Shown: piece by piece, positions 1-64,000 of the stretch
Layout: the number at the start of each line of letters is the position of its first letter
Position numbering within the stretch: position 1 is the stretch's first letter
IMG/VR virus record: IMGVR_UViG_2904150443_000004
Location: 64,001 to 128,000 of that record
Origin: a virus
Lineage: Duplodnaviria; Caudoviricetes
Length of the DNA: 64,000 bases
Direction: 5' to 3' (one strand)
The notes under the pieces: model-generated
What the model was told of the DNA's origin: nothing
What the model saw: only the letters and a program-made list of their open reading frames with translations
Database searches by the model: none
Made by a program: the position numbers and the translations under genes

Positions 1-1
1 A

Positions 2-190
2 GGTTGTCATTTGAGGACGATAACTGAAGCTCAATATAAAAGGATTCTGAATATGTATAACGATACAGTAGATAAGGAAGTAAGTGCAATGACCACAGTG
101 TTATCTTCGTGGGGGAGAAATTCGGAAATTGATAAACTACATATTAATGCTGAAGCTAAGAAAGAAAGTTTTAAAAACATATTTAATTGA
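2..190 (+). CDS. hypothetical protein, 5'-truncated by window
   Basis: Open frame 2 from the window edge to TGA 188-190. Confidence 0.55.
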   Translation, partial: GCHLRTITEAQYKRILNMYNDTVDKEVSAMTTVLSSWGRNSEIDKLHINAEAKKESFKNIFN

Positions 191-221
191 ATTAATTCAA
201 ACAGAATTGAGGATTGAAACT

Positions 222-626
222 ATGAAATCTAAAATATTTAAAAGTGAAAATGGATTGGAGTTATTAGTTAAAAATAGAAAATCAGCAGTAATTTTAGAAA
301 TGAATCCAAGCCAGATGGACTCTAAGTATAAAGTTGAATTTAAATTTAATTCTAGAGATTTTGACGAATTATATAGTTATATCGATACCGCTGCAAATGA
401 GTCATGGGACATTATCATTTCCAAAGAAGCAAGTAGTTTAGGGTCTGACTATTATGAGTACTACGATAAGGAACTTGATAGCAATGGATATCTTTGTATT
501 CGAGAAAATACGATAGTTATTAATAGGCCATCATTAGAAAGTAATAAGCTATATCAATTCAACAAAAGAAAGATGGAGTCTTTCGCTTACGATTTTAGAA
601 AATCAGTTGCTAACAAAATGGTGTGA
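222..626 (+). CDS. hypothetical protein
   Basis: ORF; ATG 222 follows GAGGA RBS. Confidence 0.65.
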   Translation: MKSKIFKSENGLELLVKNRKSAVILEMNPSQMDSKYKVEFKFNSRDFDELYSYIDTAANESWDIIISKEASSLGSDYYEYYDKELDSNGYLCIRENTIVINRPSLESNKLYQFNKRKMESFAYDFRKSVANKMV

Positions 627-683
627 TGAAATTAATGAATATGTAAAGAGTATGAAATCTGATTTTCATTGGAGGAATAAAAT

Positions 684-836
684 ATGAAAGCTAACCAAAT
701 GACTGTTTATGTGGAGTACAAAGGCTCAGAGGTGCGTGTAGAAGTTCCTTGTTCTCAAGACACTCAGTATTATGAAGCACAGGTAAAAGCTCTTAGAATG
801 CTTTCTAATTCGTTTAAGGAGGTTGATGCAGCATGA
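684..836 (+). CDS. small hypothetical protein (50 aa, MKANQMTVYVEY...)
   Basis: GGAGG RBS, ATG 684, stop overlaps the next ATG (ATGA); below the ORF-track cutoff. Confidence 0.7.
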   Translation: MKANQMTVYVEYKGSEVRVEVPCSQDTQYYEAQVKALRMLSNSFKEVDAA

Positions 837-1153
837 CGACTTATACATATCGTTTCATTGAGAAGGACTATTTTCGTTCCATAATAAAAGGAAATTCTGA
901 TTTTCTTGCGGATAATGAAATTGATGAACTCTTAAGTGAGCAAAGAACATGGGAAGATGTAACGATAAAAATAAAAGAAACAAATTTCAGATTAAATACA
1001 GTGTTCATTGATAATATCACTGATGAGGTTATTGAATTTGAGGATATATCAAAGGCTGCTCAGATTTACGCAGAAAATATATTAAGGAAATTACGCAAGA
1101 GCAGGGTGAAATCATTACTCGGCAAAGACTCAACAAGTATTGCTATTGTCTGA
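833..1153 (+). CDS. hypothetical protein
   Basis: AAGGAGG RBS, ORF. Confidence 0.75.
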   Translation: MTTYTYRFIEKDYFRSIIKGNSDFLADNEIDELLSEQRTWEDVTIKIKETNFRLNTVFIDNITDEVIEFEDISKAAQIYAENILRKLRKSRVKSLLGKDSTSIAIV

Positions 1154-1185
1154 AAAGATTCAAAACAAATATAGGAGTGATATTA

Positions 1186-1419
1186 ATGGCGAAATATAGT
1201 TCTGGAGATAAATTCGCGTTGAAAAGTGATCTAAATCGCTCATCTATAATCGAAATAGTTTTTGTTCCACCTATTGATGGACGTGGAATTCAATATTATC
1301 TAATGAGAACAGGAGGAGGAGTAAATACCATAAAAGGAATAGAACATTTATATAAAGAAAGTGAAATTGATGAGCTTTTTATTCTAGTCAAACAGAAGAA
1401 AGAAGGAGAGCCTAATTAA
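1186..1419 (+). CDS. hypothetical protein
   Basis: AGGAGTG RBS, ORF. Confidence 0.65.
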   Translation: MAKYSSGDKFALKSDLNRSSIIEIVFVPPIDGRGIQYYLMRTGGGVNTIKGIEHLYKESEIDELFILVKQKKEGEPN

Positions 1420-1435
1420 TTGAAAAATTAGGCTC
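1408..1435. terminator. hairpin between convergent genes
   Basis: GAGCCTAATT-N8-AATTAGGCTC. Confidence 0.6.
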
Positions 1436-1631
1436 ATTTATTCCATTCGAATTTTAACTCATCGGCAATTAATAAGTGCTCTTTACCTTTCCTACATTCC
1501 ATTGAAGCTTCCATTTTTACTATATCGAATGTTTCTCTAGCATAATTAAGGGCAGCTTCATCACTATCAGCAATAACTGAAAATGAGAAAGGAATAATAA
1601 TATGACCAGACACTTCTCTAAGTTGCTTCAT
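1434..1631 (-). CDS. small hypothetical protein, probably SOS-regulated
   Basis: Minus-strand AGGAG RBS, TGnTATAAT -10 at 1661-1669, and a LexA-type box upstream. Confidence 0.7.
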   Translation of the reverse strand: MKQLREVSGHIIIPFSFSVIADSDEAALNYARETFDIVKMEASMECRKGKEHLLIADELKFEWNK

Positions 1632-1685
1632 TTATTCAACTCCTAGCTTCAAGTAAATTGATTATAGCACGATTATCAAAAGGTG

Positions 1686-1699
1686 CAAACATGTGTTCT
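1686..1699. promoter_or_regulatory. LexA (Cheo) box-like site
   Basis: AGAACACATGTTTG on the minus strand vs Firmicute consensus CGAAC-N4-GTTCG; overlaps the -35 of the leftward promoter. Confidence 0.65.
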
Positions 1700-1722
1700 T
1701 ATAAATGATCTTATTGGACTAA

Positions 1723-1752
1723 TTGACTTTAGATATCTAAATATATTATAAT
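1723..1752 (+). promoter_or_regulatory. sigmaA-like promoter with internal palindromic operator
   Basis: TTGACT-N18-TATAAT, with perfect palindrome TTTAGATATCTAAA at 1728-1741. Confidence 0.7.
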
Positions 1753-1800
1753 AAGACTGTGGAAACATTAGACAATTAAATGCATGTGAGGATGTTCAAA

Positions 1801-2229
1801 ATGATTAGTTATCAACCACTTATTGACCTGATGGAAGAAAGAAATATTAAGTACAAAGATCTCGAATCACTGGGCGGGTTTTCGTCTGCAACACTTGCCA
1901 AGATTGAAAAGGGTAAGTCAGTAACTGCTGATACTTTAGATAGGCTCTGTTTGTTGTTGGGGGTTCCAATTGAGAAGGTAATGAAAATAGTTGGATATGA
2001 AGATAGTAATTCGGAGTTAGCAAATATCGAAGTTAAGAGAAATATCACAAAAAACAAACTGAAGGAGATTAGATCTAAGCATAAATATACACAGGCACAA
2101 TTAGCTGATTTACTTGAAGTAAGCCAGCCGATGATTAGCATGTGGGAAAATGATGATTCTAAGATTCCGAAGGATGCTTGGGAAAAGTTAAGTAGGGTAC
2201 TTAAGTTATCACAAGATGAATCGGAATAA
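1801..2229 (+). CDS. tandem XRE/Cro-C1 HTH transcriptional regulator
   Basis: N-terminal HTH (SSATLAKIEKGKSV...LCLLLGVPIEKVM) and C-terminal HTH (LKEIRSKHKYTQAQLADLLEVSQPMISMWE). Confidence 0.85.
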   Translation: MISYQPLIDLMEERNIKYKDLESLGGFSSATLAKIEKGKSVTADTLDRLCLLLGVPIEKVMKIVGYEDSNSELANIEVKRNITKNKLKEIRSKHKYTQAQLADLLEVSQPMISMWENDDSKIPKDAWEKLSRVLKLSQDESE

Positions 2230-2265
2230 AAGTCTGATTTCATGACAGAAAAAGAGGAGAGAAAT

Positions 2266-2457
2266 ATGGTTAACTGGGCATCTGAAGATACAAAATTGGA
2301 ATTTTTAGAGGGTTATATTATCAAAGAATTTCTATGGAACGAAGTAGGTGACAGGATCACAATTAAACTTACTTCTGGGGATATTGTTGAAATCTATAAC
2401 GAGAGAATAACCTTTAATGGGAATGAAGTAGTCAATGGAAAAGTAATGAATAGGTGA
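2266..2457 (+). CDS. hypothetical protein
   Basis: GAGGAG RBS, ORF. Confidence 0.6.
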   Translation: MVNWASEDTKLEFLEGYIIKEFLWNEVGDRITIKLTSGDIVEIYNERITFNGNEVVNGKVMNR

Positions 2458-2474
2458 ATAGGAGGAGAGCAGCA

Positions 2475-2822
2475 ATGAATAGAAATCTGTGGGGCTATGA
2501 TTACATAGATGGTGAACTCGTTGTAAATGAACGTGAAGCAGACATGGTTCGTCGTGTTTATCGATTTATGGTACGTTTGGATAAATACGATTTACCATTT
2601 AATGATGCAGCGTATATACGCTTAGAGAAGTACTGGATTCGACTTAAGAAACGCGCAGGAATAGAGAATGTATCTAAGCCTTCACCTGATTTCTGGAAGA
2701 ATGAAAGACAATCTAGAGGCGTAATTGGCAAAAATGATGATTCAAAATTATTAGCTCTAGAGTGCGCTCCATTAATTTCTGCTGATTTGTTTGAAAAAGT
2801 AGCAATTGAGACTATGAACTGA
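2475..2822 (+). CDS. large-serine-recombinase recombinase-domain-like fragment
   Basis: WGYDYIDGELVVNEREADMVRRVY and APLISADLFEKV resemble the ends of the recombinase domain. Confidence 0.55.
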   Translation: MNRNLWGYDYIDGELVVNEREADMVRRVYRFMVRLDKYDLPFNDAAYIRLEKYWIRLKKRAGIENVSKPSPDFWKNERQSRGVIGKNDDSKLLALECAPLISADLFEKVAIETMN

Positions 2823-2844
2823 TATTAATGTGGGGGGGAGAGCA

Positions 2845-3030
2845 GTGAGATACAGAAGAAGATATCTTATTTCATGGACTTGTAATGGCAACAATGGAAG
2901 AGATCATTGGGTAATGGAGAGAAACGGAAAATTATCCGCTGCCGACATAAAGAGACTGGAAAAAGATCTATCTAATAAATGGGGTTTAAGTAGACCAGTG
3001 ATTATTACAAACTACATACAAATCAATTAA
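2845..3030 (+). CDS. hypothetical protein
   Basis: G-rich RBS, ORF. Confidence 0.55.
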   Translation: MRYRRRYLISWTCNGNNGRDHWVMERNGKLSAADIKRLEKDLSNKWGLSRPVIITNYIQIN

Positions 3031-3095
3031 AGATAAGATGAAACACGGATTTCATAACACTAATATTATAATTAAAAAAAAATGGAGATGTAGTA

Positions 3096-3653
3096 ATGGG
3101 AAACAACAACATAATAGATCAACAATCTCTATTAATAACAAACCCTGAAATCGTCGAGCATTGGGATTCGTCAAAAAATAAAGGCTGTACACCTGATGAT
3201 GTATTCTCCCATTCACGTAAAAGGATCTTCTGGATTTGCGAGGACGGTCATACTGCATTTGAACCAGTTCGGGTAAGGGTGAAGCGTGGTGGATGTGTAG
3301 AATGTATTAGAAAAGTTAAAAAAGAAATAGTCTCGCCACCCATAGAAATGAGAAATACATTCTATCATCTCCAAAAGAACAGTTCTATGAAACTTAAAGA
3401 TTTCTTCGATATACAGCACGTACCTGCCACTCCAATTGAGGCTTTAGTTTTTATAGAAGCTGGTTCAAATAGAATAAGAATATACAATGTTTTGAGACGA
3501 TATGATATAAGAACACTGGAAGAGCTTCTAGATTGTACTTTTGAAGAGATTTCACGTTTTAGGAATCTAGGGGAGAAAAGCCAGAAAGAATTATTTGAAA
3601 TCTTAAAAGAGTATTTAAATGAGGAAGATCCGGATTATCATCAACGAGTATGA
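3096..3653 (+). CDS. zinc-ribbon domain + RNA polymerase alpha-CTD-like domain fusion
   Basis: NPEIVEHWD..KN...WICEDGH...GCVEC zinc ribbon; RIYNVLRRYDIRTLEELL...FRNLGEKSQKEL alpha-CTD signature. Confidence 0.75.
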   Translation: MGNNNIIDQQSLLITNPEIVEHWDSSKNKGCTPDDVFSHSRKRIFWICEDGHTAFEPVRVRVKRGGCVECIRKVKKEIVSPPIEMRNTFYHLQKNSSMKLKDFFDIQHVPATPIEALVFIEAGSNRIRIYNVLRRYDIRTLEELLDCTFEEISRFRNLGEKSQKELFEILKEYLNEEDPDYHQRV

Positions 3654-3680
3654 AATAGATTCTAAGGGGGTGCAAGAATA

Positions 3681-4169
3681 ATGAGTGTTATTGCTTATTG
3701 CAGGGTTGGAACCAATGAACAGAGTTTAGATGGTATGAGAGAAAGACTTGAGTTGTTTGCACATGAGGAGAAATTGATTATCAAAGAATTATTTATTGAT
3801 AAAGGATATAGTTCAAATCAGGAACGTCCAGAATTCGCAAAAGTTAGGCAACTGCTTAATGATGGTGGAGCAACTCTAATTACGCTTAAGGCAAATCAAA
3901 TGTATCGGAACTTTTCAGAACTTCTAAAGTTACTGGATGAAACAAAGAATGCAGGTAGTAGAATTATTACTGCTGATGGTAGCATTGATACAGACAACGA
4001 GGTTAGCTACTTTATCGAAGCACTTAGGAATACAATTGCTGTAATAGAAAATGATCATGAAAGAAATAAAAAGCTTCTCAATGTCTTTAACAAGAGAAAG
4101 AAAGATTTGGAGATTGATGAAGCACAGACACAGACTCACAATATGAAAGACAGGGATTATATCGACTGA
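3681..4169 (+). CDS. resolvase/serine recombinase catalytic-domain protein, catalytic Ser replaced by Gly
   Basis: IAYCRVGTNEQ (canonical YxRVST), DKGYSS..ERPEF, SIDT; no DNA-binding domain. Confidence 0.75.
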   Translation: MSVIAYCRVGTNEQSLDGMRERLELFAHEEKLIIKELFIDKGYSSNQERPEFAKVRQLLNDGGATLITLKANQMYRNFSELLKLLDETKNAGSRIITADGSIDTDNEVSYFIEALRNTIAVIENDHERNKKLLNVFNKRKKDLEIDEAQTQTHNMKDRDYID

Positions 4170-4195
4170 TATTAATAAAGAGGAGAATGTTGTAA

Positions 4196-4603
4196 ATGAC
4201 GCAACTCAAAGATCTCTCTAAGAATGCTAGACAAACTTTAGCATACTATGTTGATGTATTAGTAAGAAAACAATTTAGTCTCGAATATCAAGAGCATAGC
4301 GAGAAAGACATAATGAAAGTTGTAGAGCGAGTTAAGGAGAACTACACACGACGCCGATTAGAAAAAGAAGCTTATGAAGAAATTTATAATGCATTGCAGA
4401 GTCAAGAGTTTATAAATGATCTTAAAATATACATCAGTAACTTTTTAAATAATAGACCTACTGTTGAAAGAATCACCTATTATCGTAGTCTCTGTCGACA
4501 ATACGGCTTAGGTATAGGAAGTAATATTAATAAAAAGACATTAGAATTGCGTATTGCTAGGATAATTGAAACTGGCGGTAAAGATCAGAATATTACTCGT
4601 TAA
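4196..4603 (+). CDS. hypothetical protein
   Basis: GAGGAG RBS, ORF. Confidence 0.7.
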   Translation: MTQLKDLSKNARQTLAYYVDVLVRKQFSLEYQEHSEKDIMKVVERVKENYTRRRLEKEAYEEIYNALQSQEFINDLKIYISNFLNNRPTVERITYYRSLCRQYGLGIGSNINKKTLELRIARIIETGGKDQNITR

Positions 4604-4640
4604 GTGCAAGTAAAAGATTGGTTTCATGGGAGGCTTGGAA

Positions 4641-4895
4641 TTGAAATTACCCAAAGAGATAAAAAGTGCAATTCGAAAGAGCGCGAAGCACTATGCAGCA
4701 GCTAGGGAAGCGAATAATATAGTGCGTGATTATCTAGATCAAGTCTTAGGCTCTGATTATTGCGATTCTTCTGCATTCAATAAAGTAGGTCACGATTTCT
4801 TTCTAGATCAGTTAATTGATGGGACGGAGATAGGTTGCGATCCTGAGAATGTAATTAAGTTTTTTGAAAACAACCTACCAGACGAAGATGAATAA
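4641..4895 (+). CDS. hypothetical protein
   Basis: GGAGG RBS; bracketed by palindromes 4610 and 4892. Confidence 0.65.
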   Translation: MKLPKEIKSAIRKSAKHYAAAREANNIVRDYLDQVLGSDYCDSSAFNKVGHDFFLDQLIDGTEIGCDPENVIKFFENNLPDEDE

Positions 4896-4932
4896 AATAC
4901 TAGTTTCATTAAATTTTGAGAGGTGATTTAAG

Positions 4933-5556
4933 TTGAAATATACTTTACAAGAAAACGGTATAGATTCTTTAAAGGCCACATATGTCAATATTGAAAAAAT
5001 GCATAATCTCTTAGAAGGAATCGAGCATTGTCTAAAAGATTGTATTCTGACTATGCATCATTCAATAGAGATTTTGTTCAAATCAATCCTAAAAGACATA
5101 GACGAGAGTCTTATCTTCTCAAATAGAGATAGGTATGAAAAGGCTAAAGAGGCTGCACTAAAACAAAAGAAAAAAGATGTGTTTGAAGTAAACCCAACAT
5201 TAAGAACTATTACTTTGTTTGAAGCGGTTGAACTTGCCGAGAATGAATGTGACCTTAGTATCCCAGAGAAATATAAGGTGCTGATAAACTATCTAAACAA
5301 AATTCGAAACCAGCTTACTCACTATGGGATTGAATTTGACGATGCAGAAGTTTTAAAGTTAACTGTAAACCTGCAATTGTGTTATGAATATACTATTAAT
5401 TTCTTCAAGTCTCACATTGCTGAATTGGAGAAGCTACTAAATAACGCTAGATTTGAAATGTCTTTGGATGAATATGAGAGTAATATGTCTGATATCTATG
5501 CAGACATGGCTTATGAAGAACATAGAGAAGAGCGATTATTGCACGGTTTTGAATAA
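4933..5556 (+). CDS. HEPN-like protein
   Basis: Helical protein with SIEILFKS and Rx4H motif RNQLTH. Confidence 0.6.
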   Translation: MKYTLQENGIDSLKATYVNIEKMHNLLEGIEHCLKDCILTMHHSIEILFKSILKDIDESLIFSNRDRYEKAKEAALKQKKKDVFEVNPTLRTITLFEAVELAENECDLSIPEKYKVLINYLNKIRNQLTHYGIEFDDAEVLKLTVNLQLCYEYTINFFKSHIAELEKLLNNARFEMSLDEYESNMSDIYADMAYEEHREERLLHGFE

Positions 5557-5633
5557 AGTGACTATGAAAGAGTTTGTTCATAATTTAATCGATCTTTTAT
5601 GTCTAAAATCAAAAGAGGAAGAAGGTTGGTTTA

Positions 5634-6260
5634 ATGACTGCTATAAATTTTATTTATGAAGAAAATCAGGTCACTATTTATATGGATACTCTTTCACTAG
5701 ACTTAAATCGAAGACCACTTAAGTTTGTGAGCAAAATATATCCTATCCCTCATTTAAAGACAGTAATTTGTGGTACTGGTAATATGGATCTTATTTTGGA
5801 TTGGGTCTATTTTGTTCAAAGGAAACTAACTGCGGCAGACATTGCATACTTACGGGAAATTACATCTGAAACATTAAGTGAATTGAATAAAAAATACCCA
5901 CCCGATATCAGTACAACAATATACCAATTTGGTTATTCTCAAATAGATGAAAAGATTAAAGGATATGCTTATAGAAGTACTAATAGTTTCAATCAAGAAG
6001 AATATGATTATGGTTTTGGGATTAAGCCACAAATTGACTTTGATTTTGGATCTGAGGTGGATCTAGAAAGTGCTTTTGTTCATCTTATGATTAAACAAAA
6101 AGAAAATGATGATTTGAGTCCTACACGCATAGGAATTGGTGGAGAGATCCAGAGACTGATTATGAAAAAGGATACATTCTTATTGCAAACAATACACCGA
6201 TTTTCAGACTTTGATGAATGTTACGCTGAGATACTTGAGAATTTAAAGAATTATAAATGA
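5634..6260 (+). CDS. Ntn-hydrolase/proteasome beta-subunit-like protein
   Basis: N-terminal M-T, MDT, K, GTG and IGG motifs. Confidence 0.5.
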   Translation: MTAINFIYEENQVTIYMDTLSLDLNRRPLKFVSKIYPIPHLKTVICGTGNMDLILDWVYFVQRKLTAADIAYLREITSETLSELNKKYPPDISTTIYQFGYSQIDEKIKGYAYRSTNSFNQEEYDYGFGIKPQIDFDFGSEVDLESAFVHLMIKQKENDDLSPTRIGIGGEIQRLIMKKDTFLLQTIHRFSDFDECYAEILENLKNYK

Positions 6261-6317
6261 GCCAAACTACTACACAGTTTGAGTGCATAAAAATCGAAGT
6301 AATATTAAGAGGGGTGT

Positions 6318-6764
6318 GTGAAGCTGCATGATTTTGAAATAGATGAGATCAAACGATTGGGATTAGATTTTCGTCAAGCAATAATGTCACTACCACTTAG
6401 TAAATTCCCTAATTCATCATTTTTTGAAAACTTTCCTCGTGGCTGCTGTGGAGATACATGTCACTTGTTTGCAAAGTATCTGATGTTTAAAGGCTATGAG
6501 GTAGATTACGTATGGGGATGGAAGGGGAAGCAATCTCATGCTTGGCTAGAACATAATAATCTAATTGTTGATTTAACTGCCGATCAATTTTCTGATATTG
6601 ATGAAACAGTCGTTGTTACATGTGATAAAAGCTGGTATAACACCATTCAAAAACAACAGAAGAGTGAAGTTGATTTTGAAAAGTTCGACGGTTATAACCA
6701 TGTAAGATTAAAAAAAATTTATAATAACATTCTTGAGATATTACATAACGAGGATGAAACCTGA
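6318..6764 (+). CDS. papain/transglutaminase-fold protein
   Basis: FPRGCCGD, SHAWLE and IVDLTADQF give a Cys-His-Asp triad. Confidence 0.6.
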   Translation: MKLHDFEIDEIKRLGLDFRQAIMSLPLSKFPNSSFFENFPRGCCGDTCHLFAKYLMFKGYEVDYVWGWKGKQSHAWLEHNNLIVDLTADQFSDIDETVVVTCDKSWYNTIQKQQKSEVDFEKFDGYNHVRLKKIYNNILEILHNEDET

Positions 6765-6829
6765 ATTTCATAACTCATTACAACATGTTTTATGAGAACT
6801 ACTATAACTTAATGAGGACGATTAGATCG

Positions 6830-7384
6830 ATGAGAAAGTGTATATTGCCTCTATTGATTGTTCTGGCCTTACTATCAGGATGTTCAAATAATTCTAATCT
6901 TTCAGACGGAAATAATGAGCCGCTAGATAGTATGTCTCTTATGGACAAGTTAGTTTCAGATGGTCACCCTAAATATGGCGATGATTACGAGTCATTTAAA
7001 AGCTTCTATGGGAAAGATAAGAATAAATATTTCCTTTCTGGATTACTATATGCCGAGTATTTTAAAGATAAGCCAATCAATGATTTGCAGATTTATTTTC
7101 AAAATAATAATATTTCAATAAGTGTTAAGGAAGCGTTTGACTTGGCAAATAAGTTTGCTCCAGATGACTTTAAGGATAGTCATGAATTAGTAAACGAGTA
7201 TGCACTACGGTCTTCCGATGAAGATGTACACTACTATATCAAGGAATATTTTAAGAAGAACAATAGCGAATTTTTAGCTCCAATTCATATTTATGTAGAA
7301 ACTGATAAGGATGAAGTGAAAATGCTAAGAATGGCGAGCTCAACTCCAAGGTATTTTGAAACATATAAGCGAAATAATAAGTGA
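6830..7384 (+). CDS. putative lipoprotein
   Basis: Basic N-terminus, hydrophobic stretch, LSGC lipobox. Confidence 0.7.
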   Translation: MRKCILPLLIVLALLSGCSNNSNLSDGNNEPLDSMSLMDKLVSDGHPKYGDDYESFKSFYGKDKNKYFLSGLLYAEYFKDKPINDLQIYFQNNNISISVKEAFDLANKFAPDDFKDSHELVNEYALRSSDEDVHYYIKEYFKKNNSEFLAPIHIYVETDKDEVKMLRMASSTPRYFETYKRNNK

Positions 7385-7409
7385 AAATATCAATAATGGA
7401 GGAATGAAT

Positions 7410-7616
7410 ATGGGGTATTTAATAGGAATTTCTTTGTACGTACTGCTTGCAGCTATTCCAATCACAGCTATGATTGCTGCGCTAAGAATGAAGAGGAAAT
7501 TTATCAGAGAGCAGAGAGAAAGAGAAATTAAGTTTGCTATTGAGATGGAAAAATTGTTTGAAATAGATAAGCTTCCAAAAGAGAAACAGGATTCATTCCG
7601 AAAAGCGTTCAAATGA
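7410..7616 (+). CDS. small single-TM protein
   Basis: GGAGG RBS, hydrophobic N-terminus. Confidence 0.6.
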   Translation: MGYLIGISLYVLLAAIPITAMIAALRMKRKFIREQREREIKFAIEMEKLFEIDKLPKEKQDSFRKAFK

Positions 7617-7650
7617 AAACTGACTTTCAATGTATGTGGAGGAAGGTATT

Positions 7651-8022
7651 ATGGAATTATTACTTGAAGAAGATAAACAGTTTTATGGACTTTTCGAAAA
7701 GTACCTGAAAGGCAAATCTGGTAGAATTGAGATTGCCTTAGGAATTGATTATACGATAGACATTAACAATTATGTCGCCTTAGTTGTTGAAGATTGGTAT
7801 GAAGATAAAATACCAATGCTATCAGATTTAAGAAGTAAGAATTGTTACAATACAGATGAAATTTTTTCAATATGGCATAAGTTCACGAAAATAGTTTGCT
7901 GTGATGAAGAAACAAATAAAAGTAATAAAGATGATGAGGATGACCACTTGTCTGATAATTTTGCATTCTCATTGATTTATGATGAAGGTGAAGAGTATAT
8001 GGTTAGTTTTTACTATGAATAA
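7651..8022 (+). CDS. acidic hypothetical protein
   Basis: GGAGG RBS; bracketed by palindromes 7613 and 8019. Confidence 0.65.
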   Translation: MELLLEEDKQFYGLFEKYLKGKSGRIEIALGIDYTIDINNYVALVVEDWYEDKIPMLSDLRSKNCYNTDEIFSIWHKFTKIVCCDEETNKSNKDDEDDHLSDNFAFSLIYDEGEEYMVSFYYE

Positions 8023-8061
8023 AAGTTCACTTTCACTCTGCGCGAAAGGTAGTGATGGGAA

Positions 8062-8283
8062 TTGAGTAATGCTCAGTCATTTTCAAGGTCGAGAGTTATT
8101 GAGACAATAAAGTTTCACCATAATAAAATGAAATCTCTTGAGAAAAATATTAAAGATGATTCAATTACTGATACAGCTAAAAGCGATATGCTCTCAGATT
8201 ATCTAATCATAAAAGAACTGGTTGAGCATTATTGTAAAGGGTTTGGGCTAAGTGAGAACGAACTGTCTGGCAAGCTAGTTTAA
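8062..8283 (+). CDS. hypothetical protein
   Basis: ORF. Confidence 0.55.
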   Translation: MSNAQSFSRSRVIETIKFHHNKMKSLEKNIKDDSITDTAKSDMLSDYLIIKELVEHYCKGFGLSENELSGKLV

Positions 8284-8520
8284 TATTCGACTCTAGAAGT
8301 GCTAAAAAACAATTATCGACCTTTAACTACACATTATAAATGAATATATGAGCACACAGACATATATACGAGTCTACTATAATAGATTATAATGAAATTA
8401 TCTTTTTAAAATTCTTATACATATCTTACATTTGTTTTTTAATGTGAGTATGTATATTTTTTGTTTTTTGTGTTACACTTCATATTATTATGATATTTCG
8501 CTCTTAGAGGAGATGATAGA

Positions 8521-9858
8521 ATGAGTGGAAATGTACAAACGGTTGACCTGTACGAAGTGCTTCCAGATGTGCTTACTGAAGTGAATAAAAACAAAGAAAT
8601 GCAAAGAGATATTGAAGAGATACTTGCAACAAAACATAACATCGCAAGAGGAACATTTGCTGAAATTTTGATAAATAATGGTCGTTTCGACGAAATATTA
8701 AATAACATTGAACGTACAGTCGTTGTTAAAGTTGTGAATGAAATAACTAATGACAATAGAGTGAATCCAAGTAATTTTTACACAAAAACGGAGATCAATA
8801 AAGCAAATAAGTACAAAAGAACAAATGGTGGAGAAGTGTCACTTCCATATACTTTTGAGTCTGTACTGAAGACTTCAGATATTGATTATTTAACCGTTTT
8901 AAGTTACCAAGACATCGCAAAACTTTGGAACTACGGAATTCTAACTTACAATTTCCAATCTCAAAGATTATCCAAGAAAAAAATGAATTCAAAAAATAAA
9001 ATTGTTGAGAAGGCTGATGTTAATTTACGAAGCGTGAAAAACATTGTTAGATTGATGCAAGAGGGCAAATATAGTCCATCAACATTACTATTTAATGTAC
9101 TTGTCGATGGTAAAAGTTCTATTGAATACGAAGATGGAGAACTTACAGTTACCGAAGAAAGTACTATCAACTTAATTGATGGCATGCATCGCGTACAAGC
9201 TATTTTGAAGGTGATTGAAGAGAATCCTGATTTTGAAGGGTATATGAATGTTGATATAAAACATTACACCCTTGAGAAAGCTCAACAGCTCTTAGCCATA
9301 ACAAATATGGTAAACCGTTTTGATAAGACATTGATCAAAAATTATATGGCTGAATCGATTGGCGCGAAGATTACAAAAGATTTGATGACTATAGCTGAAC
9401 TCAAAAATAAAGTGTCTATTAAGACCACTTTAGACAAGAAGCTTAATTACTACACAAACTTTGCAATCTTGTCTGAAGCTATTGAATCTGTATTTGAGCC
9501 TGAAAATACTAAGGATCAGTTCGACTATGCCGATGTTCTTAAAAAGTTCTTCGGTTACATGATCCCCTCATATGAAGAGAAATTCAAAAATAAGAACGAG
9601 GAAATCAAAACAAGTTGGTTTACACATCACAACATGTTCGTAGGTTTTGTAGTGATTGCTAAGAAACTTTATGATAAATACGGAAAAGATTATCCAGTTG
9701 ATGAGATTGTAAGAATTATTGATGGAATAGACTTTTCGAAGAATGAAGATTCTGAACTGAATCAGATTTTGACAACACAAGGGAAAGTAAATAGTAATAA
9801 AGTTAAGAAGAATATTAGAGAGTTTTTTGATACGAAGGTAGACGAGCTGCTTTCATAA
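8521..9858 (+). CDS. DGQHR/DndB-like (ParB-like) protein, SPbeta YopQ-like
   Basis: LIDGMHRVQA motif, 445 aa, immediately upstream of the YopR-like gene. Confidence 0.75.
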   Translation: MSGNVQTVDLYEVLPDVLTEVNKNKEMQRDIEEILATKHNIARGTFAEILINNGRFDEILNNIERTVVVKVVNEITNDNRVNPSNFYTKTEINKANKYKRTNGGEVSLPYTFESVLKTSDIDYLTVLSYQDIAKLWNYGILTYNFQSQRLSKKKMNSKNKIVEKADVNLRSVKNIVRLMQEGKYSPSTLLFNVLVDGKSSIEYEDGELTVTEESTINLIDGMHRVQAILKVIEENPDFEGYMNVDIKHYTLEKAQQLLAITNMVNRFDKTLIKNYMAESIGAKITKDLMTIAELKNKVSIKTTLDKKLNYYTNFAILSEAIESVFEPENTKDQFDYADVLKKFFGYMIPSYEEKFKNKNEEIKTSWFTHHNMFVGFVVIAKKLYDKYGKDYPVDEIVRIIDGIDFSKNEDSELNQILTTQGKVNSNKVKKNIREFFDTKVDELLS

Positions 9859-9891
9859 GTAGCTCATAATCCTCTCAAGGAGGTATTTGTT

Positions 9892-10869
9892 TTGTCTAAT
9901 AAGATATATGAAGATAAATTGTTCAATGAAGATTTAAAATATGAGTTCATCAATCAATATGGATTTGGTACTCAAAAAGTTATTGTTCGCCTATTTAAGG
10001 TTTCTCAAGTAATGGAGTCTGATATGGGAAAGGATATATATGACTTCAATCGTGAGGAATTAAGAAAATTCTTTTTTTATCTTTTACCTAAGACTGAAGC
10101 TGCGAGTAATTCGAATGTCACTTGGATTCAGAAATATATTGAGTGGGCAATTGATGAAGGCTATAAGGAAGGGCTAAACCCTCTCGACATGGTCGATTCA
10201 ACTTGGAAGAAGCAGTTTGCTAATGCTAATCTGAAGCAGCTCTGGACTGACAAAGAGATAGATGAGATTGTTGACCCAACTAAACGTGCTAATTATCAAG
10301 ACGCTGCACTTGTTATGATGCTTTTCTCAGGGATTAAAGGCCAAGGGAACAGTGAAATACTTAGTCTTAGAGAAAAGGATATAAACTTTAAAACAAATGA
10401 AGTGCTATTACACGATGAAGATGGAAGCACAAGGACTACAATCGTAAGTGATAAATGTATTGAATTCATGCGTAAGGCATTAAATGAGACAGAATATGAA
10501 AAGATGAATGGCTTTGCTTCGCCAGATATCAAAGCTCCAACTGCGAAGTTGGTTGAAAATGAATATGTGATCAAGAGTGCAACAACACGCACTATTCACT
10601 TTGAAGAGGCAGATAAGTTCATTGTAAGTAGAAGGATCTCAAAAATTGCAGATGAATTAAATATGCCTACATTTACGCCTACTGCAATCTTTAGAAGTGG
10701 CATGCTCGCACTGGCTAAGGATGCTTACTTGCAGTCTGGTGAGTTAACTGATGACGCAGTAAAAGTGATTCAAGTGAAATTTGGTGGTAGTGGTGACACA
10801 ATCGATTATAGATTGAAGCAAGATTTATTAAATGCAGAACTTGTAAAAGAAGTTTATCAAATACCCTAG
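9892..10869 (+). CDS. tyrosine-recombinase-fold master repressor, SPbeta YopR/MrpR-like
   Basis: 325 aa; KDIYDFNREEL N-terminal domain; degenerate catalytic motifs (FSGIKG for GxR, AIFRSG for HxxR). Confidence 0.8.
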   Translation: MSNKIYEDKLFNEDLKYEFINQYGFGTQKVIVRLFKVSQVMESDMGKDIYDFNREELRKFFFYLLPKTEAASNSNVTWIQKYIEWAIDEGYKEGLNPLDMVDSTWKKQFANANLKQLWTDKEIDEIVDPTKRANYQDAALVMMLFSGIKGQGNSEILSLREKDINFKTNEVLLHDEDGSTRTTIVSDKCIEFMRKALNETEYEKMNGFASPDIKAPTAKLVENEYVIKSATTRTIHFEEADKFIVSRRISKIADELNMPTFTPTAIFRSGMLALAKDAYLQSGELTDDAVKVIQVKFGGSGDTIDYRLKQDLLNAELVKEVYQIP

Positions 10870-10891
10870 ATTATAATTCTAGGGTATTTTT
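10859..10891 (+). terminator. intrinsic terminator
   Basis: AAATACCCTAGA-N7-TCTAGGGTATTT followed by T-run. Confidence 0.8.
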
Positions 10892-10901
10892 ATTATTTTG
10901 C

Positions 10902-10931
10902 TTGACTATATGGAGATAAATATGGTAAATT
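10902..10931 (+). promoter_or_regulatory. sigmaA-like promoter of agr-like operon
   Basis: TTGACT-N18-TAAATT with TGn extension. Confidence 0.55.
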
Positions 10932-10959
10932 ATACTCATAAAGAAGAGGGGATAGAAGA

Positions 10960-11481
10960 GTGATAAGTAAATTAAGTAAAAAGTTAGCGAAATATTTGTT
11001 TAGTAATATTGATGAGAATGATATGACTAGATTTGCCAACAAGGGATATGATATAGTTGAACTAGAGAGCAGGTTAAAAGTATTATTTATATACATGTTT
11101 ATGATACCAATTATTATCATTGAAAGTGCATTTACGGGATTATGGATGGAGAATCTTATTTCACTAGTTATAGTTTTTGGATTAAGAGTTCTAAATAAAG
11201 GGCATCACTTTTCGCCTGATGTGTGTCTTATTGTTACAACTTCTATTATTGTATCTGTGCCTTTGATTAGTGAGTTTTTAAATAATGATTTATTAAAATT
11301 AAATATAGTAATAATAACAATTATATTATACATATTGTTTCCAGAACAGTTGAGTACTAAGAATTATCATAAGAAATTTATTTCAATAATATTGTGTGTT
11401 TTTGGTTATTACTTAATTGATTTACTTTTAGCTGCTCTGTTTATCTTATCATTTGATCAACTAAAACTAAAAAGAGGGTAG
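10960..11481 (+). CDS. agrB: AgrB-family peptide-processing membrane protease
   Basis: Multi-TM; amphipathic N-terminus; LRVLNKGHHFSPDVC matches the AgrB LR..GGxH....C catalytic His/Cys motif. Confidence 0.8.
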   Translation: MISKLSKKLAKYLFSNIDENDMTRFANKGYDIVELESRLKVLFIYMFMIPIIIIESAFTGLWMENLISLVIVFGLRVLNKGHHFSPDVCLIVTTSIIVSVPLISEFLNNDLLKLNIVIITIILYILFPEQLSTKNYHKKFISIILCVFGYYLIDLLLAALFILSFDQLKLKRG

Positions 11482-11490
11482 GGCATTTTA

Positions 11491-12153
11491 ATGCTAAATG
11501 ACTTTTTAGGGTATTCGCTATTTTCAACTTTAGAATATCTGGGTATATTCTATATGATATTTACGCTATTTAGCTTACATCCTTCTTATCACATTATTAA
11601 ATTAGTAACAATGTCATTAATAATATCAATATTGTCGTATATATGTGTAGTTTTTAAAATATACGACCTCATTCCAGCACCTTTGATAACAATACTTACA
11701 ATATCTATGATGATTCATTTTATAATAAGAAAAAAAGTTGTTTATAGTTTTGTTATCACTGGAGCTGGTGTAGCAATTGCGGCAGGTATACAACTAAGTA
11801 CCACAGGTTTGTTCCTTTTGAATAATTTTCTATCCATAGAGCAATTATCACATTCATTTGGTATTAAGACATATGTGATACAGTCAATAAATACATTCGC
11901 ATACTTCTCGATATCATTAATTTCACATCACACACATGGTCGCTTTGGTTACAGCTTTAGAAAAGGGAATGAATATAAGAAATTTGTTGTGCTTGCATTG
12001 TTACTAGTGGTAACTATATCAATATTTTTCATAGCGTTCTCATTTATTGACACAACTGAGTTGACATATTTATTTTTATTTATTGTAGTTGTATTATCAG
12101 CTATTATTTTCTTATACCTGTCTAATAAACAAGATGAGTATGAATTTAAATAA
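11491..12153 (+). CDS. 6-7 TM membrane protein, AgrC-sensor-like but without kinase domain
   Basis: 220 aa, almost entirely hydrophobic helices; ends about 10 aa after the last TM; lies between agrB and the peptide gene. Confidence 0.65.
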   Translation: MLNDFLGYSLFSTLEYLGIFYMIFTLFSLHPSYHIIKLVTMSLIISILSYICVVFKIYDLIPAPLITILTISMMIHFIIRKKVVYSFVITGAGVAIAAGIQLSTTGLFLLNNFLSIEQLSHSFGIKTYVIQSINTFAYFSISLISHHTHGRFGYSFRKGNEYKKFVVLALLLVVTISIFFIAFSFIDTTELTYLFLFIVVVLSAIIFLYLSNKQDEYEFK

Positions 12154-12187
12154 TATATAAGTTAACTAATTTGAGGAGGTGAATAAA

Positions 12188-12295
12188 ATGAAAAAGTCGA
12201 AAATGAATGTAGCAGGTGCATTGCTTGTGGCTGTGTTTGCACTTCCATCTGTAGTTGTTGGCAAGTTCTTCTTGTTCTGTGATACAAGCAAGTAA
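12188..12295 (+). CDS. AgrD-like propeptide (35 aa: MKKSKMNVAGALLVAVFALPSVVVGKFFLFCDTSK)
   Basis: Strong GAGGAGGTG RBS; basic-hydrophobic leader, aromatic core and short polar tail; in the agrB operon; missed by the ORF track. Confidence 0.7.
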   Translation: MKKSKMNVAGALLVAVFALPSVVVGKFFLFCDTSK

Positions 12296-12338
12296 TATCA
12301 AACATAAAGAGTTACATAAGAATTATACATAGTGAAAT

Positions 12339-12361
12339 GAGCGTATCTATTTGATACGCTC
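12339..12361 (+). terminator. hairpin between peptide gene and LytTR gene
   Basis: GAGCGTATC-TATTT-GATACGCTC, no strong U-tract. Confidence 0.5.
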
Positions 12362-12394
12362 TAAATACACCATCGCATCAACAATAATAAGGGG

Positions 12395-12895
12395 ATGGAT
12401 TATACTATGTTTCGAAAAATAATTGAAACCATTAAAAGAATGTCTGCAAATGAACTGATAAGTGTGTCTTCTGAAGTTGATACTGAATTATCTAAATTAG
12501 ATGGTGTAGTTAAAATTCCTGTGGGAGTAAATAAATTTACTGTCATTGAGGTAGACACCATAAACTACATAGTTTGCCCTAAAAATAAGGTGGCTATCAT
12601 TCATTTGAATGATGGAAAATCTATTGAATGCAAACTTTTATCGAATGAGCTTTGTGAATATTTAGAGTTTAATCATAATAACTTTAGAATGTTAGACAAC
12701 GGATTGTTGGTTAATATAGATAATATTATTGAATATGATTCATATATGCTGAAAATTTATTTTACAGAAGAGAAGTTCGCTGTTATAAACAAAAAAGCAA
12801 TGAAAAATATTGTTTCTAAATTAAATATTGAGGATATAACAAAATCTGCTGATCCCCAATTGGATTACTTAGTTAAGTTTGTAAAGAATTCTTAA
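12395..12895 (+). CDS. stand-alone LytTR DNA-binding domain protein (no receiver domain)
   Basis: IEVDTINYI...IIHLNDG...LCEYLE..NFRMLDNGLLVNIDNIIEYD LytTR pattern. Confidence 0.75.
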   Translation: MDYTMFRKIIETIKRMSANELISVSSEVDTELSKLDGVVKIPVGVNKFTVIEVDTINYIVCPKNKVAIIHLNDGKSIECKLLSNELCEYLEFNHNNFRMLDNGLLVNIDNIIEYDSYMLKIYFTEEKFAVINKKAMKNIVSKLNIEDITKSADPQLDYLVKFVKNS

Positions 12896-13005
12896 TACCA
12901 TGCCTGAAGCATTCTGTCAAGGATTTTGTTTTTTTGAAAAAAGTTGTTTAAAGATATTTATTAGGTTGATATAATTTTAATATCAATATTTAGTAAAAGG
13001 AGGAA

Positions 13006-13254
13006 TTGCCGATGACATCAATACAGGATGTGCTTTGGAGCAATTGGGAGACTAGTGTCCATCATTTTTTCTTGTGGATTAGAAATGTATGCGAGATAGA
13101 TGAGAATAGTGTAACTTATCAACAGTTACGTGAAATAATACATAGTGTTAATGACATCTCAGATTTTACAAACTTCTTTGATGGTGACATTGACAATATT
13201 TCTGATGCTGTTAGTGGACTTATTCGGTACAAAGAACTTTTTCGTATCGCGTAA
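13006..13254 (+). CDS. hypothetical protein
   Basis: AAGGAGG RBS, ORF. Confidence 0.65.
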   Translation: MPMTSIQDVLWSNWETSVHHFFLWIRNVCEIDENSVTYQQLREIIHSVNDISDFTNFFDGDIDNISDAVSGLIRYKELFRIA

Positions 13255-13320
13255 TCAAAATGGAGGAGGTTTGTCTAATGGTGAACTTTCTCCATTAAAA
13301 AAATAAAATATAAAAAACCA

Positions 13321-13350
13321 TTGACATTAGATAGTGTGATTTGATAAATT
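13321..13350 (+). promoter_or_regulatory. sigmaA-like promoter for tRNA/replication operon
   Basis: A-rich UP element, TTGACA-N18-TAAATT with TGn. Confidence 0.65.
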
Positions 13351-13411
13351 AATCTCAGAAGTTAATACATAAGCAGTAATGAAAGATAGATTTCATAGTA
13401 AGTTAATCAAT

Positions 13412-13486
13412 GGACTCATAGCTCAGTGGTAGAGCGTTCGGCTCATAACCGATTGGTCGTAAGTTCAAGTCTTACTGAGTCCACCA
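13412..13486 (+). tRNA. tRNA-Ile2 (anticodon CAT, lysidine type)
   Basis: Cloverleaf GGACTCA/TGAGTCC, anticodon loop CTCATAA, encoded CCA; resembles Bacillus tRNA-Ile2 rather than tRNA-Met. Confidence 0.85.
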
Positions 13487-13489
13487 TGT

Positions 13490-13561
13490 GTCTCTATGGC
13501 CAAGTGGAAAAGGCGCAGATCTCCTAAGTCTGTATCGATGGTTCGAATCCATCTAGGGGCG
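13490..13561 (+). tRNA. tRNA-Arg (anticodon CCT)
   Basis: Acceptor GTCTCTA/TAGGGGC, anticodon arm CAGAT-CTCCTAA-GTCTG, T arm GATGG-TTCGAAT-CCATC; no encoded CCA. Confidence 0.85.
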
Positions 13562-13654
13562 TTTGAAATCAACACTCATTAAGAGTGATTAAATAGATTG
13601 CTTTTTGTTTGTTGATTTAAAAATAAAATTATAAGGGAGATTGATGAAATTAGT

Positions 13655-14794
13655 ATGGCAAAGACAAAACAAAAAGAAATCGTAAAAGTAGGTAAGAACG
13701 GAAGCAAGGAGTTTAAGGCACGTTTCCACCATGTAGGTAAGGTAAGTCCAGTACGGAAGAAAGAGCAAAATGGTGATAACTGGTTTGATGTTCCTTACTT
13801 TGAAGTGAAACCGACAAAATCAGGTAAACCGCGTCGAGTAACACAACTTCAGCTTGAGACTGCTATGAGTAATAATTTGAAATTTGAAGTCGCAGGTATG
13901 GAACAAGATTTTGCATATCCATATAGCATGAAAGAACGAAATTCATTTAAAATCACATGGGAAGATCGACTTGATAAAACAAAATATCCTAATGAATCCT
14001 ATCATATTATTAATGGAACTGATTGGGATAGAGCTGGTGAAGTTGGTGAACTTCTTCAAAATGCCGAGGGTGATATTTGGGCAGAGGTTCGAGGGATTTA
14101 TGAATTTAGTACTCTCGAAAATGATAACGGTGAAGAACGAACTTTTGTAAAACGAAACATTGAGCAATTTAATATAATTGAAAATGGAGCCGAGATCAAT
14201 CTTGGGCGTAACAATACTATTACTTATGTAACAGATTTCGAATCTCCTGATTTTATTGAAGTTAATACATATACGATGCAAATCGGAATTAAGAGCACAT
14301 ATCAAGAAGATGAAGGCAAAGACACAAAAGTTAATGCAGTATTTTTGCAAAGTAGTAAGGTGCGATCAGAACCATATGATGTTGAACTTATAGTATCATA
14401 CAAAGAGCCAAAAGAAGGGACAATTGCTCTAGCAGATGCATTTGCATCATTGAATCATTTGGACTTTATTGAGGCAATTGGGCAAGATCATAACCGTGCC
14501 ACTTTCACTTATGTAGATATTGAAGAAACCCTATCAGATGAAGATCCTTTTAATGAGGTTGCATCTGATGAGAAAGTAGTAAGACAAGAGCGAGTTGTTT
14601 CTGGAGATAAAAAAGGATTTGAAATTACAGGTTATACAGCAGGAACAATTGCTAGAGGATTTTTGACTGAAGAGGAAATTGCAAAGTCTACTAATCCGTT
14701 TAATACACAAAATTCGAGCAATAAAGATCCATTTGATCCTTTCTTTGATGAGGGGAAGCCAATTGATATTTCTTCAGATGATTTGCCGTTTTAA
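13655..14794 (+). CDS. phage single-stranded DNA-binding protein-like (YorF-like position)
   Basis: Acidic C-terminal tail DISSDDLPF; upstream of the Sak4-type ATPase. Confidence 0.7.
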   Translation: MAKTKQKEIVKVGKNGSKEFKARFHHVGKVSPVRKKEQNGDNWFDVPYFEVKPTKSGKPRRVTQLQLETAMSNNLKFEVAGMEQDFAYPYSMKERNSFKITWEDRLDKTKYPNESYHIINGTDWDRAGEVGELLQNAEGDIWAEVRGIYEFSTLENDNGEERTFVKRNIEQFNIIENGAEINLGRNNTITYVTDFESPDFIEVNTYTMQIGIKSTYQEDEGKDTKVNAVFLQSSKVRSEPYDVELIVSYKEPKEGTIALADAFASLNHLDFIEAIGQDHNRATFTYVDIEETLSDEDPFNEVASDEKVVRQERVVSGDKKGFEITGYTAGTIARGFLTEEEIAKSTNPFNTQNSSNKDPFDPFFDEGKPIDISSDDLPF

Positions 14795-14846
14795 TCACTT
14801 ATAAAATAAACAATTAAAATAATTATAAAAGGATGATACACAAATA

Positions 14847-15998
14847 ATGAGTTGGAGACAACAGGCAGTAAAAAAGAATACTCCCAAGGTTGATTTGCAA
14901 GCGTACAACGTTCTTGTGGCTGGTTCATTTAAAAGTGGCAAGACTCGTCTTTGGAAAGAAGTAATGGAGCTGCACTACCCTGATAATCCAGATGCAGGGT
15001 TGCTCCTTGCTTTTGAGGATGGCTATACAACGTGGGAGCTAGATTCTTATATAGATATGCACAATAAGGATTGGAACTATTTTAAGAAAGTTGTAGTTAA
15101 GAACCTTGTTGAAGAGGCTAAAGATGGAGCCATCACTAAAGTACTTGGTATTGATACAGTTGATCGTCTAATTGATATGGCTTCTGACTGGATGGTAGAA
15201 ACATGGAACAAGAAATATAGTAAAACATATACATCAATTCAGGAATTTAATGAAAATATTAAAGACGAGAACATTTATTTAGAGCTCAAGAAGGAAATTT
15301 GGAAACAGATTGACACACTAAAACGAGCTGGTTATGGATTCTTCTGGCTTGCTTGGACGAAAGAAAAAGAGACAACTACTATTGATGGTCTAAAGTTCCA
15401 ATCCATTGAATTGATGATGAGCAAGACAGGAAAAGATATTTTTGAATCTCAAGCACACTTGATTACTTGTTTGTTTAATGAAGTTATTGTTACAGACAAG
15501 GAAGGAAATGAACTTGAAGAAAACCAAAAAACTAAAAAAGGTAAGGAAGTCGCTTCTAAATTCCATAAAACACAAACTTATATGTACTTCCGTCCTTCTA
15601 GTTATGTAAACATTGCAGGTGGTCGATTTACTGACTTACCAGATAGAGAAGAATATAGTGCTGAAAACTTCATGAAGGTGTTTGAACAGGCAGTTGAAGG
15701 CCAGTTGAAACGGACTAAAAAGAGTGTTGCTGAATTACGTGTTGAACAAGAAAAAGAACGTGAGGAGCAAGCAGGAAATATCGATACAGAAGAGGTTGTA
15801 CCTCGTCCTGTCAATGAGATTCATGAAGATATTCGCAAGGCAATTACTCCACATATGGGAGATGAGAAGAAGAAAGCTGAAATTGCCGTAAATTTTAAGC
15901 GGATTTTTGGTACAGATCAAGCGAACTACCTTTTGATCACTGACTCAAAATTACTTGAAGATGCATTAAAATGGGTACAAGAAACTTTTTCAAATTAG
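14847..15998 (+). CDS. AAA/Sak4-like ATPase (YorG-like)
   Basis: Walker A GSFKSGKT, LLAFEDG, IDTVD. Confidence 0.75.
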   Translation: MSWRQQAVKKNTPKVDLQAYNVLVAGSFKSGKTRLWKEVMELHYPDNPDAGLLLAFEDGYTTWELDSYIDMHNKDWNYFKKVVVKNLVEEAKDGAITKVLGIDTVDRLIDMASDWMVETWNKKYSKTYTSIQEFNENIKDENIYLELKKEIWKQIDTLKRAGYGFFWLAWTKEKETTTIDGLKFQSIELMMSKTGKDIFESQAHLITCLFNEVIVTDKEGNELEENQKTKKGKEVASKFHKTQTYMYFRPSSYVNIAGGRFTDLPDREEYSAENFMKVFEQAVEGQLKRTKKSVAELRVEQEKEREEQAGNIDTEEVVPRPVNEIHEDIRKAITPHMGDEKKKAEIAVNFKRIFGTDQANYLLITDSKLLEDALKWVQETFSN

Positions 15999-16027
15999 GG
16001 CTATGAAAGAGATATTTCGTAGCGGAG

Positions 16028-16390
16028 GTGAGAAGTGTGCTATCTTATCCAATAACAGGCGGACATACATTCAAAATTAATGAAGACAAGTCTAATCATA
16101 ATCATGGTTTGATGTTTACTCATAAGAACGAAATGATTTTAAGTAAGGAACAAGCGGAAAAGTTGTTAACAATTAATTTAGGGGGCTGTAATTTGGAATC
16201 ACTGTATCATGTAATCGTAATAACGCAAAATAGTGAAATTTTGATTGATAAAAAAGTAGTTTCAAAATCAGAGGAAACGGCTAAGTTTAAGGTTGGGGCT
16301 TATGCTTGTCTTGAAGATAATAAACTAACGCCTGATGATGTAACAATTATCGTTAAAAATCTAGGCAGTGTCAAAGTAGTAGATAAATAA
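16028..16390 (+). CDS. hypothetical protein
   Basis: ORF; start uncertain. Confidence 0.55.
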   Translation: MRSVLSYPITGGHTFKINEDKSNHNHGLMFTHKNEMILSKEQAEKLLTINLGGCNLESLYHVIVITQNSEILIDKKVVSKSEETAKFKVGAYACLEDNKLTPDDVTIIVKNLGSVKVVDK

Positions 16391-16404
16391 TACATAAGAG
16401 TCAC

Positions 16405-16444
16405 AGTCCCAGAGATTACATTACAGTTGCAAGTCTCTGGGACT
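16405..16444 (+). terminator. stem-loop
   Basis: AGTCCCAGAGA...TCTCTGGGACT. Confidence 0.55.
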
Positions 16445-16470
16445 ATTAATTAGTATCTTAGGAGGGAATC

Positions 16471-17115
16471 ATGGGAAGTGGAATCCTATCTTTATTAATC
16501 GCAATTACATCTATTCTTAGTGTTTGTGATTATGGAGAAGTGAATAAGAATAATAGCTCAATTCAAGTAAATGTTGAGGAACTGGAGACTGTGAAAGGTA
16601 ATCAAGATGTTCAAATAGCTTCAGTAAATGTTAAGAGTAGTAGACTAAAACTAAATAATGTTCCGTTATCAAATGAGCTTCTGGATTTCATCTATTATCA
16701 TACAACTAAGAGTGAGATTGATTACGTTACATTCGTAGCTCTAATTAAAACTGAGAGCAGCTTTAATTCAAACCACATTAATTACAATACAAATAACACA
16801 AATGATAAAGGAATTGCACAAGTTAATTCTGAAAATGTTGCAGGTTTAACTAAGACCGTAAAGAAAAAGTATGGGATTGAAAAGGTAGATATTTTTAACC
16901 CATACCACAATACTCTTCTTGCTATTGAAGAATTACTAGAAAGCAGAGATTATTTCAAAGATACATACAGTGATAAAGATCTTGATATTGCAATGTTTGG
17001 TGCATATAATTTTGGAAATTTTGGAATGAAAGAGTTTATAAGAAAAAACGGTCATATGCAAACACAATACATAGAGAGATTGAGTAAAAACAAAAAGTCA
17101 TTACTTGGGGAGTGA
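16471..17115 (+). CDS. secreted lytic transglycosylase (SLT domain)
   Basis: Signal/TM segment, ALIKTESSFN, GIAQVN, AYNFG. Confidence 0.8.
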   Translation: MGSGILSLLIAITSILSVCDYGEVNKNNSSIQVNVEELETVKGNQDVQIASVNVKSSRLKLNNVPLSNELLDFIYYHTTKSEIDYVTFVALIKTESSFNSNHINYNTNNTNDKGIAQVNSENVAGLTKTVKKKYGIEKVDIFNPYHNTLLAIEELLESRDYFKDTYSDKDLDIAMFGAYNFGNFGMKEFIRKNGHMQTQYIERLSKNKKSLLGE

Positions 17116-17121
17116 GTTACA

Positions 17122-17751
17122 ATACATATCTTCACACTAGAAGGCTTAGATAAGAGTGGTAAATGGAGTCAAGCTGAGAAGCTATATACAAGACTGATGG
17201 CTGAAGGTTATAAAGTAGTAAAGTCAGAACATCATCGATATGATACTCCAACAGGACAATTGATTATGGATTGGTTGACACGTAAATACGATGTCGATCA
17301 ACGAACTATCGAGCTCATCATGACCGCTGATAAACAGGCTCAACAGAGCTGGTATCAACAGTTAGAGCAAGATGGTGTAGAGGTATTAATTTTAGATCGC
17401 TATATGCTTTCTCAGTTGGCCTACTCTAAGGCTGCTGGTGTAGATCTAGAGTGGTCATTACAGCTTCAAAAGTATATGAGAAAGTCCGACATTGATTTTG
17501 TTATTGATATTCCACCAGATGAGTCAATGAGGCGCAAAGGAAAACATAATAATGGCGTAAACGATAAATACGAATCAGATTATAAACTCCTAAGTAATGT
17601 TCAAAATAACTACATTCATCTACCTATTGAGCACACATCCAAGGAAAAATACATAGTAAACGGAATGCAAACAATCGAAGAAATACATGATGAAATTTAC
17701 TCTATTGTGAAAATTCACTTGGAGGACTATGAGAAAGAAAATCGCAATTGA
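17122..17751 (+). CDS. tmk: thymidylate (dTMP) kinase
   Basis: P-loop EGLDKSGK lies upstream of the track start; ILDRY motif; probable ATA start at 17122 after GGGGAG RBS. Confidence 0.85.
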   Translation: MHIFTLEGLDKSGKWSQAEKLYTRLMAEGYKVVKSEHHRYDTPTGQLIMDWLTRKYDVDQRTIELIMTADKQAQQSWYQQLEQDGVEVLILDRYMLSQLAYSKAAGVDLEWSLQLQKYMRKSDIDFVIDIPPDESMRRKGKHNNGVNDKYESDYKLLSNVQNNYIHLPIEHTSKEKYIVNGMQTIEEIHDEIYSIVKIHLEDYEKENRN

Positions 17752-18259
17752 TCAAGATCAGGTACTAGCCGATTTCCTACAGGAGTTAGCATATCGATAT
17801 AACAGTGATTATAATGATAATCTTACTCCTGAATCATTCACAAATTGGAACCTGATGAAGGCTGTTAAGCCCGAATGCGGAATAAAAATATTTCAGTATC
17901 TGGAGGATGGCAAGTTCTTTGCCAACCTTCCAGTAATTAAGGATAGTCAGGAAGTTGTATATGAGTTGAGTAGAATGTTCGAGATATTTATTGTAACTTC
18001 TCCTTGGAACAAATACAGTGTAATCCATAAGTTTGAATGGCTGGAAAAGAACTTTCCATTCTTAGACACAAGGAATTTTGTATTTACGCAGAATAAGCAA
18101 ATTATTAATCCTGATTATTTTATTGATGATAGAGCATTTAATTTCGAAGGAATTAGTGGACATAAATTATTATTTGATGCAGCACACAACCAGAAAGAAA
18201 CAGGATATTACAGAGTGCATGACTGGAAGGAGATTGGCGATATCTTTAAAGTAATCTAG
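17729..18259 (+). CDS. 5'(3')-deoxyribonucleotidase (HAD, YorS-like)
   Basis: IAIDQDQVLAD, KFEWL...FPFL, YFIDD. Confidence 0.85.
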   Translation: MRKKIAIDQDQVLADFLQELAYRYNSDYNDNLTPESFTNWNLMKAVKPECGIKIFQYLEDGKFFANLPVIKDSQEVVYELSRMFEIFIVTSPWNKYSVIHKFEWLEKNFPFLDTRNFVFTQNKQIINPDYFIDDRAFNFEGISGHKLLFDAAHNQKETGYYRVHDWKEIGDIFKVI

Positions 18260-18332
18260 GATTTATATCATGATAAAGAAGTCAGACAGGTAAGCGATAA
18301 AAGGAATGTTTCATTAATAAAGAGGTGTTCAT

Positions 18333-18551
18333 TTGAAATTTCCTGATGAGTGTATTTGTGCCATTAAATATAATTTGAATACAATTAAAACAGTAGAACG
18401 CAGAACAGAATACTTTTCATTCATTGAAAGACAGGAATTCATTAAAGAGTATTATCGACTTAAAAAGGCATGGTACGCAAGTGATGTTAAAGCATATTAT
18501 GCAGAGTTGAAAGAGATGATCGATGTCAATCAAATGTTGACTTCGATTTAG
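18333..18551 (+). CDS. hypothetical protein
   Basis: GAGGTG RBS. Confidence 0.6.
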   Translation: MKFPDECICAIKYNLNTIKTVERRTEYFSFIERQEFIKEYYRLKKAWYASDVKAYYAELKEMIDVNQMLTSI

Positions 18552-18569
18552 AAAATTATAAAAAGGAGA

Positions 18570-19319
18570 ATGTTCATGCCTAGATCAAGAACGTATAAGC
18601 TGTTTCATTCGTGTGAGGAAGAAGAGAGTAAAATCTATTTTAAAACTACTATGAAAGATGAATACTTGATAAAGCTTATTAAAATCTGGTTGCTGCGTCT
18701 TTCAAATATTGTCCAAGAATATGACTTCGGAACAGATGAGATGATGAAAATCCTTGAGACATTCAATTGTGTGCAGGTTAATGAAAAAGATGTTAGAACT
18801 TACTATGAGGCCAATTTGTATGATATCTGGGAGTATGCGAACACATGGTATTCTGATGAGGAGGTTTACAGTCCTGAGTTTACTAATCCAGAAGCAGAGA
18901 AAGTATTTAAGCTAGTAGTTAAACGCAATGAAGAATGGTATGGAAAGCTTAGATGTGAAGAAAATAATTCAACACGCAAAAAATTGTGGGAAGAATTATG
19001 GAAAGATATTTGTACTAATGAAGATGGCACATTAAATCTTGAGCAGATTCAACGAGAGCTTGCCGATTTACATTATATGATAGAGCATGTTCCTAAAGTA
19101 TACAGTGCAGTAACAGGGGACACATTATCTAAGCCAACTTATGCCTCAAAAACGGTTATTAGATTCTATGAAAATCACTTAAATGAAGTGGTAAAAGATA
19201 GGTTTGATGAGGTAATTACTGCTCTTGAAGAAAAGTGGAATAACGCAGATTTAGATGGTGAGGATGGAATTGCTGAAGGGCTTACGTATGCTATTGACTT
19301 GATTGAAAATTATAAATGA
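18570..19319 (+). CDS. hypothetical protein
   Basis: ORF with RBS. Confidence 0.7.
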   Translation: MFMPRSRTYKLFHSCEEEESKIYFKTTMKDEYLIKLIKIWLLRLSNIVQEYDFGTDEMMKILETFNCVQVNEKDVRTYYEANLYDIWEYANTWYSDEEVYSPEFTNPEAEKVFKLVVKRNEEWYGKLRCEENNSTRKKLWEELWKDICTNEDGTLNLEQIQRELADLHYMIEHVPKVYSAVTGDTLSKPTYASKTVIRFYENHLNEVVKDRFDEVITALEEKWNNADLDGEDGIAEGLTYAIDLIENYK

Positions 19320-19331
19320 TAAGAGGAGCGT

Positions 19332-20276
19332 GTGGAATTATTGAAAAGAGGCTCAAAAGAATATCCTAGACATGTTTGTGGTTTAAGTGGAGGCAAGGAC
19401 TCTACGGCGATGGTTATATACATTAAGGAAAACTATCCAGAAATATTTGATAAACTTGAACTATTCTTCACAGATACGGGAAGCGAACTACCTGAAATTT
19501 ATACATATCTTGATAGGCTAGAGAAGCATCTAGGAAAGCCCATTCTACGGATTAAAGCTGCTCCAAAAACAACTGAAAAATTTAAAGTTGTAAGTGGGAT
19601 AGATGAATCGAATCCTTTCGAGGAACTATTGGAACAATATAACGGTTTTCTTCCAGCACCAAATGCAAGATGGTGTACCAGAACAATGAAAATTGTCCCT
19701 TTAGAACAGTGGATTGGTAAAGACCATTGTGTAAGTTATATTGGGATTAGAGCTGATGAAGAAAGAGAAGGCTATAACAGCTCAAAAAGCAAGAGTAAAA
19801 ACATTAAATCTAGATTCTTGTTTCAAGAGGATGGATTAGTACTTAAAGATATTTATCAAATTCTTGAAAATTCTATTGGACTTCCCGAATATTATAAATG
19901 GAGAACAAGATCAGGATGCTATTTTTGTTTTTATCAACGTCGTGTTGAATGGGCTATCTTATATAATCTACATCCAGAATGGTATGAGGAATCTAAAAAA
20001 TATGAAACTCAACATTCTGACGGGAGATTATATACATGGGTGAAAGATAAACCTCTTGAGTATATTGAACAAAATTCAGTTGAAATAATAATTAGATACA
20101 TAAAAAAACAATATAAAAAAGCAATAAATAAAAATGTGTTCACCTTCAAAGAGGATGAAATGATAGAGCTGATTAAAAGTGGGGAACTGAAGAAGCTGCT
20201 AGATAGTTGGGACATGAAAAAACTGCATGATATTGATGGCGAAAATAAAGATGGTTGTACAATATGTGCTATATAG
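19332..20276 (+). CDS. PAPS-reductase-family protein
   Basis: SGGKDS, DTG.E, RWCT..MK, GIRADE, RSGCYFC, C-terminal CxxC. Confidence 0.85.
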   Translation: MELLKRGSKEYPRHVCGLSGGKDSTAMVIYIKENYPEIFDKLELFFTDTGSELPEIYTYLDRLEKHLGKPILRIKAAPKTTEKFKVVSGIDESNPFEELLEQYNGFLPAPNARWCTRTMKIVPLEQWIGKDHCVSYIGIRADEEREGYNSSKSKSKNIKSRFLFQEDGLVLKDIYQILENSIGLPEYYKWRTRSGCYFCFYQRRVEWAILYNLHPEWYEESKKYETQHSDGRLYTWVKDKPLEYIEQNSVEIIIRYIKKQYKKAINKNVFTFKEDEMIELIKSGELKKLLDSWDMKKLHDIDGENKDGCTICAI

Positions 20277-20291
20277 GGACGGTGCTTCTGA

Positions 20292-20882
20292 TTGGACTGG
20301 AAACTTTATCGCGCTAATGGAGAATTTCTTCAGGAGGTGAATTGTCAGTACGATTCACTTGATATCGCCGTAATGATGTATGATGCTACTAAAATTGAAG
20401 TTGATTTCATCAATAAGGAAGCTAGAATACTTGTAATTGGAAATATTACAGAAGTAGAAGAGCTAAAGAGTAGGCTTCTTAATGTGGGAGCTTGGAAAAG
20501 AGAAGGTAGAAAAGCTCCTCATAAACCTTTATTATTATTGTTCTCATTAAGCAAACTACTTAAAGAGAATAGAAAAACTCTAAAGTTTGATGAAATAAAA
20601 AATGAATTCAAGAAAATCCTTCTTAAATTCGGCGGAACAAAGCGACCACATCCTGAGTATCCATTTATATATCTTAAAAACGATGGGATTTGGAAGCTTA
20701 ATGCCGACATTAATGGTAAGCATATGAACAGTGAACAATTGAGTATGCTTGTTGGTGGATTTAATGATGATATTTGCTCAATCTTGGAGAATAATCATGA
20801 ACTAATTGAAGATTTGATTGACATGATATTAGAAGAGTTCTTCCCTAAAGAAGTGCATTGTAGTTTATTAGAAGCTATATAA
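20292..20882 (+). CDS. sulfur-binding-domain (SBD)-like protein without nuclease domain
   Basis: W.REGRKAPHKPLLLL and PEYPFIYLKNDGIW resemble the SBD of phosphorothioate-dependent endonucleases; no HNH motif. Confidence 0.65.
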   Translation: MDWKLYRANGEFLQEVNCQYDSLDIAVMMYDATKIEVDFINKEARILVIGNITEVEELKSRLLNVGAWKREGRKAPHKPLLLLFSLSKLLKENRKTLKFDEIKNEFKKILLKFGGTKRPHPEYPFIYLKNDGIWKLNADINGKHMNSEQLSMLVGGFNDDICSILENNHELIEDLIDMILEEFFPKEVHCSLLEAI

Positions 20883-20906
20883 GGAATACAATAAAAACAA
20901 TATTTC

Positions 20907-21224
20907 ATGAGCCAATCACGAAAGGTGGGGTTTGGAGAAATGAAAATCCATGGAGATGCTAGTGATAATGAAATAAGTATTGAAATTGGAGATATTATTT
21001 CCATAGGAAGCAGTTACTATCTAATTGCTTGGAACTTAAAAGAGTTCCAAAGTGTAAATGGATATCATCATGACGGAATTCGATTAGTTAATTTATCTAC
21101 TAGTACAGTAACAGAGCAGCGTTACGGCAGTATTAGTGAGCTAAAAAGTATCTTGCTTCGTGAAGATAGAAAAGTTGTGATATATGATGGTGAGAGTGTA
21201 GAAATGATTTTATCTAGAAAATAA
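20907..21224 (+). CDS. hypothetical protein
   Basis: ORF. Confidence 0.6.
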   Translation: MSQSRKVGFGEMKIHGDASDNEISIEIGDIISIGSSYYLIAWNLKEFQSVNGYHHDGIRLVNLSTSTVTEQRYGSISELKSILLREDRKVVIYDGESVEMILSRK

Positions 21225-21278
21225 AAAGTTAAAACTATACATATAAATGATGAAATATAGATTTTAAAGGGTGATACT

Positions 21279-21698
21279 ATGAATTTCAATAATAAGATGA
21301 ATAAACTCAGGGAAGAAATTGAGTTGAAACAGCGTGAGTTAGATATATTGGAAAAGGATAATTTTAATCCATTAGGAAAGTGGAGAATTAGCACCGAGGG
21401 AGATTGTGAAGGTCGTTCTAAGAAACAGCTTGGGGATTATACAGGTAATTTACTTGATATTGTAAAACAATTGAGTAATCAAGCATTCTATTCTCTAGAC
21501 TGTGAGAGAGTTGAGTATTTACATACAGAACATAAAAAGGAGAGTAAGGAGGTTCATTTTAGGGTTATAGATAAAAGCATAAAACTGTTTGATAAAGATG
21601 AGCAATTACGTAAGTTGTTACCACATGTTTCCGAAGGTCATTCTTTAAGTCATGGTTATTATTTTGGCGCTGTGAAGTTGGAATGGGAAGAAAAGTGA
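21279..21698 (+). CDS. hypothetical protein
   Basis: GGGGTG RBS, ORF. Confidence 0.7.
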   Translation: MNFNNKMNKLREEIELKQRELDILEKDNFNPLGKWRISTEGDCEGRSKKQLGDYTGNLLDIVKQLSNQAFYSLDCERVEYLHTEHKKESKEVHFRVIDKSIKLFDKDEQLRKLLPHVSEGHSLSHGYYFGAVKLEWEEK

Positions 21699-21723
21699 AA
21701 CCTAATCTATTCTAAAAGGAGAA

Positions 21724-21975
21724 GTGATAATTATCGGTAAAACTATTTGTAAGTTTATTGCTTATACATTAATTGGCGTTATTCTTTATTTCTCGATATT
21801 CATGCCTGAACTATCAATTACTTTAACTGGTGGTTTTGCATGGGCTGCTGTTCTATTATCTTATGGTTTTGGATTTATTCTTGTCTACATTGGTTTGTTT
21901 GGAGGAGAGTTCACTTACAGCTCTAAAGGTATTAAGGGTTGGATTAAGGAAATGAGAAAAAGAAACCAAAAATAA
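21724..21975 (+). CDS. 2-TM membrane protein
   Basis: Two hydrophobic segments. Confidence 0.6.
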   Translation: MIIIGKTICKFIAYTLIGVILYFSIFMPELSITLTGGFAWAAVLLSYGFGFILVYIGLFGGEFTYSSKGIKGWIKEMRKRNQK

Positions 21976-22005
21976 ATAATAAAAACATGTAAGGGGATTT
22001 ATGAA

Positions 22006-22365
22006 ATGAATAAACGAGATCTTGATATTGATCTTGTAATATGCAATGCTGCAACTCCTTTGCCATGGTTTGTACACAACACTCAGCTTGGAAGATGCCA
22101 TACGTACACCAGCATTGACGGTGTATTAACGATGGTAGCAGAAGATGCTCATACAGCAGATGCAATATTCATTGCGGCAGCACGCGAAGGTTGGCCTGAA
22201 GCCATTAGCAGAGCAATATCAGCTGAAAGAGAGGTAGATAGGCTCCAAAAGGCATTACATGAGATCAACGATCATATAAGAGGCACATCTAATCCAATAT
22301 CATATATTGTAGAAACACTACATCAGACATTGCCAGAATACATAGAAAAAGCACCTGAATTTTAA
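22006..22365 (+). CDS. phage hypothetical protein (DAxFIAAAR motif)
   Basis: ATPLPW...DAIFIAAAREGWP, a recurrent phage motif. Confidence 0.65.
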   Translation: MNKRDLDIDLVICNAATPLPWFVHNTQLGRCHTYTSIDGVLTMVAEDAHTADAIFIAAAREGWPEAISRAISAEREVDRLQKALHEINDHIRGTSNPISYIVETLHQTLPEYIEKAPEF

Positions 22366-22399
22366 CATGTAATGAAAGCATCCTTTCATGGGATAGGAG

Positions 22400-23056
22400 G
22401 TGAATGGAATAGCACTTAAATTACCGACTGTTGAAGAAATTAAACAATCAAGACTTAGGTGTAAAGAGGAGGGACAGCTTGAGCGTGTAACATGTGGATT
22501 TACTGGACATAGACCAAGTAAGTTAGGTGGTTGCTACAGTTTAAAGCATCCTGAATCTCTTAGAATTGTGGAGACTCTTAAGCCAATACTTGAGCAACTA
22601 ATTAATGAAGAAGGAATCAGACAGTTCATTTCAGGTGGAGCTATTGGATTTGATCAAATTGCATTCTGGACTGTTCAGTCATTGAAAAAGCAATATCCTG
22701 AACTTGTAAATATTGTAGCGGTTCCTTTTAAAAATCAACCGTGCAAATGGACAGATAAGGAGACTCTTCACTGGTATAACAAAATGCTTCAGGTGGCAGA
22801 TGAGGTTATTTATGTTGACACTCTCGACAAATACAGTGTTGATGGAACAAAAGTTGAAGAATATCATGTAGCAAAAATGCAGAAGAGAAATGAATTCATG
22901 GTTGATAAGAGTAGAGTAATGATTGCCTGTTATGATGGGTCAAGAGGTGGTACTGGAAATTGCGTAGCTTATCTAACAAAGAAGGGAAAAACACTATATC
23001 AAATCAATCCAAATTATAATTATAAACTGGAAGTGAGATATGGAATATTCCATTGA
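22400..23056 (+). CDS. SLOG/YspA (DUF1273) family protein
   Basis: FTGHRP, ISGGAIGFDQ, RNEFMVD, GGTGN. Confidence 0.85.
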   Translation: MNGIALKLPTVEEIKQSRLRCKEEGQLERVTCGFTGHRPSKLGGCYSLKHPESLRIVETLKPILEQLINEEGIRQFISGGAIGFDQIAFWTVQSLKKQYPELVNIVAVPFKNQPCKWTDKETLHWYNKMLQVADEVIYVDTLDKYSVDGTKVEEYHVAKMQKRNEFMVDKSRVMIACYDGSRGGTGNCVAYLTKKGKTLYQINPNYNYKLEVRYGIFH

Positions 23057-23354
23057 GGAGGATGAAAGAATGTCAAAAAAATATAAATATTATCAAATAG
23101 GGTTTGCCGAAAGAGAGTCTGATATAAAATTAATTGATGACATTGTAACTTTCTTTGGAAGTGTTGAAGTAATAAAAGAAATTGAAAACTCAGGTAGACA
23201 GAATCTTTGGTCAACATCGAAATTTTATCATCTCGCTTACTCTCTATTTTTCTTTTCGATTAGGGAAAGGTATTGCGATGCAGCAAGACATAAAGAAGCT
23301 GTAAAATATAAAAAATCAAGTGAACTTGAGAATTTACCAATATTAATAGTATAG
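23040..23354 (+). CDS. hypothetical protein
   Basis: ORF; likely start at internal MSKK. Confidence 0.55.
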   Translation: MEYSIEEDERMSKKYKYYQIGFAERESDIKLIDDIVTFFGSVEVIKEIENSGRQNLWSTSKFYHLAYSLFFFSIRERYCDAARHKEAVKYKKSSELENLPILIV

Positions 23355-23372
23355 GATCATAGTGGATAGGAG

Positions 23373-23621
23373 ATGGAAATGACAATTAACATTAATAAAC
23401 CAAGTTGCTACGAATTAAAGTTATTCATTACAAAAGGCACATTACTTATTGCTAATACAAGCGAGTTCGATTTAACAGAGGGTAGGATATATGCAGCCAT
23501 GAGAAACCAAGGAGATAGCACTTTCGGTGATTGCATCTTCATTAAGAATAACAAGGGTAATGTAGAAGATTATACATTAGAGAACTTTTGTCTATACGAA
23601 GGGGAAATAGTATCACAATAA
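23373..23621 (+). CDS. hypothetical protein (SH3-like, DUF6501-like)
   Basis: LTEGRIY...IKNNKGNVEDYTLENF. Confidence 0.55.
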   Translation: MEMTININKPSCYELKLFITKGTLLIANTSEFDLTEGRIYAAMRNQGDSTFGDCIFIKNNKGNVEDYTLENFCLYEGEIVSQ

Positions 23622-23864
23622 CTTCAAAAATATCTAAACTACTTCTATCAACGGAATAAAACATATCTTTCATGCAGTGATTAAAATATTTGAGCTAATC
23701 TTCATGATGATGCTAATCATTGCTAGGGGAGTATGTTGATGAAAAATTTTAAAAGTAAAAGATGATACAAAGACGTTCGAGCATAATTGGAATCGAAGAA
23801 AGATGCAAATAGAGTTTGGGATAAGGTTGATGATTGGTTAGACATCTTACAGTAAAAATAAAAT

Positions 23865-23886
23865 AGACCGTCACAATGGACGGTCT
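23865..23886 (-). terminator. terminator of minus-strand secreted protein gene
   Basis: AGACCGTC-N6-GACGGTCT with A-run on the + strand upstream. Confidence 0.7.
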
Positions 23887-23894
23887 GCCCTGAA

Positions 23895-24197
23895 TTAGAT
23901 GACTTTGATATGCCATGTCCAGATATGAACGCCATTCTTATATCCGTAAATAACAGCATTTCCATAACCTTTAGTCACAACTTTAAGTGTTGGTCTTATT
24001 TCTACCACCGAGAAACCAGATACTACTTCAAAACGAAGATCATCTCTAGGAAGCGGATAAGCGCCACCATAATACAGTTCTACGTATGTGTCTCCTGCTG
24101 CTGCTTCAACAGATGTTGCGGGTGTTAAGGTGATTCCAACAATTGTGCTCAAAGCCAGTGATGTACAAAGAAGAATTTTTTGAAGTGATATTTTCAA
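23895..24197 (-). CDS. secreted small beta-rich protein (moron-like)
   Basis: Minus-strand AGGAGG RBS, Sec signal ending VEA, own terminator. Confidence 0.75.
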   Translation of the reverse strand: MKISLQKILLCTSLALSTIVGITLTPATSVEAAAGDTYVELYYGGAYPLPRDDLRFEVVSGFSVVEIRPTLKVVTKGYGNAVIYGYKNGVHIWTWHIKVI

Positions 24198-24408
24198 GAA
24201 AATAACCTCCTTTTACTGGTATACGTTCAATAGCAGTCTAACATACTATAAAAAGGAAATCAATGAAATAATAGACATCTATGGGGTTCCTTACTTCTTA
24301 ATCACATGTGGAGAATAAAGAGTAGAGAGAGTTTAAAAGATTGGTCATTTAGGGGAGTTATTATTAGCTAGAATAAAATCAAATCAAATTTTTATGAGGT
24401 GATATTAA

Positions 24409-24624
24409 ATGAACTTTGATCTTGTGTATCTTGAACCGCTTAGTATTCATGCTTATAGAAGACCTGATTGTGGAATTCCACTGGTTACAGGAGTGTACTT
24501 TATTGAACCAGATGAACACCTTGAAGGTAGACTGTGTTATGAAGTAACCTATGAAGATGGATACAAAGATTATGTAACTAAGAGTGATGTAGATGAGGGG
24601 AAATACAGATTTTTAGTTAAATAA
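24409..24624 (+). CDS. hypothetical protein
   Basis: GAGGTG RBS. Confidence 0.65.
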   Translation: MNFDLVYLEPLSIHAYRRPDCGIPLVTGVYFIEPDEHLEGRLCYEVTYEDGYKDYVTKSDVDEGKYRFLVK

Positions 24625-24666
24625 AATATATATAACTACTATATATTATACTTATGGAGGAAAAAA

Positions 24667-24981
24667 TTGAAAAAATTTATTTGTGAAGTAGTTAAAAAAG
24701 ATAGGTATGAAATTGAAATCGATGATCAAATGTTAGATGAGGACTGGATGGAGCGTTTTAATTTCTGTAATAGGCTTGAATACGACTGTCTTGAAGAACA
24801 TGCAGTACGCATCTCTAAACATATGTCAAAAAGTTATGACAGTTATATTGATGGATATGGATACCCTCTTATCAATGGGCATAAGCACTATGCTGCGTTT
24901 GATTATCAAGTTGAATCTGGTATAAATATCAAGATTCTCAATGATGAGGATGATATTGAAGTAGATGTTTTTGAGATATAA
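24667..24981 (+). CDS. hypothetical protein
   Basis: GGAGG RBS. Confidence 0.7.
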   Translation: MKKFICEVVKKDRYEIEIDDQMLDEDWMERFNFCNRLEYDCLEEHAVRISKHMSKSYDSYIDGYGYPLINGHKHYAAFDYQVESGINIKILNDEDDIEVDVFEI

Positions 24982-25017
24982 AATTACGTTTTTATCATAC
25001 ATAAGGAGGAATCTGTT

Positions 25018-25311
25018 ATGGGGATTATTGATAAATTTAAGGGTTGGTTTGGTAAGAAGGAGATGGAGAGTGCTATTGATAGCATCAATATGGAAAAAGC
25101 GAAACAAGATATCAGTGATGCTGCAAGCAGACTTATTGAAGCGTTCGGAACTCTTTCAAAGAGTATGGAATATCAAATGAATAACAAAGATATTTGTGAA
25201 CATGGAAATGAAATTGAACGCTTGACTAAGATTATGAGCAACACAAAAAACAAAAGAATTAAAAAGAAATTGTTGAAGAGAATCGAGATTCTTAAAGAAA
25301 GTGGGTTCTAA
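25018..25311 (+). CDS. hypothetical protein
   Basis: AAGGAGG RBS. Confidence 0.7.
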   Translation: MGIIDKFKGWFGKKEMESAIDSINMEKAKQDISDAASRLIEAFGTLSKSMEYQMNNKDICEHGNEIERLTKIMSNTKNKRIKKKLLKRIEILKESGF

Positions 25312-25537
25312 AAAAGTGAATAATATAAATATTGAAAAGGTGTTTGTAAATCAGTTTGGCTCGAAAAAATGGTTCGAAGTTCATTTTAAGTATGATGAAC
25401 AAACTATCAGTATTAATCTTGACCTTGAGGAAATGAAAAAGCTAGGAGTAACAAAGTCTTTGAATGGTACAAAAAAGCTAAGAGAATGGCTAATGTCTGA
25501 TAAAGGCTATGACTATATTAAACGCAGTATGAAATAA
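25301..25537 (+). CDS. hypothetical protein
   Basis: ORF. Confidence 0.55.
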   Translation: MGSKKVNNINIEKVFVNQFGSKKWFEVHFKYDEQTISINLDLEEMKKLGVTKSLNGTKKLREWLMSDKGYDYIKRSMK

Positions 25538-25556
25538 CTATTTCAAAGGAGATTAA

Positions 25557-25658
25557 ATGCAATTTTATATACCATTATGGGCAATTCCAGTTATTGGCAC
25601 TGTTATTATTGTTGGGATTATTTCAATTTGGAAGGTGCTAAGAAAACCTTTAGGTTAA
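25557..25658 (+). CDS. 33-aa single-TM peptide (MQFYIPLWAIPVIGTVIIVGIISIWKVLRKPLG)
   Basis: AAGGAG RBS directly after palindrome 25529; below track cutoff. Confidence 0.6.
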   Translation: MQFYIPLWAIPVIGTVIIVGIISIWKVLRKPLG

Positions 25659-25699
25659 ATTATATGAAATTAAATAAAATAAATATATGAGGTGATAAA

Positions 25700-25849
25700 A
25701 TGAGTATGCAATATGGAGCTGACGATAAGAGCAAAGTTGGAGAGTTAGTTCAAAAATTATTGGATTCATGGCCTTATGATGATGAATACTTGAAGATTCG
25801 AGTACATTATTCGGATGGATCTTGGTTTGTAACACGAGACCATAAATAA
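25700..25849 (+). CDS. small hypothetical protein (49 aa)
   Basis: GAGGTG RBS. Confidence 0.55.
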   Translation: MSMQYGADDKSKVGELVQKLLDSWPYDDEYLKIRVHYSDGSWFVTRDHK

Positions 25850-25920
25850 GTAGGTTATAAATTCTTGATTTTATAAAAAAGACAGCCTCACCGTAGCAAG
25901 ACCGCCTTAACCAAATCTAT

Positions 25921-26160
25921 TTAATTGATAAGCAATGACCATTGCCACTCGAAGTCAAAGTGATTGCGAAGAATCCACTTATTTGTATCTTCGAGATCGC
26001 CTGAACAACTATTACCTGAACTACATAAAAAATAAACAGGTTTATCAAACTGCTCTGAGATCGAGTTTCTAATAATAAAGTAACTATCAGGATTTTTTTC
26101 AAGCTTCCAAGATAACATTACTACTACAAATTCTTTTTTCACAAAGTATTTAAATTGCAT
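25921..26160 (-). CDS. hypothetical protein
   Basis: Minus-strand AAAGGAGTG RBS. Confidence 0.6.
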   Translation of the reverse strand: MQFKYFVKKEFVVVMLSWKLEKNPDSYFIIRNSISEQFDKPVYFLCSSGNSCSGDLEDTNKWILRNHFDFEWQWSLLIN

Positions 26161-26294
26161 AATATCACTCCTTTCAAGAATTATTTTAAGAGGGCTCTCC
26201 TCTTTAAGCTAATTATGCAGAAAAATATGAGATTAAAGTAAGAAAATCGGTTCTACCTTGTTCAATAAAATTTTAAAAAAGGAGATTCAAAATT

Positions 26295-26582
26295 ATGAAT
26301 GAAATCAAAATCAAACGTGAACTGCTAGAAAAGTATGGGCTACCTGATTGTGGAATCAATGGAGTGAAACTTATTAGAGATGATATTACAGACAATTCAA
26401 GATGGTCAATTCACCATGAAATAATTTTCAAGTGGACTGATGGGAAATTCTATAGAGCGTATTATTCTGTAGGTGCAACAGAATCACAAGATGAGGCTCC
26501 ATGGGAATACGAGGATGAAGTCGAATGTGTAGAGGTGTATCAAGTTGAGAAGATGGTCAAAGTTTGGGAAGATGTTTTATAA
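26295..26582 (+). CDS. conserved phage protein
   Basis: SRWSIH...YSVGATESQDEAPW. Confidence 0.7.
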   Translation: MNEIKIKRELLEKYGLPDCGINGVKLIRDDITDNSRWSIHHEIIFKWTDGKFYRAYYSVGATESQDEAPWEYEDEVECVEVYQVEKMVKVWEDVL

Positions 26583-26610
26583 ATATCTAATGAAATAGGA
26601 ATTTGATAAG

Positions 26611-26936
26611 GTGAGTGTAATTAATATGAACGAACATAAGATTGATCACATAGAAAAAGCTCTTAATGCTACTCTTACTGGTCAACAAAGGATGAGTTTA
26701 TTATCTGATGAAGATGTGTTCTGTGTAGGTGGAAGAGGAAGTGGACGGACTTTTGTACACTGTATCAAACTTGCCTTATCAGATGGAAACCCCTTGATAT
26801 AAGGAAGTCAGAAAAATTCTCTGACAGTAGTGATAGTGAAGTACTGTATGCTCGTGGATATTATAAAAGAATGTTTATGGAGGTTTGGCATAGTCTCCGT
26901 GATTATGGATTCAAGGTGAGAGAAGTGAAATCTTGA
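26611..26936 (+). pseudogene. frameshifted hypothetical gene
   Basis: Frame stops at 26802 but coding continues in the -1 frame from A-AAC-CCC (about 26787) to TGA 26936. Confidence 0.5.
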
Positions 26937-26954
26937 GAACGTCTTCCAGTTTAC

Positions 26955-26998
26955 AGAACGTTTGTTTGGTGTATAATAAGAATGCAAACAAACGTTCT
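26955..26998 (+). promoter_or_regulatory. two LexA boxes flanking the -10 of the polY promoter
   Basis: AGAACGTTTGTTTG (26955-68), TATAAT (26972-77), CAAACAAACGTTCT (26985-98). Confidence 0.8.
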
Positions 26999-27016
26999 GT
27001 ATGAGGTGGAGTTGAA

Positions 27017-28252
27017 ATGAAGAAGCGGATTATTATGCTTGTGGATATGCAATCATTTTACGCAAGTGTTGAAAAGGCGATGCAACCACAATATAAGGAC
27101 ATGCCATTAATTGTTGCAGGAGATCCAGCTAGAAGATCTGGAATTGTTCTTGCTGCATGTCCAATAGCAAAGAGCTACGGAATTTCAACCGCAGATAGAC
27201 TTTGGGAGGCACTTAATAAGTGTCCTGACGTTGTAGTTATTCAACCTCATCTGCAACAATATATAGACGTTTCCATGCAAATTACGACGATCCTAGAAAC
27301 GTACACTGATTTGGTGGAACCGTATTCGATAGATGAACAGTTCATTGATGTAACGAACTCCATTCATCTCTTTAATATGACTCCCGAAGAATTGGCTGCT
27401 GACATTCAGCAACAGATACTACATCAGACAGGAGTATGGGCTAGAGCAGGAATCGGAGAAAACAAGATCATCGCTAAAATGTGTTGTGACATGCTGGCGA
27501 AGAAAAATAAATCAGGAATCTTCACTTTAAGAAAAGACGAGTTAGACAAGCATCTCTGGCAAAAGCCAGTTGAAGATATGTGGGGCGTAGGCTCCCGAAT
27601 GAAACGGCACTTTTATCGTATGGGAATTAGAACGATAGGAGATTTAGCCAGAACCCCACTCCCTAAGTTAACGAAAAAATGGGGCGTTAACGGTCAAGTT
27701 TTATGGCAGTGTTCGAATGGAATCGATAATTCTCCCGTTACAAAGGATTCACATAGTGGGCAAAAGGTTATTGGTAATGGTATGACTCTTCCAAGAGATT
27801 ACGCTGAGGTTTGGGAAATAAACGTGGTAATCATGGATATGGTTAATCAAGTTTGCAGAAGGTGCAGACAAAAGAAGGTAAGAGGTTCTGTCTTAAATGT
27901 GAGCTGCATGGGAGCTGATTGGGATCATCCAACAGGATTCAATCGACAGATTAAACTAATGGATGCCACCAATGTAACTACAACAGTATATAAAGCAGCG
28001 GTTGACTTATTCCATAAATTTTGGGATGGTGAACCAATTAGACGGATTGGAGTATCAATGTCTGGATTAGAAAGTGATGAAGTATATCAATTAACACTTT
28101 TCGATGATCAGGTTAAAAATAGAAAGATTGATCAAGTTATGGATGCGGTAAGAGATAAGTTTGGAGAGACATCAATAGCATGGGCAAGCACATTTACCTC
28201 AGCAGGACAGACAATGGATCGTGCATCTAAGATTGGGGGTCATTATAAATGA
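27017..28252 (+). CDS. Y-family DNA polymerase (UvrX/PolY2/UmuC-like)
   Basis: DMQSFYASVE, YSIDE, WGVG, QLTLF clamp motif, IGGH end. Confidence 0.95.
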   Translation: MKKRIIMLVDMQSFYASVEKAMQPQYKDMPLIVAGDPARRSGIVLAACPIAKSYGISTADRLWEALNKCPDVVVIQPHLQQYIDVSMQITTILETYTDLVEPYSIDEQFIDVTNSIHLFNMTPEELAADIQQQILHQTGVWARAGIGENKIIAKMCCDMLAKKNKSGIFTLRKDELDKHLWQKPVEDMWGVGSRMKRHFYRMGIRTIGDLARTPLPKLTKKWGVNGQVLWQCSNGIDNSPVTKDSHSGQKVIGNGMTLPRDYAEVWEINVVIMDMVNQVCRRCRQKKVRGSVLNVSCMGADWDHPTGFNRQIKLMDATNVTTTVYKAAVDLFHKFWDGEPIRRIGVSMSGLESDEVYQLTLFDDQVKNRKIDQVMDAVRDKFGETSIAWASTFTSAGQTMDRASKIGGHYK

Positions 28253-28578
28253 GAGGAAAGTTAAGCGGAAATATTATGTGGGAGGCGAGTAGAATGATGT
28301 TGCCTGAACATAAGGAGGCAATTAAACAACATAGCCATGTTAAAGGTGAATACAAGAAACCAGAGCTATGTGAGGAAAGAATTGAAGAGATAATGCTAAC
28401 GATTAGAGAAGCCTTCGAACAGCAAGCAGATATCAGTGTTGAATTTTATCAAAAACAAGGTAACAGAAAAGTTCAGGGCAAAGTGGCCAAGTTTGATCAA
28501 TTCGGGAAAAAGATTCGGATTGATTTTAATATGGGATATGAGTGGATAGATCTTGCTAAAATAGTATCAGCTACATAG
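28249..28578 (+). CDS. YolD-like protein
   Basis: WEASRMMLPEHK, coupled to polY. Confidence 0.9.
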   Translation: MRGKLSGNIMWEASRMMLPEHKEAIKQHSHVKGEYKKPELCEERIEEIMLTIREAFEQQADISVEFYQKQGNRKVQGKVAKFDQFGKKIRIDFNMGYEWIDLAKIVSAT

Positions 28579-28606
28579 GGCACTAAATTGTGCTCTTTCT
28601 TATTTT
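28577..28606 (+). terminator. intrinsic terminator
   Basis: AGGGCAC-N6-GTGCTCT followed by T-rich tract. Confidence 0.6.
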
Positions 28607-28620
28607 ATATAAATAAAATA

Positions 28621-28650
28621 TTGACTGTTTCATATTGATAATGATATTCT
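28621..28650 (+). promoter_or_regulatory. sigmaA-like promoter
   Basis: AAATAAAATA-TTGACT-N18-TATTCT with TGn. Confidence 0.55.
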
Positions 28651-28793
28651 TTGAATAGATAAATGTTGGAAATATGTGAGTGGAGTATAAGCATAAATCT
28701 TTCATTTATCTTTCTTTAATTGTTTGGTTAATTCTGTGAATTGGAGATATAATTACAATAGAGTAAAAAGCCATTTCACAGGAGGTTGATAGA

Positions 28794-29093
28794 GTGTATA
28801 ACAATATGATAGTTACATCGATTTATATTGAAGCACCACCTGTATTAACTGTTTCTACAAACGAACCAAATAAGAAACAAATCGTACATTTAATAGGACG
28901 CATTGCTGATAAAAGAGAAATTGATGGTGAAACAAAATATATAAGCTATGAAGATCTCAAAAATGGAGATAAGTTATATAAGTTTACAGTTGGTGATAAA
29001 CAAGTAATGGTAGTAGTGGAAAGACTCCCGATACTTACTTTCGCTAAGAACTCAGATGAGTATACATTTGATCCTGTAGAAATTCGTAGTTAG
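28794..29093 (+). CDS. hypothetical protein
   Basis: AGGAGG RBS. Confidence 0.7.
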   Translation: MYNNMIVTSIYIEAPPVLTVSTNEPNKKQIVHLIGRIADKREIDGETKYISYEDLKNGDKLYKFTVGDKQVMVVVERLPILTFAKNSDEYTFDPVEIRS

Positions 29094-29128
29094 CATCATA
29101 ATATATTCACAAATAGGAGGATGTTTAT

Positions 29129-29644
29129 ATGAGCCAAAGTCCATTGTATAAAAAGATGATTTCTCTTACTCCAGCTTTAAATGGTGTTATTGAAGTTGCT
29201 TCTGAAGTAAAGCAAGCTAGAGAGGATTTTAATAGAAGGTATCCCAAGGTGACTGGTCACATCGCAGAACATCTAGATGAATATATAAAGGATGAAGATA
29301 TCCGTATTGCTAAGGAAAAATTCATATCTTATATGAACCGACTATCTTACGATGACGTGGTTATTATAGATGCAATAATGCTTGTGGGCAGACAAGAGAA
29401 AGATCCTGAAGAATATATTCAGGCCAAAGTTGAAACTGAAAAAGAAGGATACGAATGGCTTGAGCCGGAAGAAGGTGTTTTTGATTCACCTCAGAAAAAG
29501 GTATTTGATTATTTAAAGTACATAAAGAGCTTAAATACAACTAAAACGGAAATTATCTTCTCGATGATGGAGAAAGCGCCTTTAATCGATTTCTTACAGC
29601 GAGGAATGCATATTCTCGATATTCAAGACAAGACCAGAGTTTAA
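29129..29644 (+). CDS. hypothetical protein (DUF3775-like)
   Basis: LSYDDVVIIDAIMLVGR. Confidence 0.6.
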   Translation: MSQSPLYKKMISLTPALNGVIEVASEVKQAREDFNRRYPKVTGHIAEHLDEYIKDEDIRIAKEKFISYMNRLSYDDVVIIDAIMLVGRQEKDPEEYIQAKVETEKEGYEWLEPEEGVFDSPQKKVFDYLKYIKSLNTTKTEIIFSMMEKAPLIDFLQRGMHILDIQDKTRV

Positions 29645-29648
29645 AGGG

Positions 29649-29882
29649 GTGAATCCAATGAAAATTATATGTAAAGGTCAAATAAAAGGTTCGTTTCGGG
29701 GCTGGAAAAATAGAGACACGGAATATCAATTTGTAAGCGGCGAGAAGTGGAGGCAAGAAGAATACCATTATCATTATCACTATTCTTACTATCCAAATGC
29801 GAAGGTAATTCAAACAGCAAGAGGTTTCGAAATGCATGTTGATGGATTGAATTTTGGAATGCTTGTTAAGAGAGTGTATTGA
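29649..29882 (+). CDS. hypothetical protein
   Basis: ORF. Confidence 0.6.
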   Translation: MNPMKIICKGQIKGSFRGWKNRDTEYQFVSGEKWRQEEYHYHYHYSYYPNAKVIQTARGFEMHVDGLNFGMLVKRVY

Positions 29883-29911
29883 AATATCGTTTTTATGGGG
29901 AGAGGTAAAGG

Positions 29912-30130
29912 TTGAATTGGATATCTAATTCACCAATACAAGACAGAAATGAGCATGGAAAAGATTTGAGGGTTGAAATATTTGATGATCGTTCTGAATT
30001 CCCTGAAGTTGGAGAGGAATACGTCATTTACTGTGAACGTGGATATTTTGAAATTGAACCTACAAGGTATATTTGGGGAGAATTTCAAGGGGAAAAGATG
30101 TATCTCCTTTTGCATAAAGGTGTATTATGA
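29912..30130 (+). CDS. hypothetical protein
   Basis: Bracketed by palindromes 29879 and 30130. Confidence 0.6.
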   Translation: MNWISNSPIQDRNEHGKDLRVEIFDDRSEFPEVGEEYVIYCERGYFEIEPTRYIWGEFQGEKMYLLLHKGVL

Positions 30131-30161
30131 TAAAATTGGCATTTTATAAGGAGAAATATAT

Positions 30162-30437
30162 ATGACTTACAGCAAACCAAAATGTCACTGTGGTACAGAG
30201 CTGGTACACAGTTTGGAGTATATTTATCGTGAGGATAGAAGAATATCGTTAAATGGACAACCACTGAAAAATAAATGCAACAAACCATTAGAAGATCTTG
30301 TTCCATACGATGATCCTCATGAGTATTTACGATGTCCAGAATGCTATTTCCGATATGAAATGGATTATGATGAGCAAGGAAGGATCATAACAATCGGAGG
30401 TATTAAGCCGCATCCGAATGATACTGGATTAGGATAG
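30162..30437 (+). CDS. small zinc-finger protein (paralog A)
   Basis: CxC...CxxC. Confidence 0.65.
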   Translation: MTYSKPKCHCGTELVHSLEYIYREDRRISLNGQPLKNKCNKPLEDLVPYDDPHEYLRCPECYFRYEMDYDEQGRIITIGGIKPHPNDTGLG

Positions 30438-30447
30438 GAGAATACAT

Positions 30448-30693
30448 ATGAACTATAAAATACCTACATGTACATGCGGTAGTGAACTAATGTTAAGAAT
30501 GCAGCCAGCATTTGAGATTGAGCTTAAACCATTAAAAAACGGAAGATATCCAAATATCAAAAAGAAGGATATCAATCTTTCTAAGATAATTCCTGATAAC
30601 TATCCAGAATGGCTTCAGTGTCCAAATTGCGACACCGAATACGAGTTTATTCAAGACGAAAAGGGCATGGTAAAAGATATTTGGAAAAGATAA
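30448..30693 (+). CDS. small zinc-finger protein (paralog B)
   Basis: CxC...CxxC, similar to the preceding ORF. Confidence 0.65.
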   Translation: MNYKIPTCTCGSELMLRMQPAFEIELKPLKNGRYPNIKKKDINLSKIIPDNYPEWLQCPNCDTEYEFIQDEKGMVKDIWKR

Positions 30694-30743
30694 TAAAATG
30701 GGGATTTGATGAAGCTCATAGTTCTAAAGGAGAGATCATATTA

Positions 30744-31256
30744 ATGCCAGAGTTCTTTTCGGAATTATTTTCAACAGAAAATATAATTAAAATGATAACG
30801 ACAGGACTTCCCACATTGCTAATTGCTCTACTAGTTCCCTTATATTCTGTAAGGGTTGCCTTAAAGCAATTTTATAGTCAGAAATGGTGGGAAACAAAAG
30901 CTAAAGCATATTTTGAAATCATTGAAAATTTATCTACTTTAGAATATATCTACGGAGAGTATTTTGAACATTATGTGATGAACAGTATTAAATTTTCAGA
31001 CGAAAAAATAAACAGTTTCTATGAGATACAAGTTAAGGCTCTTTCTGAAATAAAAAAGTATTCGGCTATGGGTAATTACATTATCTCCAATGAAGTGTCT
31101 GAGGTATTGAAAAATCTATTGAGAGAGCTAGATTATAGACACAAAGAAGGTAACTGGTTTGAAGACATAGAACATCATCATGGAGCCATTATTGAATGTT
31201 TAAAACTGACAAAAGAGAGCGCTAAAAGTGATTTGAATAGAAGAAAGATGAAATAA
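30744..31256 (+). CDS. TM-anchored helical hypothetical protein
   Basis: AAGGAG RBS, TM segment then QKWWETK..AY. Confidence 0.65.
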   Translation: MPEFFSELFSTENIIKMITTGLPTLLIALLVPLYSVRVALKQFYSQKWWETKAKAYFEIIENLSTLEYIYGEYFEHYVMNSIKFSDEKINSFYEIQVKALSEIKKYSAMGNYIISNEVSEVLKNLLRELDYRHKEGNWFEDIEHHHGAIIECLKLTKESAKSDLNRRKMK

Positions 31257-31286
31257 TACTTTTATAACCGAAAGGGGACGAGCAAA

Positions 31287-31469
31287 GTGAATGTTTTTGA
31301 GGCATTTAATTTGATGAATGCAGGTCACATAGTAAAGGATGACTATGGTTATTGGTTTAAAAAAGATGATAATCAACTAATTGATTCTATAGATGAAGGA
31401 AAGACATGGCACCCAACGGAAGAATTTAAGTATGGTTACATTAATCAAAAATGGCATTTAGTTAAATGA
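31287..31469 (+). CDS. hypothetical protein
   Basis: Bracketed by palindromes. Confidence 0.6.
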   Translation: MNVFEAFNLMNAGHIVKDDYGYWFKKDDNQLIDSIDEGKTWHPTEEFKYGYINQKWHLVK

Positions 31470-31507
31470 AGATAAAACAATTCATTTATTTGGAGGTGTT
31501 ATGAAAA

Positions 31508-31732
31508 ATGGACGGTCTCGAATCATGTAGTTATTGTAAACCGAAAAACGCGAAAACATTGCTTGCAGGTAAAGCAGCGTATATGTCAGCATGGGTACAA
31601 ATTTATACTAATGATAGTGATGTAAGATTGGGATTGAGCGCAAAAGGAGAAAGTGATATTGGAAATTCAGTTGAGATTTTTTACTGTCCAATGTGCGGTA
31701 GAAAATTAAGTGGCAAGAACAAAACGAAATGA
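31508..31732 (+). CDS. small zinc-binding phage protein
   Basis: CxxC...YCPMCGRKL. Confidence 0.7.
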   Translation: MDGLESCSYCKPKNAKTLLAGKAAYMSAWVQIYTNDSDVRLGLSAKGESDIGNSVEIFYCPMCGRKLSGKNKTK

Positions 31733-31764
31733 GTATTTTATTTGAACTGAGGGAGGAATGTGAA

Positions 31765-32124
31765 GTGAAGCGAGACATGGAACTTATCATTGAAATTTTA
31801 AAGGTAGTTGAATCAAAAACAGAACCATTTATTATGAGTATTGAAGGTAAAGATTATGGACTGGTTCAGTACAATGTAGGCCTCGCGGTTGAACATGGAT
31901 TGATTGTTGCTTCATCTAAAATTATTGAGTGCGTGCCAACATATCTGATTAGCGGTCTAACTTGGGATGGTCATGAGTTCTTAGATTCAGTGAAAAATGA
32001 AGGAGTCTTGGAAAAAGCGAAATCATTAGCCAAGGAGAAAGGAAGCAAACTTTATGATCTTCCTTTCGAAATTTTAAAGGGTGTTTTTGTTAAAGCTGCA
32101 ACGTTATATTATCTAGGATCATGA
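31765..32124 (+). CDS. DUF2513 family protein
   Basis: MKRDMELIIEIL...LTWDGHEFLD. Confidence 0.8.
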   Translation: MKRDMELIIEILKVVESKTEPFIMSIEGKDYGLVQYNVGLAVEHGLIVASSKIIECVPTYLISGLTWDGHEFLDSVKNEGVLEKAKSLAKEKGSKLYDLPFEILKGVFVKAATLYYLGS

Positions 32125-32157
32125 AATTAGACCTTTATACAGAATAGGAGATTAGGA

Positions 32158-32658
32158 ATGAATATAGACCTTATAAATAAGCTATTAACAATCGCATTCC
32201 CTGCTTCTATAGTAACAGCGATTTTAGCAAGTATTTTCAATAAAATAACCAATGATAAAAATCAATCGTTAAAATATGTAACTGACGAGAGAGCAAAGTG
32301 GAGAAATTTTGTAAAAGATAGTGCATCAAAAATTTACTCAAGAGAATATGAAAATGAAAGTAAAAAAGTGGTCATAACTAAGTTGATATTGAGTCTAAAC
32401 CCATTAAGTAAACAAGGAGAAATTGACCATACTATAATCTTGCTAATACATAAAATTGAAAAAGGAACTTCTAATGAGCATACCTTGGAACAACTACGAT
32501 TCTGCATTAGTATGTTATTGAAGCATGACTGGGAGAGGTCAAAAAATGAAACAATGTGGGTTCTAAAAAGAATTGTCAATTATCGAAGAGAAAGAAATGT
32601 AATAAAAGAATATAAGAAATGGTACGCAAACGAAGTAGACCAAAGAAAGTTTTCGTAA
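32158..32658 (+). CDS. TM-anchored hypothetical protein
   Basis: VTDERAKWR...LLKHDWERSK. Confidence 0.7.
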   Translation: MNIDLINKLLTIAFPASIVTAILASIFNKITNDKNQSLKYVTDERAKWRNFVKDSASKIYSREYENESKKVVITKLILSLNPLSKQGEIDHTIILLIHKIEKGTSNEHTLEQLRFCISMLLKHDWERSKNETMWVLKRIVNYRRERNVIKEYKKWYANEVDQRKFS

Positions 32659-32745
32659 ATCTAAATAAATGGGAGGAGTATCTGAATATATAATTTGGTG
32701 ATAAAGTATTGTATCGGGTAAATGAAAATATAGTGGAGGTAAAAC

Positions 32746-32910
32746 ATGGATTGTGACCATAGAGAGATTATAATAGGCAATACAGAGGGCGCAAAGCTTG
32801 GAAGCGGAGTATACGAAGTAGATTTTGTGATTAGTTGTAATGTTTGCGAGAAAGAGTTATTTCGTATAAGTGAGTGTAAAAGAATAATTAATAATATTTC
32901 AAAACATTGA
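32746..32910 (+). CDS. small hypothetical protein (54 aa)
   Basis: GGAGG RBS, CxH...CxxC. Confidence 0.55.
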   Translation: MDCDHREIIIGNTEGAKLGSGVYEVDFVISCNVCEKELFRISECKRIINNISKH

Positions 32911-32942
32911 ATAAAACGAATCTTTTATTGGAGGTGGATTAT

Positions 32943-33161
32943 ATGTTCATTGAGGTAGCACTGATTGGTAAACACAAGGATATAATCATTAATATCAACA
33001 ACATTGTCAAGATTGAAGCTCTTGAAGAAAAGCAGCATGTCGATGGCCTAGATTGGTATGCTACTCGGATTGATTTGTCTGAATCAGATTTTGTTCTGGT
33101 TAGAGAAACACATCGCCAAATTAAAGATAAAATTAAAGCTGCTGGCGGTAAGGTGGATTAA
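32943..33161 (+). CDS. hypothetical protein (FlbD-like fold)
   Basis: MFIEV...ININNI...VRET...IK. Confidence 0.6.
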   Translation: MFIEVALIGKHKDIIININNIVKIEALEEKQHVDGLDWYATRIDLSESDFVLVRETHRQIKDKIKAAGGKVD

Positions 33162-33243
33162 CAATAACATGTGAGTTTGATCGGGGCAAATGTGGTTTAT
33201 TGTTGAAATAGTAATATCATAAATTTATCTGGAGGGATGTAGC

Positions 33244-33579
33244 ATGGACAAAAAGACATTCGATATTATCAATGGCTATAATAACATTACTAATGAGCTT
33301 TATTTCAAACTGGAAAAGATAGTAGGCATGGATAAAGCTGAAGAACTTTTAAGAGAGATTGATGAGCACACTTCAAAACTTTTGAAGCTTGGCAAATACA
33401 CAGATGAGTCAAGTATAGTTGAAGAAGAAGGGTTTTTAAAGAAAGAATACGAGGGCATTCCAATGTATACAAAGGTGATAGTACTTTATAGATATGATAG
33501 TGGCTATTCTTTGTGTGAAACTACGACAGATTTAACAGTGTTTATTCCAACTGATCTTATATGTCATGAGACAGAATAA
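33244..33579 (+). CDS. hypothetical protein
   Basis: GGAGG RBS. Confidence 0.65.
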   Translation: MDKKTFDIINGYNNITNELYFKLEKIVGMDKAEELLREIDEHTSKLLKLGKYTDESSIVEEEGFLKKEYEGIPMYTKVIVLYRYDSGYSLCETTTDLTVFIPTDLICHETE

Positions 33580-33615
33580 TTAATGTGTACATAACTAATA
33601 AGGACGTGAATTAGT

Positions 33616-33888
33616 ATGGGAAAATTCAATGAAATGCTTTCTACAATTGACAAAGAACAAATCGAATCTATTCAAAATATCGATTATGATTTATGGAATT
33701 ATTCTTTACAACAATACCCACAGGCATTATTTGATATGCTATGTTTAGACTCAAGGGAACTAGATGAGGATGAGCGTAGAGAACGGATAGTTGCATTAGA
33801 CGCTGCTTACGTCTATCTTCAATCAACTATGGAAGAAATAAGCAAGGAACTTAGAAAAAAATACTCAACTGATAGATTGAATTATTAG
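33616..33888 (+). CDS. hypothetical protein
   Basis: ORF. Confidence 0.65.
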   Translation: MGKFNEMLSTIDKEQIESIQNIDYDLWNYSLQQYPQALFDMLCLDSRELDEDERRERIVALDAAYVYLQSTMEEISKELRKKYSTDRLNY

Positions 33889-33910
33889 AAAACGGAAGGA
33901 GAACAAGGAG

Positions 33911-34045
33911 ATGCGTGAATTTAGAGATTGTCTAACTTGTGGTAACTCGCTTAGTGCTGATGGAGAAAATGGTGAACATATCTTATATTGTGTAGTTCAT
34001 GATAAATTTGTTGATGAAGAAGAAACATGTGAAGATTATGGATAA
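33911..34045 (+). CDS. small Cys-rich protein (44 aa)
   Basis: RBS, CxxC...C...C. Confidence 0.55.
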   Translation: MREFRDCLTCGNSLSADGENGEHILYCVVHDKFVDEEETCEDYG

Positions 34046-34239
34046 GCCTATTAATTAAAGAGTATAAAATATGACTTTTATATAGTTTTATATGTATAGT
34101 AATTATTTTTATCAGTTGGGTATTAGAATGAAAACTAAAATCTATCACTGTGACGAACAAGAATTGGTTAAGATTAAGGGGGAATTCAAGTATCTTGAAT
34201 CAAAAGATGTAAGAATATATTCATATAGAGGTGTCATAA

Positions 34240-35466
34240 GTGGAAAAGACTGTCCTGAATAATGGATTTACTATAATCACAAATAAAGTTTCGACATCTA
34301 AACTTGTAGCACTAGAATATGTTGTAAAAGTAGGCTCATTTTACGAAGATGAATATCCTATCGGTATTTCTCATTTTTTAGAACATATGATGTTATCTGG
34401 CACGAAAAAAAGAAGCAACGAAGATATTAATAATGACATTAAATATTTCGGTGGATATATTAATGGAGGCACTAGTTTTTATCGCACAAGTTTCGATTGT
34501 ACAATTATGAAGGAATACTGGAGAGAAGGACTGGAAATTCTTTCTGATGTTGTTTGGAATGCAACTTTACCTGAAGATCGTATAGATAAAGAAAGAAATG
34601 TGATCAAACAAGAAATTGGTCTTCTTTATGATGACGCTATGATTCATTTAAGAGATCACATCTTTAGTGGTTTATTAAAAGATGGAAAATCGGATAAGTA
34701 TACTGTAATAGGCACAACAGATTCAATTGGTGCTATCAATAAGCAGAATCTTGATGAATACATGCATAAATTTTACACACCAAACCGAACAACTCTTTTT
34801 GTTTCTGGAGATGTTGATCATCATGAAATTATTTCATTCTTTAATGATTTTCACATTGAAACTTCAAACACTCATATTGAAGATCTAAAGATTGAAGAGT
34901 TTAGAAAATTAGATTCAGTAACTCATTCATTTAATAGTAAATTTGACCGAGGGTATTTTTGTTGTTCGATGTTTGCTCCATCCAAAAAAAGTGAATGTTA
35001 TTATACTTTTGAGCTTATAATTAACCTACTATCAACAGGTCTTTCTTCGAGACTTTACAGGAAGTTGAGAGAAGAACTTGGATTATTGTACGGCTTAGGA
35101 ATGGATCATATTGATCTTAAAGAAAGAGGATTGAGTATATTTACTGCAATAAGCGATCCGGAGAATTTTTCACAAATAAAGATATCCTTTCTTGAGGAAC
35201 TGAATAAATTAAAAGAGGAATTGGTTAGTGAACGGGAACTGCAAGAAGTTAAGAATTCAGTAATGTATCATCTATATAGAGAATCAGAGACGGTTTCTAA
35301 CATTAACACAAAGGCTATTGAACACTACTTCCATGGTAATTCAGAGGATGTTAAAACCATTGTCGATAAGATTTCAGGTATCACTCCCAATGATATAATG
35401 CGTTGTGCAAAAGAGTTTTTTATTGAAAGTAATTATATGTATATTGAAGTGACACCAAATAAATAA
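34240..35466 (+). CDS. M16 (pitrilysin/insulinase) family zinc peptidase
   Basis: GISHFLEHM (HxxEH), ERNVIKQE, SSRLYRKLREELGLLY. Confidence 0.9.
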   Translation: MEKTVLNNGFTIITNKVSTSKLVALEYVVKVGSFYEDEYPIGISHFLEHMMLSGTKKRSNEDINNDIKYFGGYINGGTSFYRTSFDCTIMKEYWREGLEILSDVVWNATLPEDRIDKERNVIKQEIGLLYDDAMIHLRDHIFSGLLKDGKSDKYTVIGTTDSIGAINKQNLDEYMHKFYTPNRTTLFVSGDVDHHEIISFFNDFHIETSNTHIEDLKIEEFRKLDSVTHSFNSKFDRGYFCCSMFAPSKKSECYYTFELIINLLSTGLSSRLYRKLREELGLLYGLGMDHIDLKERGLSIFTAISDPENFSQIKISFLEELNKLKEELVSERELQEVKNSVMYHLYRESETVSNINTKAIEHYFHGNSEDVKTIVDKISGITPNDIMRCAKEFFIESNYMYIEVTPNK

Positions 35467-35862
35467 TTAAGCAAGAGCCAGCTAAAAAATAGAGTAAATG
35501 CATCCATACTCTGTTTGCTGATTACTGGCTTTTGTATAGAAATACAAACCAGAGATTTATGAAATGCGAATTTTATATTGACTACATGTTTGGAGGATAG
35601 TAATATGATTTTAGCTTGTTATGGTATGATGGTGGTGCATTTAATACCGCAACAGGGCATTATGAACCATTCTTTGTTTTCTTTGGTCGGAAAACAAAGG
35701 AAGCCGCCATATAGGATTAGTTCTGAAAGTGGCGGTTTTAATATAGGTATAAATATAAAATATGATACAATACATTATTAATTAATGAATATCAAGCAAT
35801 ATAATACACTAAAAATCTCTATTTTTAAATGAAAGTTTAGGATATGAAAAGGAGGAATAGTA

Positions 35863-36285
35863 ATGTCAAGTTTAACAGGTGCAATTATAATTGCTGCAAA
35901 AGCACATCTAGGCCAAGTTGATAAAGGAGGAAATCCATACATACTCCATCCCCTTCGTGTAATGGATAAGGTTCAAGGGGAAGAAGCAAAAATAGTTGCA
36001 GTTTTACACGATGTTGTTGAAGATACATATGTAACTGCCGAAGATCTTTTAATTATTGGGTTCTCAAAAGAGATTCTTACTTCAATTGACTGCTTAACAA
36101 GAAAAAAAGATGAGTCATATATGGAGTTTATTCGTCGAGCGAAATTAGATCTAATCGCTAGACAGGTTAAAATTGCAGACATTGAAGACAATATGGACCT
36201 ATCAAGACTTAAAAAAGTGACTGAGGAAGATATTAAAAGGAATAAAAAATATGAAAAATCATTAAAAATATTGACTTTAGATTGA
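35863..36285 (+). CDS. HD-domain small alarmone hydrolase (Mesh1/SpoT-like)
   Basis: HLGQVDKGGNPYILHP, LHDVVED, VKIADIEDN. Confidence 0.85.
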   Translation: MSSLTGAIIIAAKAHLGQVDKGGNPYILHPLRVMDKVQGEEAKIVAVLHDVVEDTYVTAEDLLIIGFSKEILTSIDCLTRKKDESYMEFIRRAKLDLIARQVKIADIEDNMDLSRLKKVTEEDIKRNKKYEKSLKILTLD

Positions 36286-36323
36286 TAAAAACTGTATGAT
36301 GTAGAAAAGGATGAGAGTTAAAT

Positions 36324-36506
36324 ATGGAAAAAGTGTTTAAAAACATCAATAAATTTGATCTGTATAACTTACAAGGTAAAACTCTGACATTTAAGCTCAC
36401 CAAAGATGTTATGGAGGATGGTGTTTATGAATGTATGGTTGGAATTGATTTAAGTAATAAGAGTGCATACATATTTGATACACGATATCAAAAAAATGAA
36501 ATGTAA
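36324..36506 (+). CDS. hypothetical protein
   Basis: ORF. Confidence 0.55.
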   Translation: MEKVFKNINKFDLYNLQGKTLTFKLTKDVMEDGVYECMVGIDLSNKSAYIFDTRYQKNEM

Positions 36507-36536
36507 TAAAACAGACATTTCAATGGAGGTGATTCG

Positions 36537-36710
36537 ATGAATATGAAATTAGAAACAGAAAAGCGACTTAAAGAATTACGTAAAAGGAAACTAGAGTATA
36601 AATATCTAGAGAAAAAACTATCTGAAATTAACAAAGAAATTAAGTACTACTCGAATGTATTGGCTCTATTAAATAAAGTATCAATACAGGAATTAATGAA
36701 AACTATGTAA
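36537..36710 (+). CDS. small coiled-coil protein (57 aa)
   Basis: GGAGGTG RBS after palindrome 36506. Confidence 0.6.
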   Translation: MNMKLETEKRLKELRKRKLEYKYLEKKLSEINKEIKYYSNVLALLNKVSIQELMKTM

Positions 36711-36781
36711 TTCGTCTATGAGATACATGAAGTAAGAATCAATGTTTTATCAGGATAGAAAAGGAGGGTAGAGTATTCAAA

Positions 36782-36964
36782 ATGGAACGAAAAAAGATTG
36801 AGTTTTGGACATATGGGTATGAGAATGGGAGTATTGTTATCTGTTTTGATAAAGGACAGAAATATATTGAACTAAGTCCTAAAGATGTTAAGTCAATGGC
36901 ATCTTGGATTATGATGGAGAATGGCACATACATACCTAACTGGAATGCTGATTTAATCAATTAA
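36782..36964 (+). CDS. hypothetical protein
   Basis: ORF. Confidence 0.55.
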   Translation: MERKKIEFWTYGYENGSIVICFDKGQKYIELSPKDVKSMASWIMMENGTYIPNWNADLIN

Positions 36965-36985
36965 GAAATAATGAGGTAATTATAA

Positions 36986-37213
36986 GTGTCAGTATACATA
37001 GGTAACGATGAAGACCTAGGAAAGGCTTATACATATTCAAGTTTAGATTGTCGTATCTTACGAATTAGAGTTCAAAAGGTAAATAAAAAGAAACATCAAT
37101 GCGAGTTCTGCGGAACTGAAATCAACGAGAATGATGGTTCTGCATATTACTCAGGTATGAACTTAGGGAAGTTTTATTGTTTTCATTCATGTATGAAGTG
37201 TCATAATCAATAA
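36986..37213 (+). CDS. small zinc-finger protein
   Basis: HQCEFCG...HSCMKC. Confidence 0.6.
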   Translation: MSVYIGNDEDLGKAYTYSSLDCRILRIRVQKVNKKKHQCEFCGTEINENDGSAYYSGMNLGKFYCFHSCMKCHNQ

Positions 37214-37241
37214 TATAAAATAATAAGGAGTAATTCAAGAT

Positions 37242-37754
37242 ATGAGTAAACTTTATGAATTAGCAAGTAAGTATAGAAAACTTAATGAGTATGTAGAAGC
37301 AGCATGGGATAGTGAGGAACTGACTGAAGATGATCTTGAGATGTTTATTGAAACGCTGGATAGCATTCAAGATTCAATTGAAATCAAAGTAGAAAACACT
37401 GTAAAATTCCTGAAGAACATTGAGGGCGACATTAAGGCTTTTAAGGAAGAGGAACAGAGACTCAGTAAGCGCAGAAAATACCTCGAAAACAAATTCGACG
37501 GCCTTAAGGAATACATGCGAGGCACTCTTGAGAATTACGGTATTGAGAAAGTAAAAGCAGGGACATTTAACGTAGCTCTACAAAAGAATAATCCTTCTGT
37601 ATTCATTAAAGATGAAAAACTGATTCCTGATAAATATCGTCAACCTCAACCAGATAAGATTCTAAACAACGAAATTCTAATAGCTTTAAAGAATAAGGAA
37701 ATAGTTGAGGGAGCAGATTTCGCACCTGAGAAAAAACATTTGAGAATTCGTTAA
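37242..37754 (+). CDS. siphovirus Gp157 family protein
   Basis: KLYEL...K.EN...IEGDIKAFKEEEQRL...QKNNPSV...HLRIR. Confidence 0.85.
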   Translation: MSKLYELASKYRKLNEYVEAAWDSEELTEDDLEMFIETLDSIQDSIEIKVENTVKFLKNIEGDIKAFKEEEQRLSKRRKYLENKFDGLKEYMRGTLENYGIEKVKAGTFNVALQKNNPSVFIKDEKLIPDKYRQPQPDKILNNEILIALKNKEIVEGADFAPEKKHLRIR

Positions 37755-37786
37755 TAAATAAATTAATGTAAAATACATATTTAATA

Positions 37787-37851
37787 TTGATACATATCAA
37801 ACGAATGTGCTACACTTGATTCATATACATAGGACAGTGTTGCACATTCGT
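37787..37851 (+). promoter_or_regulatory. sigmaA-like promoter with 16-bp inverted repeat
   Basis: TTGATA-N18-TACACT; ACGAATGTGCtACACT / AGTGTtGCACATTCGT. Confidence 0.55.
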
Positions 37852-37910
37852 ACATAATGTCGAATATGGACTAATACTGCGATTACCTGAGAAATAATTC
37901 GGAGGAGAAA

Positions 37911-38123
37911 ATGAAATTATCTGTTACAGCTCAATTATATTATAATGCCTGTTATATGGATGGTGATGCTGTTTGTATTCAGCCTCGTTTCACTGAAAAG
38001 AGTAGGAAGAACGAGCATGCATTTACAGAAGAGATATTAAATGAACTTCTAGAAACAGGAGATATTAGGGTTACATACAAAGATTCGAAATACGCTAATA
38101 TTTGCGGAAGAAATAAAAAATAG
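37911..38123 (+). CDS. hypothetical protein
   Basis: GGAGG RBS. Confidence 0.6.
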   Translation: MKLSVTAQLYYNACYMDGDAVCIQPRFTEKSRKNEHAFTEEILNELLETGDIRVTYKDSKYANICGRNKK

Positions 38124-38127
38124 AGGT

Positions 38128-38337
38128 GTGCATATGATAGTTGAAACTAAACTAAGTGACGACTTTGAAGTTGATTTTATTCGAGAAACTAACAATAGAA
38201 ATAGTGAATGTATGGTTATTGGCACAGAAGCAAATCTAATTTACATACACATGACTGAAGAACGCTTCAAGAGTTTCATACAAACAGCAAATAATGCGCT
38301 AATTGAATATCAGAAGCAGCATACTAAGAGGATATAA
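38128..38337 (+). CDS. hypothetical protein
   Basis: ORF. Confidence 0.6.
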   Translation: MHMIVETKLSDDFEVDFIRETNNRNSECMVIGTEANLIYIHMTEERFKSFIQTANNALIEYQKQHTKRI

Positions 38338-38365
38338 AACTTAAATTTCATTAGGGGGTAATGAT

Positions 38366-38932
38366 ATGAATACTTCGTTAGAATACCGCCTTATGTGCAT
38401 GAAAGCTACAGAAATACAGGATTTATGGGAACCTCAAGTTGGAGACTATTTAGTATCTAAGGCAAGTTATTGCTACAATGGAATTTGTGAACCAGCGTCA
38501 CCTTGTAATGAATGCCTTGAAATGTCAAACGTATATGTCGTCTCTGGCAAATATGACTTTCATGAATCAATAGGGGGAACTCATTGGTATTATGGTGGTC
38601 ATTCATGTGGGCGAGGCCACGGCTCACTTATAAATTCAACAGGGTGCTATGTTATGAATAGATCTGGACATAACTCATCTCAGGAACTTGATTATGAGAT
38701 TTCAGCAGTTTCAGAGCATTTATGGCTGCCTAGACTAGATCAAATCCAAGAAATGTTATTTAAGGGTTCCAATTGTTATGAAAAGACAATGTACTTTGTG
38801 AGATGGATAGATACAAATAAATACTATATGAGTGACGAATCACCTGAAGAATTATGGTTAAAATATCTTATGGAAAAACAATACAATAAGAAGTGGAGAA
38901 ATGAAGGTAAGCACAAATTTTGGGAGGAGTGA
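38366..38932 (+). CDS. hypothetical phage protein
   Basis: EIQDLW...WLPRLDQIQEM...EELWLKYLM. Confidence 0.7.
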   Translation: MNTSLEYRLMCMKATEIQDLWEPQVGDYLVSKASYCYNGICEPASPCNECLEMSNVYVVSGKYDFHESIGGTHWYYGGHSCGRGHGSLINSTGCYVMNRSGHNSSQELDYEISAVSEHLWLPRLDQIQEMLFKGSNCYEKTMYFVRWIDTNKYYMSDESPEELWLKYLMEKQYNKKWRNEGKHKFWEE

Positions 38933-40962
38933 AATATAAAATCATGGATTCTTGCCATTCTAATGCAAATCCTTACGAAAAGGCTCAAATGTCAGACGGA
39001 TTATCATCAATAGAATTAGTACCAGACATTGAGCGAGATGCTTGGTTCTTTCGAGAGTTGGAAAGTAGAGGAGTTAGGCTCAACAAAGGCCAGATTGAAT
39101 TAGTTAGACATAAAAATGGCACAGCTCTGGTTAATGCAGTAGCAGGTGCAGGAAAGTCTTCATCTATTGTGTCTAGATTGTCTTATCTGGATCAAGTTCA
39201 TGGTATTGATATCTCAAAGGTACTACTCATAACCTTCACCAAGAAGGCAGCTGATGAGATGATTTCTAAGGCAGTCAACCTTGGAATGACGAGCAAGGAA
39301 AAATTAAAACAAGTGACTGCTGGAACATTCCACTCAGTATTTCTAAAGGTATTAAGAAATAATGGTGACAATAGAGATATCCTATCTAGTGATAAAAGTA
39401 AGCAAATCACTATAAAGATGATCATAAGAGCACTTGGTATTGATGATAAGCGCTATAGACCAGAAGACATTCTGGCACAAATATCACATTATAAAAATAA
39501 TATTATTGATATTGATGATTACTATCACAGCGATGAGTTTGATAGAGAGTTCTACAACATATGGTCAAGGTATGAAAGACACAAACAAGAAAAAATGTTG
39601 ATTGATTTTGATGATATGTTGTTGCTAACTTATCAATTACTGATTAACAATAATGAAATATTGAAATCAATAAGAGAAGATTATCAATATATAATGGTAG
39701 ACGAGTATCAGGACACTAATTACTTACAAAGTAAAATTATCGAATTGATTGCATCACCTCTAAGAAACATATTAGTGGTGGGGGACAGCGATCAGTCAAT
39801 ATTTTCATTCAATGGGGCAAAGATTGAAAATATCTTAAACTTTACTAATACATATCCAGAAACAATAATAATTACTTTAGATACAAATTATCGGTGTACT
39901 AATACTATCCTTGGCATGGCTAATCATGCAATCAAAAAGAATAAGCTTCGTATTGAAAAAGAATCAAAAGCAGTTAAACCTTCAAGTATATATCCATGCA
40001 TCGGTAAATATGTCTCTACAGAAGATGAAGCAGCTAATATTGTTAATCACATTACAAGTGAAGTTAGGCAAGGAGATAGGAAGTATTCGGACTTCGCAGT
40101 TCTCTATAGGACTAACGCTAATTCAAGATCTATTTTTGATGAATTACTTTTAAGGGAGATCCCTTTCACTTCATATGGGAGTGAAGACGTATTCTATATT
40201 AACTCTACAGTAAAGCCACTGTTAGGGTATTTACGAGTTATGGTTGATCCATATGATTTCAGTGCAATAGGCGATATTTTACCTACGCTCTATATTGCTA
40301 AAGATAAAGTAAAACAGATAGGTTCATTACAGCAAAGATATCCAATTGCTAATCCAATTGAGCATGTTACTGAACTTGTATCATCTTCATACCAGCAAAC
40401 AAAGATCCGAGATAAAATTGATCAGATGAAACGTATTACTTCTCATCGCCCAATAGTTGTACTGAAGACTTTACGAGAGGATTATGAGAAATATCTGATT
40501 GGGGAAGATGAATCTGAATCAACGACATTACATAGGGAAATTGTGAAAGAAATGCTTGATGAACTTGAGAATAGCTCAAAAAAATTCAGTACGGTGAAAG
40601 AGTACATACTATTTATTGATCGTGTAATTAAAAACGCAAAACTTCAAAAAGAACAAAAAAAGAAAAACAATGCTGATACAGTTAAGATTATGACAATACA
40701 TAAGAGTAAAGGATTAGAGTTTCCAGTAGTCTTTACTATTATGAATAATGAAGGTGTATTACCTCACAAGTCAGCTTTTGAGGTTTGTACAGATGTTATC
40801 AATAATGGGATTAATGAAGCTCTGGAAGAAGAAAACAGACTCTTCTATGTGGCTGTAACTCGTGCTGAAGATGAATTGTATTTAAGCTATGTTGATAGTC
40901 ACAGGGGTAGAGACATGCATCCTTCACGCTTCATTGAGGATTATATCGAGGCGGTGATTTAA
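38920..40962 (+). CDS. UvrD/PcrA-family SF1 helicase
   Basis: AGAGKS, TFTKKAA, DEYQD, GDSDQSI, TIHKSKGLEF, YVAVTRA. Confidence 0.93.
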   Translation: MGGVKYKIMDSCHSNANPYEKAQMSDGLSSIELVPDIERDAWFFRELESRGVRLNKGQIELVRHKNGTALVNAVAGAGKSSSIVSRLSYLDQVHGIDISKVLLITFTKKAADEMISKAVNLGMTSKEKLKQVTAGTFHSVFLKVLRNNGDNRDILSSDKSKQITIKMIIRALGIDDKRYRPEDILAQISHYKNNIIDIDDYYHSDEFDREFYNIWSRYERHKQEKMLIDFDDMLLLTYQLLINNNEILKSIREDYQYIMVDEYQDTNYLQSKIIELIASPLRNILVVGDSDQSIFSFNGAKIENILNFTNTYPETIIITLDTNYRCTNTILGMANHAIKKNKLRIEKESKAVKPSSIYPCIGKYVSTEDEAANIVNHITSEVRQGDRKYSDFAVLYRTNANSRSIFDELLLREIPFTSYGSEDVFYINSTVKPLLGYLRVMVDPYDFSAIGDILPTLYIAKDKVKQIGSLQQRYPIANPIEHVTELVSSSYQQTKIRDKIDQMKRITSHRPIVVLKTLREDYEKYLIGEDESESTTLHREIVKEMLDELENSSKKFSTVKEYILFIDRVIKNAKLQKEQKKKNNADTVKIMTIHKSKGLEFPVVFTIMNNEGVLPHKSAFEVCTDVINNGINEALEEENRLFYVAVTRAEDELYLSYVDSHRGRDMHPSRFIEDYIEAVI

Positions 40963-41562
40963 ATGGCCTCACCAAGACAGGTTAAATGTGCATGGTGTGA
41001 ACGCAAAGATTCAAAAGAACTTATGATACAGGAGTCTAACAGAAAGTATTATCATCACAATGAATGTTACTCAGCATATTTAAGTGAGAAAAATTTTAAA
41101 CAAAAAGAGCGTATCGAGTTAGATCACCTAACAGATACCATAGTACAAGTACATAAATTAAAATTTAGAGGAAGTATTCCTAGTTCATTTTATCCATACA
41201 TAAACGATCTTAGAAATGATTCTGTATTATTTGGGAAAATGCAGAAGAGATATAAAGAAGGAATATCATATGTATTATTGGCAAATACTTATCAATTTTG
41301 TGAAGAGAAAATTGCTTGGGCGAAAGCTAATAAACAATTTAAAAATACGCTGTCAGAATTAAAGTATTGTTTAGCCATTGTTAAAAATAACATAGAAAAC
41401 TCATTAAAAGAAAATATTAAGAAGAATATAGAACTAAACAAGTTTAAAAAGCTACAGGAAGAACACGAGAGTATTAACGCAGTCAAAGAACGCCTAAAAA
41501 ACTTAACGATAGAAGAGTCTGCTCCAAGTGAGGAAATTAATGTGGAAACGCTTTTTGATTAA
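40963..41562 (+). CDS. YorH-like zinc-finger protein (putative helicase loader)
   Basis: VKCAWC...YYHHNEC; directly upstream of the DnaB-like gene. Confidence 0.55.
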   Translation: MASPRQVKCAWCERKDSKELMIQESNRKYYHHNECYSAYLSEKNFKQKERIELDHLTDTIVQVHKLKFRGSIPSSFYPYINDLRNDSVLFGKMQKRYKEGISYVLLANTYQFCEEKIAWAKANKQFKNTLSELKYCLAIVKNNIENSLKENIKKNIELNKFKKLQEEHESINAVKERLKNLTIEESAPSEEINVETLFD

Positions 41563-41576
41563 GGAGATGAAAAGAA

Positions 41577-43145
41577 ATAGATACACTAATTACTTCTGAG
41601 ATTAAAGACCCTCATACTGAAGTTTTAGTTGTGGGAAGTCTATATAGGAATCCTGATTTGCTTTTGGATTTTGGAGAATTAATAATTCCTAAGTATGATT
41701 TTGCTTATGATACAACAAACTTTTTGTTCAATTCGCTTTATGAAATGTATCAATTTCAAATAAAGGGCGAGCTAACCGAATCTAAGATAAATATTTTCAT
41801 GCACCAAGACACTGAGAGGAAGAAGCAATATGAGAAGATAAAGGGTTATCAATACATAAGACGTATTATGGCAGCAGCCGATTTAGATGAATTCCAAACA
41901 TACTATAATAACTTAAAGAAATATTCACTACTTAGAGAATTGGAGCTAAAAGGATTTCCTGCTAAAAAGATATTCGAAAAAAATAATTTTAGTAAGGTTA
42001 CTCCAGAGAATATTTTGCATGGTATGGAAATGCAAATTATAAACATAGGTACAGTTATTGGTGGAGCACAAGATAGTGTAATTCTCGGAAGAAAGATGAC
42101 TGAAAGGGTGAAAGAATGGAAGAAGAAGCCTGATTTTGGTTTAGAGATTCCTTTTGAGTTGATTAATATGCTTTTAAGGGGACTAAGAAAAAAGAAACTC
42201 ACATTAACAGGAATGCACTCAGGATGTGGAAAATCGCGTCTTACATCCAAAGTTGCATGTTATCTTGGGATATTTAAAGGTGTGAATATACTTGTAGCTG
42301 CTAACGAGCAAGATGAAGATGAATGGGATGCAATGGTTATTAGTTGTATTGTTAACAATCCAGAATTTCATTATAAACCTAATAGTAATGAACTGAATGA
42401 AGTAGGTAAAATCATTAATGAAAAAGGGTATCAATATAAGGGCATTGATGAAACTAAAATCGTCACAGGTACTTTGACTGAAGAAGAGGACGAGATTGTG
42501 ATGGTGGCAGCAGAATACATAGAAGTGCACAGCAAGATTCATTTTTTAGAGTTGTCTAAATACGATGAAGTATCTCTCAAAAGACACTTTAAAAAGCATA
42601 AAATTAAGAAATGTGAGTTAATTATATATGATACCCTGAAAGCACCTGATCATGATTGGATGTCATTTGTTAAGACTGGTGACATGCTTAAGGAGCAAGC
42701 AAAAGAACTAGAAATCTCCTTCTGGGCAACTTTTCAGTTAACAGATGATAGTTTATTCAATGAAATATTGAACTCAACCGCGATTGCAAATGGTAAGCAT
42801 ATAAAACATATTGCTGATGGTTTGATGATGTTTAGACCGCTTTTTCCAGATGACTACGATAAATATGTAATTTACAATCCTAGTTCTAAGCCTTTTGTGG
42901 AGGAGAGAAGAAGGTTAGACCGAAGTCAGACATATTATATGGGAGTTATTGATAAAAATCGCGGCGGGAAAGATAAGGATCTAATTTGTTTTAGAGTTGA
43001 TAAGGGCAAGAATATCTGGATAGAGGAAGGTTATCTAATTTTATCTGATATCGAAAAAGACTTTATTAAAACAAAGAAAGAATATAATAAACTTAAAAAG
43101 GAACAACAGGTTCATGAATTGAAAGAAAAGCTAGGTAAGGCATAG
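41577..43145 (+). CDS. DnaB-like replicative helicase (YorI-like)
   Basis: Walker A HSGCGKS, YDTLK, TFQL, IDKNRGG; frame open back to ATA 41577 after AAGGAG. Confidence 0.85.
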   Translation: MDTLITSEIKDPHTEVLVVGSLYRNPDLLLDFGELIIPKYDFAYDTTNFLFNSLYEMYQFQIKGELTESKINIFMHQDTERKKQYEKIKGYQYIRRIMAAADLDEFQTYYNNLKKYSLLRELELKGFPAKKIFEKNNFSKVTPENILHGMEMQIINIGTVIGGAQDSVILGRKMTERVKEWKKKPDFGLEIPFELINMLLRGLRKKKLTLTGMHSGCGKSRLTSKVACYLGIFKGVNILVAANEQDEDEWDAMVISCIVNNPEFHYKPNSNELNEVGKIINEKGYQYKGIDETKIVTGTLTEEEDEIVMVAAEYIEVHSKIHFLELSKYDEVSLKRHFKKHKIKKCELIIYDTLKAPDHDWMSFVKTGDMLKEQAKELEISFWATFQLTDDSLFNEILNSTAIANGKHIKHIADGLMMFRPLFPDDYDKYVIYNPSSKPFVEERRRLDRSQTYYMGVIDKNRGGKDKDLICFRVDKGKNIWIEEGYLILSDIEKDFIKTKKEYNKLKKEQQVHELKEKLGKA

Positions 43146-43158
43146 GATGTGATTTAAA

Positions 43159-44187
43159 ATAAATGCTTCTGACCTGAAGGATAAAATAATTCAAGATGAT
43201 AAAGTTAAGGATATAGTCAACGCATTGGGCTGCTCTAATTTTAGAAAAGGAACTAGTTATTATACATGCTCCAATCCAGATGGAGATGCAAGAGCAGCCA
43301 TAAATATCAATATTGAAAATCTTAGTGTTATGAATCACACTCGAAATGATTTTCCAAAAGAACGTGCAGATATTATTACCTTAGTTGAATACATAAAAGA
43401 TTTCTACTTTACAAAAGCAATGAATTGGATCTGTGAGGTATGTGGGTACGATTATTATCATGGAGATTTTGAAAAAGAAAAAATTGATGATCCCTGTTTA
43501 TTAGCGCTCGATGTTATAGAGTCAAAAACACTAGACAAGGAAATTGAATTAAGAAAATTAGATGATAGGATATTATTTGAGTATGTGCAGTATCCTCACA
43601 TTCTTTTTTTGCAAGAGGGAATATCATTAGATGTACAAAAATTATTTGAGGTTGGTTACTCAGTTAGAGATAGTTGCATAACAATTCCTATCAGGGACGA
43701 GTTAGGAAGTTTGGTTGGTGTTAAAGGGCGAACCACACTTGATTATGAGAAGTTGAAAATGTCTAAATATTGGTTCCCTTACGCAACTCCCAAATCACAA
43801 ATACTCTATGGGCTAGATAAATCGTATCAGTTCATAAAGGATTCAGGCAAAGTATTAGTTTATGAAGCTGAAAAAAGTGTTCAAAAAAGCTTCTCTTACA
43901 ATATAAAAAATTGTGTCAGTATAGGTGGACATATACTTAGTGAAACACAGGTTATGAAGCTAGAGAAGTTAGGAGTAGATGTAATCCTCGCCTTCGACAA
44001 GAATGTGACTGCTGAAGAAATAAAGGATGAGGCAAGGAAATTTATTATTCCAGAAAAAGTTTATACGATTTTTGAGCAAAAGAATAAACTTCTCGACGAA
44101 AAGGATGCTCCAGTTGATAAGGGAAGAGATATATTTATCCAACTGCTTACAACAGAAACATATAGAGCACTAAAGCAAGGGGAATGA
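43159..44187 (+). CDS. DNA primase (YorJ-like)
   Basis: IPIRD..G.LVGVKGR, LYGL, YEAEKSV, TOPRIM AFDK, KDAPVD; probable ATA start at 43159. Confidence 0.85.
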   Translation: MNASDLKDKIIQDDKVKDIVNALGCSNFRKGTSYYTCSNPDGDARAAININIENLSVMNHTRNDFPKERADIITLVEYIKDFYFTKAMNWICEVCGYDYYHGDFEKEKIDDPCLLALDVIESKTLDKEIELRKLDDRILFEYVQYPHILFLQEGISLDVQKLFEVGYSVRDSCITIPIRDELGSLVGVKGRTTLDYEKLKMSKYWFPYATPKSQILYGLDKSYQFIKDSGKVLVYEAEKSVQKSFSYNIKNCVSIGGHILSETQVMKLEKLGVDVILAFDKNVTAEEIKDEARKFIIPEKVYTIFEQKNKLLDEKDAPVDKGRDIFIQLLTTETYRALKQGE

Positions 44188-44199
44188 AACTACTCTTTC

Positions 44200-44280
44200 A
44201 TAGCCAATGATCCAATAAGATAAAATATATAAATACATATAAAATATCTGTTGACTGATCATTGGCTATTCTGATACAGT
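44200..44280 (+). promoter_or_regulatory. sigmaA-like promoter with 13-bp inverted repeat
   Basis: TTGACT-N18-TACAGT; ATAGCCAATGATC (44200-12) / GATCATTGGCTAT (44257-69). Confidence 0.55.
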
Positions 44281-44310
44281 AAAGATGAAGGTAAAGGAAA
44301 AGAATAGGAG

Positions 44311-44613
44311 ATGATATTAAATATGAAAATTGACCAAAAGGCTATTGAGCAGTACCAAGAACTTTGTCATTTAAGTGCTATGAAATGCGAGACGTTGTTT
44401 GATATCGAGTATAAGATTGAACGAGCAATAGCACTAGGACAACTGATTGAAATGACTTCAGAAACAAAGATGTACCGCTATTACAATCTTAACTTTGTTG
44501 TAAAAAACAATAAGGTAGTGCGTATTTACCGAAGTAGATCTATCCCTGAAGTATTTATAAACGAAAAAATCAAATTTCAATATGATAGAATACATAGAAA
44601 GATCTTGGTTTGA
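44311..44613 (+). CDS. hypothetical protein
   Basis: ORF. Confidence 0.65.
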   Translation: MILNMKIDQKAIEQYQELCHLSAMKCETLFDIEYKIERAIALGQLIEMTSETKMYRYYNLNFVVKNNKVVRIYRSRSIPEVFINEKIKFQYDRIHRKILV

Positions 44614-44623
44614 GGCAATATAT

Positions 44624-45736
44624 ATGAGTAAGTATGAACTTAGTTTATCCAGAGATTACGTTCCTGATTGGACACTTGTTGATGCAATTCGTGAGTTGTT
44701 CCAAAACGCATTAGATCAACAAACTACAATGCCAGATAATGAAATGTTCTTTAGCTATAAAGAGGATGAAAAGAAATTATACATAGGTAATAAATCATCG
44801 GTATTAAGCGTGAAGTCACTACTCCTTGGGAAGTCAACTAAGAGAAATGAGCCAAATACAATCGGGAAGTTCGGTGAGGGGTATAAAGTAGCTACTCTAG
44901 TCCTTACACGATTGAATAAATGCGTAACATTCTTCAATTATGGGGCGAGAGAAGTGTGGAGGCCGAGATTTGTTAATTCTCGTAGATATGGATGTGAAAT
45001 ACTAACCTTCTTCATAGACAAGAAATACATCTGGCAGAGGGTTCCTGATATGAACTTGACAATAGAAATTGATAACATTTCACCTGAAGAATATTCGGAT
45101 ATCGTAGCGTCAAATCTACACTGTCAAGACGTTGGTAAAGTAACACATAGTGAATGTGGTCGCATCCTTCATGAGAGTAGATACAAAGGCAAGGTATTTG
45201 TAAACGGATTGTTTGTTTGTGATTACATTAAATATGAAGAAGGATATGATTTTAGACCTCAATATTTAAGACTTGATAGAGATAGAAAACTTGCTGATAA
45301 TTTCGAGCTTGAGTGGTTGTCATCAAGAATGTGGAGAGGAGCGCAAGCGGAAAAAGCTGTTGAATTAATTAAAAGAGGCTGTGCTGATGTCGCTTATTTT
45401 TCAAGTGTTAGTTTTTATAGTCCATCTTCTACGGTAATTGACGATATTGTATTTGAGGATTTCAAAAAGGAACATGGTGAAAATGCTATTCCAGTTACGA
45501 CACAGGATGAATATGTTGAGATAAACTCTTCTCCTGAGTATAGGCCAGTGATAGTGTCACAATCCTACTGTAATGTTATTAAATCAAGTAGTAAGTATGA
45601 GCCACCTGTATTAAGAAAGATTGATATTGAGACTTCAAAAGCGAAAATTGAGAAGTGGTTAGAAAAACATAAGCAGTCACTGTCTAAAAAAGCAATTCTT
45701 GAGTTACAAAATATTATTGAAGAAGTTAGTTGTTAA
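44624..45736 (+). CDS. GHKL-type ATPase domain protein
   Basis: AIRELFQNALD, GKSTK, GKFGEGYK. Confidence 0.8.
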   Translation: MSKYELSLSRDYVPDWTLVDAIRELFQNALDQQTTMPDNEMFFSYKEDEKKLYIGNKSSVLSVKSLLLGKSTKRNEPNTIGKFGEGYKVATLVLTRLNKCVTFFNYGAREVWRPRFVNSRRYGCEILTFFIDKKYIWQRVPDMNLTIEIDNISPEEYSDIVASNLHCQDVGKVTHSECGRILHESRYKGKVFVNGLFVCDYIKYEEGYDFRPQYLRLDRDRKLADNFELEWLSSRMWRGAQAEKAVELIKRGCADVAYFSSVSFYSPSSTVIDDIVFEDFKKEHGENAIPVTTQDEYVEINSSPEYRPVIVSQSYCNVIKSSSKYEPPVLRKIDIETSKAKIEKWLEKHKQSLSKKAILELQNIIEEVSC

Positions 45737-45751
45737 GATTGGAGACGGTAT

Positions 45752-45991
45752 ATGAATAGTTTAAAACGGATGCTTCAGTTGTATCTTCAACTAGAAGAGA
45801 TTGAAAACGAAATTGCGGAATGTGAATCAAATCTCCTTGGATCAGAAATTAAGTATGGGGAATATGGGCTCTGCACGATTATTTTTATTGATGGGAATTA
45901 TGCAACTTTAGCCTGTGAATCAGATGATGACGATGATGATGATGATGATCGTCATGAAATTGAGGTTTCATTAGAGGAACTAGTTAAATAA
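45752..45991 (+). CDS. acidic hypothetical protein with poly-Asp
   Basis: (GAT)n tract. Confidence 0.6.
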   Translation: MNSLKRMLQLYLQLEEIENEIAECESNLLGSEIKYGEYGLCTIIFIDGNYATLACESDDDDDDDDDRHEIEVSLEELVK

Positions 45992-46015
45992 AATTATCAA
46001 AGGACTGATGCAAAA

Positions 46016-46291
46016 ATGTTTAATTTACGTAACAGTGATGATATCAGATTAATAAAAAGTATTACAGGGGAGGCATATTATCTTCGCAAGTCACCGTATG
46101 GATTTTTTGAACAATACACTTTCTATGATGAGAACGGCAATGAAATAGAAACTTTCGCTCCATATAATTCTGATGGTGAAATAATCGGTTTTTATGTTTA
46201 TGATTTAGGAGAAAAGGTTTTATTTGAAGGTGTAATAATAAATGCAGAATTTTCAGAGACTGAGTTCTATGATTCCGAACACTATAATTAG
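46016..46291 (+). CDS. hypothetical protein
   Basis: ORF. Confidence 0.6.
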   Translation: MFNLRNSDDIRLIKSITGEAYYLRKSPYGFFEQYTFYDENGNEIETFAPYNSDGEIIGFYVYDLGEKVLFEGVIINAEFSETEFYDSEHYN

Positions 46292-46418
46292 TCGAGTAGG
46301 TGCAGAGGCATTACAACGATAGAAAAGGAGGCTCTACGAGGAAGGTTATGTTGTTTAAATCAACACAAGACATCATTGATTATTACAAAAGTCAAAACAA
46401 TAACAAGGAGGAAACAAA

Positions 46419-46607
46419 GTGTTCAAAGTAATCTATCTTGATCTGAAGACTGACTTCATTAGGGAAAAGAGCTTTGACATGGAAGATGAAGCAAAAGAAT
46501 ATTTCTTTAATCATAAAACAGGTTCAGGCTATATGAGTTTGAGCCTAACAAGTCCTGAAGACATACTGCTTTATGATAAGTGGGATGCTTGGTTGTTTCA
46601 TCAATAA
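46419..46607 (+). CDS. hypothetical protein
   Basis: AAGGAGG RBS. Confidence 0.6.
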   Translation: MFKVIYLDLKTDFIREKSFDMEDEAKEYFFNHKTGSGYMSLSLTSPEDILLYDKWDAWLFHQ

Positions 46608-46627
46608 ACTTTAAAGTGAGGGTATAT

Positions 46628-46801
46628 ATGAAAGATAAGAAAACAAAATCATTTCTATCAGCATTAGATTTATTATCTAAGAAGTATGGAATATACATAG
46701 ATCTTCATTCGTGCGAGGAAATTGTGTTGGTTGATGAGATTGGAAATGTTTTAGGTGAAGATTTTCATTATGACAACGCACTTGGATATAAGTGTTACTG
46801 A
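46628..46801 (+). CDS. hypothetical protein
   Basis: GAGGG RBS. Confidence 0.55.
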   Translation: MKDKKTKSFLSALDLLSKKYGIYIDLHSCEEIVLVDEIGNVLGEDFHYDNALGYKCY

Positions 46802-46846
46802 GATTTAAGGGAGCATGAAACACGAATTTCATGAGGAGATGATTGA

Positions 46847-47098
46847 GTGTATCAGGTAACTGTAAACTTAGAGCAACGCGTAACCATCGATAAAAATCAA
46901 ATTGCTGAAATATTAGTTCGTGAACAATCGAATCTGTTAGGTGGCTCAAATCGTTGGATTCAGCAAGGAGAAGTATGGGAGAAGTATAGTTATCATAGAG
47001 ACTATGAGATGAAGGAGAAAGTAAGAGATGCTTCAGATGAAGAAGTTGTAGCTTATGATGCATTAAATACTGTTATTGATTATTTTAAGAAACTTTAA
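46847..47098 (+). CDS. hypothetical protein
   Basis: GAGGAG RBS. Confidence 0.65.
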   Translation: MYQVTVNLEQRVTIDKNQIAEILVREQSNLLGGSNRWIQQGEVWEKYSYHRDYEMKEKVRDASDEEVVAYDALNTVIDYFKKL

Positions 47099-47124
47099 AT
47101 TGTAAATAACAAGGGCTGATATAA

Positions 47125-47487
47125 ATGAAAAATAAAGATATTATAGTAAAAATTAAATTCGATACTCATACCATGCTATTCGGTAATTCACACAAGCCAT
47201 GGAAAATGCAATTTGAAGAATACCTCATAGATCTATACCGTAATGGCATGTATCCAAATAACATTGAAGAAGTATTGGTCTCTGATGAACCTTGGGTCAA
47301 ATGGGGCGGTTTGAAATGGTGTACTGAGACGCGTTTTCAAAATCAGTTGAATCGTGAAGGGTGCCAAGGTAATGATCCAGACAATCCAAATCCAAGACAG
47401 TATTCCGATATGGAGTTCTATAAGAGTGGGGTTGTGACTAAGAAAGTGATATCAATTTTCGCGAATGTACGTAAGGGGATTTATTAA
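47125..47487 (+). CDS. hypothetical protein
   Basis: ORF. Confidence 0.65.
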   Translation: MKNKDIIVKIKFDTHTMLFGNSHKPWKMQFEEYLIDLYRNGMYPNNIEEVLVSDEPWVKWGGLKWCTETRFQNQLNREGCQGNDPDNPNPRQYSDMEFYKSGVVTKKVISIFANVRKGIY

Positions 47488-47729
47488 TACTAGAGCAAGA
47501 GGGGGGAATATTGAGTGATAGACATCAAAAAGTGTATAGGGTGTTCAGAGTTTGCTCATATGGACGACATGTGCCAATGTGAAAAGACGGGATTTTGGAT
47601 ATGTTCCAATTGTGATCATCTACTTAAAGTTACAGTGAATACTGAAGGTGAGCATGTGTATATATTGAAAGATTAGTATTACGAATTCATCTTAGAGAAA
47701 TGAAGTCCCTATAAAGTAGTGATTTCATT

Positions 47730-47987
47730 TTGAATAAAGATAAATATACATATGAGGATGATTGGAAAATGAATCTCGATAACTTAATTATTTCAACTAG
47801 TCCATTAACTGGACAGATATATGCTGGATACAGCAAAGATAACGGAAAATCATTCAGTCACAAGGTTGACGTAACTCAACAAGTTATTAGTGCGATGTGT
47901 GCGCACATGTACATCACTGGAATTGAGTACGAGTGTCAGGCTGGTGAATTGATCTTCAAGCCAAAGGAGAGCGAACAGAATGAGTAG
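47730..47987 (+). CDS. hypothetical phage protein
   Basis: SPLTGQIYAG...KVDVT. Confidence 0.6.
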   Translation: MNKDKYTYEDDWKMNLDNLIISTSPLTGQIYAGYSKDNGKSFSHKVDVTQQVISAMCAHMYITGIEYECQAGELIFKPKESEQNE

Positions 47988-48435
47988 ACATCGAGATACA
48001 CCGTCGCTTAAGCAAGGCGATGCGGTTGTTATGCATACGTGTATCGAAGCAATGAATCCAGAATACTACGGTAAGATATGGTACTGTAAGACTGATGAAT
48101 TCACAACAGGAAAAGGTGTTTATAAGCAACAACTAGTCTTCTTGGATGGATTCAGTGGTTCATTCTTAACTGAATTTCTTCAAAAAGTTAATGTGAACGA
48201 TGAGACAAAACATCTCACCAGTGAAGTTGAACGGCTAAAGATACTTTATAAGGATTACTTAGACATGTACACCTCGACTGTGAGTGAAAAAAATAAACTG
48301 AAAGGCAAGCTCCAAGACGCACTAAATACACTTGAACGTATCGTTACCATGCCATATACATTGCCAGATGTGTGTAAGGATGTTGCACAGTTACTATCTA
48401 AAGAGACAATACAACGCATACAGGAGGGGAAGTAG
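47980..48435 (+). CDS. hypothetical phage protein
   Basis: VVMHTCIEA...VFLDGFSGSF. Confidence 0.7.
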   Translation: MSRHRDTPSLKQGDAVVMHTCIEAMNPEYYGKIWYCKTDEFTTGKGVYKQQLVFLDGFSGSFLTEFLQKVNVNDETKHLTSEVERLKILYKDYLDMYTSTVSEKNKLKGKLQDALNTLERIVTMPYTLPDVCKDVAQLLSKETIQRIQEGK

Positions 48436-48732
48436 ATGCAATACGGACAATTAGAAATTGCTGAAGAAAATGGATTGAAAGATGTAAAGGTATTTCAAAT
48501 TTGTGAATGTGATGCAGTAGCAGCATATACGGTTGAGGAAGCAAAAGCTTGGTACAAAGAATTAACAGGTGTGACGGATGACGAATTATATCCAGATGAA
48601 GAAATTGAGATTGTGCCGATTGATTCCAAAGTTTATGAGAGTGAAGATTCTACCAAGCTGATTACTGTTCAAGAAATCATAGAAACGTATTTTAACGGTG
48701 AGCCATTCATTGCATTGTCGACTGAAGGCTAA
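48436..48732 (+). CDS. hypothetical phage protein
   Basis: ORF. Confidence 0.65.
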   Translation: MQYGQLEIAEENGLKDVKVFQICECDAVAAYTVEEAKAWYKELTGVTDDELYPDEEIEIVPIDSKVYESEDSTKLITVQEIIETYFNGEPFIALSTEG

Positions 48733-48747
48733 GGGGGAGATATAGTC

Positions 48748-48999
48748 ATGAAGGGAGTACAAGAAATCATTGACTTCTTTGAATGTGGAGAAGGATATGA
48801 GAAAAATGAAATAATCGAAAACCTTCTAGGTGAAATTAAGTCTCTTAATGGATATTCAGCAGATGAAATAGGCCTTGAATGGGACGGGAAAACACTTATG
48901 GTTTTAGATGACTTTACAAATGCGTTTTATGACAAGTTGATTGCAAGTGTATGTAATGTCATTAGAAGTTTTGAGGACAAGGAGGAGGAAGAGTCATGA
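48748..48999 (+). CDS. hypothetical protein
   Basis: ORF. Confidence 0.65.
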   Translation: MKGVQEIIDFFECGEGYEKNEIIENLLGEIKSLNGYSADEIGLEWDGKTLMVLDDFTNAFYDKLIASVCNVIRSFEDKEEEES

Positions 49000-49370
49000 A
49001 ACATACAAGAGAGAAACTGGAAAGCTTCGATAATGCAAAGATTGATTTTATAGCAGGTAAATTATCAGGCAAAGAAATAGGATCGATCATAGATAACAAA
49101 TGCTTTGTTTACATGGAAGAATGGGAAGATCCTACTTTGTTTCAACCAACTCAAAAGGTGTACATGACAGAAGTAATTAGTCAGAGAGCATTGGAACTAA
49201 ATCCAATAGAGTATGTACGGCAGTTGGATGGGCTAATGTGGCCTAGTGGGTATGCAAAAGCCCATGAATATGCCCTGAGAAACGTCATCAAAATGCTACA
49301 AGCTACACCACGCCAGCGCACCATAGCATCCATACTCACCCTACAGGGGCAGGGAGGTACAGGGGAATGA
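48996..49370 (+). CDS. hypothetical protein
   Basis: ATGA-coupled ORF. Confidence 0.65.
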   Translation: MKHTREKLESFDNAKIDFIAGKLSGKEIGSIIDNKCFVYMEEWEDPTLFQPTQKVYMTEVISQRALELNPIEYVRQLDGLMWPSGYAKAHEYALRNVIKMLQATPRQRTIASILTLQGQGGTGE

Positions 49371-49599
49371 AAGTATGGCATAGCTTATCGATCGAATCTA
49401 AACCTTGCATGTTATGTGGAAAGAAAACCGCCCACTACAAGGTGTATGAACAATCGAATCTGGCATTGAGAGTGCCATTGTGTGATGACGAAACTGAAGA
49501 TTGCTGCTATAGAAAAGTAGATGTAAAGAGCCTTGTAACGCGGCAAATGATCGATTTGAAAAAGGAAATCATCCGGTCAGGAGGTACAGGGGAATGAAA
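49353..49599 (+). repeat. 20-bp direct repeat GGAGGTACAGGGGAATGAAA flanking one gene
   Basis: Identical copies at 49353-49372 and 49580-49599. Confidence 0.85.
49367..49597 (+). CDS. small Cys-containing protein
   Basis: ATGA-coupled, CxxC. Confidence 0.65.
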   Translation: MKVWHSLSIESKPCMLCGKKTAHYKVYEQSNLALRVPLCDDETEDCCYRKVDVKSLVTRQMIDLKKEIIRSGGTGE

Positions 49600-49881
49600 T
49601 GTGAACGATGTGGGAGCAACTTTGTCAAGCAAACAGATGATGATGTATGTGATGTTTGCTTGACGGAATTGGAACTTGAGTATAACGGAGAACTTGATAT
49701 CAACGCTAAGGCGTTTCGTGAAGCCTTGAATCGGAAATCTTGGGATATTAAGACGAAAATGATATCTGCTCAACGCTATGAAAAGGCGCGGCTTGAAGGA
49801 CAATATGAGCTATTACAGTGGGTATGGGAATACACAGGCGGCGATAGAGTCATTGACTCAGGAGGCATAGGGGATGAGTAA
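49594..49881 (+). CDS. small zinc-finger protein
   Basis: CxxC...CxxC. Confidence 0.65.
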   Translation: MKCERCGSNFVKQTDDDVCDVCLTELELEYNGELDINAKAFREALNRKSWDIKTKMISAQRYEKARLEGQYELLQWVWEYTGGDRVIDSGGIGDE

Positions 49882-50164
49882 ATATAGAAAGAAGCCAGTT
49901 GTGATTGACGCGATCCAGTGGAATCCATTTGAAATGACTCGCGCAGATGTATTGTATCATTTCGCTTTGGATAATAAGACAGAATTTATCAATTATAGCT
50001 ACAGGTATGCTGGGTGTTTAGAGATATCGACTTTAGAAGGAAATATGACTGTAAGTGAGGGTGATTACATTATTAGAGGCGTAAAAGGTGAGTATTACCC
50101 TTGTAAATCATATATTTTCGAAGCCACATACGAGCCTGTAGAGGAGGGAGTAGAAGATGAGTAG
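49874..50164 (+). CDS. conserved phage protein (YRKKPVV...GDYII...YPCK family)
   Basis: Motifs as named. Confidence 0.75.
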   Translation: MSKYRKKPVVIDAIQWNPFEMTRADVLYHFALDNKTEFINYSYRYAGCLEISTLEGNMTVSEGDYIIRGVKGEYYPCKSYIFEATYEPVEEGVEDE

Positions 50165-50588
50165 ACAAATCAAATTTCGTGGTAAGCGTCTAGATAATGG
50201 CGAGTTGGTGTACGGAAGCTTAATTCGTAGATACGATAGACCGCATAAAGTGTACATCCCCTTTGGATATTGGATATATGTAAATGAAAATACTTGTCAC
50301 GAAGTCGATCCTGAAACAGTAGGGCAATACTTCGGGCGGCTTGACGGCAACAGTAAAGAGATATATAAGGGAGATATTATTGAATATTCATACGTGTACA
50401 ACGGGGAAACTCGCAAATTCACCGCGTACGTAGATTGGAGCGATGAACTCCTAGGCTATTGCCTAAGAAATATGGATGGTACGTGGAAATCAGAAGCTCA
50501 TTCGTATGACTTTGAAGCAAATTCGGTCATCATAGGCAACATATACGAGAATCCAAAGCTTTGGGAAGGAGATATTAAGGATGAATGA
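50157..50588 (+). CDS. YopX family protein
   Basis: IKFRG...VGQY...EIYKGDI...IGNIYENP. Confidence 0.88.
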   Translation: MSRQIKFRGKRLDNGELVYGSLIRRYDRPHKVYIPFGYWIYVNENTCHEVDPETVGQYFGRLDGNSKEIYKGDIIEYSYVYNGETRKFTAYVDWSDELLGYCLRNMDGTWKSEAHSYDFEANSVIIGNIYENPKLWEGDIKDE

Positions 50589-50829
50589 TATAGAACGTGT
50601 CATGCGTAAGATTTGTGAAACACAGGACGATAGTTGGAATGGTGAATGCTCCTGTCTGGATTGTTATTGGAATATGAACCATCCAACGAAACGACCGGAC
50701 GATAAACAGTGTGTTTCAGAGGATTTAGCTGATACTCGAATGATTCCGAATACGGTAGAGTGCCCATCTTATTGGTCATTTACTTTCGCATGCGGGGTTT
50801 CAAAGGAAGGAGATAGTAATGATGCCTGA
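50581..50829 (+). CDS. Cys-rich hypothetical protein
   Basis: ORF. Confidence 0.6.
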   Translation: MNDIERVMRKICETQDDSWNGECSCLDCYWNMNHPTKRPDDKQCVSEDLADTRMIPNTVECPSYWSFTFACGVSKEGDSNDA

Positions 50830-51214
50830 AACGATACAGCAGTCGGCAAGAGACTGGCAAGAAGACTGGAAGCAAGTTGAAGCACACAGACACGCCAAGA
50901 ATTTATTCAACTGTCCTATCCGTAAATTGCATACGATGCATGGAATGATAGAGATTGAAAACGATACGGAACGATTAGCCTACTGGATGCAGGAGTATAA
51001 GAATTTACAGGAAAGTTATGAATCACTTGAGTTGATGCATAAAGAACAGAAAAATCGAGCTGACTCTCTTTTAATGTTGATAAAGGACGTGTCTGAATTG
51101 ATATCATGGAAACATAGGATTCAAAAAGATGGAGTTGAAGAGGCACTAAAGTTAATTTATAAATGGCTAATTGATAATCCAGTTAATAAAGCTGTCACAA
51201 CAGAAAAAAACTAG
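50819..51214 (+). CDS. hypothetical protein
   Basis: ORF. Confidence 0.65.
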   Translation: MMPETIQQSARDWQEDWKQVEAHRHAKNLFNCPIRKLHTMHGMIEIENDTERLAYWMQEYKNLQESYESLELMHKEQKNRADSLLMLIKDVSELISWKHRIQKDGVEEALKLIYKWLIDNPVNKAVTTEKN

Positions 51215-51330
51215 TAATAAAAGAATAATTTCATAATATAAATAAAATATCACTATCAATACATATAAATAAGTGGTATAATCTCCTTGTATAAATTGTA
51301 ATACATATTATTACAAGGAGTGATTATATA

Positions 51331-52272
51331 ATGCTTGATATCTGTTCAATTGAACTGGGATTTGGTTGGACAAAGGGAACATTCAAGAATAGGGTGTTTA
51401 GGCAGCCATCAATAACAGGTGAATCTAAACCAATGTTTGATTACAAGAAGGATGATTTTGTATTCAATGAGCAATACTTTGTGGGCGACTTAGCACTTAG
51501 ACAAAGTGACATTAAGTATTTTTCAATGAAAGATAACAAAGCAAGTGAGATTGATGTTACTGACACCTTACTTCAGACAGGGATAGGATACTTAACACGT
51601 TCTGCCCCTTGTAATGTAATTAGTACATTACCCATCAAGTTTTATTTCAACCAGAAGGAAGAACTAGAAAATAAAATATTGGATTTAAACAACATCGAAC
51701 CATATAATATAAGATGTGGACTAAGAAATTCTTTCTCGGTAACACCCAATATTCATGAGATTAAAATCACACCCCAAGGACAAGGGATAGCAATGGACTT
51801 CCTTCTAGATAATGAAGGTAAGATTGCAAAGAGAGAATTTGCAAAGAAGAGAATCCTTGTCTTGGATTTAGGCTTCTACACATTAAATATATTGGGCTTA
51901 GATAAGTTAGAAATTATGCCTCTTTCAACCACACTTCTGCTCGGTGTGGATACAGCATATAAATTACTTCAGCGTTATATTCAAGAGAAAGTTGGGAAGT
52001 CTCCAGCACGATACGAGTTAGATCAATACGTTATCTCTGGAAGATATGAGGGATATGACATTAGGCCACTGATTAAGCGAGCATTTAAAGCCTTAGCGAT
52101 TCAAATTCAAAATGAAGTTGAAGGGTTGAATGTAAGTTTTGATGTTTGTTTAATTGGTGGAGGAGCAGCACATCAAATTTTCGAATTTATTAGTTTTGAG
52201 GAGAAATATTTATTTGACCAGTTAGCCCAAGTAAGAGGTAATGAGAAGATAGGTATGAGAACATGGAAGTGA
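51331..52272 (+). CDS. parM: ParM/StbA-family actin-like ATPase
   Basis: ELGFGWTK, TLPI, PQG, LDLGFYT, IGGGA. Confidence 0.85.
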   Translation: MLDICSIELGFGWTKGTFKNRVFRQPSITGESKPMFDYKKDDFVFNEQYFVGDLALRQSDIKYFSMKDNKASEIDVTDTLLQTGIGYLTRSAPCNVISTLPIKFYFNQKEELENKILDLNNIEPYNIRCGLRNSFSVTPNIHEIKITPQGQGIAMDFLLDNEGKIAKREFAKKRILVLDLGFYTLNILGLDKLEIMPLSTTLLLGVDTAYKLLQRYIQEKVGKSPARYELDQYVISGRYEGYDIRPLIKRAFKALAIQIQNEVEGLNVSFDVCLIGGGAAHQIFEFISFEEKYLFDQLAQVRGNEKIGMRTWK

Positions 52273-52529
52273 AAGTGATTCAAGCACGACTCAGACCAAA
52301 AAGAGATGATGATTTGAAGAAAGCCTTTATGGAACTTCCTGATCATGTAGATAAAGCAGACATAATAAGAGAGGCTATGAGACAGTATTTCTTTGGTGGT
52401 GGTTTGAAAAACAATGCAGTCAATAATATTAAACTTGTTAATGATGATAGTTCATCAATAATGATCAATAAAGTTGAAGACTCAGATGACGACTTGGACG
52501 CAAAATTGGATTTTACGTTAGATATATAA
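52263..52529 (+). CDS. ParR-like ribbon-helix-helix adaptor
   Basis: IQARLRPKRDDDL...KADIIREAMRQY, acidic tail, overlaps parM. Confidence 0.7.
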   Translation: MEVKVIQARLRPKRDDDLKKAFMELPDHVDKADIIREAMRQYFFGGGLKNNAVNNIKLVNDDSSSIMINKVEDSDDDLDAKLDFTLDI

Positions 52530-52590
52530 ATAAAATATGTAGGTACATAATTGTATCTACAATACATAGATATTAAGGGTGAAGTAAATA

Positions 52591-53022
52591 ATGTTTATAG
52601 AATGCTACGGAGATTATACAATTGTTGGTAGAATTAGTGATGTGTTTTATATAGAAGGGGTAGAATCTTTAGAAGAGCTTCAGGAGATTATAAAGAGCAA
52701 GACACCAATTGAATGTTGGGAACCAACAATGTATGACAAAGGACGTATTGCATATTCAGAAGGTTTGAGAAAAAGAATTGTTTATCTAAATAACTACATG
52801 AAAATTAAACAAAGACACTTTTATCTTCTAGATCAAAATGAAAGAAAAGAAATTGAAAATAAAGTTTGTAAAACATGTAAATGTAATGATGGTTCTTTTA
52901 CTGGAGCACTAAGCTGTAACTATCATGCCAGTTCAAATGAGGGCTGTTTGAATTACGAAAAATCGCTATATGCATCTGCAATAAGTTGGCTAAAAGGTGG
53001 AAAATCAGGTGATAAAACATGA
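52591..53022 (+). CDS. hypothetical protein
   Basis: ORF. Confidence 0.65.
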   Translation: MFIECYGDYTIVGRISDVFYIEGVESLEELQEIIKSKTPIECWEPTMYDKGRIAYSEGLRKRIVYLNNYMKIKQRHFYLLDQNERKEIENKVCKTCKCNDGSFTGALSCNYHASSNEGCLNYEKSLYASAISWLKGGKSGDKT

Positions 53023-53040
53023 GTTTCATAGGGGGCAACA

Positions 53041-54180
53041 ATGAATAAAGAGGCAAGCATTAATTGTTATGACACTTCAATAAGGGTTTGGCAAGATGAA
53101 GAATATTCTCATCCAACACTTAAAAAGGTTTTTGCATTGCTTAAATCCAGAGGTTTTACTATTGCTAACGATACTGATGTAAGTAAGATTATTCGCAGAA
53201 ATTATTTCATTGGGTATAAAGGCGACTTAAAATTCTATTCTCGTAAATATCCAGCAGGATTTGAAATTGAATTCTACCAAGAAGTAAATTATGAAAATAG
53301 AAATGGTGGACGATATGACTCTAATAAGTATAAAAAGATGCCATACTTGATTAAAAAGCAATTCGAATTAGAAAAACGGAAAATTATATGCTTGCTTAAG
53401 GAAAATGGATACCAAGACAAATCTAAAGAGAAAAGAAAAAATGCTCACGAGCAGGTTATGCTACATATAAATGATCCTGATAGACATTGGTCTTCTGAAA
53501 AGATACCAGACTATAACGCTTTAGATAAAGATAAGCGTAGAATTAATAATGGTGATGTAAAGTATTTTAGGGATTACAAAGGGGTTCTACAGAGAGGTAC
53601 TGTGTATCACAATATTAATAACATGTGGTGGGTAGTAATTAATAAGAATGAATATAGCAACATAGCATGTTTTTATCTGTTTGATCTGGATTCAGTTGAA
53701 GAGAATAAAATACATAAATTAATTAAGAGATCAGGACACCACAATCCAAAGTCACGTTATCAGCCAAGTGAACAGGAATTTGCACAATTCGCAAAAAAGG
53801 CGAGACTTTTGAAACGAGCAGGTAGAGTTAATGAAATCAACCTAATACTTGAATATCTTTATGATAATAATTGGATGTCTAGGAAGTTTGAGTTCTTCAA
53901 GAAGCCGAACAGTAGGTTAGGCTTAAAAGAATACGAAGGAAGACCGTTTGGACTGTACAGAAAGTTTGACGAACCATGCTATATTAGCTTAGATAAGAGA
54001 GATCTTCCAATGTCATCAACAGAGTCAGGATGGATTAGAAGTTTAGAAAAGTATATTAGAAACGGAAAACCATCAGTTGGTAATTGGTTTTGTGCAGACA
54101 GCAATGGTGAAGGAAGTATGGCATATATTTGGCCTGAAGTGCGAATGAAGCTTCTCAGTATTGGTGCTATGGGCAAATAA
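53041..54180 (+). CDS. conserved phage hypothetical protein
   Basis: 379-aa ORF, GGRYD..K..MPY, YHNINNMWWV. Confidence 0.75.
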   Translation: MNKEASINCYDTSIRVWQDEEYSHPTLKKVFALLKSRGFTIANDTDVSKIIRRNYFIGYKGDLKFYSRKYPAGFEIEFYQEVNYENRNGGRYDSNKYKKMPYLIKKQFELEKRKIICLLKENGYQDKSKEKRKNAHEQVMLHINDPDRHWSSEKIPDYNALDKDKRRINNGDVKYFRDYKGVLQRGTVYHNINNMWWVVINKNEYSNIACFYLFDLDSVEENKIHKLIKRSGHHNPKSRYQPSEQEFAQFAKKARLLKRAGRVNEINLILEYLYDNNWMSRKFEFFKKPNSRLGLKEYEGRPFGLYRKFDEPCYISLDKRDLPMSSTESGWIRSLEKYIRNGKPSVGNWFCADSNGEGSMAYIWPEVRMKLLSIGAMGK

Positions 54181-54199
54181 AAATTGGAGGGGAATAGTA

Positions 54200-54739
54200 T
54201 TGAATAATGTTTGGTTCATATCAGACCCACATTTTGGACACAAGAATATCATAAAATATGAAAATCGTCCTTTTGTAGATGTGGAGCATATGGATAATGT
54301 AATTATTGAAAACTATAATAAAACTGTTAATGATGGAGATATGGTATTCTGGTTGGGAGATATGTTTTTTTGCAACGCTAAAAGAATCGATTACATCTCA
54401 AATCGCCTTAAAAGCACAAGAAACATATTAATTAGAGGTAACCATGACAAGGGGATTACTGATGGGAAATTTAAAAAGCTTGGCTTCATGCCGTATAAAA
54501 TGTATCAGTGGGGAAATTGTATCTTGACACATGAACCACTTTCCGAAGTGAATTTGAACTATTTAAAAGATATCGGAATCTGGCTAAACATACATGGACA
54601 TACCCATTCAGAAAATCAGCACCTAGATCCCAAAAAATACTTTTGTGCATCGGTTGAGAATACAGATTATAGGCCTATTAATGCAACAGAGATTGAAATA
54701 AAAGTTATTTCGGCTTCTAAACGTAAAAGAATGCAATAA
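54200..54739 (+). CDS. calcineurin-like metallophosphoesterase
   Basis: SDPHFGH, LGD, GNHD, HGHTH. Confidence 0.9.
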   Translation: MNNVWFISDPHFGHKNIIKYENRPFVDVEHMDNVIIENYNKTVNDGDMVFWLGDMFFCNAKRIDYISNRLKSTRNILIRGNHDKGITDGKFKKLGFMPYKMYQWGNCILTHEPLSEVNLNYLKDIGIWLNIHGHTHSENQHLDPKKYFCASVENTDYRPINATEIEIKVISASKRKRMQ

Positions 54740-54829
54740 AAGATTCATTTTAAGAGGTGTCGATTTTGAGTATCAAAATGTTGCATATAACTTTGCAATT
54801 AAAAAACATAAGTAAAGGGGAGTAAAACA

Positions 54830-55051
54830 ATGTCACTTTCTTTAAAACAAGAACAACCTGAAGTCATAACTGTTGGCAATATGAAATTTACTGAGTCACA
54901 ACTAAAGGCGCTTCATTCTGGAGTACTTAAGGTTTTTAGTGCTGTACATGACCTGGACAATCCTTTAGTTTTTACGCCTTCAGAAACAGCAGTATGGGGT
55001 AAGGTTATGTTTGATATTGAAAGAGCTGGAATAGTAAATACATATAAATAA
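54830..55051 (+). CDS. hypothetical protein
   Basis: GGGGAG RBS. Confidence 0.6.
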   Translation: MSLSLKQEQPEVITVGNMKFTESQLKALHSGVLKVFSAVHDLDNPLVFTPSETAVWGKVMFDIERAGIVNTYK

Positions 55052-55076
55052 AAAATAATAAATATAAATAAAAATA

Positions 55077-55106
55077 TTGATTTATGTTAATTAAAACTGT
55101 TATGAT
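55077..55106 (+). promoter_or_regulatory. sigmaA-like promoter
   Basis: A-rich UP element, TTGATT-N18-TATGAT with TGn. Confidence 0.55.
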
Positions 55107-55143
55107 AATCTCATCAAATCAGAAAGGAATGAACAAGTAAAAA

Positions 55144-56832
55144 TTGCAATGGAGACAAAAGAAACCTAAGACATCTTATCTAGATAGTGATCCAATCATC
55201 AACAAGCTTGCAGCAATCAATGGTATAAGTAACCTAAGGGAATTTATTAAACCAAGCAGGGATCATTTTCATAGTCCATATCTTCTACGAAACATTGTAC
55301 CTGCGAGTAAACGAATCATTCAAGCCATACAGAACGGCGAGAACATCTCTATACATATTGATATTGACGCAGACGGTGTTACGTCTGGTGGAATTAAATA
55401 TAATCACTTAAGAAAATTCACTGATAAAGTTAAATACTTTCATGCTCAGAGATCCGACGGACATGGAGTATACCATATGAAAGATAAGATACCAGAGGGA
55501 ACAAGCTTGCTAATCATCGTGGACAGTAGCTCAAATGAGGTACAAACGTGTAAGGAAATTAGCGAGCGTGGAATAGATATTATCATTATTGACCATCACA
55601 TTATCAGCGATGAGAATCCATACTGTATCCTTATTAATGATAAACACAGGGATTGCCAGTACCCAAACAAAGACACATCTGGAGCACTATTAGCTTGGAA
55701 AGTATGTCAGGTTATTGATGATATGTTAGGTGTAAATTATTCAAACGATCTTATAGATTTAGCTGGACTTGGGCTGCACGGAGATCAAATGTCTATGATT
55801 CAAATGGAGAATCGAGCTCTTGTAAATGAATCTTTGAATAACATCAAAAATAATGGCCTTAAAGCTATTTTAAAGATTGCGAAGAAAGACATTGATAAGC
55901 TGAACGCTAGTGATTTTGCCTTTACCATAACACCATTTATAAACGCAGCAACAAGACTTGATAAGATTGAGTTAGCATTTGAAATGTTAATCGCAGAGAC
56001 TGAAAAAGAGGCTCTAAGTTTAGCCAAGAAACTACATAGTCTTAATAGTCAAAGAAAGCTTACACAAAAAGAAGCAATTGAAAGAATTATACCGACTTTA
56101 GATTTAAGCAATCAATGTTTAGTGGTAGTTGATAGTTCATTAGGTAAAAACATGAATGGCCTTGTTGCTTCTGACTTGGCGAATAGATATCAACGTCCTG
56201 TAGTTGTTTTAGGTAAAGCAAAGGACAATGATGATGAATATCATGGTAGCTTTCGTTCAATCGGTTTCTTCAAGTTCCTAGATTTTGTTGAGAATATACC
56301 TGAAGTACTCTTTAGTGGGGGTCACCAAGCTGCTGGTGGTGTTGGAATTAAAATCTGTGACTTGGAGAAATTCCAGAAATCACTAAATAATGGTCTTAAA
56401 AATGAAACATTTGAACAAGTCGTATATTATGATTTGGAACTTGATGTTGAAAACATTGATGAGAATCTAATTGCTGCTGTAGAAGAGTTTAGTAGATTAA
56501 GTGGCAATCAATTCAAAGAACCAAAGTTTCTGATTAAAGGGCTGTACTCACTCAAGAAGGAACCAATAGGTGAAAATAAAGATACTCTCAGAGTATCAGG
56601 ATGTCCAGAATCATCTACATGGTTCGTAAATGATGAGGATATTGAAGGAATAAAGCCAAGCATCCTTGCTATGAAGTTCAGAACAAGCAATGAGTTTATT
56701 GATGACTTTCCTGAGAAGAGAGCGGTTGATATAGTAGGCAGCTTGAATCTGAATGAATGGGTAAGATACAAGCCTCGCTATCAAGTAGTAAGAACTATGC
56801 AAATTTTTATTGAAGATTACAAAATAAGATAG
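55144..56832 (+). CDS. recJ: RecJ-like ssDNA exonuclease (YorK-like)
   Basis: DIDADG, IDHH, PFINA..R, GSFRS, GGHQAAGG. Confidence 0.9.
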   Translation: MQWRQKKPKTSYLDSDPIINKLAAINGISNLREFIKPSRDHFHSPYLLRNIVPASKRIIQAIQNGENISIHIDIDADGVTSGGIKYNHLRKFTDKVKYFHAQRSDGHGVYHMKDKIPEGTSLLIIVDSSSNEVQTCKEISERGIDIIIIDHHIISDENPYCILINDKHRDCQYPNKDTSGALLAWKVCQVIDDMLGVNYSNDLIDLAGLGLHGDQMSMIQMENRALVNESLNNIKNNGLKAILKIAKKDIDKLNASDFAFTITPFINAATRLDKIELAFEMLIAETEKEALSLAKKLHSLNSQRKLTQKEAIERIIPTLDLSNQCLVVVDSSLGKNMNGLVASDLANRYQRPVVVLGKAKDNDDEYHGSFRSIGFFKFLDFVENIPEVLFSGGHQAAGGVGIKICDLEKFQKSLNNGLKNETFEQVVYYDLELDVENIDENLIAAVEEFSRLSGNQFKEPKFLIKGLYSLKKEPIGENKDTLRVSGCPESSTWFVNDEDIEGIKPSILAMKFRTSNEFIDDFPEKRAVDIVGSLNLNEWVRYKPRYQVVRTMQIFIEDYKIR

Positions 56833-56843
56833 GAGAGATATCC

Positions 56844-57032
56844 ATGGGACACTTCTTTCAAATTGGTGATATGGTCGAAATTTACTCACAAAGTCACAAT
56901 CTATATGGTAAAATCGGTTCTGTTTTAGAGACAAAGAACTGGAAATTATCAGGTCAAATGAAACAAGATATTAAAATACGTATTAATGGAATGGATATTT
57001 GGACTCCTTCAGAGGATTGTTTGATTTATTAA
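56844..57032 (+). CDS. small KOW/SH3-like protein
   Basis: FQIGDMVEI...YGKIGSV. Confidence 0.6.
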   Translation: MGHFFQIGDMVEIYSQSHNLYGKIGSVLETKNWKLSGQMKQDIKIRINGMDIWTPSEDCLIY

Positions 57033-57080
57033 TAAGAGAATAAAATTTGAATTTTATGAGGAAAGGTATGAAACTAAATC

Positions 57081-57299
57081 TTGACGAATTCAGAAATTAT
57101 TAATTTATGGATTAATGAGCAAATTGAAGCAGGTAAAACAGATAAGGATATAGACGGAACAACATTCTACGATAAAAGTGATGTGTATACAATTAAGAAA
57201 ACTAAACGTAAACATATCTTTGATTTGAAGTGTACACTTGGTGGGGGTATCGACCTCAATTCATTGAAGAATATCTATGTTAACATCGAAAAAAAATAA
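57081..57299 (+). CDS. hypothetical protein
   Basis: ORF. Confidence 0.55.
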   Translation: MTNSEIINLWINEQIEAGKTDKDIDGTTFYDKSDVYTIKKTKRKHIFDLKCTLGGGIDLNSLKNIYVNIEKK

Positions 57300-57345
57300 A
57301 TCTTAATTGGAAGATCATGAAAACTATCTTCAAAGGAGATTGACT

Positions 57346-57498
57346 ATGGATAAGATTATGGTATCTATCACAAAGGCTGAATACGAAAGTTTGCTTGATG
57401 ATAGTAACAAGTTAGGCTGCTTAGAGGCTTATGGTGTTGATAATTGGCAGGGGTACAGCTATGCAATGGAGATGTATGAAGAGATGAAAGTGGAATGA
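57346..57498 (+). CDS. small phage protein (GVDNW motif)
   Basis: AAGGAG RBS; LEAYGVDNWQGY. Confidence 0.65.
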   Translation: MDKIMVSITKAEYESLLDDSNKLGCLEAYGVDNWQGYSYAMEMYEEMKVE

Positions 57499-57800
57499 TG
57501 AAGATGGAGTTTAATCTGAGAGTTGGAGACGATGGTATGCCTTGTATTCATGCATCAGTGGTAGGAAGTGGAGTTGTTTACCCAAGGGGAGATCATCGAT
57601 TTGAATATTCAAAGCAAAATATGTATATGAGTGAATACAAAATAAAAGGTTGCCAAGATCAGAGACGATTTATCATTTCCATAAGACTAGATGGAATAGA
57701 TGGGAAATGCAAACTAACACAAATGAACTTTCGTCATGATGACATGTTGGAACTTAGGAACAAAATTGATGAATTACTCAGGTATAAGGCGACACGATGA
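57495..57800 (+). CDS. hypothetical protein
   Basis: ATGA-coupled ORF. Confidence 0.6.
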   Translation: MMKMEFNLRVGDDGMPCIHASVVGSGVVYPRGDHRFEYSKQNMYMSEYKIKGCQDQRRFIISIRLDGIDGKCKLTQMNFRHDDMLELRNKIDELLRYKATR

Positions 57801-57812
57801 AAGAAGAGTTTT

Positions 57813-58127
57813 ATGGAGAAAGAGGTGAGAAATATTCCAGAGTTTATCTATGAAACTAAAAACGGTAAATACTCATTTGAAGACACAGGAAGTTGTATCG
57901 TTATTTGGAGGAATGGTAGGAAATGGGGATCACCACCGATGGATGGTGCACTAAGATCAGTAATCAATGATTTAATTGAACTTAGAGAAGAAAACTGTAG
58001 GCTTAAAGAAGAGTTGAGTGACTATACGAGAAAACTGATTAATGCTCGATCATCAACTGCTATACCGTTTCATAAGATGAGCGAGAAGGCTCGACGAGAG
58101 ACGGTCGAAGCAATGCTTGATGAATAA
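57813..58127 (+). CDS. hypothetical protein
   Basis: Bracketed by palindromes 57797 and 58131. Confidence 0.6.
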   Translation: MEKEVRNIPEFIYETKNGKYSFEDTGSCIVIWRNGRKWGSPPMDGALRSVINDLIELREENCRLKEELSDYTRKLINARSSTAIPFHKMSEKARRETVEAMLDE

Positions 58128-58166
58128 TTTTTGAAAGAGGATTTTCATGAGGGAAGGAGATTATAA

Positions 58167-58448
58167 ATGGCTGAAGGTGTAGTAAGAGCAGTACCCAAGG
58201 AACCGTTAATCGGTGAAGAGATAGCTTCAAAGCATGGCTATGAGATCAATAATGCACTATGGCAGCTAAAAGCATTCCATACTGAACACGGAGGAAGTCC
58301 AGTAATTACAGGAGTTGTTACTTTGGATGCAACAATTAGATCTAGAACTGTTCCCAGATATAAGCTGCTTTTCCCGGATGGGTTTATTGACTACGCAAAA
58401 GTTGATAATTTTGATACGTTCTACATTTTAGTTCCAGAATCATTTTAA
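58167..58448 (+). CDS. hypothetical protein
   Basis: AAGGAG RBS. Confidence 0.65.
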   Translation: MAEGVVRAVPKEPLIGEEIASKHGYEINNALWQLKAFHTEHGGSPVITGVVTLDATIRSRTVPRYKLLFPDGFIDYAKVDNFDTFYILVPESF

Positions 58449-58482
58449 CCAAAACTGCGAGTATAAAATTATGGGGAGATAA

Positions 58483-58989
58483 TTGTATATGAGTGATAAA
58501 CTATATTTTAAGATAAAGCAAGGGACTAAATATGATAAAGCAGTAAAAGAGCACTTCAAACTCAGAAAACTTTGGACTAATGTCTTTCCTTTAGTGAGTG
58601 AGTTATTAAGTGAGCAGATTACAAGAATCGCACGTCATCCAGATGATTTATACATAGATACTTCAGAAATAAAAAATGAAGAGAATAAAAAACTATTTAA
58701 CCGAGAAGGAAAGCTGAAATCGAACACAAAGAGAGCAAAAGAGATCCATGAAGAATATAAGAGAATTATTCAAAAAGTTGGATTAACTGAATTTAGAGAT
58801 CTAGGTACGATTAACTTTATCTATGGTGTAATGAGACTTTCAGGAGAGCACTTAAAGAGTTACCGTACAAGTGATGATGATATTTATTACGAATGTGATT
58901 TTGATCTTGAAAAGCGTTCTAATGGATTAGTTGTGCCAATTACTGAGATCGAATATCAAGAAAAGTATCTTGAAGAGCTAAAGAAGTAA
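58483..58989 (+). CDS. hypothetical protein
   Basis: ORF. Confidence 0.7.
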   Translation: MYMSDKLYFKIKQGTKYDKAVKEHFKLRKLWTNVFPLVSELLSEQITRIARHPDDLYIDTSEIKNEENKKLFNREGKLKSNTKRAKEIHEEYKRIIQKVGLTEFRDLGTINFIYGVMRLSGEHLKSYRTSDDDIYYECDFDLEKRSNGLVVPITEIEYQEKYLEELKK

Positions 58990-59003
58990 AAGGAGGAAGA
59001 CGA

Positions 59004-59135
59004 ATGAAAGCAGATAATGCGTTTTTATCAGCCTTAATCAATAAGCTTCAGGAAATAAGTGATAATACATGTGATCTAAATACCCAAACTGAGATAGATG
59101 AATTGATTGAAGCTGCTGTTAACTCATTAGAATAA
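59004..59135 (+). CDS. small hypothetical protein (43 aa)
   Basis: AAGGAGG RBS; stop lies in palindrome 59132. Confidence 0.6.
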   Translation: MKADNAFLSALINKLQEISDNTCDLNTQTEIDELIEAAVNSLE

Positions 59136-59164
59136 AATAACCATTTCAAAGGAGGAAAGACAAT

Positions 59165-59539
59165 ATGCATATCGTTGAATTTACCACAGAAGAACTATGG
59201 GATATTGTGAATGGAAAGCATGAGTTTGCTCATATTGTACAAGAAAATACACACCGTGAAGGATGGTATATCTACTATGAGGTAATCTTCCAGTCTAATG
59301 GAGTTATGTATTCATTCGGCTACAAAGAGCACACTTCACCAAACGTTGCAGAGCGTGAAATCGTTAAAGAGTCAAAACCGCTTGATGTGCAGCCTGTACA
59401 CGTAAACCCTGATGAAGAGGCGCGGTTTATCTGGAAAGAGTTAATGAAGAGTAATAAAGGATACATAGGTGTTGAGGATATAAAAGAAATTATTGAATTA
59501 CAAGGAAAATATTTAGAGAGTATTAATATTTTCATTTAA
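59165..59539 (+). CDS. hypothetical protein
   Basis: AAGGAGG RBS. Confidence 0.7.
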   Translation: MHIVEFTTEELWDIVNGKHEFAHIVQENTHREGWYIYYEVIFQSNGVMYSFGYKEHTSPNVAEREIVKESKPLDVQPVHVNPDEEARFIWKELMKSNKGYIGVEDIKEIIELQGKYLESINIFI

Positions 59540-59562
59540 AAAATCGAAAGGGAGTATATAAC

Positions 59563-60009
59563 ATGGTATTTTGGACAATTGTATTTTTTACCATAAGTTT
59601 ACTTGCTGTTTTCAACAAGGGAATATTCTTTGAAACAATCAATAAATTGAATTTACTAAAAATCGAAAAAGCTGAAGGAATGAGTGAAGACGAATTCAAT
59701 GAAAAGTCAGTCAAGCAGGGATGTGTTCCACTCGCTTTAGCTATTATCTTACTTATCATTGAAGTATATTATTTAATTCAAGCCATTAATTATGATACGT
59801 ACAAATATCCAACTGTGACAGCTATTTTTCTAATCATTATCGGGTTATTAGCCAATAAGAAGATTAAAAAGGTAGAAGATATGAGCGAGAACGAGAGAAT
59901 TGTTTATAAGGCTGAAATACTTGCAAATAAACGCACACTATGGAGCTTAGTTAAATCAATTTTTTGGACTGTGTACTTTGGCTATATGTTTTATATTCTA
60001 GTATTTTGA
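59563..60009 (+). CDS. 4-TM membrane protein
   Basis: Four hydrophobic segments. Confidence 0.7.
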   Translation: MVFWTIVFFTISLLAVFNKGIFFETINKLNLLKIEKAEGMSEDEFNEKSVKQGCVPLALAIILLIIEVYYLIQAINYDTYKYPTVTAIFLIIIGLLANKKIKKVEDMSENERIVYKAEILANKRTLWSLVKSIFWTVYFGYMFYILVF

Positions 60010-60024
60010 AGGAGGGATTGGCTA

Positions 60025-60435
60025 ATGAAAGCAAAGTTTCATGGTATTGAAGTAGAAGGAACAGTAGAGGAAATTGTAAAACTGAAGAGCATTCTTGATG
60101 GACAAAGGAAAAAGGATACCGTTATTTATCATACAGTAACTTTACAAAATTCAAAAGAATGTGATTCTCTAGTTAAAGCTATTCAAGAATCACTTTCACA
60201 GCATATGAATTCCTTTAAAAAGCAGAATACTCATAGTTCTATGAAATGTTCTTGCAATGTGTTAGATGACATTGAAAAACTAAAAGAAGAATTCAATCTT
60301 TTAAAGAATGAGCTCGGTAACAAAGCAGATAAAGGGCATACTCATTCGGTATCCATTAATAATCACAATCATGGGAATCCACAAAATCTACAAGGTGGTG
60401 GAGGAACGTATATTACTTCTGTAGATCAGGTTTAG
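60025..60435 (+). CDS. hypothetical protein
   Basis: GGAGG RBS. Confidence 0.65.
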   Translation: MKAKFHGIEVEGTVEEIVKLKSILDGQRKKDTVIYHTVTLQNSKECDSLVKAIQESLSQHMNSFKKQNTHSSMKCSCNVLDDIEKLKEEFNLLKNELGNKADKGHTHSVSINNHNHGNPQNLQGGGGTYITSVDQV

Positions 60436-60443
60436 TTAATAAG

Positions 60444-60896
60444 ATAACAGTTTTTGATGTTGCAAATTTCTTCATACATAGATCACATTCTACTCGTAGG
60501 CCAATTGATGTACTGAAGTTACAATGCCTTTGCTATTACGCTCAAGCTTGGAGCTTGGTGTTTAATAATAAGCAGCTCTTTACTAGCACTTTTCAAGCAA
60601 CAGAAAGTGGTGTGCTAAATATGGAGCTGTATAAAAAGTACAGACATTTTGGATGGAATGGAATACCAGATGTAGAATGTGTGAGCGATATTTATACTGA
60701 TGATGAATTATGCTTACTTTACGAGGTATGGGATGTATACGGTAAAGAGGATCGAATGTTCTTGAAAAACTTTGTTCAAACTGAAGCTCCTTGGCTTAAG
60801 GCTGTACGAAATAAACATGGCGAGAGGATTATTAATGAGTATGACATGACGAAGTATTATGGCTCATTAGTAAACAAAATAATAGAGGTTGATTAA
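60444..60896 (+). CDS. Panacea/SocA (DUF4065)-like antitoxin-domain protein
   Basis: Frame extends upstream of the track start: TVFDVANFF...LKLQCLCYYAQAWSL...LF...YG...EAPW; start uncertain. Confidence 0.7.
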   Translation: MTVFDVANFFIHRSHSTRRPIDVLKLQCLCYYAQAWSLVFNNKQLFTSTFQATESGVLNMELYKKYRHFGWNGIPDVECVSDIYTDDELCLLYEVWDVYGKEDRMFLKNFVQTEAPWLKAVRNKHGERIINEYDMTKYYGSLVNKIIEVD

Positions 60897-61083
60897 TGTG
60901 GGATACATTGAAGCGATAGCTAATGTTGATTCATTAAGGAGAAGCATTAGAGAACTTTCGCAAATCTCTTGGGATGAAGTCTTATCACACGTCCCTGAGT
61001 CATATGATTTGTTAAATGAGGTTCAGCAGTATATTAAAAGTATCGATGACTCGTCCAAAGAACTTGAGCTGTTTTTCAAATGA
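60889..61083 (+). CDS. hypothetical protein
   Basis: ORF. Confidence 0.55.
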   Translation: MINVGYIEAIANVDSLRRSIRELSQISWDEVLSHVPESYDLLNEVQQYIKSIDDSSKELELFFK

Positions 61084-61121
61084 AATCATGTTTCTATTTT
61101 ATTAATGAAAGGGAAATTAGA

Positions 61122-61901
61122 TTGAATAGTCCAATTAAATGGGTTGGTGGAAAGTCAAGAATGGTTAAAAAGATGATTCCACTAATTCCTAATCATAAAG
61201 GGTATGTTGAAGTTTTTGGAGGAGCAGCATATTTACTATTCGGCAAGGATAGATCTAACTGGGAGATTGTTAATGATTTAGATAATGGTCTAATGAACTT
61301 TTGGTTTGTAGTTAAGAATGCAAAAGAAGAATTTCTAAATAGCTTCAAGTACACATTAATCAGCCGAGAGACATTCAATGATTATAAAAAGAAATGGAAA
61401 ACTGGTAATATTCATGATTCAATTGAAAGAGCACATGTATTCTATTATCTAGTAAATGCAGGCTTTGGGGCTGATATGAAGAATCCTGTTTTCGGGACAA
61501 AAAAAGATAAATTTCCATTGCAGCTAGATAAAATTCATCGAGATATTGATGAAGCCTATGAAAGAATTAAAACTGTGGTAATTGAACAATTAGATTTTAG
61601 AAAATGCATAGAAAAGTACGACAGCGACGACACTTTCTTTTATATCGATAGCCCATATAGAAACACTAAAGAGTATGCTGTGGGAAAGTTTACAGACAAT
61701 GATTATGAAGATTTATATCGTATTTGTAAAAACTGCAAGGGAAAGTGGCTTTATACAATAAACAATGATGAATACATAAGAGATTTATTCAAAGAATTCA
61801 ACATAATTAATCATGAAGTTTATTATAGCGTTTGTAAAACAAACAGCGGAAGACAGGAATTTAAAGAGTTAATTATTACTAACTATGATATAACAGAATA
61901 A
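61122..61901 (+). CDS. Dam-like N6-adenine DNA methyltransferase
   Basis: WVGGK, YVEVFGGA, IVNDLD, FYIDSPY (DPPY variant), ELIITNY. Confidence 0.88.
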   Translation: MNSPIKWVGGKSRMVKKMIPLIPNHKGYVEVFGGAAYLLFGKDRSNWEIVNDLDNGLMNFWFVVKNAKEEFLNSFKYTLISRETFNDYKKKWKTGNIHDSIERAHVFYYLVNAGFGADMKNPVFGTKKDKFPLQLDKIHRDIDEAYERIKTVVIEQLDFRKCIEKYDSDDTFFYIDSPYRNTKEYAVGKFTDNDYEDLYRICKNCKGKWLYTINNDEYIRDLFKEFNIINHEVYYSVCKTNSGRQEFKELIITNYDITE

Positions 61902-61938
61902 AATTAATCTTTTATTAGTTAATAAAAATATAAGGAGA

Positions 61939-62244
61939 ATGGTTATGGACAATAAAACTCTAAATGCAAATAACATTGAGGATGCAAAAGCAAAGATTTC
62001 TGATATCGAAGTGTATGGTAATGGAGATACGTTTGAACTGTTGTGCAAGGCAAGCTCTGAATCTCAGGGCTGGATGAAATCGACAAAGGTATGTAATTTG
62101 CCGAATGGATGCTTAGTGCAAGTATCAACCCAACAAAAAAATGTAGACGGTAGTTATAGTGTGGCTGAGGCAATAACATTTGTCCCTGATGTGAAGATGA
62201 TTCACTTTGATGGTTGTAATCCTCGCCTTGTTTCTTTGCAGTGA
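61939..62244 (+). CDS. conserved phage protein
   Basis: GWMKSTK...VQVSTQQ...AEAITFVP. Confidence 0.7.
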   Translation: MVMDNKTLNANNIEDAKAKISDIEVYGNGDTFELLCKASSESQGWMKSTKVCNLPNGCLVQVSTQQKNVDGSYSVAEAITFVPDVKMIHFDGCNPRLVSLQ

Positions 62245-62354
62245 AGCAGAAGTAAATAAGGAGGGTAATAGAATAGTGGTGTCAAGAACGAATTAGAACT
62301 GATTAGGGAACACGATATTTATATTAACCGATAAAAAAGGAGCTGTTTGGGATT

Positions 62355-62561
62355 ATGGAAAAATTGATAGTTAGTGAACTGAACAGATTGCAAGATGATT
62401 ATTTTGACGCTCAGGAAGAACTATTTTATCACAAAAATAAGTACAATGAATATCGTGATGAGTGTGTAAAAATTATAGAAGAAATTCGTAAAAACCTAAT
62501 ACGATTGCATGATATTAATCCAGCCAATGAATATGAGATTGAATCTGAAATTATCCTTTAG
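62355..62561 (+). CDS. hypothetical protein
   Basis: ORF. Confidence 0.55.
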   Translation: MEKLIVSELNRLQDDYFDAQEELFYHKNKYNEYRDECVKIIEEIRKNLIRLHDINPANEYEIESEIIL

Positions 62562-62573
62562 TCAAAATGATAC

Positions 62574-62837
62574 TTGGCTTATATGATAATGAAACAGTTC
62601 TTTTATAAGGGGGTGATACTACTGAATAAGTGTAAATTTGAGGTGGGGCACAATTATGGAAACTTGGATAACTCAATTGATTACTACAAAGAAAACCATG
62701 AGAGTGACATTATTTTTATTAAAGATACATCCGGAGCGATAGTTTCATTTAATCTTGATGAGGCCAAGAGTGTGATTCAGCGACTAGATGAACTTATTTA
62801 TGACGTAATGAGAGGTGTGCAACAGGAGGGACGCTAA
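62574..62837 (+). CDS. hypothetical protein
   Basis: ORF; true start probably downstream of palindrome 62589. Confidence 0.55.
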   Translation: MAYMIMKQFFYKGVILLNKCKFEVGHNYGNLDNSIDYYKENHESDIIFIKDTSGAIVSFNLDEAKSVIQRLDELIYDVMRGVQQEGR

Positions 62838-62838
62838 A

Positions 62839-63192
62839 CTGCTAATAGTGTGGGATTCAAAGACAGGTAATGTAGAAAGATTCATTAATAAGTTAAGCGT
62901 AAGCAATATAAGAATACATAGTGAGTTAATAGTGGATGAACCGTTTGCTCTAGTAACATACACCACTAAATTCGGAGAAGTTCCAGGCACCACTTTGCAA
63001 TTTCTAAAGAGTAACTACATGAACCTAAAAGGAGTTGCATCAAGTGGAAACAAAGCATGGGGAAATTACTATGGCATGGCTGCTAGTAAAATAGCCGAGA
63101 TGTACAGTGTACCAATCGTATTAAAGTTTGAGTTAAGTGGAACTAAATCAGATGTTGAATTATTTTTAATGGAGGCTAAAAAGATTGTCTAA
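62839..63192 (+). CDS. nrdI: class Ib RNR flavodoxin NrdI
   Basis: DSKTGNVERF, TYTT.FGEVP, SSGN..WG, FELSG; probable CTG start after AGGAGG. Confidence 0.93.
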   Translation: MLIVWDSKTGNVERFINKLSVSNIRIHSELIVDEPFALVTYTTKFGEVPGTTLQFLKSNYMNLKGVASSGNKAWGNYYGMAASKIAEMYSVPIVLKFELSGTKSDVELFLMEAKKIV

Positions 63193-64000
63193 CATTCCTA
63201 AGTATATTTCTTTAAACAATGAAATCATGATTCAAAAAGAAGGTAGATTCCAATTTGAAAAAGACAAAGAAGCAGCAAAGAGCTACTTTGTAGATCATGT
63301 TAATCAAAATACGGTATTTTTCCATGATCTAAAAGAGAAACTTGATTACCTTGTGGAAAATGACTATTACGAAAAAGAGTTCCTTGATAAATATACGTTT
63401 GAACAGATCAAAGAGGTTTTTAATATCACATACAGTAAGAAGTTCAGATTTTCATCTTACATGAGTGCGTTTAAGTTCTATAATGATTATGCATTGAAAA
63501 CGAATGATAAAAGTAAAATACTTGAAAGATATGAAGATAGACTATCTATTATGGCTCTATATTTGGCAGATGGTGACTTTAATAAGGCCAAGGATTTCAT
63601 ACATATTTTTATTGGTCAGGAGTATCAACCAGCAACGCCAACAACGTTGAATGCAGGGAAGAAGAGAAGAGGAGAACTTGTTAGTTGCTTCTTACTGGAG
63701 TGTAACGATTCACTGAACGATATTTCTAAGACGGTTGATATTGCGATGCAGCTATCAAAAATTGGTGGAGGCGTATCAATTAACCTGTCCAAGATTCGAG
63801 CTAAGGGAGAGGCAATAAAGGATATTGAGAATGCCACCAAAGGCGTTGTCGGTGTCATGAAGTTATTTGATCATGCCTTTAGATATGCAGATCAGATGGG
63901 GCAAAGGCAAGGATCTGGTGCTGTATACTTAAACGTATTTCATCGTGATATTATTGATTTCCTCGATACGAAAAAAATAAATGCAGACGAGGATTTTCGA
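63185..64000 (+). CDS. nrdE: class Ib ribonucleotide reductase alpha subunit, 3'-truncated by window
   Basis: TTG start; LNNEI...DKEAAKSYF...QPATPT.LNAG..RRGELVSCFLL...QMGQRQGSGAVYLNVFH; absent from the ORF track. Confidence 0.95.
   Translation, partial: MSNIPKYISLNNEIMIQKEGRFQFEKDKEAAKSYFVDHVNQNTVFFHDLKEKLDYLVENDYYEKEFLDKYTFEQIKEVFNITYSKKFRFSSYMSAFKFYNDYALKTNDKSKILERYEDRLSIMALYLADGDFNKAKDFIHIFIGQEYQPATPTTLNAGKKRRGELVSCFLLECNDSLNDISKTVDIAMQLSKIGGGVSINLSKIRAKGEAIKDIENATKGVVGVMKLFDHAFRYADQMGQRQGSGAVYLNVFHRDIIDFLDTKKINADEDFR

Follow-up and report, generated by a model that had tools for sequence, protein, structure and literature searches.

An 18-base palindrome, ATRAAA-N6-TTTYAT, is repeated at the gene junctions of a large SPbeta-like Bacillus-type prophage (146,367-bp record), and the whole clade of large MrpR-encoding Bacillales siphophages keeps the same sites in short intergenic gaps. 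In two related groups of this clade, the Spbetaviruses and the FADO-like phages, the breakpoints of gene exchange pile up at the edges of the motif, whereas in Tsamsa-like phages they do not. Our favored reading, held tentatively and at slightly less than even confidence, is that a dimeric phage protein, as a putative binder, recognizes the palindrome in double-stranded DNA, and that the site is a fixed joint at which genes are exchanged. No prior description of the element was found in the literature.

The repeated palindrome and its placement

In the window, a 64-kb stretch of the record, 28 perfect copies are present, whereas 100 dinucleotide shuffles averaged 0.31 and never exceeded 4; the whole record holds 44, against 0.7 expected. 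The window also contains 25 copies with one mismatch. Chance alone would supply about 6 of these, a figure scaled to the window from the 13.3 per genome obtained in 30 Markov simulations. A preliminary description had reported 25 perfect and 22 one-mismatch copies, variable 6-bp spacers, and a chance expectation below one perfect copy per 64 kb; the scan slightly raises both counts, the shuffles agree with the expectation, and the enrichment is real.

The spacing of the arms is strict. When spacers of 0–24 were scanned in the 146,367-bp record, N6 gave the 44 copies and every other length 0–2, everted and direct arrangements of the arms gave 0–6, and the restriction to N6 holds in five phages. 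The spacer sequence itself varies from copy to copy in the window, with A and T avoided symmetrically at positions 7 and 12. Positions 3 and 16 vary independently of each other, both in this genome (G/C 12, G/T 10, A/C 14, A/T 8; p 0.76) and in Perkons (p 0.75), which fits the prediction of two independent half-sites.

By a crude gene calling of our own, which gave a coding fraction of 0.79, 48 of the 53 perfect or one-mismatch copies in the window are located in gaps or at gene ends (29 intergenic, 19 overlapping a gene end) and 5 inside ORFs (Table 1). The earlier statement that all copies are intergenic or at junctions thus stands for the 48 and fails for the five. Genome-wide, 37/44 perfect copies fall outside ORFs despite the coding fraction, and placement is similar in nine other genomes. 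Motif positions 2–4 form the upstream stop codon in 13 of the 53 copies, rather than the 14 counted before, although all eight examples then named were confirmed. Exactly one called gene occupies 17 of the 47 intervals between consecutive sites, and the seven single genes previously named as bracketed by two sites all agree with the ORF list. Ribosome-binding sites follow closely on the 3' side of copies, and the median distance to the next start is 23.5 nt; the copy at 13379, however, adjoins tRNA-Met, so the motif does not need a ribosome-binding site beside it. Three stretches are free of sites, namely 38334–44184 (helicase-primase), 8392–13379 (the YopQ/MrpR/AgrB-like block, apart from a copy at 10063 that is probably due to chance) and 47711–51217, in keeping with the UvrD-primase, agr-like and 47.98–51.2 kb blocks noted as empty in the preliminary description. 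The minus-strand late block is likewise poor in sites, with only 6 of the 44 perfect copies in the first 37 kb.

Table 1. Palindrome copies (no strand), neighboring genes and candidate binders; window coordinates unless marked
Feature	Position	Strand	Context
Perfect	652..669		intergenic; next start 14 nt on
Perfect	2226..2243		upstream stop = motif positions 2–4
Perfect	3038..3055		intergenic
One mismatch	4610..4627		intergenic
Perfect	4892..4909		left arm supplies stop
One mismatch	5564..5581		intergenic
Perfect	6754..6771		upstream ORF 6318–6764 terminates within site
One mismatch	7613..7630		left-arm stop
One mismatch	8019..8036		left-arm stop
One mismatch	8392..8409		upstream of YopQ-like gene
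YopQ-like gene (Pfam DndB)	8521..9858	+	Pfam match, synteny
MrpR (YopR) homologue, recombinase-fold repressor	9892..10869	+	PF22822, PF22823
One mismatch	10063		inside ORF; probably chance
Perfect	13379..13396		15 nt upstream of tRNA-Met (13412)
One mismatch	16003..16020		intergenic
One mismatch	16248		inside ORF; probably chance
Perfect	18297..18314		intergenic
Perfect	20891..20908		intergenic
One mismatch	21250..21267		intergenic
Perfect	22372..22389		intergenic
Perfect	23656..23673		intergenic
One mismatch	24378..24395		intergenic
Perfect	24978..24995		left arm supplies stop
One mismatch	25529..25546		gene end
One mismatch	25857..25874		intergenic; could be chance
One mismatch	26590..26607		intergenic
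Perfect	27599..27616		within Y-family polymerase gene 27017–28252; breaks junction rule
One mismatch	29879..29896		left-arm stop
Perfect	30130..30147		gene end
One mismatch	30693..30710		
Perfect	31248..31265		spacer contains upstream stop
One mismatch	31472..31489		intergenic
One mismatch	31724..31741		gene end
One mismatch	32121..32138		left-arm stop
Perfect	32911..32928		begins directly after upstream stop
Perfect	34064..34081		intergenic
Perfect	35559..35576		intergenic
One mismatch	36506..36523		gene end
Perfect	38334..38351		left-arm stop; final site ahead of helicase-primase block
Perfect	44184..44201		left arm = stop of Toprim/primase-like gene
Perfect	45954..45971		inside 3' end of small ORF 45752–45991
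Perfect	46815..46832		intergenic (refined calls)
One mismatch	47711..47728		intergenic
Perfect	51217..51234		upstream stop 2 nt before
Perfect	53012..53029		upstream ORF terminates within site
One mismatch	54736..54753		left-arm stop
One mismatch	55068..55085		overlaps -35 of repeated promoter; may be chance
Perfect	57040..57057		intergenic
Perfect	57797..57814		left arm supplies stop
One mismatch	58131..58148		intergenic
One mismatch	59132..59149		intergenic
Perfect	60025..60042		left-arm ATG = start codon of ORF 60025–60435
One mismatch	61080..61097		left-arm stop
Perfect	61898..61915		left arm = stop of D12 methyltransferase gene
Perfect	62589..62606		intergenic (refined calls)
YomM-type tyrosine recombinase, candidate binder	genome 16160–17173		outside window
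YopP-type tyrosine recombinase, candidate binder	genome 37228–38256		outside window

Gene-exchange breakpoints in related phages

The motif is enriched (at least 12 copies) in 17 of 18 MrpR-encoding phage records, the motif-bearing phages compared having been picked by MrpR homology; a reversed-pattern control gave 0–3 copies in these records. SPbeta carries 14 perfect copies, KKP_3916 carries 12 copies, and Tsamsa-like phages carry 17–21 together with YopP-type and YomM-type genes. Of five unrelated phages, four had no copy and one had 6, fewer than its control count of 7.

A search for a close relative of this phage found none, and breakpoints were examined instead in motif-bearing relatives; the counts combine orthologous junctions from different genomes and depend on crude gene calls and BLAST ends. 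Among six Spbetavirus genomes, 152 of 1433 unique breakpoints fell within motif windows, as compared with 12.4 for random positions. Breakpoints occurred in 62/84 gaps with the motif versus 84/266 without it (odds ratio 6.1), and when each motif gap was compared with its nearest motif-free gap the ratio was 36 to 8. Of 204 junction pairs, 136 also show a site at the corresponding position of the partner genome, and in 117 of these 136 the spacer is identical; cross-genome site pairs with a common spacer number 303 against 16.4 expected. In 66 pairs, representing 22 spacers, the same 18-mer is flanked on both sides by 200 bp of dissimilar sequence, and 55 of these pairs are syntenic. Four FADO-like genomes gave the same picture (29/378 breakpoints in motif windows versus 2.6 for random positions; 45/72 motif gaps with a breakpoint versus 49/253 motif-free gaps), but their matched-neighbor control was weak (16 versus 10, p 0.33). 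Tsamsa-like phages showed no such link, with 5/588 breakpoints in motif windows against 2.5 for random positions and breakpoints in 3/26 motif gaps versus 67/233 motif-free gaps. The proposal that gene gain and loss break at the sites is therefore upheld in the Spbetaviruses and FADO-like phages and not in the Tsamsa-like phages, and because the latter keep the motif nonetheless, exchange cannot maintain it everywhere.

Readings of the site

In the reading that we tentatively favor, each copy would consist of two independent ATRAAA half-sites, exactly 6 bp apart in double-stranded DNA, and a dimer of a phage-encoded protein would recognize the pair. Co-resident relatives would exchange DNA at the site; flanking genes would be replaced, gained or lost, and the 18-mer with its own spacer would keep the address. 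The exchange may be aided by the binder protein or by the stretch of identity, approximately 30 bp, between sites with equal spacers, and this phage may act likewise. Coincidences at both ends, however, were at chance level (16 versus 18.6 and 12 versus 17.7), which counts against this reading.

A somewhat unlikely alternative, although the one that deserves most weight after the favored reading, is a stoperator-like array, in which a lysogen-made protein on the sites keeps host RNA polymerase from reading through the early and middle genes. Cluster A mycobacteriophages have stoperators, in which, in the parts of their description drawn on here, one short site is repeated tens of times outside promoters across a temperate genome, and both the density of the motif and its short-gap placement over stop codons resemble them (PMC9283540). 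They are asymmetric 13-bp sites at which a bound monomeric repressor stops elongation (PMC9283540), whereas the motif is strictly palindromic around a free 6-bp center and has a putative binder. Under the roadblock reading, mosaic joints would coincide with the sites only because short shared gene-end sequences survive selection, and recombination would be a by-product, as with the promoter-early stem-loops (PeSLs) of T4-type phages. PeSLs are likewise described, in the portion of the report used, as short repeats between non-essential genes in variable regions at which replacements and indels of close relatives end, but they have a strong promoter and a terminator stem-loop and recombine with one another to give deletions and mini-circles (PMC2839356). 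The motif has no promoter and no stable stem, its unit is 18 bp with its own spacer kept per site, and two-site deletions account for 0/63 Spbetavirus indels. In favor of the roadblock, Tsamsa-like phages retain the motif without an exchange signal, which suggests that it has a first-order function within each single phage; the minus-strand late block contains few sites; and the dormant SPbeta prophage transcribes yopP, yopQ and yopR, according to the section consulted of 10.1101/2021.11.22.469490. The lysogen-made binder that it needs is, however, putative; the MrpR ChAP-seq peaks given for SPbeta in the available text number ten, all at SPBRE (PMC10516654), and YopQ was not found in five motif-bearing phages. 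Moreover, twelve shared bases alone hardly explain the 66 site pairs with both flanks unrelated, or the 2- to 4-fold excess over neighboring gaps, in which a ribosome-binding site is shared as well.

Decidedly less probable is integron- or pdif-like capture, the system first proposed, in which a tyrosine recombinase cuts out a single gene lying between two sites as a circle and inserts it at another site. Core sites of these enzymes, including dif/pdif and attC, consist of inverted arms around a 6-bp center, a geometry that the motif shares, with a center that is variable as in pdif; the intervals holding one gene and the presence of candidate tyrosine recombinases also suit a capture system. 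Gene-sized indels do abut a site with at least one end in 16/35 FADO-like and 21/63 Spbetavirus cases, but a site at both ends was seen in 0/63 Spbetavirus indels, and a site at either end in 0/38 Tsamsa-like indels. Two sites were flagged for 4 of the 35 FADO-like indels; in the single one inspected, the second site lies in the shared flank and the insert, which carries a reverse-strand ORF, begins 1 nt past the site, so it is not a two-site cassette. This genome shows neither internal duplications nor rearrangements between sites. An integron integrase with an adjacent attI platform was not found, nor was any attC-like structure, which would span 57–141 bp, and the motif lacks the alternating XerC/XerD arms of such core sites, with only 6 bp conserved per arm.

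Very unlikely is another alternative raised at the outset, that the motif serves the MrpR homologue of gene 9892–10869 as its operator. Every motif-bearing phage encodes an MrpR homologue, albeit having been chosen by that homology, and a convincing SPBRE, the MrpR operator of SPbeta, was not found in this genome (ATACA-N3..11-TGTAT gave 1 hit). SPBRE belongs to the same phage group, is also a repeated palindrome, and has a binder, MrpR, with a tyrosine-recombinase fold, as stated in the part of PMC10516654 used here. It is nevertheless a different sequence, read in seven promoter regions as a AATACAAAWAATATGTAT-like element and present in about ten promoter copies, as compared with 14–44 copies of the motif at gene junctions. 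None of SPbeta's 14 perfect motif copies is among the MrpR peaks at ten promoters listed in that part of the report (PMC10516654), and the motif stays constant while MrpR proteins are only 26–32% identical across phages. The MrpR homologue is thus probably not the binder of the motif.

Least credible of all is an RNA hairpin in polycistronic mRNA for processing, stability or translation control, hairpins having been suggested before: the position of copies just 5' of ribosome-binding sites and the complementarity of 5/6 arm positions would suit it, but there is no covariation at the sole variable pair (an A/C mismatch in 14/44 copies), the stem extends neither outward nor inward, 4/10 copies remain unfolded and the others have folding energies of no more than -0.2 to -4.1 kcal/mol, a tRNA gene follows one of the copies, and an Rfam search matched two tRNAs and nothing else.

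Candidate binding proteins

If the palindrome is a protein-bound joint for gene exchange, its binder may be a tyrosine recombinase of this clade, either of the YopP or of the YomM type. YopP-type recombinases are present in all nine genomes looked at. A YomM-type protein is absent from KKP_3916, which still has its motif copies, and in four of four aligned YomM-type proteins Lys replaces the second catalytic Arg. The conserved arm, at only 6 bp, is short for a tyrosine-recombinase arm. All three points count against the favored reading. SPbeta and Perkons integrate via a serine recombinase, as far as the accounts drawn on describe. YomM-type proteins are 62–66% identical across phages whose other proteins share 22–40%.

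Occurrence and placement of the palindrome

The 18-bp palindrome ATRAAA-N6-TTTYAT, in which two 6-bp arms enclose a 6-bp spacer, occurs in 28 perfect copies in the window; 100 shuffled sequences averaged 0.31 such copies and never exceeded 4. This agrees with the preliminary description, which had estimated fewer than one perfect copy by chance. Across the whole record, we counted 44 perfect and 38 one-mismatch copies, compared with 0.7 and 13.3 in 30 second-order Markov simulations, and two-mismatch copies were at background (95 versus 138 simulated). Single arms are common in the record (465 and 272 copies), which would give 0.86 pairs at any given spacing; all other spacers between 0 and 24 bp yielded 0-2 pairs, whereas a spacer of 6 bp yielded 44. 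The sequence carries little information beyond its 12 fixed bases (at most 0.35 bit outside the arms). Position 7 is rarely A (2/44) and position 12 rarely T (3/44), which is a symmetric feature. At position 3, G and A are used equally in the window's phage; in phages of Bacillus subtilis the arms are nearly always ATAAAA/TTTTAT.

By our own gene calls, which are crude and make the coding fraction a rough one, 79% of the window is coding, and despite this 48 of the 53 perfect or one-mismatch copies in the window fall in intergenic gaps or run across a gene end. The earlier statement that every copy lies between genes or at a junction therefore stands for these 48 and fails for several exceptions (including those at 27599, 45954 and 60025). 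Most copies in the window lie between a stop codon and the following ribosome-binding site, with a median distance of 23.5 nt from the motif to the next start, and in 13 of the 53 the upstream stop codon is supplied by motif positions 2-4. The individual examples, the single genes bracketed by two sites and the site-free blocks named in the preliminary description were all confirmed against the ORF calls.

Features of the window and of the rest of the record (window coordinates unless marked as genome)
Feature	Coordinates	Remarks
DUF4379/alpha-CTD protein	3096-3653	185 aa
DndB (YopQ-like)	8521-9858	Pfam
MrpR family protein	9892-10869	Pfam PF22822 + PF22823
AgrB-like protein	10960-11481	E 2.6e-7; just downstream of MrpR homologue
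Weak LytTR-like protein	12395-12895	E 0.0016, below Pfam cut-off; downstream of MrpR homologue
Perfect copy	13379	15 nt before tRNA-Met gene, not before ribosome-binding site
tRNA-Met (CAT) and tRNA-Arg (CCT) genes	13412-13562	directly after motif copy 13379
Perfect copy	27599-27616	within Y-family (DinB-like) polymerase gene; one of few inside long ORF
Perfect copy	45954	in tail of small ORF; exception to junction placement
Perfect copy	60025	its ATG is a start codon; exception to junction placement
Actin-like (ALP/ParM-type) protein	51331-52272	after motif copy and promoter-like region
60-80 bp promoter repeat	36241-36300	
60-80 bp promoter repeat	55041-55106	
60-80 bp promoter repeat	genome 45610-45691	
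60-80 bp promoter repeat	genome 48712-48793	
AATACATAG element	52562	between -10-like box and ribosome-binding site of first gene
AATACATAG element	genome 45704, 46948, 48793, 49334	same placement
YomM-type recombinase	genome 16160-17173	minus strand; late block, outside window
YopP-type recombinase	genome 37228-38256	relatives in 9/9 genomes looked at

ATRAAA-N6-TTTYAT is a clade-wide element. All 18 records tabulated below had been picked by homology to MrpR (YopR), the recombinase-fold repressor of SPbeta, and an association between the motif and MrpR is therefore circular. Five unrelated phages, which were found via the helicase, have no excess: phage G carries 6 copies (control 7), and Shanette, CampHawk, 0305phi8-36 and a Staphylococcus contig carry 0 each. 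In the other phages scanned at further spacings, the excess is likewise limited to N6, and most perfect copies lie outside ORFs in 10 of the 10 genomes classified (for example, 29/30 in FADO and 22/24 in E3).

Perfect copies of the motif and of a reversed-pattern control
Record	Motif	Control
Window's phage	44	3
Perkons	38	2
E3	24	0
phi3T	16	2
KKP_3916	12	0
SPbeta	14	1
BUCT082	15	0
SPbetaL3	16	2
SPbetaL4	18	2
BUCT083	19	2
Tsamsa	21	0
Nate	18	0
Skywalker	17	0
FADO	30	1
Sundance	3	0
PJN02	28	0
2S-4	28	0
PK-3	26	0

At Spbetavirus junctions (SPbeta, phi3T, SPbetaL3, SPbetaL4 and BUCT083), the conserved stretch is longer than 18 bp, with a TCTAA-like stop context before the motif and ACAGAA plus a ribosome-binding-site context after it; the right arm there often ends in A rather than T, and the element is asymmetric relative to gene direction. 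The motif is not mentioned in the available portions of PMC10516654, PMC13245101, PMC8270828, 10.1101/2021.11.22.469490 and 10.1101/2020.05.06.055103, whose supplements lay beyond the search, or in the literature found on SPBRE, YonO promoters, yomM, yopP/Q/R and SPbeta recombination breakpoints; a prior description is possible.

Homology breakpoints in related phages

When two stretches of the window were compared with phage records by megablast and blastn, no close relative of its phage emerged, and scans seeded with MrpR and helicase peptides returned none in viral contigs or genome contigs and a single match, only 31% identical, in metagenome contigs. The closest phage proteins share 26-34% identity with those of this phage, which stands well apart from everything in the collections; the 6-sequence MrpR alignment was too diverged for seeding a relative scan, and one sequencing run yielded only pieces of 37-56 nt at low likeness, which are uninformative on relatives or habitat; another run may have come from the source of this DNA. 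Breakpoints were therefore examined in three groups of related phages, from which all the evidence on exchange comes: a Spbetavirus set (SPbeta, phi3T, BUCT082, BUCT083, SPbetaL3 and SPbetaL4; 44-70% shared DNA), a FADO-like set (FADO, PJN02, 2S-4 and PK-3; 96.5-99.3% identity) and a Tsamsa-like set (Tsamsa, Nate and Skywalker). E3 and Perkons were left out because the phage collection holds no close relatives of either. Breakpoints were defined as BLAST homology ends; in the Spbetavirus set, motif windows spanned positions -3 to +20 of the motif start, and the gaps compared with and without the motif were of 18-120 bp.

In the Spbetavirus set, 152 of 1433 unique homology ends fell in motif windows; random positions gave 12.4, with a maximum of 25. 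Homology ends cluster at motif positions 16-18 and homology starts at -1 to +1, so that homology stops at the outer arm edges, which would fit exchange at one edge of the centre or the other. A breakpoint was present in 62/84 gaps with the motif and in 84/266 motif-free gaps (odds ratio 6.1); this excess was seen in each genome and in all three size classes of at least 30 bp, the 18-30 bp class containing one motif gap only. When each motif gap was set against the nearest motif-free gap, the balance was 36 to 8.

The spacers behave in these phages like addresses. The partner genome carries a site at the aligned place in 136/204 junction pairs, and 117 of those 136 aligned pairs have an identical spacer, whichever side is conserved; cross-genome pairs with equal spacers number 303, against 16.4 expected. 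In 66 pairs, representing 22 spacers, the 18-mer is shared and neither 200-bp flank is similar, and 55 of these 66 are syntenic within 6 kb. Site and spacer thus keep their address, whereas the genes flanking them differ.

In the FADO-like set, 29 of 378 breakpoints lay in motif windows (2.6 for random positions), and gaps with a breakpoint numbered 45/72 with the motif versus 49/253 without it (odds ratio 6.9). The matched-neighbour control was weak in this set (16 versus 10, p 0.33, such p-values overstating independence because one orthologous junction can be counted in more than one genome). The Tsamsa-like set gave no signal, with 5 of 588 breakpoints in motif windows against 2.5 for random positions, and with breakpoints in 3/26 motif gaps versus 67/233 motif-free gaps. 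The expectation that breakpoints among relatives coincide with the sites is thus borne out in two groups and fails in the third.

Joint, roadblock and cassette readings

Strict spacing, independent half-sites and symmetry together suggest a dimer on double-stranded DNA, for which the motif would be a candidate site. Because the motif is kept in very distant phages, including the group without an exchange signal, it probably serves each phage directly. In two groups, the breakpoint excess and the address-like spacers suggest that exchange also takes place at the motif. We therefore prefer, tentatively and at a little less than an even chance, the reading that the dimer-bound site acts as a fixed joint for gene exchange. 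A pure roadblock, in which the bound protein would stop read-through transcription, seems to us rather unlikely, and the remaining readings are given less weight than this one. Stoperators, the sites of cluster A mycobacteriophages at which a bound repressor stops elongation (PMC9283540), resemble the motif in having many copies in short intergenic gaps genome-wide, but they are asymmetric and oriented with transcription, whereas the motif is a palindrome.

The address specificity itself could also be explained by ordinary short-homology recombination, because Spbetavirus sites with equal spacers share approximately 30-35 bp, including the conserved stop and ribosome-binding contexts; the sequence data fit both this explanation and site-specific exchange. 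Ten phages supplied 199 unique perfect copies, in which spacer self-complementarity is depleted: positions 7/12 pair in 47 of them, below an expectation of 65.9, and positions 8/11 pair in 38, below an expectation of 53.3. This depletion keeps the palindrome from growing inward, and it is a weak hint that an asymmetric centre may be needed. Inverted arms around a centre of 6-8 bp are found in tyrosine-recombinase core sites, as in the motif. A more specific form of the joint-site reading is natural recombinase-mediated cassette exchange, in which the 6-bp centre would be the address and a recombinase of the YopP or YomM type would swap equal-address sites between co-resident SPbeta-like phages. 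Exchange limited by address would in that case proceed slot by slot, with gene order kept and no self-deletion of the genome; we consider this mechanism improbable.

The integron- or pdif-like capture of genes that had been proposed earlier fares worse. Indels abut a site at one or both ends in 16/35 FADO-like, 21/63 Spbetavirus and 0/38 Tsamsa-like cases; both ends are at sites in 4/35, 0/63 and 0/38, respectively. An integron cassette, with two sites flanking a gene in one phage and one site in its relative, was thus found in neither Spbetavirus nor Tsamsa-like phages, and the one case inspected of the four FADO-like two-site indels does not fit, its second site being in the shared flank and its 503-bp insert, which has a reverse-strand ORF, starting 1 base after the right arm of a perfect site. 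Replaced segments with both ends at sites are at the chance level for independent ends (16 versus 18.6 and 12 versus 17.7), and the same two addresses are kept in both genomes in 3/14 Spbetavirus and 2/3 FADO-like segments. Self-BLAST of the genome revealed no duplicated cassettes, only the promoter repeats of approximately 60-80 bp. Integron attC cassettes need an integrase with an adjacent attI and promoter, whereas none of the three recombinase-fold genes in this genome adjoins the array. The 6-bp centre is common to pdif modules and the motif, but pdif sites have XerC/XerD arms of approximately 11 bp in alternating orientation; the motif holds at most 0.35 bit beyond its arms and, because it is symmetric, cannot alternate. 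The picture suggested by these comparisons is one of single crossovers at fixed joints, not of excision and insertion of two-site cassettes.

Phage genomes are mosaics with seams at gene ends, and it is debated whether these seams reflect special linker sequences or random breaks followed by selection. The present element is a defined 18-bp sequence, found in SPbeta and a wide clade, that lies on a large share of the seams in two phage groups and retains its own address even though the genes flanking it change. The seam question can thereby be tested by standard genetic methods in Bacillus subtilis, and a possible role emerges for two conserved recombinase genes, of the YopP and YomM types, that have none. 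For annotators, the motif is a landmark of the clade that is separate from the known repressor operator.

Operator, hairpin and promoter readings and the candidate proteins

That operator, SPBRE, was reportedly named in the 1999 SPbeta genome paper. The partially available account of MrpR binding in SPbeta gives ten ChAP-seq peaks at promoters carrying SPBRE, a 15-bp motif (PMC10516654), and in that account the peaks are at SPBRE only. SPBRE as taken from 7 MrpR-bound promoter regions of the SPbeta record is a AATACAAAWAATATGTAT-like element that has no arm in common with ATRAAA-N6-TTTYAT, and SPbeta, the home of SPBRE, also has 14 perfect copies of the latter. The suggestion that the palindrome is the operator of the recombinase-fold repressor is accordingly not upheld, and a position in promoter regions of early genes does not apply either, as most copies lie between a stop and the next ribosome-binding site, with the repeated sigma-A-type promoters as separate elements. 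A local SPBRE, sought in the genome as ATACA-Nk-TGTAT, gave 1 match. The AATACATAG element, which resembles one half of the SPbeta SPBRE, may be the MrpR operator of the window's phage, a lead only, because the word is also found inside many genes.

The alternative of a selected RNA hairpin is contradicted by the sole variable pair, positions 3/16, which shows no covariation (p 0.76 in the window's phage, p 0.75 in Perkons) and carries A/C mismatches in 14/44 copies. The stem never extends; of ten copies folded as RNA, four remained unfolded and the others reached only -0.2 to -4.1 kcal/mol. One copy precedes tRNA-Met, and Rfam matched only the two tRNAs. Promoter-early stem-loops (PeSLs) of T4-type phages (PMC2839356) combine a promoter with a terminator stem-loop, whereas the motif has no -35/-10 and folds at 0 to -4.1 kcal/mol; PeSL-like replacement or indel ends at the element are present in the Spbetavirus and FADO-like sets and absent in the Tsamsa-like set. 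Nor is the motif unit itself a promoter, having no -35/-10 inside it: the four-copy repeat of 60-80 bp, composed of a strong sigma-A-type promoter (TTGACT, 17 bp, TATAAT) and an A/T-rich upstream part, is a separate element of approximately 80 bp and probably serves as the early promoter of long plus-strand operons. A YonO promoter or terminator does not fit tens of early-region sites, the partially available source reporting one late start site upstream of yonK.

Three recombinase-fold genes are present in the genome, namely MrpR, the YopP type and the YomM type. HxxR and Tyr are conserved in 4/4 aligned sequences of the YopP type, with Lys in KKP_3916. The YomM type has Lys at the position of the second catalytic Arg of XerD (HxxK) in 4/4 aligned sequences and is by far the best-conserved shared protein of the compared phages, being 62-66% identical to the Perkons, E3 and phi3T versions when the majority of the other shared proteins stand at 22-40%. 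Tsamsa, Nate and FADO also have YomM-type homologues, whereas Sundance has a weak one only and KKP_3916 none. Integration is by a serine recombinase in SPbeta (PMC10516654, available in part) and in Perkons, whose authors, in the accessible part of their account, leave the tyrosine enzymes unexplained. YopQ appears weakened as a candidate binder; it was undetected in Tsamsa, Nate, Sundance, FADO and KKP_3916, in a search that had no positive control among these records. No occurrence profile picks out one binder.

The window covers positions 64001-128000 of a provirus record that is 146,367 bp long; it has 34% G+C, with nearly all genes on the plus strand. Its DndB (YopQ-like) and MrpR genes form the yopQ-yopR pair of SPbeta-like phages, which is also present in phi3T, Geobacillus E3, Alicyclobacillus KKP_3916 and Psychrobacillus Perkons, usually with a yopP-type integrase before it. 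The AgrB-like and LytTR-like genes that follow could be a peptide-signalling module where SPbeta has its arbitrium genes. Other products include UvrD-like helicase, DnaB-like, Toprim and RecJ-like proteins, a Y-family polymerase, a D12 methyltransferase and ribonucleotide reductase. In the 185-aa protein, which was not found in the four phages compared, a treble-clef zinc finger (DUF4379) is fused with a C-terminal domain (CTD) of the RNA polymerase alpha type; it is possible that this protein mimics or competes with the alpha CTD as a phage factor. The actin-like gene hints at a segregation or positioning function.

Follow-up and report, generated by a model that had tools for sequence, protein, structure and literature searches.

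The window, a stretch of 64,000 nucleotides from an SPbeta-like provirus, carries a four-gene cassette that on balance is probably a self-contained Agr-type peptide signalling system working without phosphotransfer. Within it, an AgrB-type peptidase would process a precursor of 35 residues, the processed peptide would be perceived outside the cell by a seven-helix membrane protein, and the output would be a LytTR-only DNA-binding protein whose availability the receptor most likely controls through direct contact at its cytoplasmic face, by analogy to the LytTR regulatory systems. Secretion of the peptide, binding of LytTR by the receptor, the direction of the signal and its targets are parts of this model that we infer. 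The phage cassette would derive from a four-gene module common on Paenibacillaceae chromosomes, and it would probably let lysogens or infecting phages gauge the density of their kin. Agr stands as the classic example of quorum sensing by peptides via a two-component phosphorelay, and a version free of kinase and receiver would give this family a second route of signal transduction; the LytTR regulatory systems, which have no known signals, would gain their first built-in ligand.

The locus (Table 1) is organised as an earlier, sequence-only reading of the same DNA had described it, with the ORFs, the hairpin and the promoter-like site behind the YopQ/YopR-like genes all recovered. A yopQ-like gene followed by MrpR is the order of yopQ-yopR in SPBc2 and typical of SPbeta-like lysogeny regions, and the MrpR of the window is 28% identical to SPBc2 yopR (tblastn). 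The promoter, TTGACT-17-TGnTAnATT, is also found upstream of agrB in the three prophage loci that were compared by eye (L002, L004 and L038), and all three have a hairpin of unlike sequence at the position corresponding to the one 3' of the peptide gene, which is possibly a partial terminator or an mRNA-stabilising element. Since the −35 element of the cassette abuts the mrpR terminator, there is no space for upstream LytTR boxes, and autoinduction is therefore not evident for the phage version. Direct repeats of the LytTR type do not stand out around three intergenic regions of the window, nor are they enriched upstream of the operons at the 74 census loci described below (13 of 74, against a mean of 7.8 and a maximum of 13 for shuffled sequences). 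Small ORFs that resemble the 82-aa protein encoded after the cassette (W..WE.SVE..F..W) lie downstream of LytTR in L002 (6548-6754) and L004 (6625-6861); the protein itself has no family match in Pfam or PHROGs. An inverted repeat at 12966-12986 is present in one copy only in the window. Among the samples listed as covering positions 10900-12900 none is of RNA, and one is of DNA, possibly the source sample itself.

Table 1. Features of the cassette and its surroundings, in positions of the window.
Feature	Position	Strand	Remarks
YopQ-like (DndB/DGQHR family) gene	8521..9858	+	Pfam DndB 57.3 bits; opens the conserved pair upstream of the cassette
MrpR (YopR) homologue, SPbeta-type master repressor	9892..10869	+	Pfam MrpR_N_CB 89.3 bits, MrpR_C_cat 71.5 bits
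Terminator-like hairpin ending the yopQ-mrpR unit	10859..10889	+	Stem of 12 pairs, then T-run TTATTATTTT
Sigma-A-like cassette promoter	10902..10931	+	TTGACT, spacer, TG-extended -10; consensus scan 9/12 with TG
AgrB-type membrane cysteine peptidase	10960..11481	+	173 aa, GTG start; Pfam AgrB
Seven-helix membrane protein	11491..12153	+	220 aa; AgrC-sensor homologue, proposed peptide receptor
Precursor peptide	12188..12295	+	35 aa; RBS GAGGAGG at 12173-12179, ATG 8 nt beyond
Hairpin 3' of the peptide gene	12339..12361	+	9-bp stem, 5-nt loop, without T-run
LytTR-only DNA-binding protein	12407..12895	+	162 aa (gene caller's form on record); alternative start 12395 gives 166 aa
82-aa acidic protein after the cassette	13006..13254	+	Begins the following unit, before tRNAs, SSB-like and AAA_24 genes

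The identities that the sequence-only reading gave to the four genes are borne out, by a Pfam match for AgrB, a seven-helix model for the membrane protein, a peptide gene with a strong ribosome-binding site and a fold match for LytTR; NCBIfam profiles match none of the four proteins. AgrB reaches 30.6 bits with the Pfam profile of that name, above the cut-off of 23, and also matches phrog_10353. Its motif GHHFSPDVC falls within R..[S/N]GG.H[F/L].....C, a block without exception among the 17 AgrB proteins of the module family that were aligned. The His and Cys of an AgrB peptidase are thus both present, 7 residues apart, and we take them to be the catalytic pair, H77 and C84 in the S. aureus enzyme. 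The 162-aa protein is assigned to LytTR because of its fold: the best match of its AlphaFold2 model (pLDDT 81) is the LytTR domain of S. aureus AgrA (4g4k; Foldseek E 3.6e-6, TM-score by target 0.82). The assignment stands on this fold and not on the profile, since the protein scores 19 bits with Pfam LytTR, under the cut-off of 22.6, and a six-frame search of the provirus with the same profile returned no match at E<=0.01. Its feature neighbours in the Atlas are LytTR clusters (0.88-0.89), and its N-terminus is an extension of about 30 residues with two short helices that is not a receiver.

Sequence profiles and structure models support the view that the 220-aa membrane protein is a homologue of the AgrC-type sensor module, which makes it the proposed peptide receptor. 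The AlphaFold2 model (pLDDT 92.5, pTM 0.89) has seven long helices, and the protein stops directly after the seventh, at residue 220. It belongs to no Pfam family, Foldseek against the PDB gives no match at E<=0.001, and a wide VIA-align search yields helical-hairpin matches only, to residues 155-220 and with Z of at most 8.4, a range common for helical models. The structure neighbours in the ESM Atlas are the N-terminal halves of three clusters of HATPase_c_5 kinases (TM-score by query 0.71-0.80). At the sequence level, the family profile matches, along its full length, residues 1-212 of AgrC-like proteins of 413-463 aa that in other Bacilli adjoin AgrB (E 7e-18 to 1.5e-6); two of these long relatives carry HATPase_c_5, and two have REC+LytTR regulators downstream. 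The polar residues conserved inside the helices are S12, E15, S49, Y50, Y128 and Q131, and the S12/E15 motif of the first helix recurs in six of seven longer AgrC-like proteins, S49 in five of seven. Profile–profile alignment (hhalign) with two Paenibacillus HATPase_c_5 kinases is weak (E 0.0021 with 13% probability, and E 0.34). Together with the co-variation of peptide and receptor described below, the Atlas neighbours and the matches to full AgrC-type kinases support the earlier proposal of an AgrC-sensor-like receptor. For two of the long relatives, whose C-terminal domain was to be identified, searching the PDB by sequence gave no useful match, and an alignment of five kinase N-termini was dropped as a mixture of unrelated sensor types.

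The two halves of the phosphorelay are missing, as the sequence-only reading had stated. The provirus record as a whole (146,367 bases) has no match to HATPase_c, HATPase_c_5 or Response_reg, the window has neither an AgrC with its sensor fused to DHp and HATPase_c_5 nor an AgrA with receiver and LytTR, and a Pfam scan of 142 ORFs in 15 related loci found no kinase or receiver adjoining the module. The receptor family is represented in 257 of the 401 Paenibacillaceae genomes sampled, about two thirds. At 74 loci with a receptor, drawn from the better-scoring third of the genome matches, AgrB is adjacent in 70 and an AgrD-like peptide in 68; a LytTR-only protein lies in the flank in 60 (directly downstream in 58) and is absent from the examined flank in 14, and all four genes are present at 51. 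A crude kinase HMM matches one of these loci and a receiver HMM none. Decay had been argued against from the clean gene ends, and the comparison agrees: the four genes are conserved together, and nearly all receptor matches are short, at about 210-240 aa, with open frames. All 47 relatives found with HMMER have 139-237 aa, and among the receptor-family matches listed nearly all lie in stop-free frames of about 207-281 aa, two containing one in-frame TGA. Full kinases with REC+LytTR partners at homologous loci, which would have spoken for a decayed copy, do exist at more distant ones (L120, L121 and L122), so that the kinase-free form is either a sister of the complete agrCBDA-type operon or an architecture derived from it; that form is nevertheless conserved and not broken. 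Judging from these sequences, it is stable, very common and not a decayed copy.

Going by its distribution, the module is a widespread Paenibacillaceae system that has been picked up by phages and is not peculiar to this one. The chromosomal order is receptor, agrB, agrD and LytTR, and the phage order agrB, receptor, peptide and LytTR. The gene set is shared by six SPbeta-like prophages (the window, L002, L004, L038, L126 and L127), each time behind yopQ and mrpR, and its recurrence in this same slot and at many other loci is, on gene order, beyond chance. The co-variation of peptide and receptor that the earlier reading had proposed as a check was found in 45 chromosomal-type loci, where the distance between peptide cores follows that between membrane proteins when LytTR is controlled for (partial rho 0.31, p 0.001) and when AgrB is (partial rho 0.22, p 0.001), and there is none between peptide and LytTR once the membrane protein is controlled for (-0.02, p 0.62); the p values come from Mantel permutations, and shared ancestry stays in the signal. 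No confirmed relative came from pattern-based searches for the locus, run with the membrane protein alone on the genome and viral collections and with MrpR on the genome collection, and word-based homologue searches returned the query itself and one relative each.

The phage-type peptide is, on its conserved residues, not a canonical AgrD or cyclic thiolactone precursor. In the window it consists of a basic N-terminus, a hydrophobic stretch, LP, KFFLF and then CDTSK. Homologous small ORFs occupy the corresponding position in nine further loci of this kind (type A), with K-x-x-x-F invariant, that is, with Lys at the ring-nucleophile position and Phe as the fifth residue in 10 of 10. AgrD precursors have a Cys or Ser with four residues and an acidic, Pro-containing tail, as is the case in the sister chromosomal modules (e.g. 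S/C-x-x-x-x then HQ-x-E-x-P-EELLK), whereas the window peptide has no Pro-containing tail. The cyclic peptide of the sequence-only reading consequently fails in its canonical thiolactone form, with the Cys kept in only five of 10 type-A relatives and with 3-7 residues after the conserved core (5 in the window) against about 11 in chromosomal-type AgrD tails. Intermediates with K-x-x-x-G and longer Pro-containing tails are found in L103, L106 and phage Harrison. Every type-A cassette has its own peptide gene (10/10) and seven of the 10 their own AgrB, which is not adjacent in L039, L040 and L128. Given the non-canonical tail, the unconserved Cys and these three loci of ten without adjacent AgrB, processing of the phage-type peptide by AgrB is a step that we infer.

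In SPbeta-like prophages the cassette lies in a regulatory slot of variable content that follows mrpR and precedes the early replication genes, and its proteins are 21-43% identical across prophages against 34-60% for YopQ and MrpR. A search of the provirus with SPbeta AimR gave no match at E<=1, although AimR is so divergent that a distant one could escape, and the AimR-like family, very divergent as it is, was not found among 23 ORFs compared with Pfam and 7 unexplained ORFs of 250-460 aa compared with PHROGs. From the position of its genes, the cassette possibly has a role in lysis–lysogeny. A more far-reaching proposal, which we put forward tentatively and hold to be doubtful as a whole, is that Paenibacillaceae and their phages signal by autoinducing peptides in a way not recognised before, with a kinase-free AgrC-type sensor that gates LytTR by direct contact. 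The cassette would then be a functional counterpart of arbitrium, informing lysis–lysogeny or induction in those SPbeta-like prophages of Paenibacillus from which arbitrium is missing, and peptides of the phage type would be Agr signals of a chemically new class. An invariant Lys and Phe and a dispensable Cys would fit cleavage by AgrB after Phe and capture of the acyl-enzyme by the side-chain amine of Lys, which would give a five-residue lactam; alternatively, a linear signal ending in the pentapeptide would be released. Such Lys-x-x-x-Phe peptides may widen the chemistry of AgrB products. With the cassette, SPbeta-type phages would possess a second, unrelated means of peptide communication, one that adjoins the master repressor and is diversifying faster than the genes around it, and kin counting by phages other than arbitrium carriers becomes directly testable.

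Other readings of the cassette differ in where they place the signal. It might be a device for manipulating or eavesdropping on the host, in which the receptor soaks up or reports autoinducing peptides of host or competitors and LytTR occupies AgrA-type promoters of the host, resulting in lysogenic conversion or interference with quorum sensing and in no phage decision. Partners for such cross-talk are abundant, with up to 6 receptor-family copies per Paenibacillaceae genome and with canonical HATPase_c_5 kinases and REC+LytTR partners also held by this family; receptor and LytTR occur as pairs without AgrB at L085, L086, L039, L040 and L128, and the cassette promoter looks constitutive. That type-A phage cassettes nonetheless retain a peptide gene throughout and mostly an AgrB, that the peptide co-varies with the linked receptor, and that chromosomal modules of the same architecture are present in most sampled genomes, renders this reading unlikely, a self-contained circuit being simpler. 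Another possibility is a split system, in which the receptor signals via a kinase or other transducer that is unlinked or supplied by the host, and the cassette is not independent of phosphorylation. At L117 the gene immediately upstream of a long receptor relative encodes a soluble HisKA+HATPase_c protein, and at L100 an ORF resembling a kinase is located on the opposite strand, 220 nt away from the module; but LytTR lacks a receiver domain that could take the phosphate, and no kinase match was found in the flank of 73 of the 74 loci or anywhere in the provirus, so we give this little chance.

Two further readings concern the roles of the seven-helix protein and of the small ORF. If the seven-helix protein were a biosynthetic, export or immunity partner, for example a leader-removing protease or a transporter, LytTR would be an ordinary constitutive regulator. 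S. aureus does require a second membrane protease, MroQ, the protein of the window matches no Pfam family or solved structure, and its conserved polar residues within the helices could serve catalysis or transport. This role is nevertheless quite improbable, for the module is fused to histidine-kinase domains in AgrB-adjoining relatives (L122 and L123), which is a sensor architecture, its structural neighbours in the Atlas are the sensor halves of kinases, and the protein pairs with LytTR even without AgrB. The small ORF, for its part, might encode neither a pheromone nor a substrate of AgrB, and instead a single-pass membrane peptide that is retained by the cell as a modulator of the seven-helix protein; AgrB of the phage-type cassette would then have some other function or act on something else. 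Its N-terminal two thirds do resemble a signal or transmembrane segment, its tail past KFFLF is short by the standard of canonical AgrD, a Cys or Ser is not conserved at the ring-nucleophile position, and adjacent AgrB is absent from three of the ten type-A loci. On the other hand, leader architecture and gene position are those of the canonical AgrD genes in sister modules, the intermediates with Pro-containing tails exist, and the catalytic motif is intact in every type-A cassette that has AgrB, which makes a retained peptide very unlikely.

The likeness to canonical agrBDCA, known from Staphylococcus, Listeria and Clostridium, comprises the AgrB peptidase with its His and Cys, a small precursor gene alongside, an AgrC-type sensor module, a LytTR output and the logic of a four-gene operon. 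The window differs in its gene order, in a sensor without DHp/HATPase and a regulator without receiver, hence in having no phosphorelay, and in a precursor that lacks the conserved Cys/Ser nucleophile and ends in a tail of 3-7 residues; Paenibacillus polymyxa has a Cys-type agr according to the available part of PMC12180512. A precedent for control by a membrane partner is provided by the LytTR regulatory systems HdrRM and BrsRM of S. mutans, which combine a receiver-less LytTR regulator with a membrane protein and no kinase, as does the window, and in which the membrane protein acts directly on the regulator as its inhibitor. In the part of the source at hand (PMC6193735), however, their regulator lies upstream of the membrane gene, AgrB/AgrD and a known signal are lacking, and autoregulatory direct repeats sit about 10 bp upstream of the −35 element. 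Their membrane proteins are of other families, such as DUF2154 in HdrM, whereas that of the window is an AgrC-sensor homologue with a built-in pair for peptide production, and the gene order is reversed wherever membrane gene and LytTR adjoin at the 74 loci. Arbitrium (AimR/AimP/AimX) resembles the cassette as a phage system with a secreted peptide near yopQ-mrpR, in a phage built on the same plan, and a diversifying peptide–receptor pair (PMC10516654, in part). Its proteins are unrelated: arbitrium uses a cytoplasmic TPR receptor, AimR, with the short AimP gene next to it, and a linear hexapeptide imported by Opp, as opposed to a membrane sensor with LytTR and a proposed AgrB-processed peptide that would be sensed outside. 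Arbitrium also lies upstream of yopM-R, the window cassette downstream of mrpR, where SPbeta has yopS.

Prior art is thin and, as far as the available excerpts extend, amounts to one passing remark from 2014 and the concept of LytTR regulatory systems. Among the literature matches listed, which cover few subscription journals and leave out supplements, so that an earlier description is possible, there is no account of an Agr system without its kinase or of LytTR regulatory systems linked to Agr. In phage phiCDHM1 (Hargreaves et al. 2014, PMC3901668, in part), agr3 shares phage-borne AgrB and AgrD with the window and differs in that its AgrC kinase is complete and a regulator is lacking. The same source remarks in passing on agr genes in phages Davies, Emery and Abouo; in its available part, the LytTR gene, the chromosomal spread and the SPbeta-like version went unrecognised and no mechanism was proposed. 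Phage AgrB further appears as table entries in the parts seen of PMC4168068 and PMC5056774. In 50,697 phage records, neither blastn with positions 8500-13300 of the window nor tblastn with its AgrB and membrane protein gave a match, and cassettes of isolated phages were recovered only with a chromosomal-type AgrB as query. Phages Abouo and Harrison then prove to have all four cassette families beside an integrase or recombinase. The phages that carry the cassette by their integrase are small temperate ones of Brevibacillus and Paenibacillus, and the LytTR gene is annotated as hypothetical or, in Harrison, as a 'dipeptidyl aminopeptidase'.

The cassette that directly follows the yopQ-mrpR pair in the prophage comprises four co-oriented genes, and their identities, read from the sequence alone as AgrB, a 220-aa membrane protein, a 35-aa peptide and a LytTR protein, were confirmed by Pfam searches, structural models and ORF analysis. 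The 173-aa product is recognised as AgrB by Pfam (30.6 bits, cut-off 23), and its GHHFSPDVC motif is part of the block R..[S/N]GG.H[F/L].....C, which 17 of 17 AgrB proteins of the module keep unchanged; the His and Cys of this block correspond to the catalytic pair of S. aureus AgrB. The LytTR protein remains under its Pfam cut-off (19 versus 22.6 bits); its structural model (pLDDT 81) has the S. aureus AgrA LytTR domain as its best match (E 3.6e-6, TM by target 0.82), with ComE next. An alternative start of its gene, the upstream ATG at 12395, lies too near the RBS. The claim that kinase and receiver are both missing was borne out across the whole provirus record of 146,367 bases, of which the window is bases 64001-128000 and which yielded no match to the HATPase_c, HATPase_c_5 or Response_reg domains.

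Features of the window cassette and its surroundings, and of long relatives of the membrane protein
Feature	Locus	Coordinates (strand)	Size	Remarks
DndB/YopQ-like gene and MrpR (YopR) homologue	window	8521-10869 together		Pfam MrpR_N_CB 89 bits, MrpR_C_cat 72 bits
Terminator-like hairpin	window	10859-10889		directly ahead of promoter-like site
Promoter-like site	window	10902-10931		ahead of four co-oriented genes
AgrB gene	window	10960-11481	173 aa	
Membrane-protein (receptor) gene	window	11491-12153	220 aa	
Peptide gene	window	12188-12295	35 aa	GAGGAGG 8 nt upstream
Hairpin without T-run	window	12339-12361		between peptide and LytTR genes
LytTR gene	window	12407-12895	162 aa	162-aa gene call already recorded
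Promoter-like site	window	12947-12975		downstream of LytTR; TTTAAA, 17 nt, TG-extended TATAAT
Inverted repeat	window	12966-12986		perfect, 7 bp, 7-nt spacer; overlaps downstream promoter-like site
Small acidic protein	window	13006-13254	68-82 aa	3' of cassette
Small acidic protein	L002	6548-6754	68-82 aa	3' of cassette
Small acidic protein	L004	6625-6861	68-82 aa	3' of cassette
tRNA-Met (CAT)	window	13412-13486		phage-borne, between cassette and SSB-like gene
tRNA-Arg (CCT)	window	13489-13562		phage-borne, between cassette and SSB-like gene
Long seven-helix relative, C-terminus unnamed	L117	3288-4553	413-450 aa	ahead of AgrB
Long seven-helix relative, C-terminus unnamed	L118	3233-4474	413-450 aa	ahead of AgrB
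Long seven-helix relative, C-terminus unnamed	L119	3234-4499 (-)	413-450 aa	
Long seven-helix relative, C-terminus unnamed	L120	2895-4145 (-)	413-450 aa	
Long seven-helix relative, C-terminus unnamed	L121	2746-4098 (-)	413-450 aa	

The membrane protein belongs to no Pfam or NCBIfam family and finds no match among solved structures. AlphaFold2, given a 45-sequence alignment, returns a confident seven-helix bundle (pLDDT 92.5, pTM 0.89), and the comparison with AgrC sensors that had been proposed for it proved productive: in the ESM Atlas, where this exact protein is modelled, its structural neighbours are the N-terminal halves of three HATPase_c_5 clusters of 444-506 aa (TM by query 0.71-0.80), together with a cluster of unnamed 207-aa proteins from Bacillota. 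A family profile built from 45 relatives matches two Paenibacillus kinases weakly and hits 29 of 301 genomes in a class-wide sample, where seven weaker matches sit in open frames of 418-471 aa. Over its full length the profile covers residues 1-212 of seven 413-463-aa proteins (E 7e-18 to 1.5e-6), which are directly followed by an AgrB gene in six of seven loci, AgrB being split in L119; Ser12/Glu15 of the TM1 motif recur in six of the seven and Ser49 in five. These findings make the kinase-free module a relative of a complete agrC-agrB-agrD-agrA operon in which the genes stand in the same order. SPOB_a/HATPase_c_5 kinase halves are recognisable in two of the long relatives (L122, L123); in the other five, which come from other Bacilli and sit ahead of AgrB, the C-terminal part of about 200 aa is unnamed by Pfam, no kinase domain was found there, and it may be a kinase half that has diverged strongly or degenerated, or else an output domain of a different kind. 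A 240-aa REC+LytTR regulator follows the long relative in L120 and L121, and immediately upstream of the L117 relative lies a gene for a soluble HisKA+HATPase_c protein. Within the family the conserved polar residues S12, E15, S49, Y50, Y128 and Q131 fall on helices 1, 2 and 5; by the positive-inside rule, applied to the model, they would occupy the outer halves of these helices, and the cytoplasmic face would carry the conserved loop of GGFGF type (150-156) and, at the C-terminus, the K-x-D-x-x-E-F/Y tail, a predicted layout consistent with an external ligand pocket and an internal output surface.

The existence of full-kinase homologues had been proposed as a sign that the module is a decayed copy. 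Such homologues do exist (L122, L123), yet the short form is widespread and intact, which argues for a stable alternative architecture rather than decay. A HMMER scan of 1.84 billion representatives retrieved 47 relatives of the membrane protein at E<=1e-3, all of 139-237 aa and none of kinase size. Of 401 genomes sampled from the family containing Paenibacillus pini, 257 match the membrane-protein profile, with up to six copies per genome, and nearly all of the matches listed are stop-free open frames of about 207-281 aa, two holding a single in-frame TGA. Gene neighbourhoods were surveyed in a census of 74 loci, all belonging to the higher-scoring third of some 450 profile matches: the window, three earlier-found loci, the 30 best genome-sample loci minus two duplicates, two second-copy loci and 40 further listed matches chosen on long contigs, with 15 of the best taken with longer flanks. 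With HMMs made from the module's own proteins, AgrB adjoins the receptor in 70 loci and a LytTR-only protein lies within the fetched flank in 60 (directly downstream in 58), being absent from it in the remaining 14; an AgrD-like small ORF was found by pattern in 68, with L104 and L107 added by eye. All four genes are present in 51 of the 74, and the set is conserved together. A crude kinase HMM produced one match in the census (L100, other strand) and a receiver HMM none, and Pfam detected neither domain beside the module among 142 ORFs within about 3.5 kb at 15 of the census loci; the sole receiver nearby belongs to an unrelated REC-GGDEF protein 1.8 kb off in L049. In Pfam terms AgrB scores 58-84 bits in the 12 loci of chromosomal type among these 15, against 34 bits in L038, a prophage locus; LytTR exceeds its cut-off in eight of the 15. 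Two loci look like orphan listeners, L085 (receptor and LytTR with a peptide and no adjacent AgrB) and L086 (receptor 2992-3615 and LytTR 2566-2964, both on the minus strand, with neither adjacent AgrB nor peptide gene), and such pairs support the view that receptor and LytTR together form the functional unit.

The module comes in two architectures. The chromosomal type, which is common, runs receptor, agrB, agrD, LytTR (about 125-150 aa); ten type-A loci run agrB, receptor, peptide, LytTR, and their LytTR proteins carry an extra helical N-terminus of about 30 residues relative to the chromosomal type. The anticipated synteny was recovered, the type-A cassette occupying the same slot directly after yopQ and mrpR in the SPbeta-like window prophage and five others, namely those of P. 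pini (L002) and Paenibacillus sp. (L004), that at L038, and the IMG/VR proviruses L126 and L127. Among the others, L003 lies on the chromosome and has its LytTR gene at a distance of 2.3 kb, and L039, L040 and L128 lack an adjacent AgrB. In Bacillus phage SPbeta, MrpR (YopR) is the master repressor. The arbitrium genes of SPBc2, yopK and yopL, sit about 2.4 kb upstream of yopQ, whereas the window cassette sits in the slot after the yopR terminator, which in SPBc2 holds yopS, an HTH regulator, and in Brevibacillus phage Sundance a different pair of small genes, of which one bears the annotation of a transcriptional regulator. AimR was not found in the provirus by searches that distant forms could escape. 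Beyond the cassette follow a small acidic protein, tRNAs, and SSB-like and AAA_24 (Sak4-like) genes. Identity across four compared prophages is 34-60% for YopQ and MrpR versus 21-43% for AgrB, receptor and LytTR; judged by these values, the cassette is old in its slot and evolving faster than its neighbours, like pherotype cassettes. Among isolated phages of temperate lifestyle, chromosomal-type AgrB also matches Abouo, Davies and Emery (Brevibacillus) and Harrison and Paisley (Paenibacillus larvae), and in Abouo and Harrison the genes for a receptor, AgrB, a peptide of 42 aa and a LytTR-like protein of 118-122 aa lie beside an integrase or serine recombinase. The cassette is thus found in the lysogeny-control region of three phage types, and this position is the only evidence for a role in phage decisions. 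The MrpR homologue of the P. pini prophage is split into two overlapping 164-aa ORFs (L002:3361-3855 and 3839-4333), through either a frameshift or a sequencing error; the master repressor may be broken here while the adjacent cassette is intact.

The precursors of the chromosomal type are canonical AgrD peptides with a basic/hydrophobic leader, a Ser (sometimes Cys) plus four residues, and a tail such as HQ-E-E-T-P-EELLK; lactone signals made with Ser are known in staphylococci and enterococci, according to papers cited in PMC12180512. All ten type-A peptides share a Lys, three hydrophobic residues and an invariant Phe (KFFLF in the window) followed by three to seven residues, and L103, L106 and phage Harrison have K-x-x-x-G with a longer Pro-containing tail. 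The cyclic peptide based on Cys that the sequence-only reading envisaged does not hold in general, since the Phe is followed by Cys in five of the ten, by Leu in three and by another Phe in two. The type-A Lys occupies the place of the ring nucleophile, Ser or Cys, of the canonical relatives, which suggests, as a hypothesis only, a signal that is either a lactam through the Lys side chain or a linear product. Homodetic cyclopeptides are described as forming from Cys-first AIPs via an acyl shift, in the abstracts of PMC8251862 and PMC11297923; no report of a ring anchored on Lys was found among the abstracts listed with them.

Peptide-receptor co-variation was assessed in the 45 chromosomal-type loci with all four genes and a parseable core (three exocyclic and five ring residues). 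Peptide-core distance follows receptor distance with LytTR controlled (partial rank correlation 0.31, permutation p 0.001) and with AgrB controlled (0.22, p 0.001); with the receptor controlled, the correlation is -0.02 (p 0.62) for LytTR and 0.14 (p 0.028) for AgrB. The co-variation looked for is therefore present and supports the membrane protein as the putative partner of the peptide, though not decisively, because the permutations leave relatedness in.

With AgrC replaced by a sensor alone and AgrA by a DNA-binding domain alone, phosphotransfer is excluded for the module. For control of a receiver-less LytTR regulator by a membrane protein, the only described case is that of the S. mutans LytTR regulatory system, in which the membrane protein keeps the regulator inactive (PMC6193735). 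By this analogy we lean slightly towards a mechanism in which the peptide would gate the sequestration or release of LytTR by the membrane sensor. Against it stand the cassette promoter, which looks constitutive, the absence of recognisable LytTR boxes for the cassette and the operons, the census loci without LytTR and the three type-A loci without AgrB. Parts of this module have been glimpsed before: Hargreaves et al. (2014) noted, in a single paragraph, three Brevibacillus phages with AgrB and a putative AgrD alongside possibly ATPase-less AgrC homologues among their membrane proteins (PMC3901668), two phage-genomics papers list AgrB in tables only (PMC4168068, PMC5056774), and a 2025 genome-mining study tallied AgrB and AgrD genes across Bacillota in passages that do not treat receptors (PMC12180512). 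No description of the LytTR partner, the four-gene kinase-free architecture, its spread or the SPbeta-type version was found in open-access main texts. The module merges Agr quorum sensing with the logic of the LytTR regulatory system.

Several minor observations concern the cassette borders and the LytTR proteins. The inverted repeat downstream of LytTR is single-copy in the window (2 matches at <=2 mismatches versus 1.95 expected) and is a candidate operator of the early unit. The promoter-like site that it overlaps and a further promoter at 13321-13350 are the leading candidates for LytTR targets. The small acidic proteins of the SPbeta-like loci share a W..WE.SVE..F..W motif, have no family in Pfam or PHROGs, and could be cassette members or the first early gene. 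A AATTCGAC(A) word recurs in the intergenic region downstream of LytTR, in two to three copies in L004:6476-6581 and once in L038 (minus strand, near 6312), is missing from the corresponding place in the window, and may serve the L004 and L038 phages as a binding site for a repressor or for LytTR. Beside two Paenibacillus HATPase_c_5 kinases lie LytTR ORFs of 164-169 aa without a Pfam receiver match (L056:2780-3289, minus strand, and L057:51-545); either their starts are miscalled or receiver-less LytTR also pairs with full kinases. The best PHROG for the window LytTR, PHROG 15081, is labelled 'peptidase', and the module LytTR profile matches Harrison HARRISON_41 (L109:4148-4504, E 2.5e-8), annotated 'dipeptidyl aminopeptidase/acylaminoacyl-peptidase', as well as Abouo gp47 (L108:4151-4519, E 4.5e-10), annotated as hypothetical; the peptidase label on module LytTR proteins looks like a propagated misannotation.
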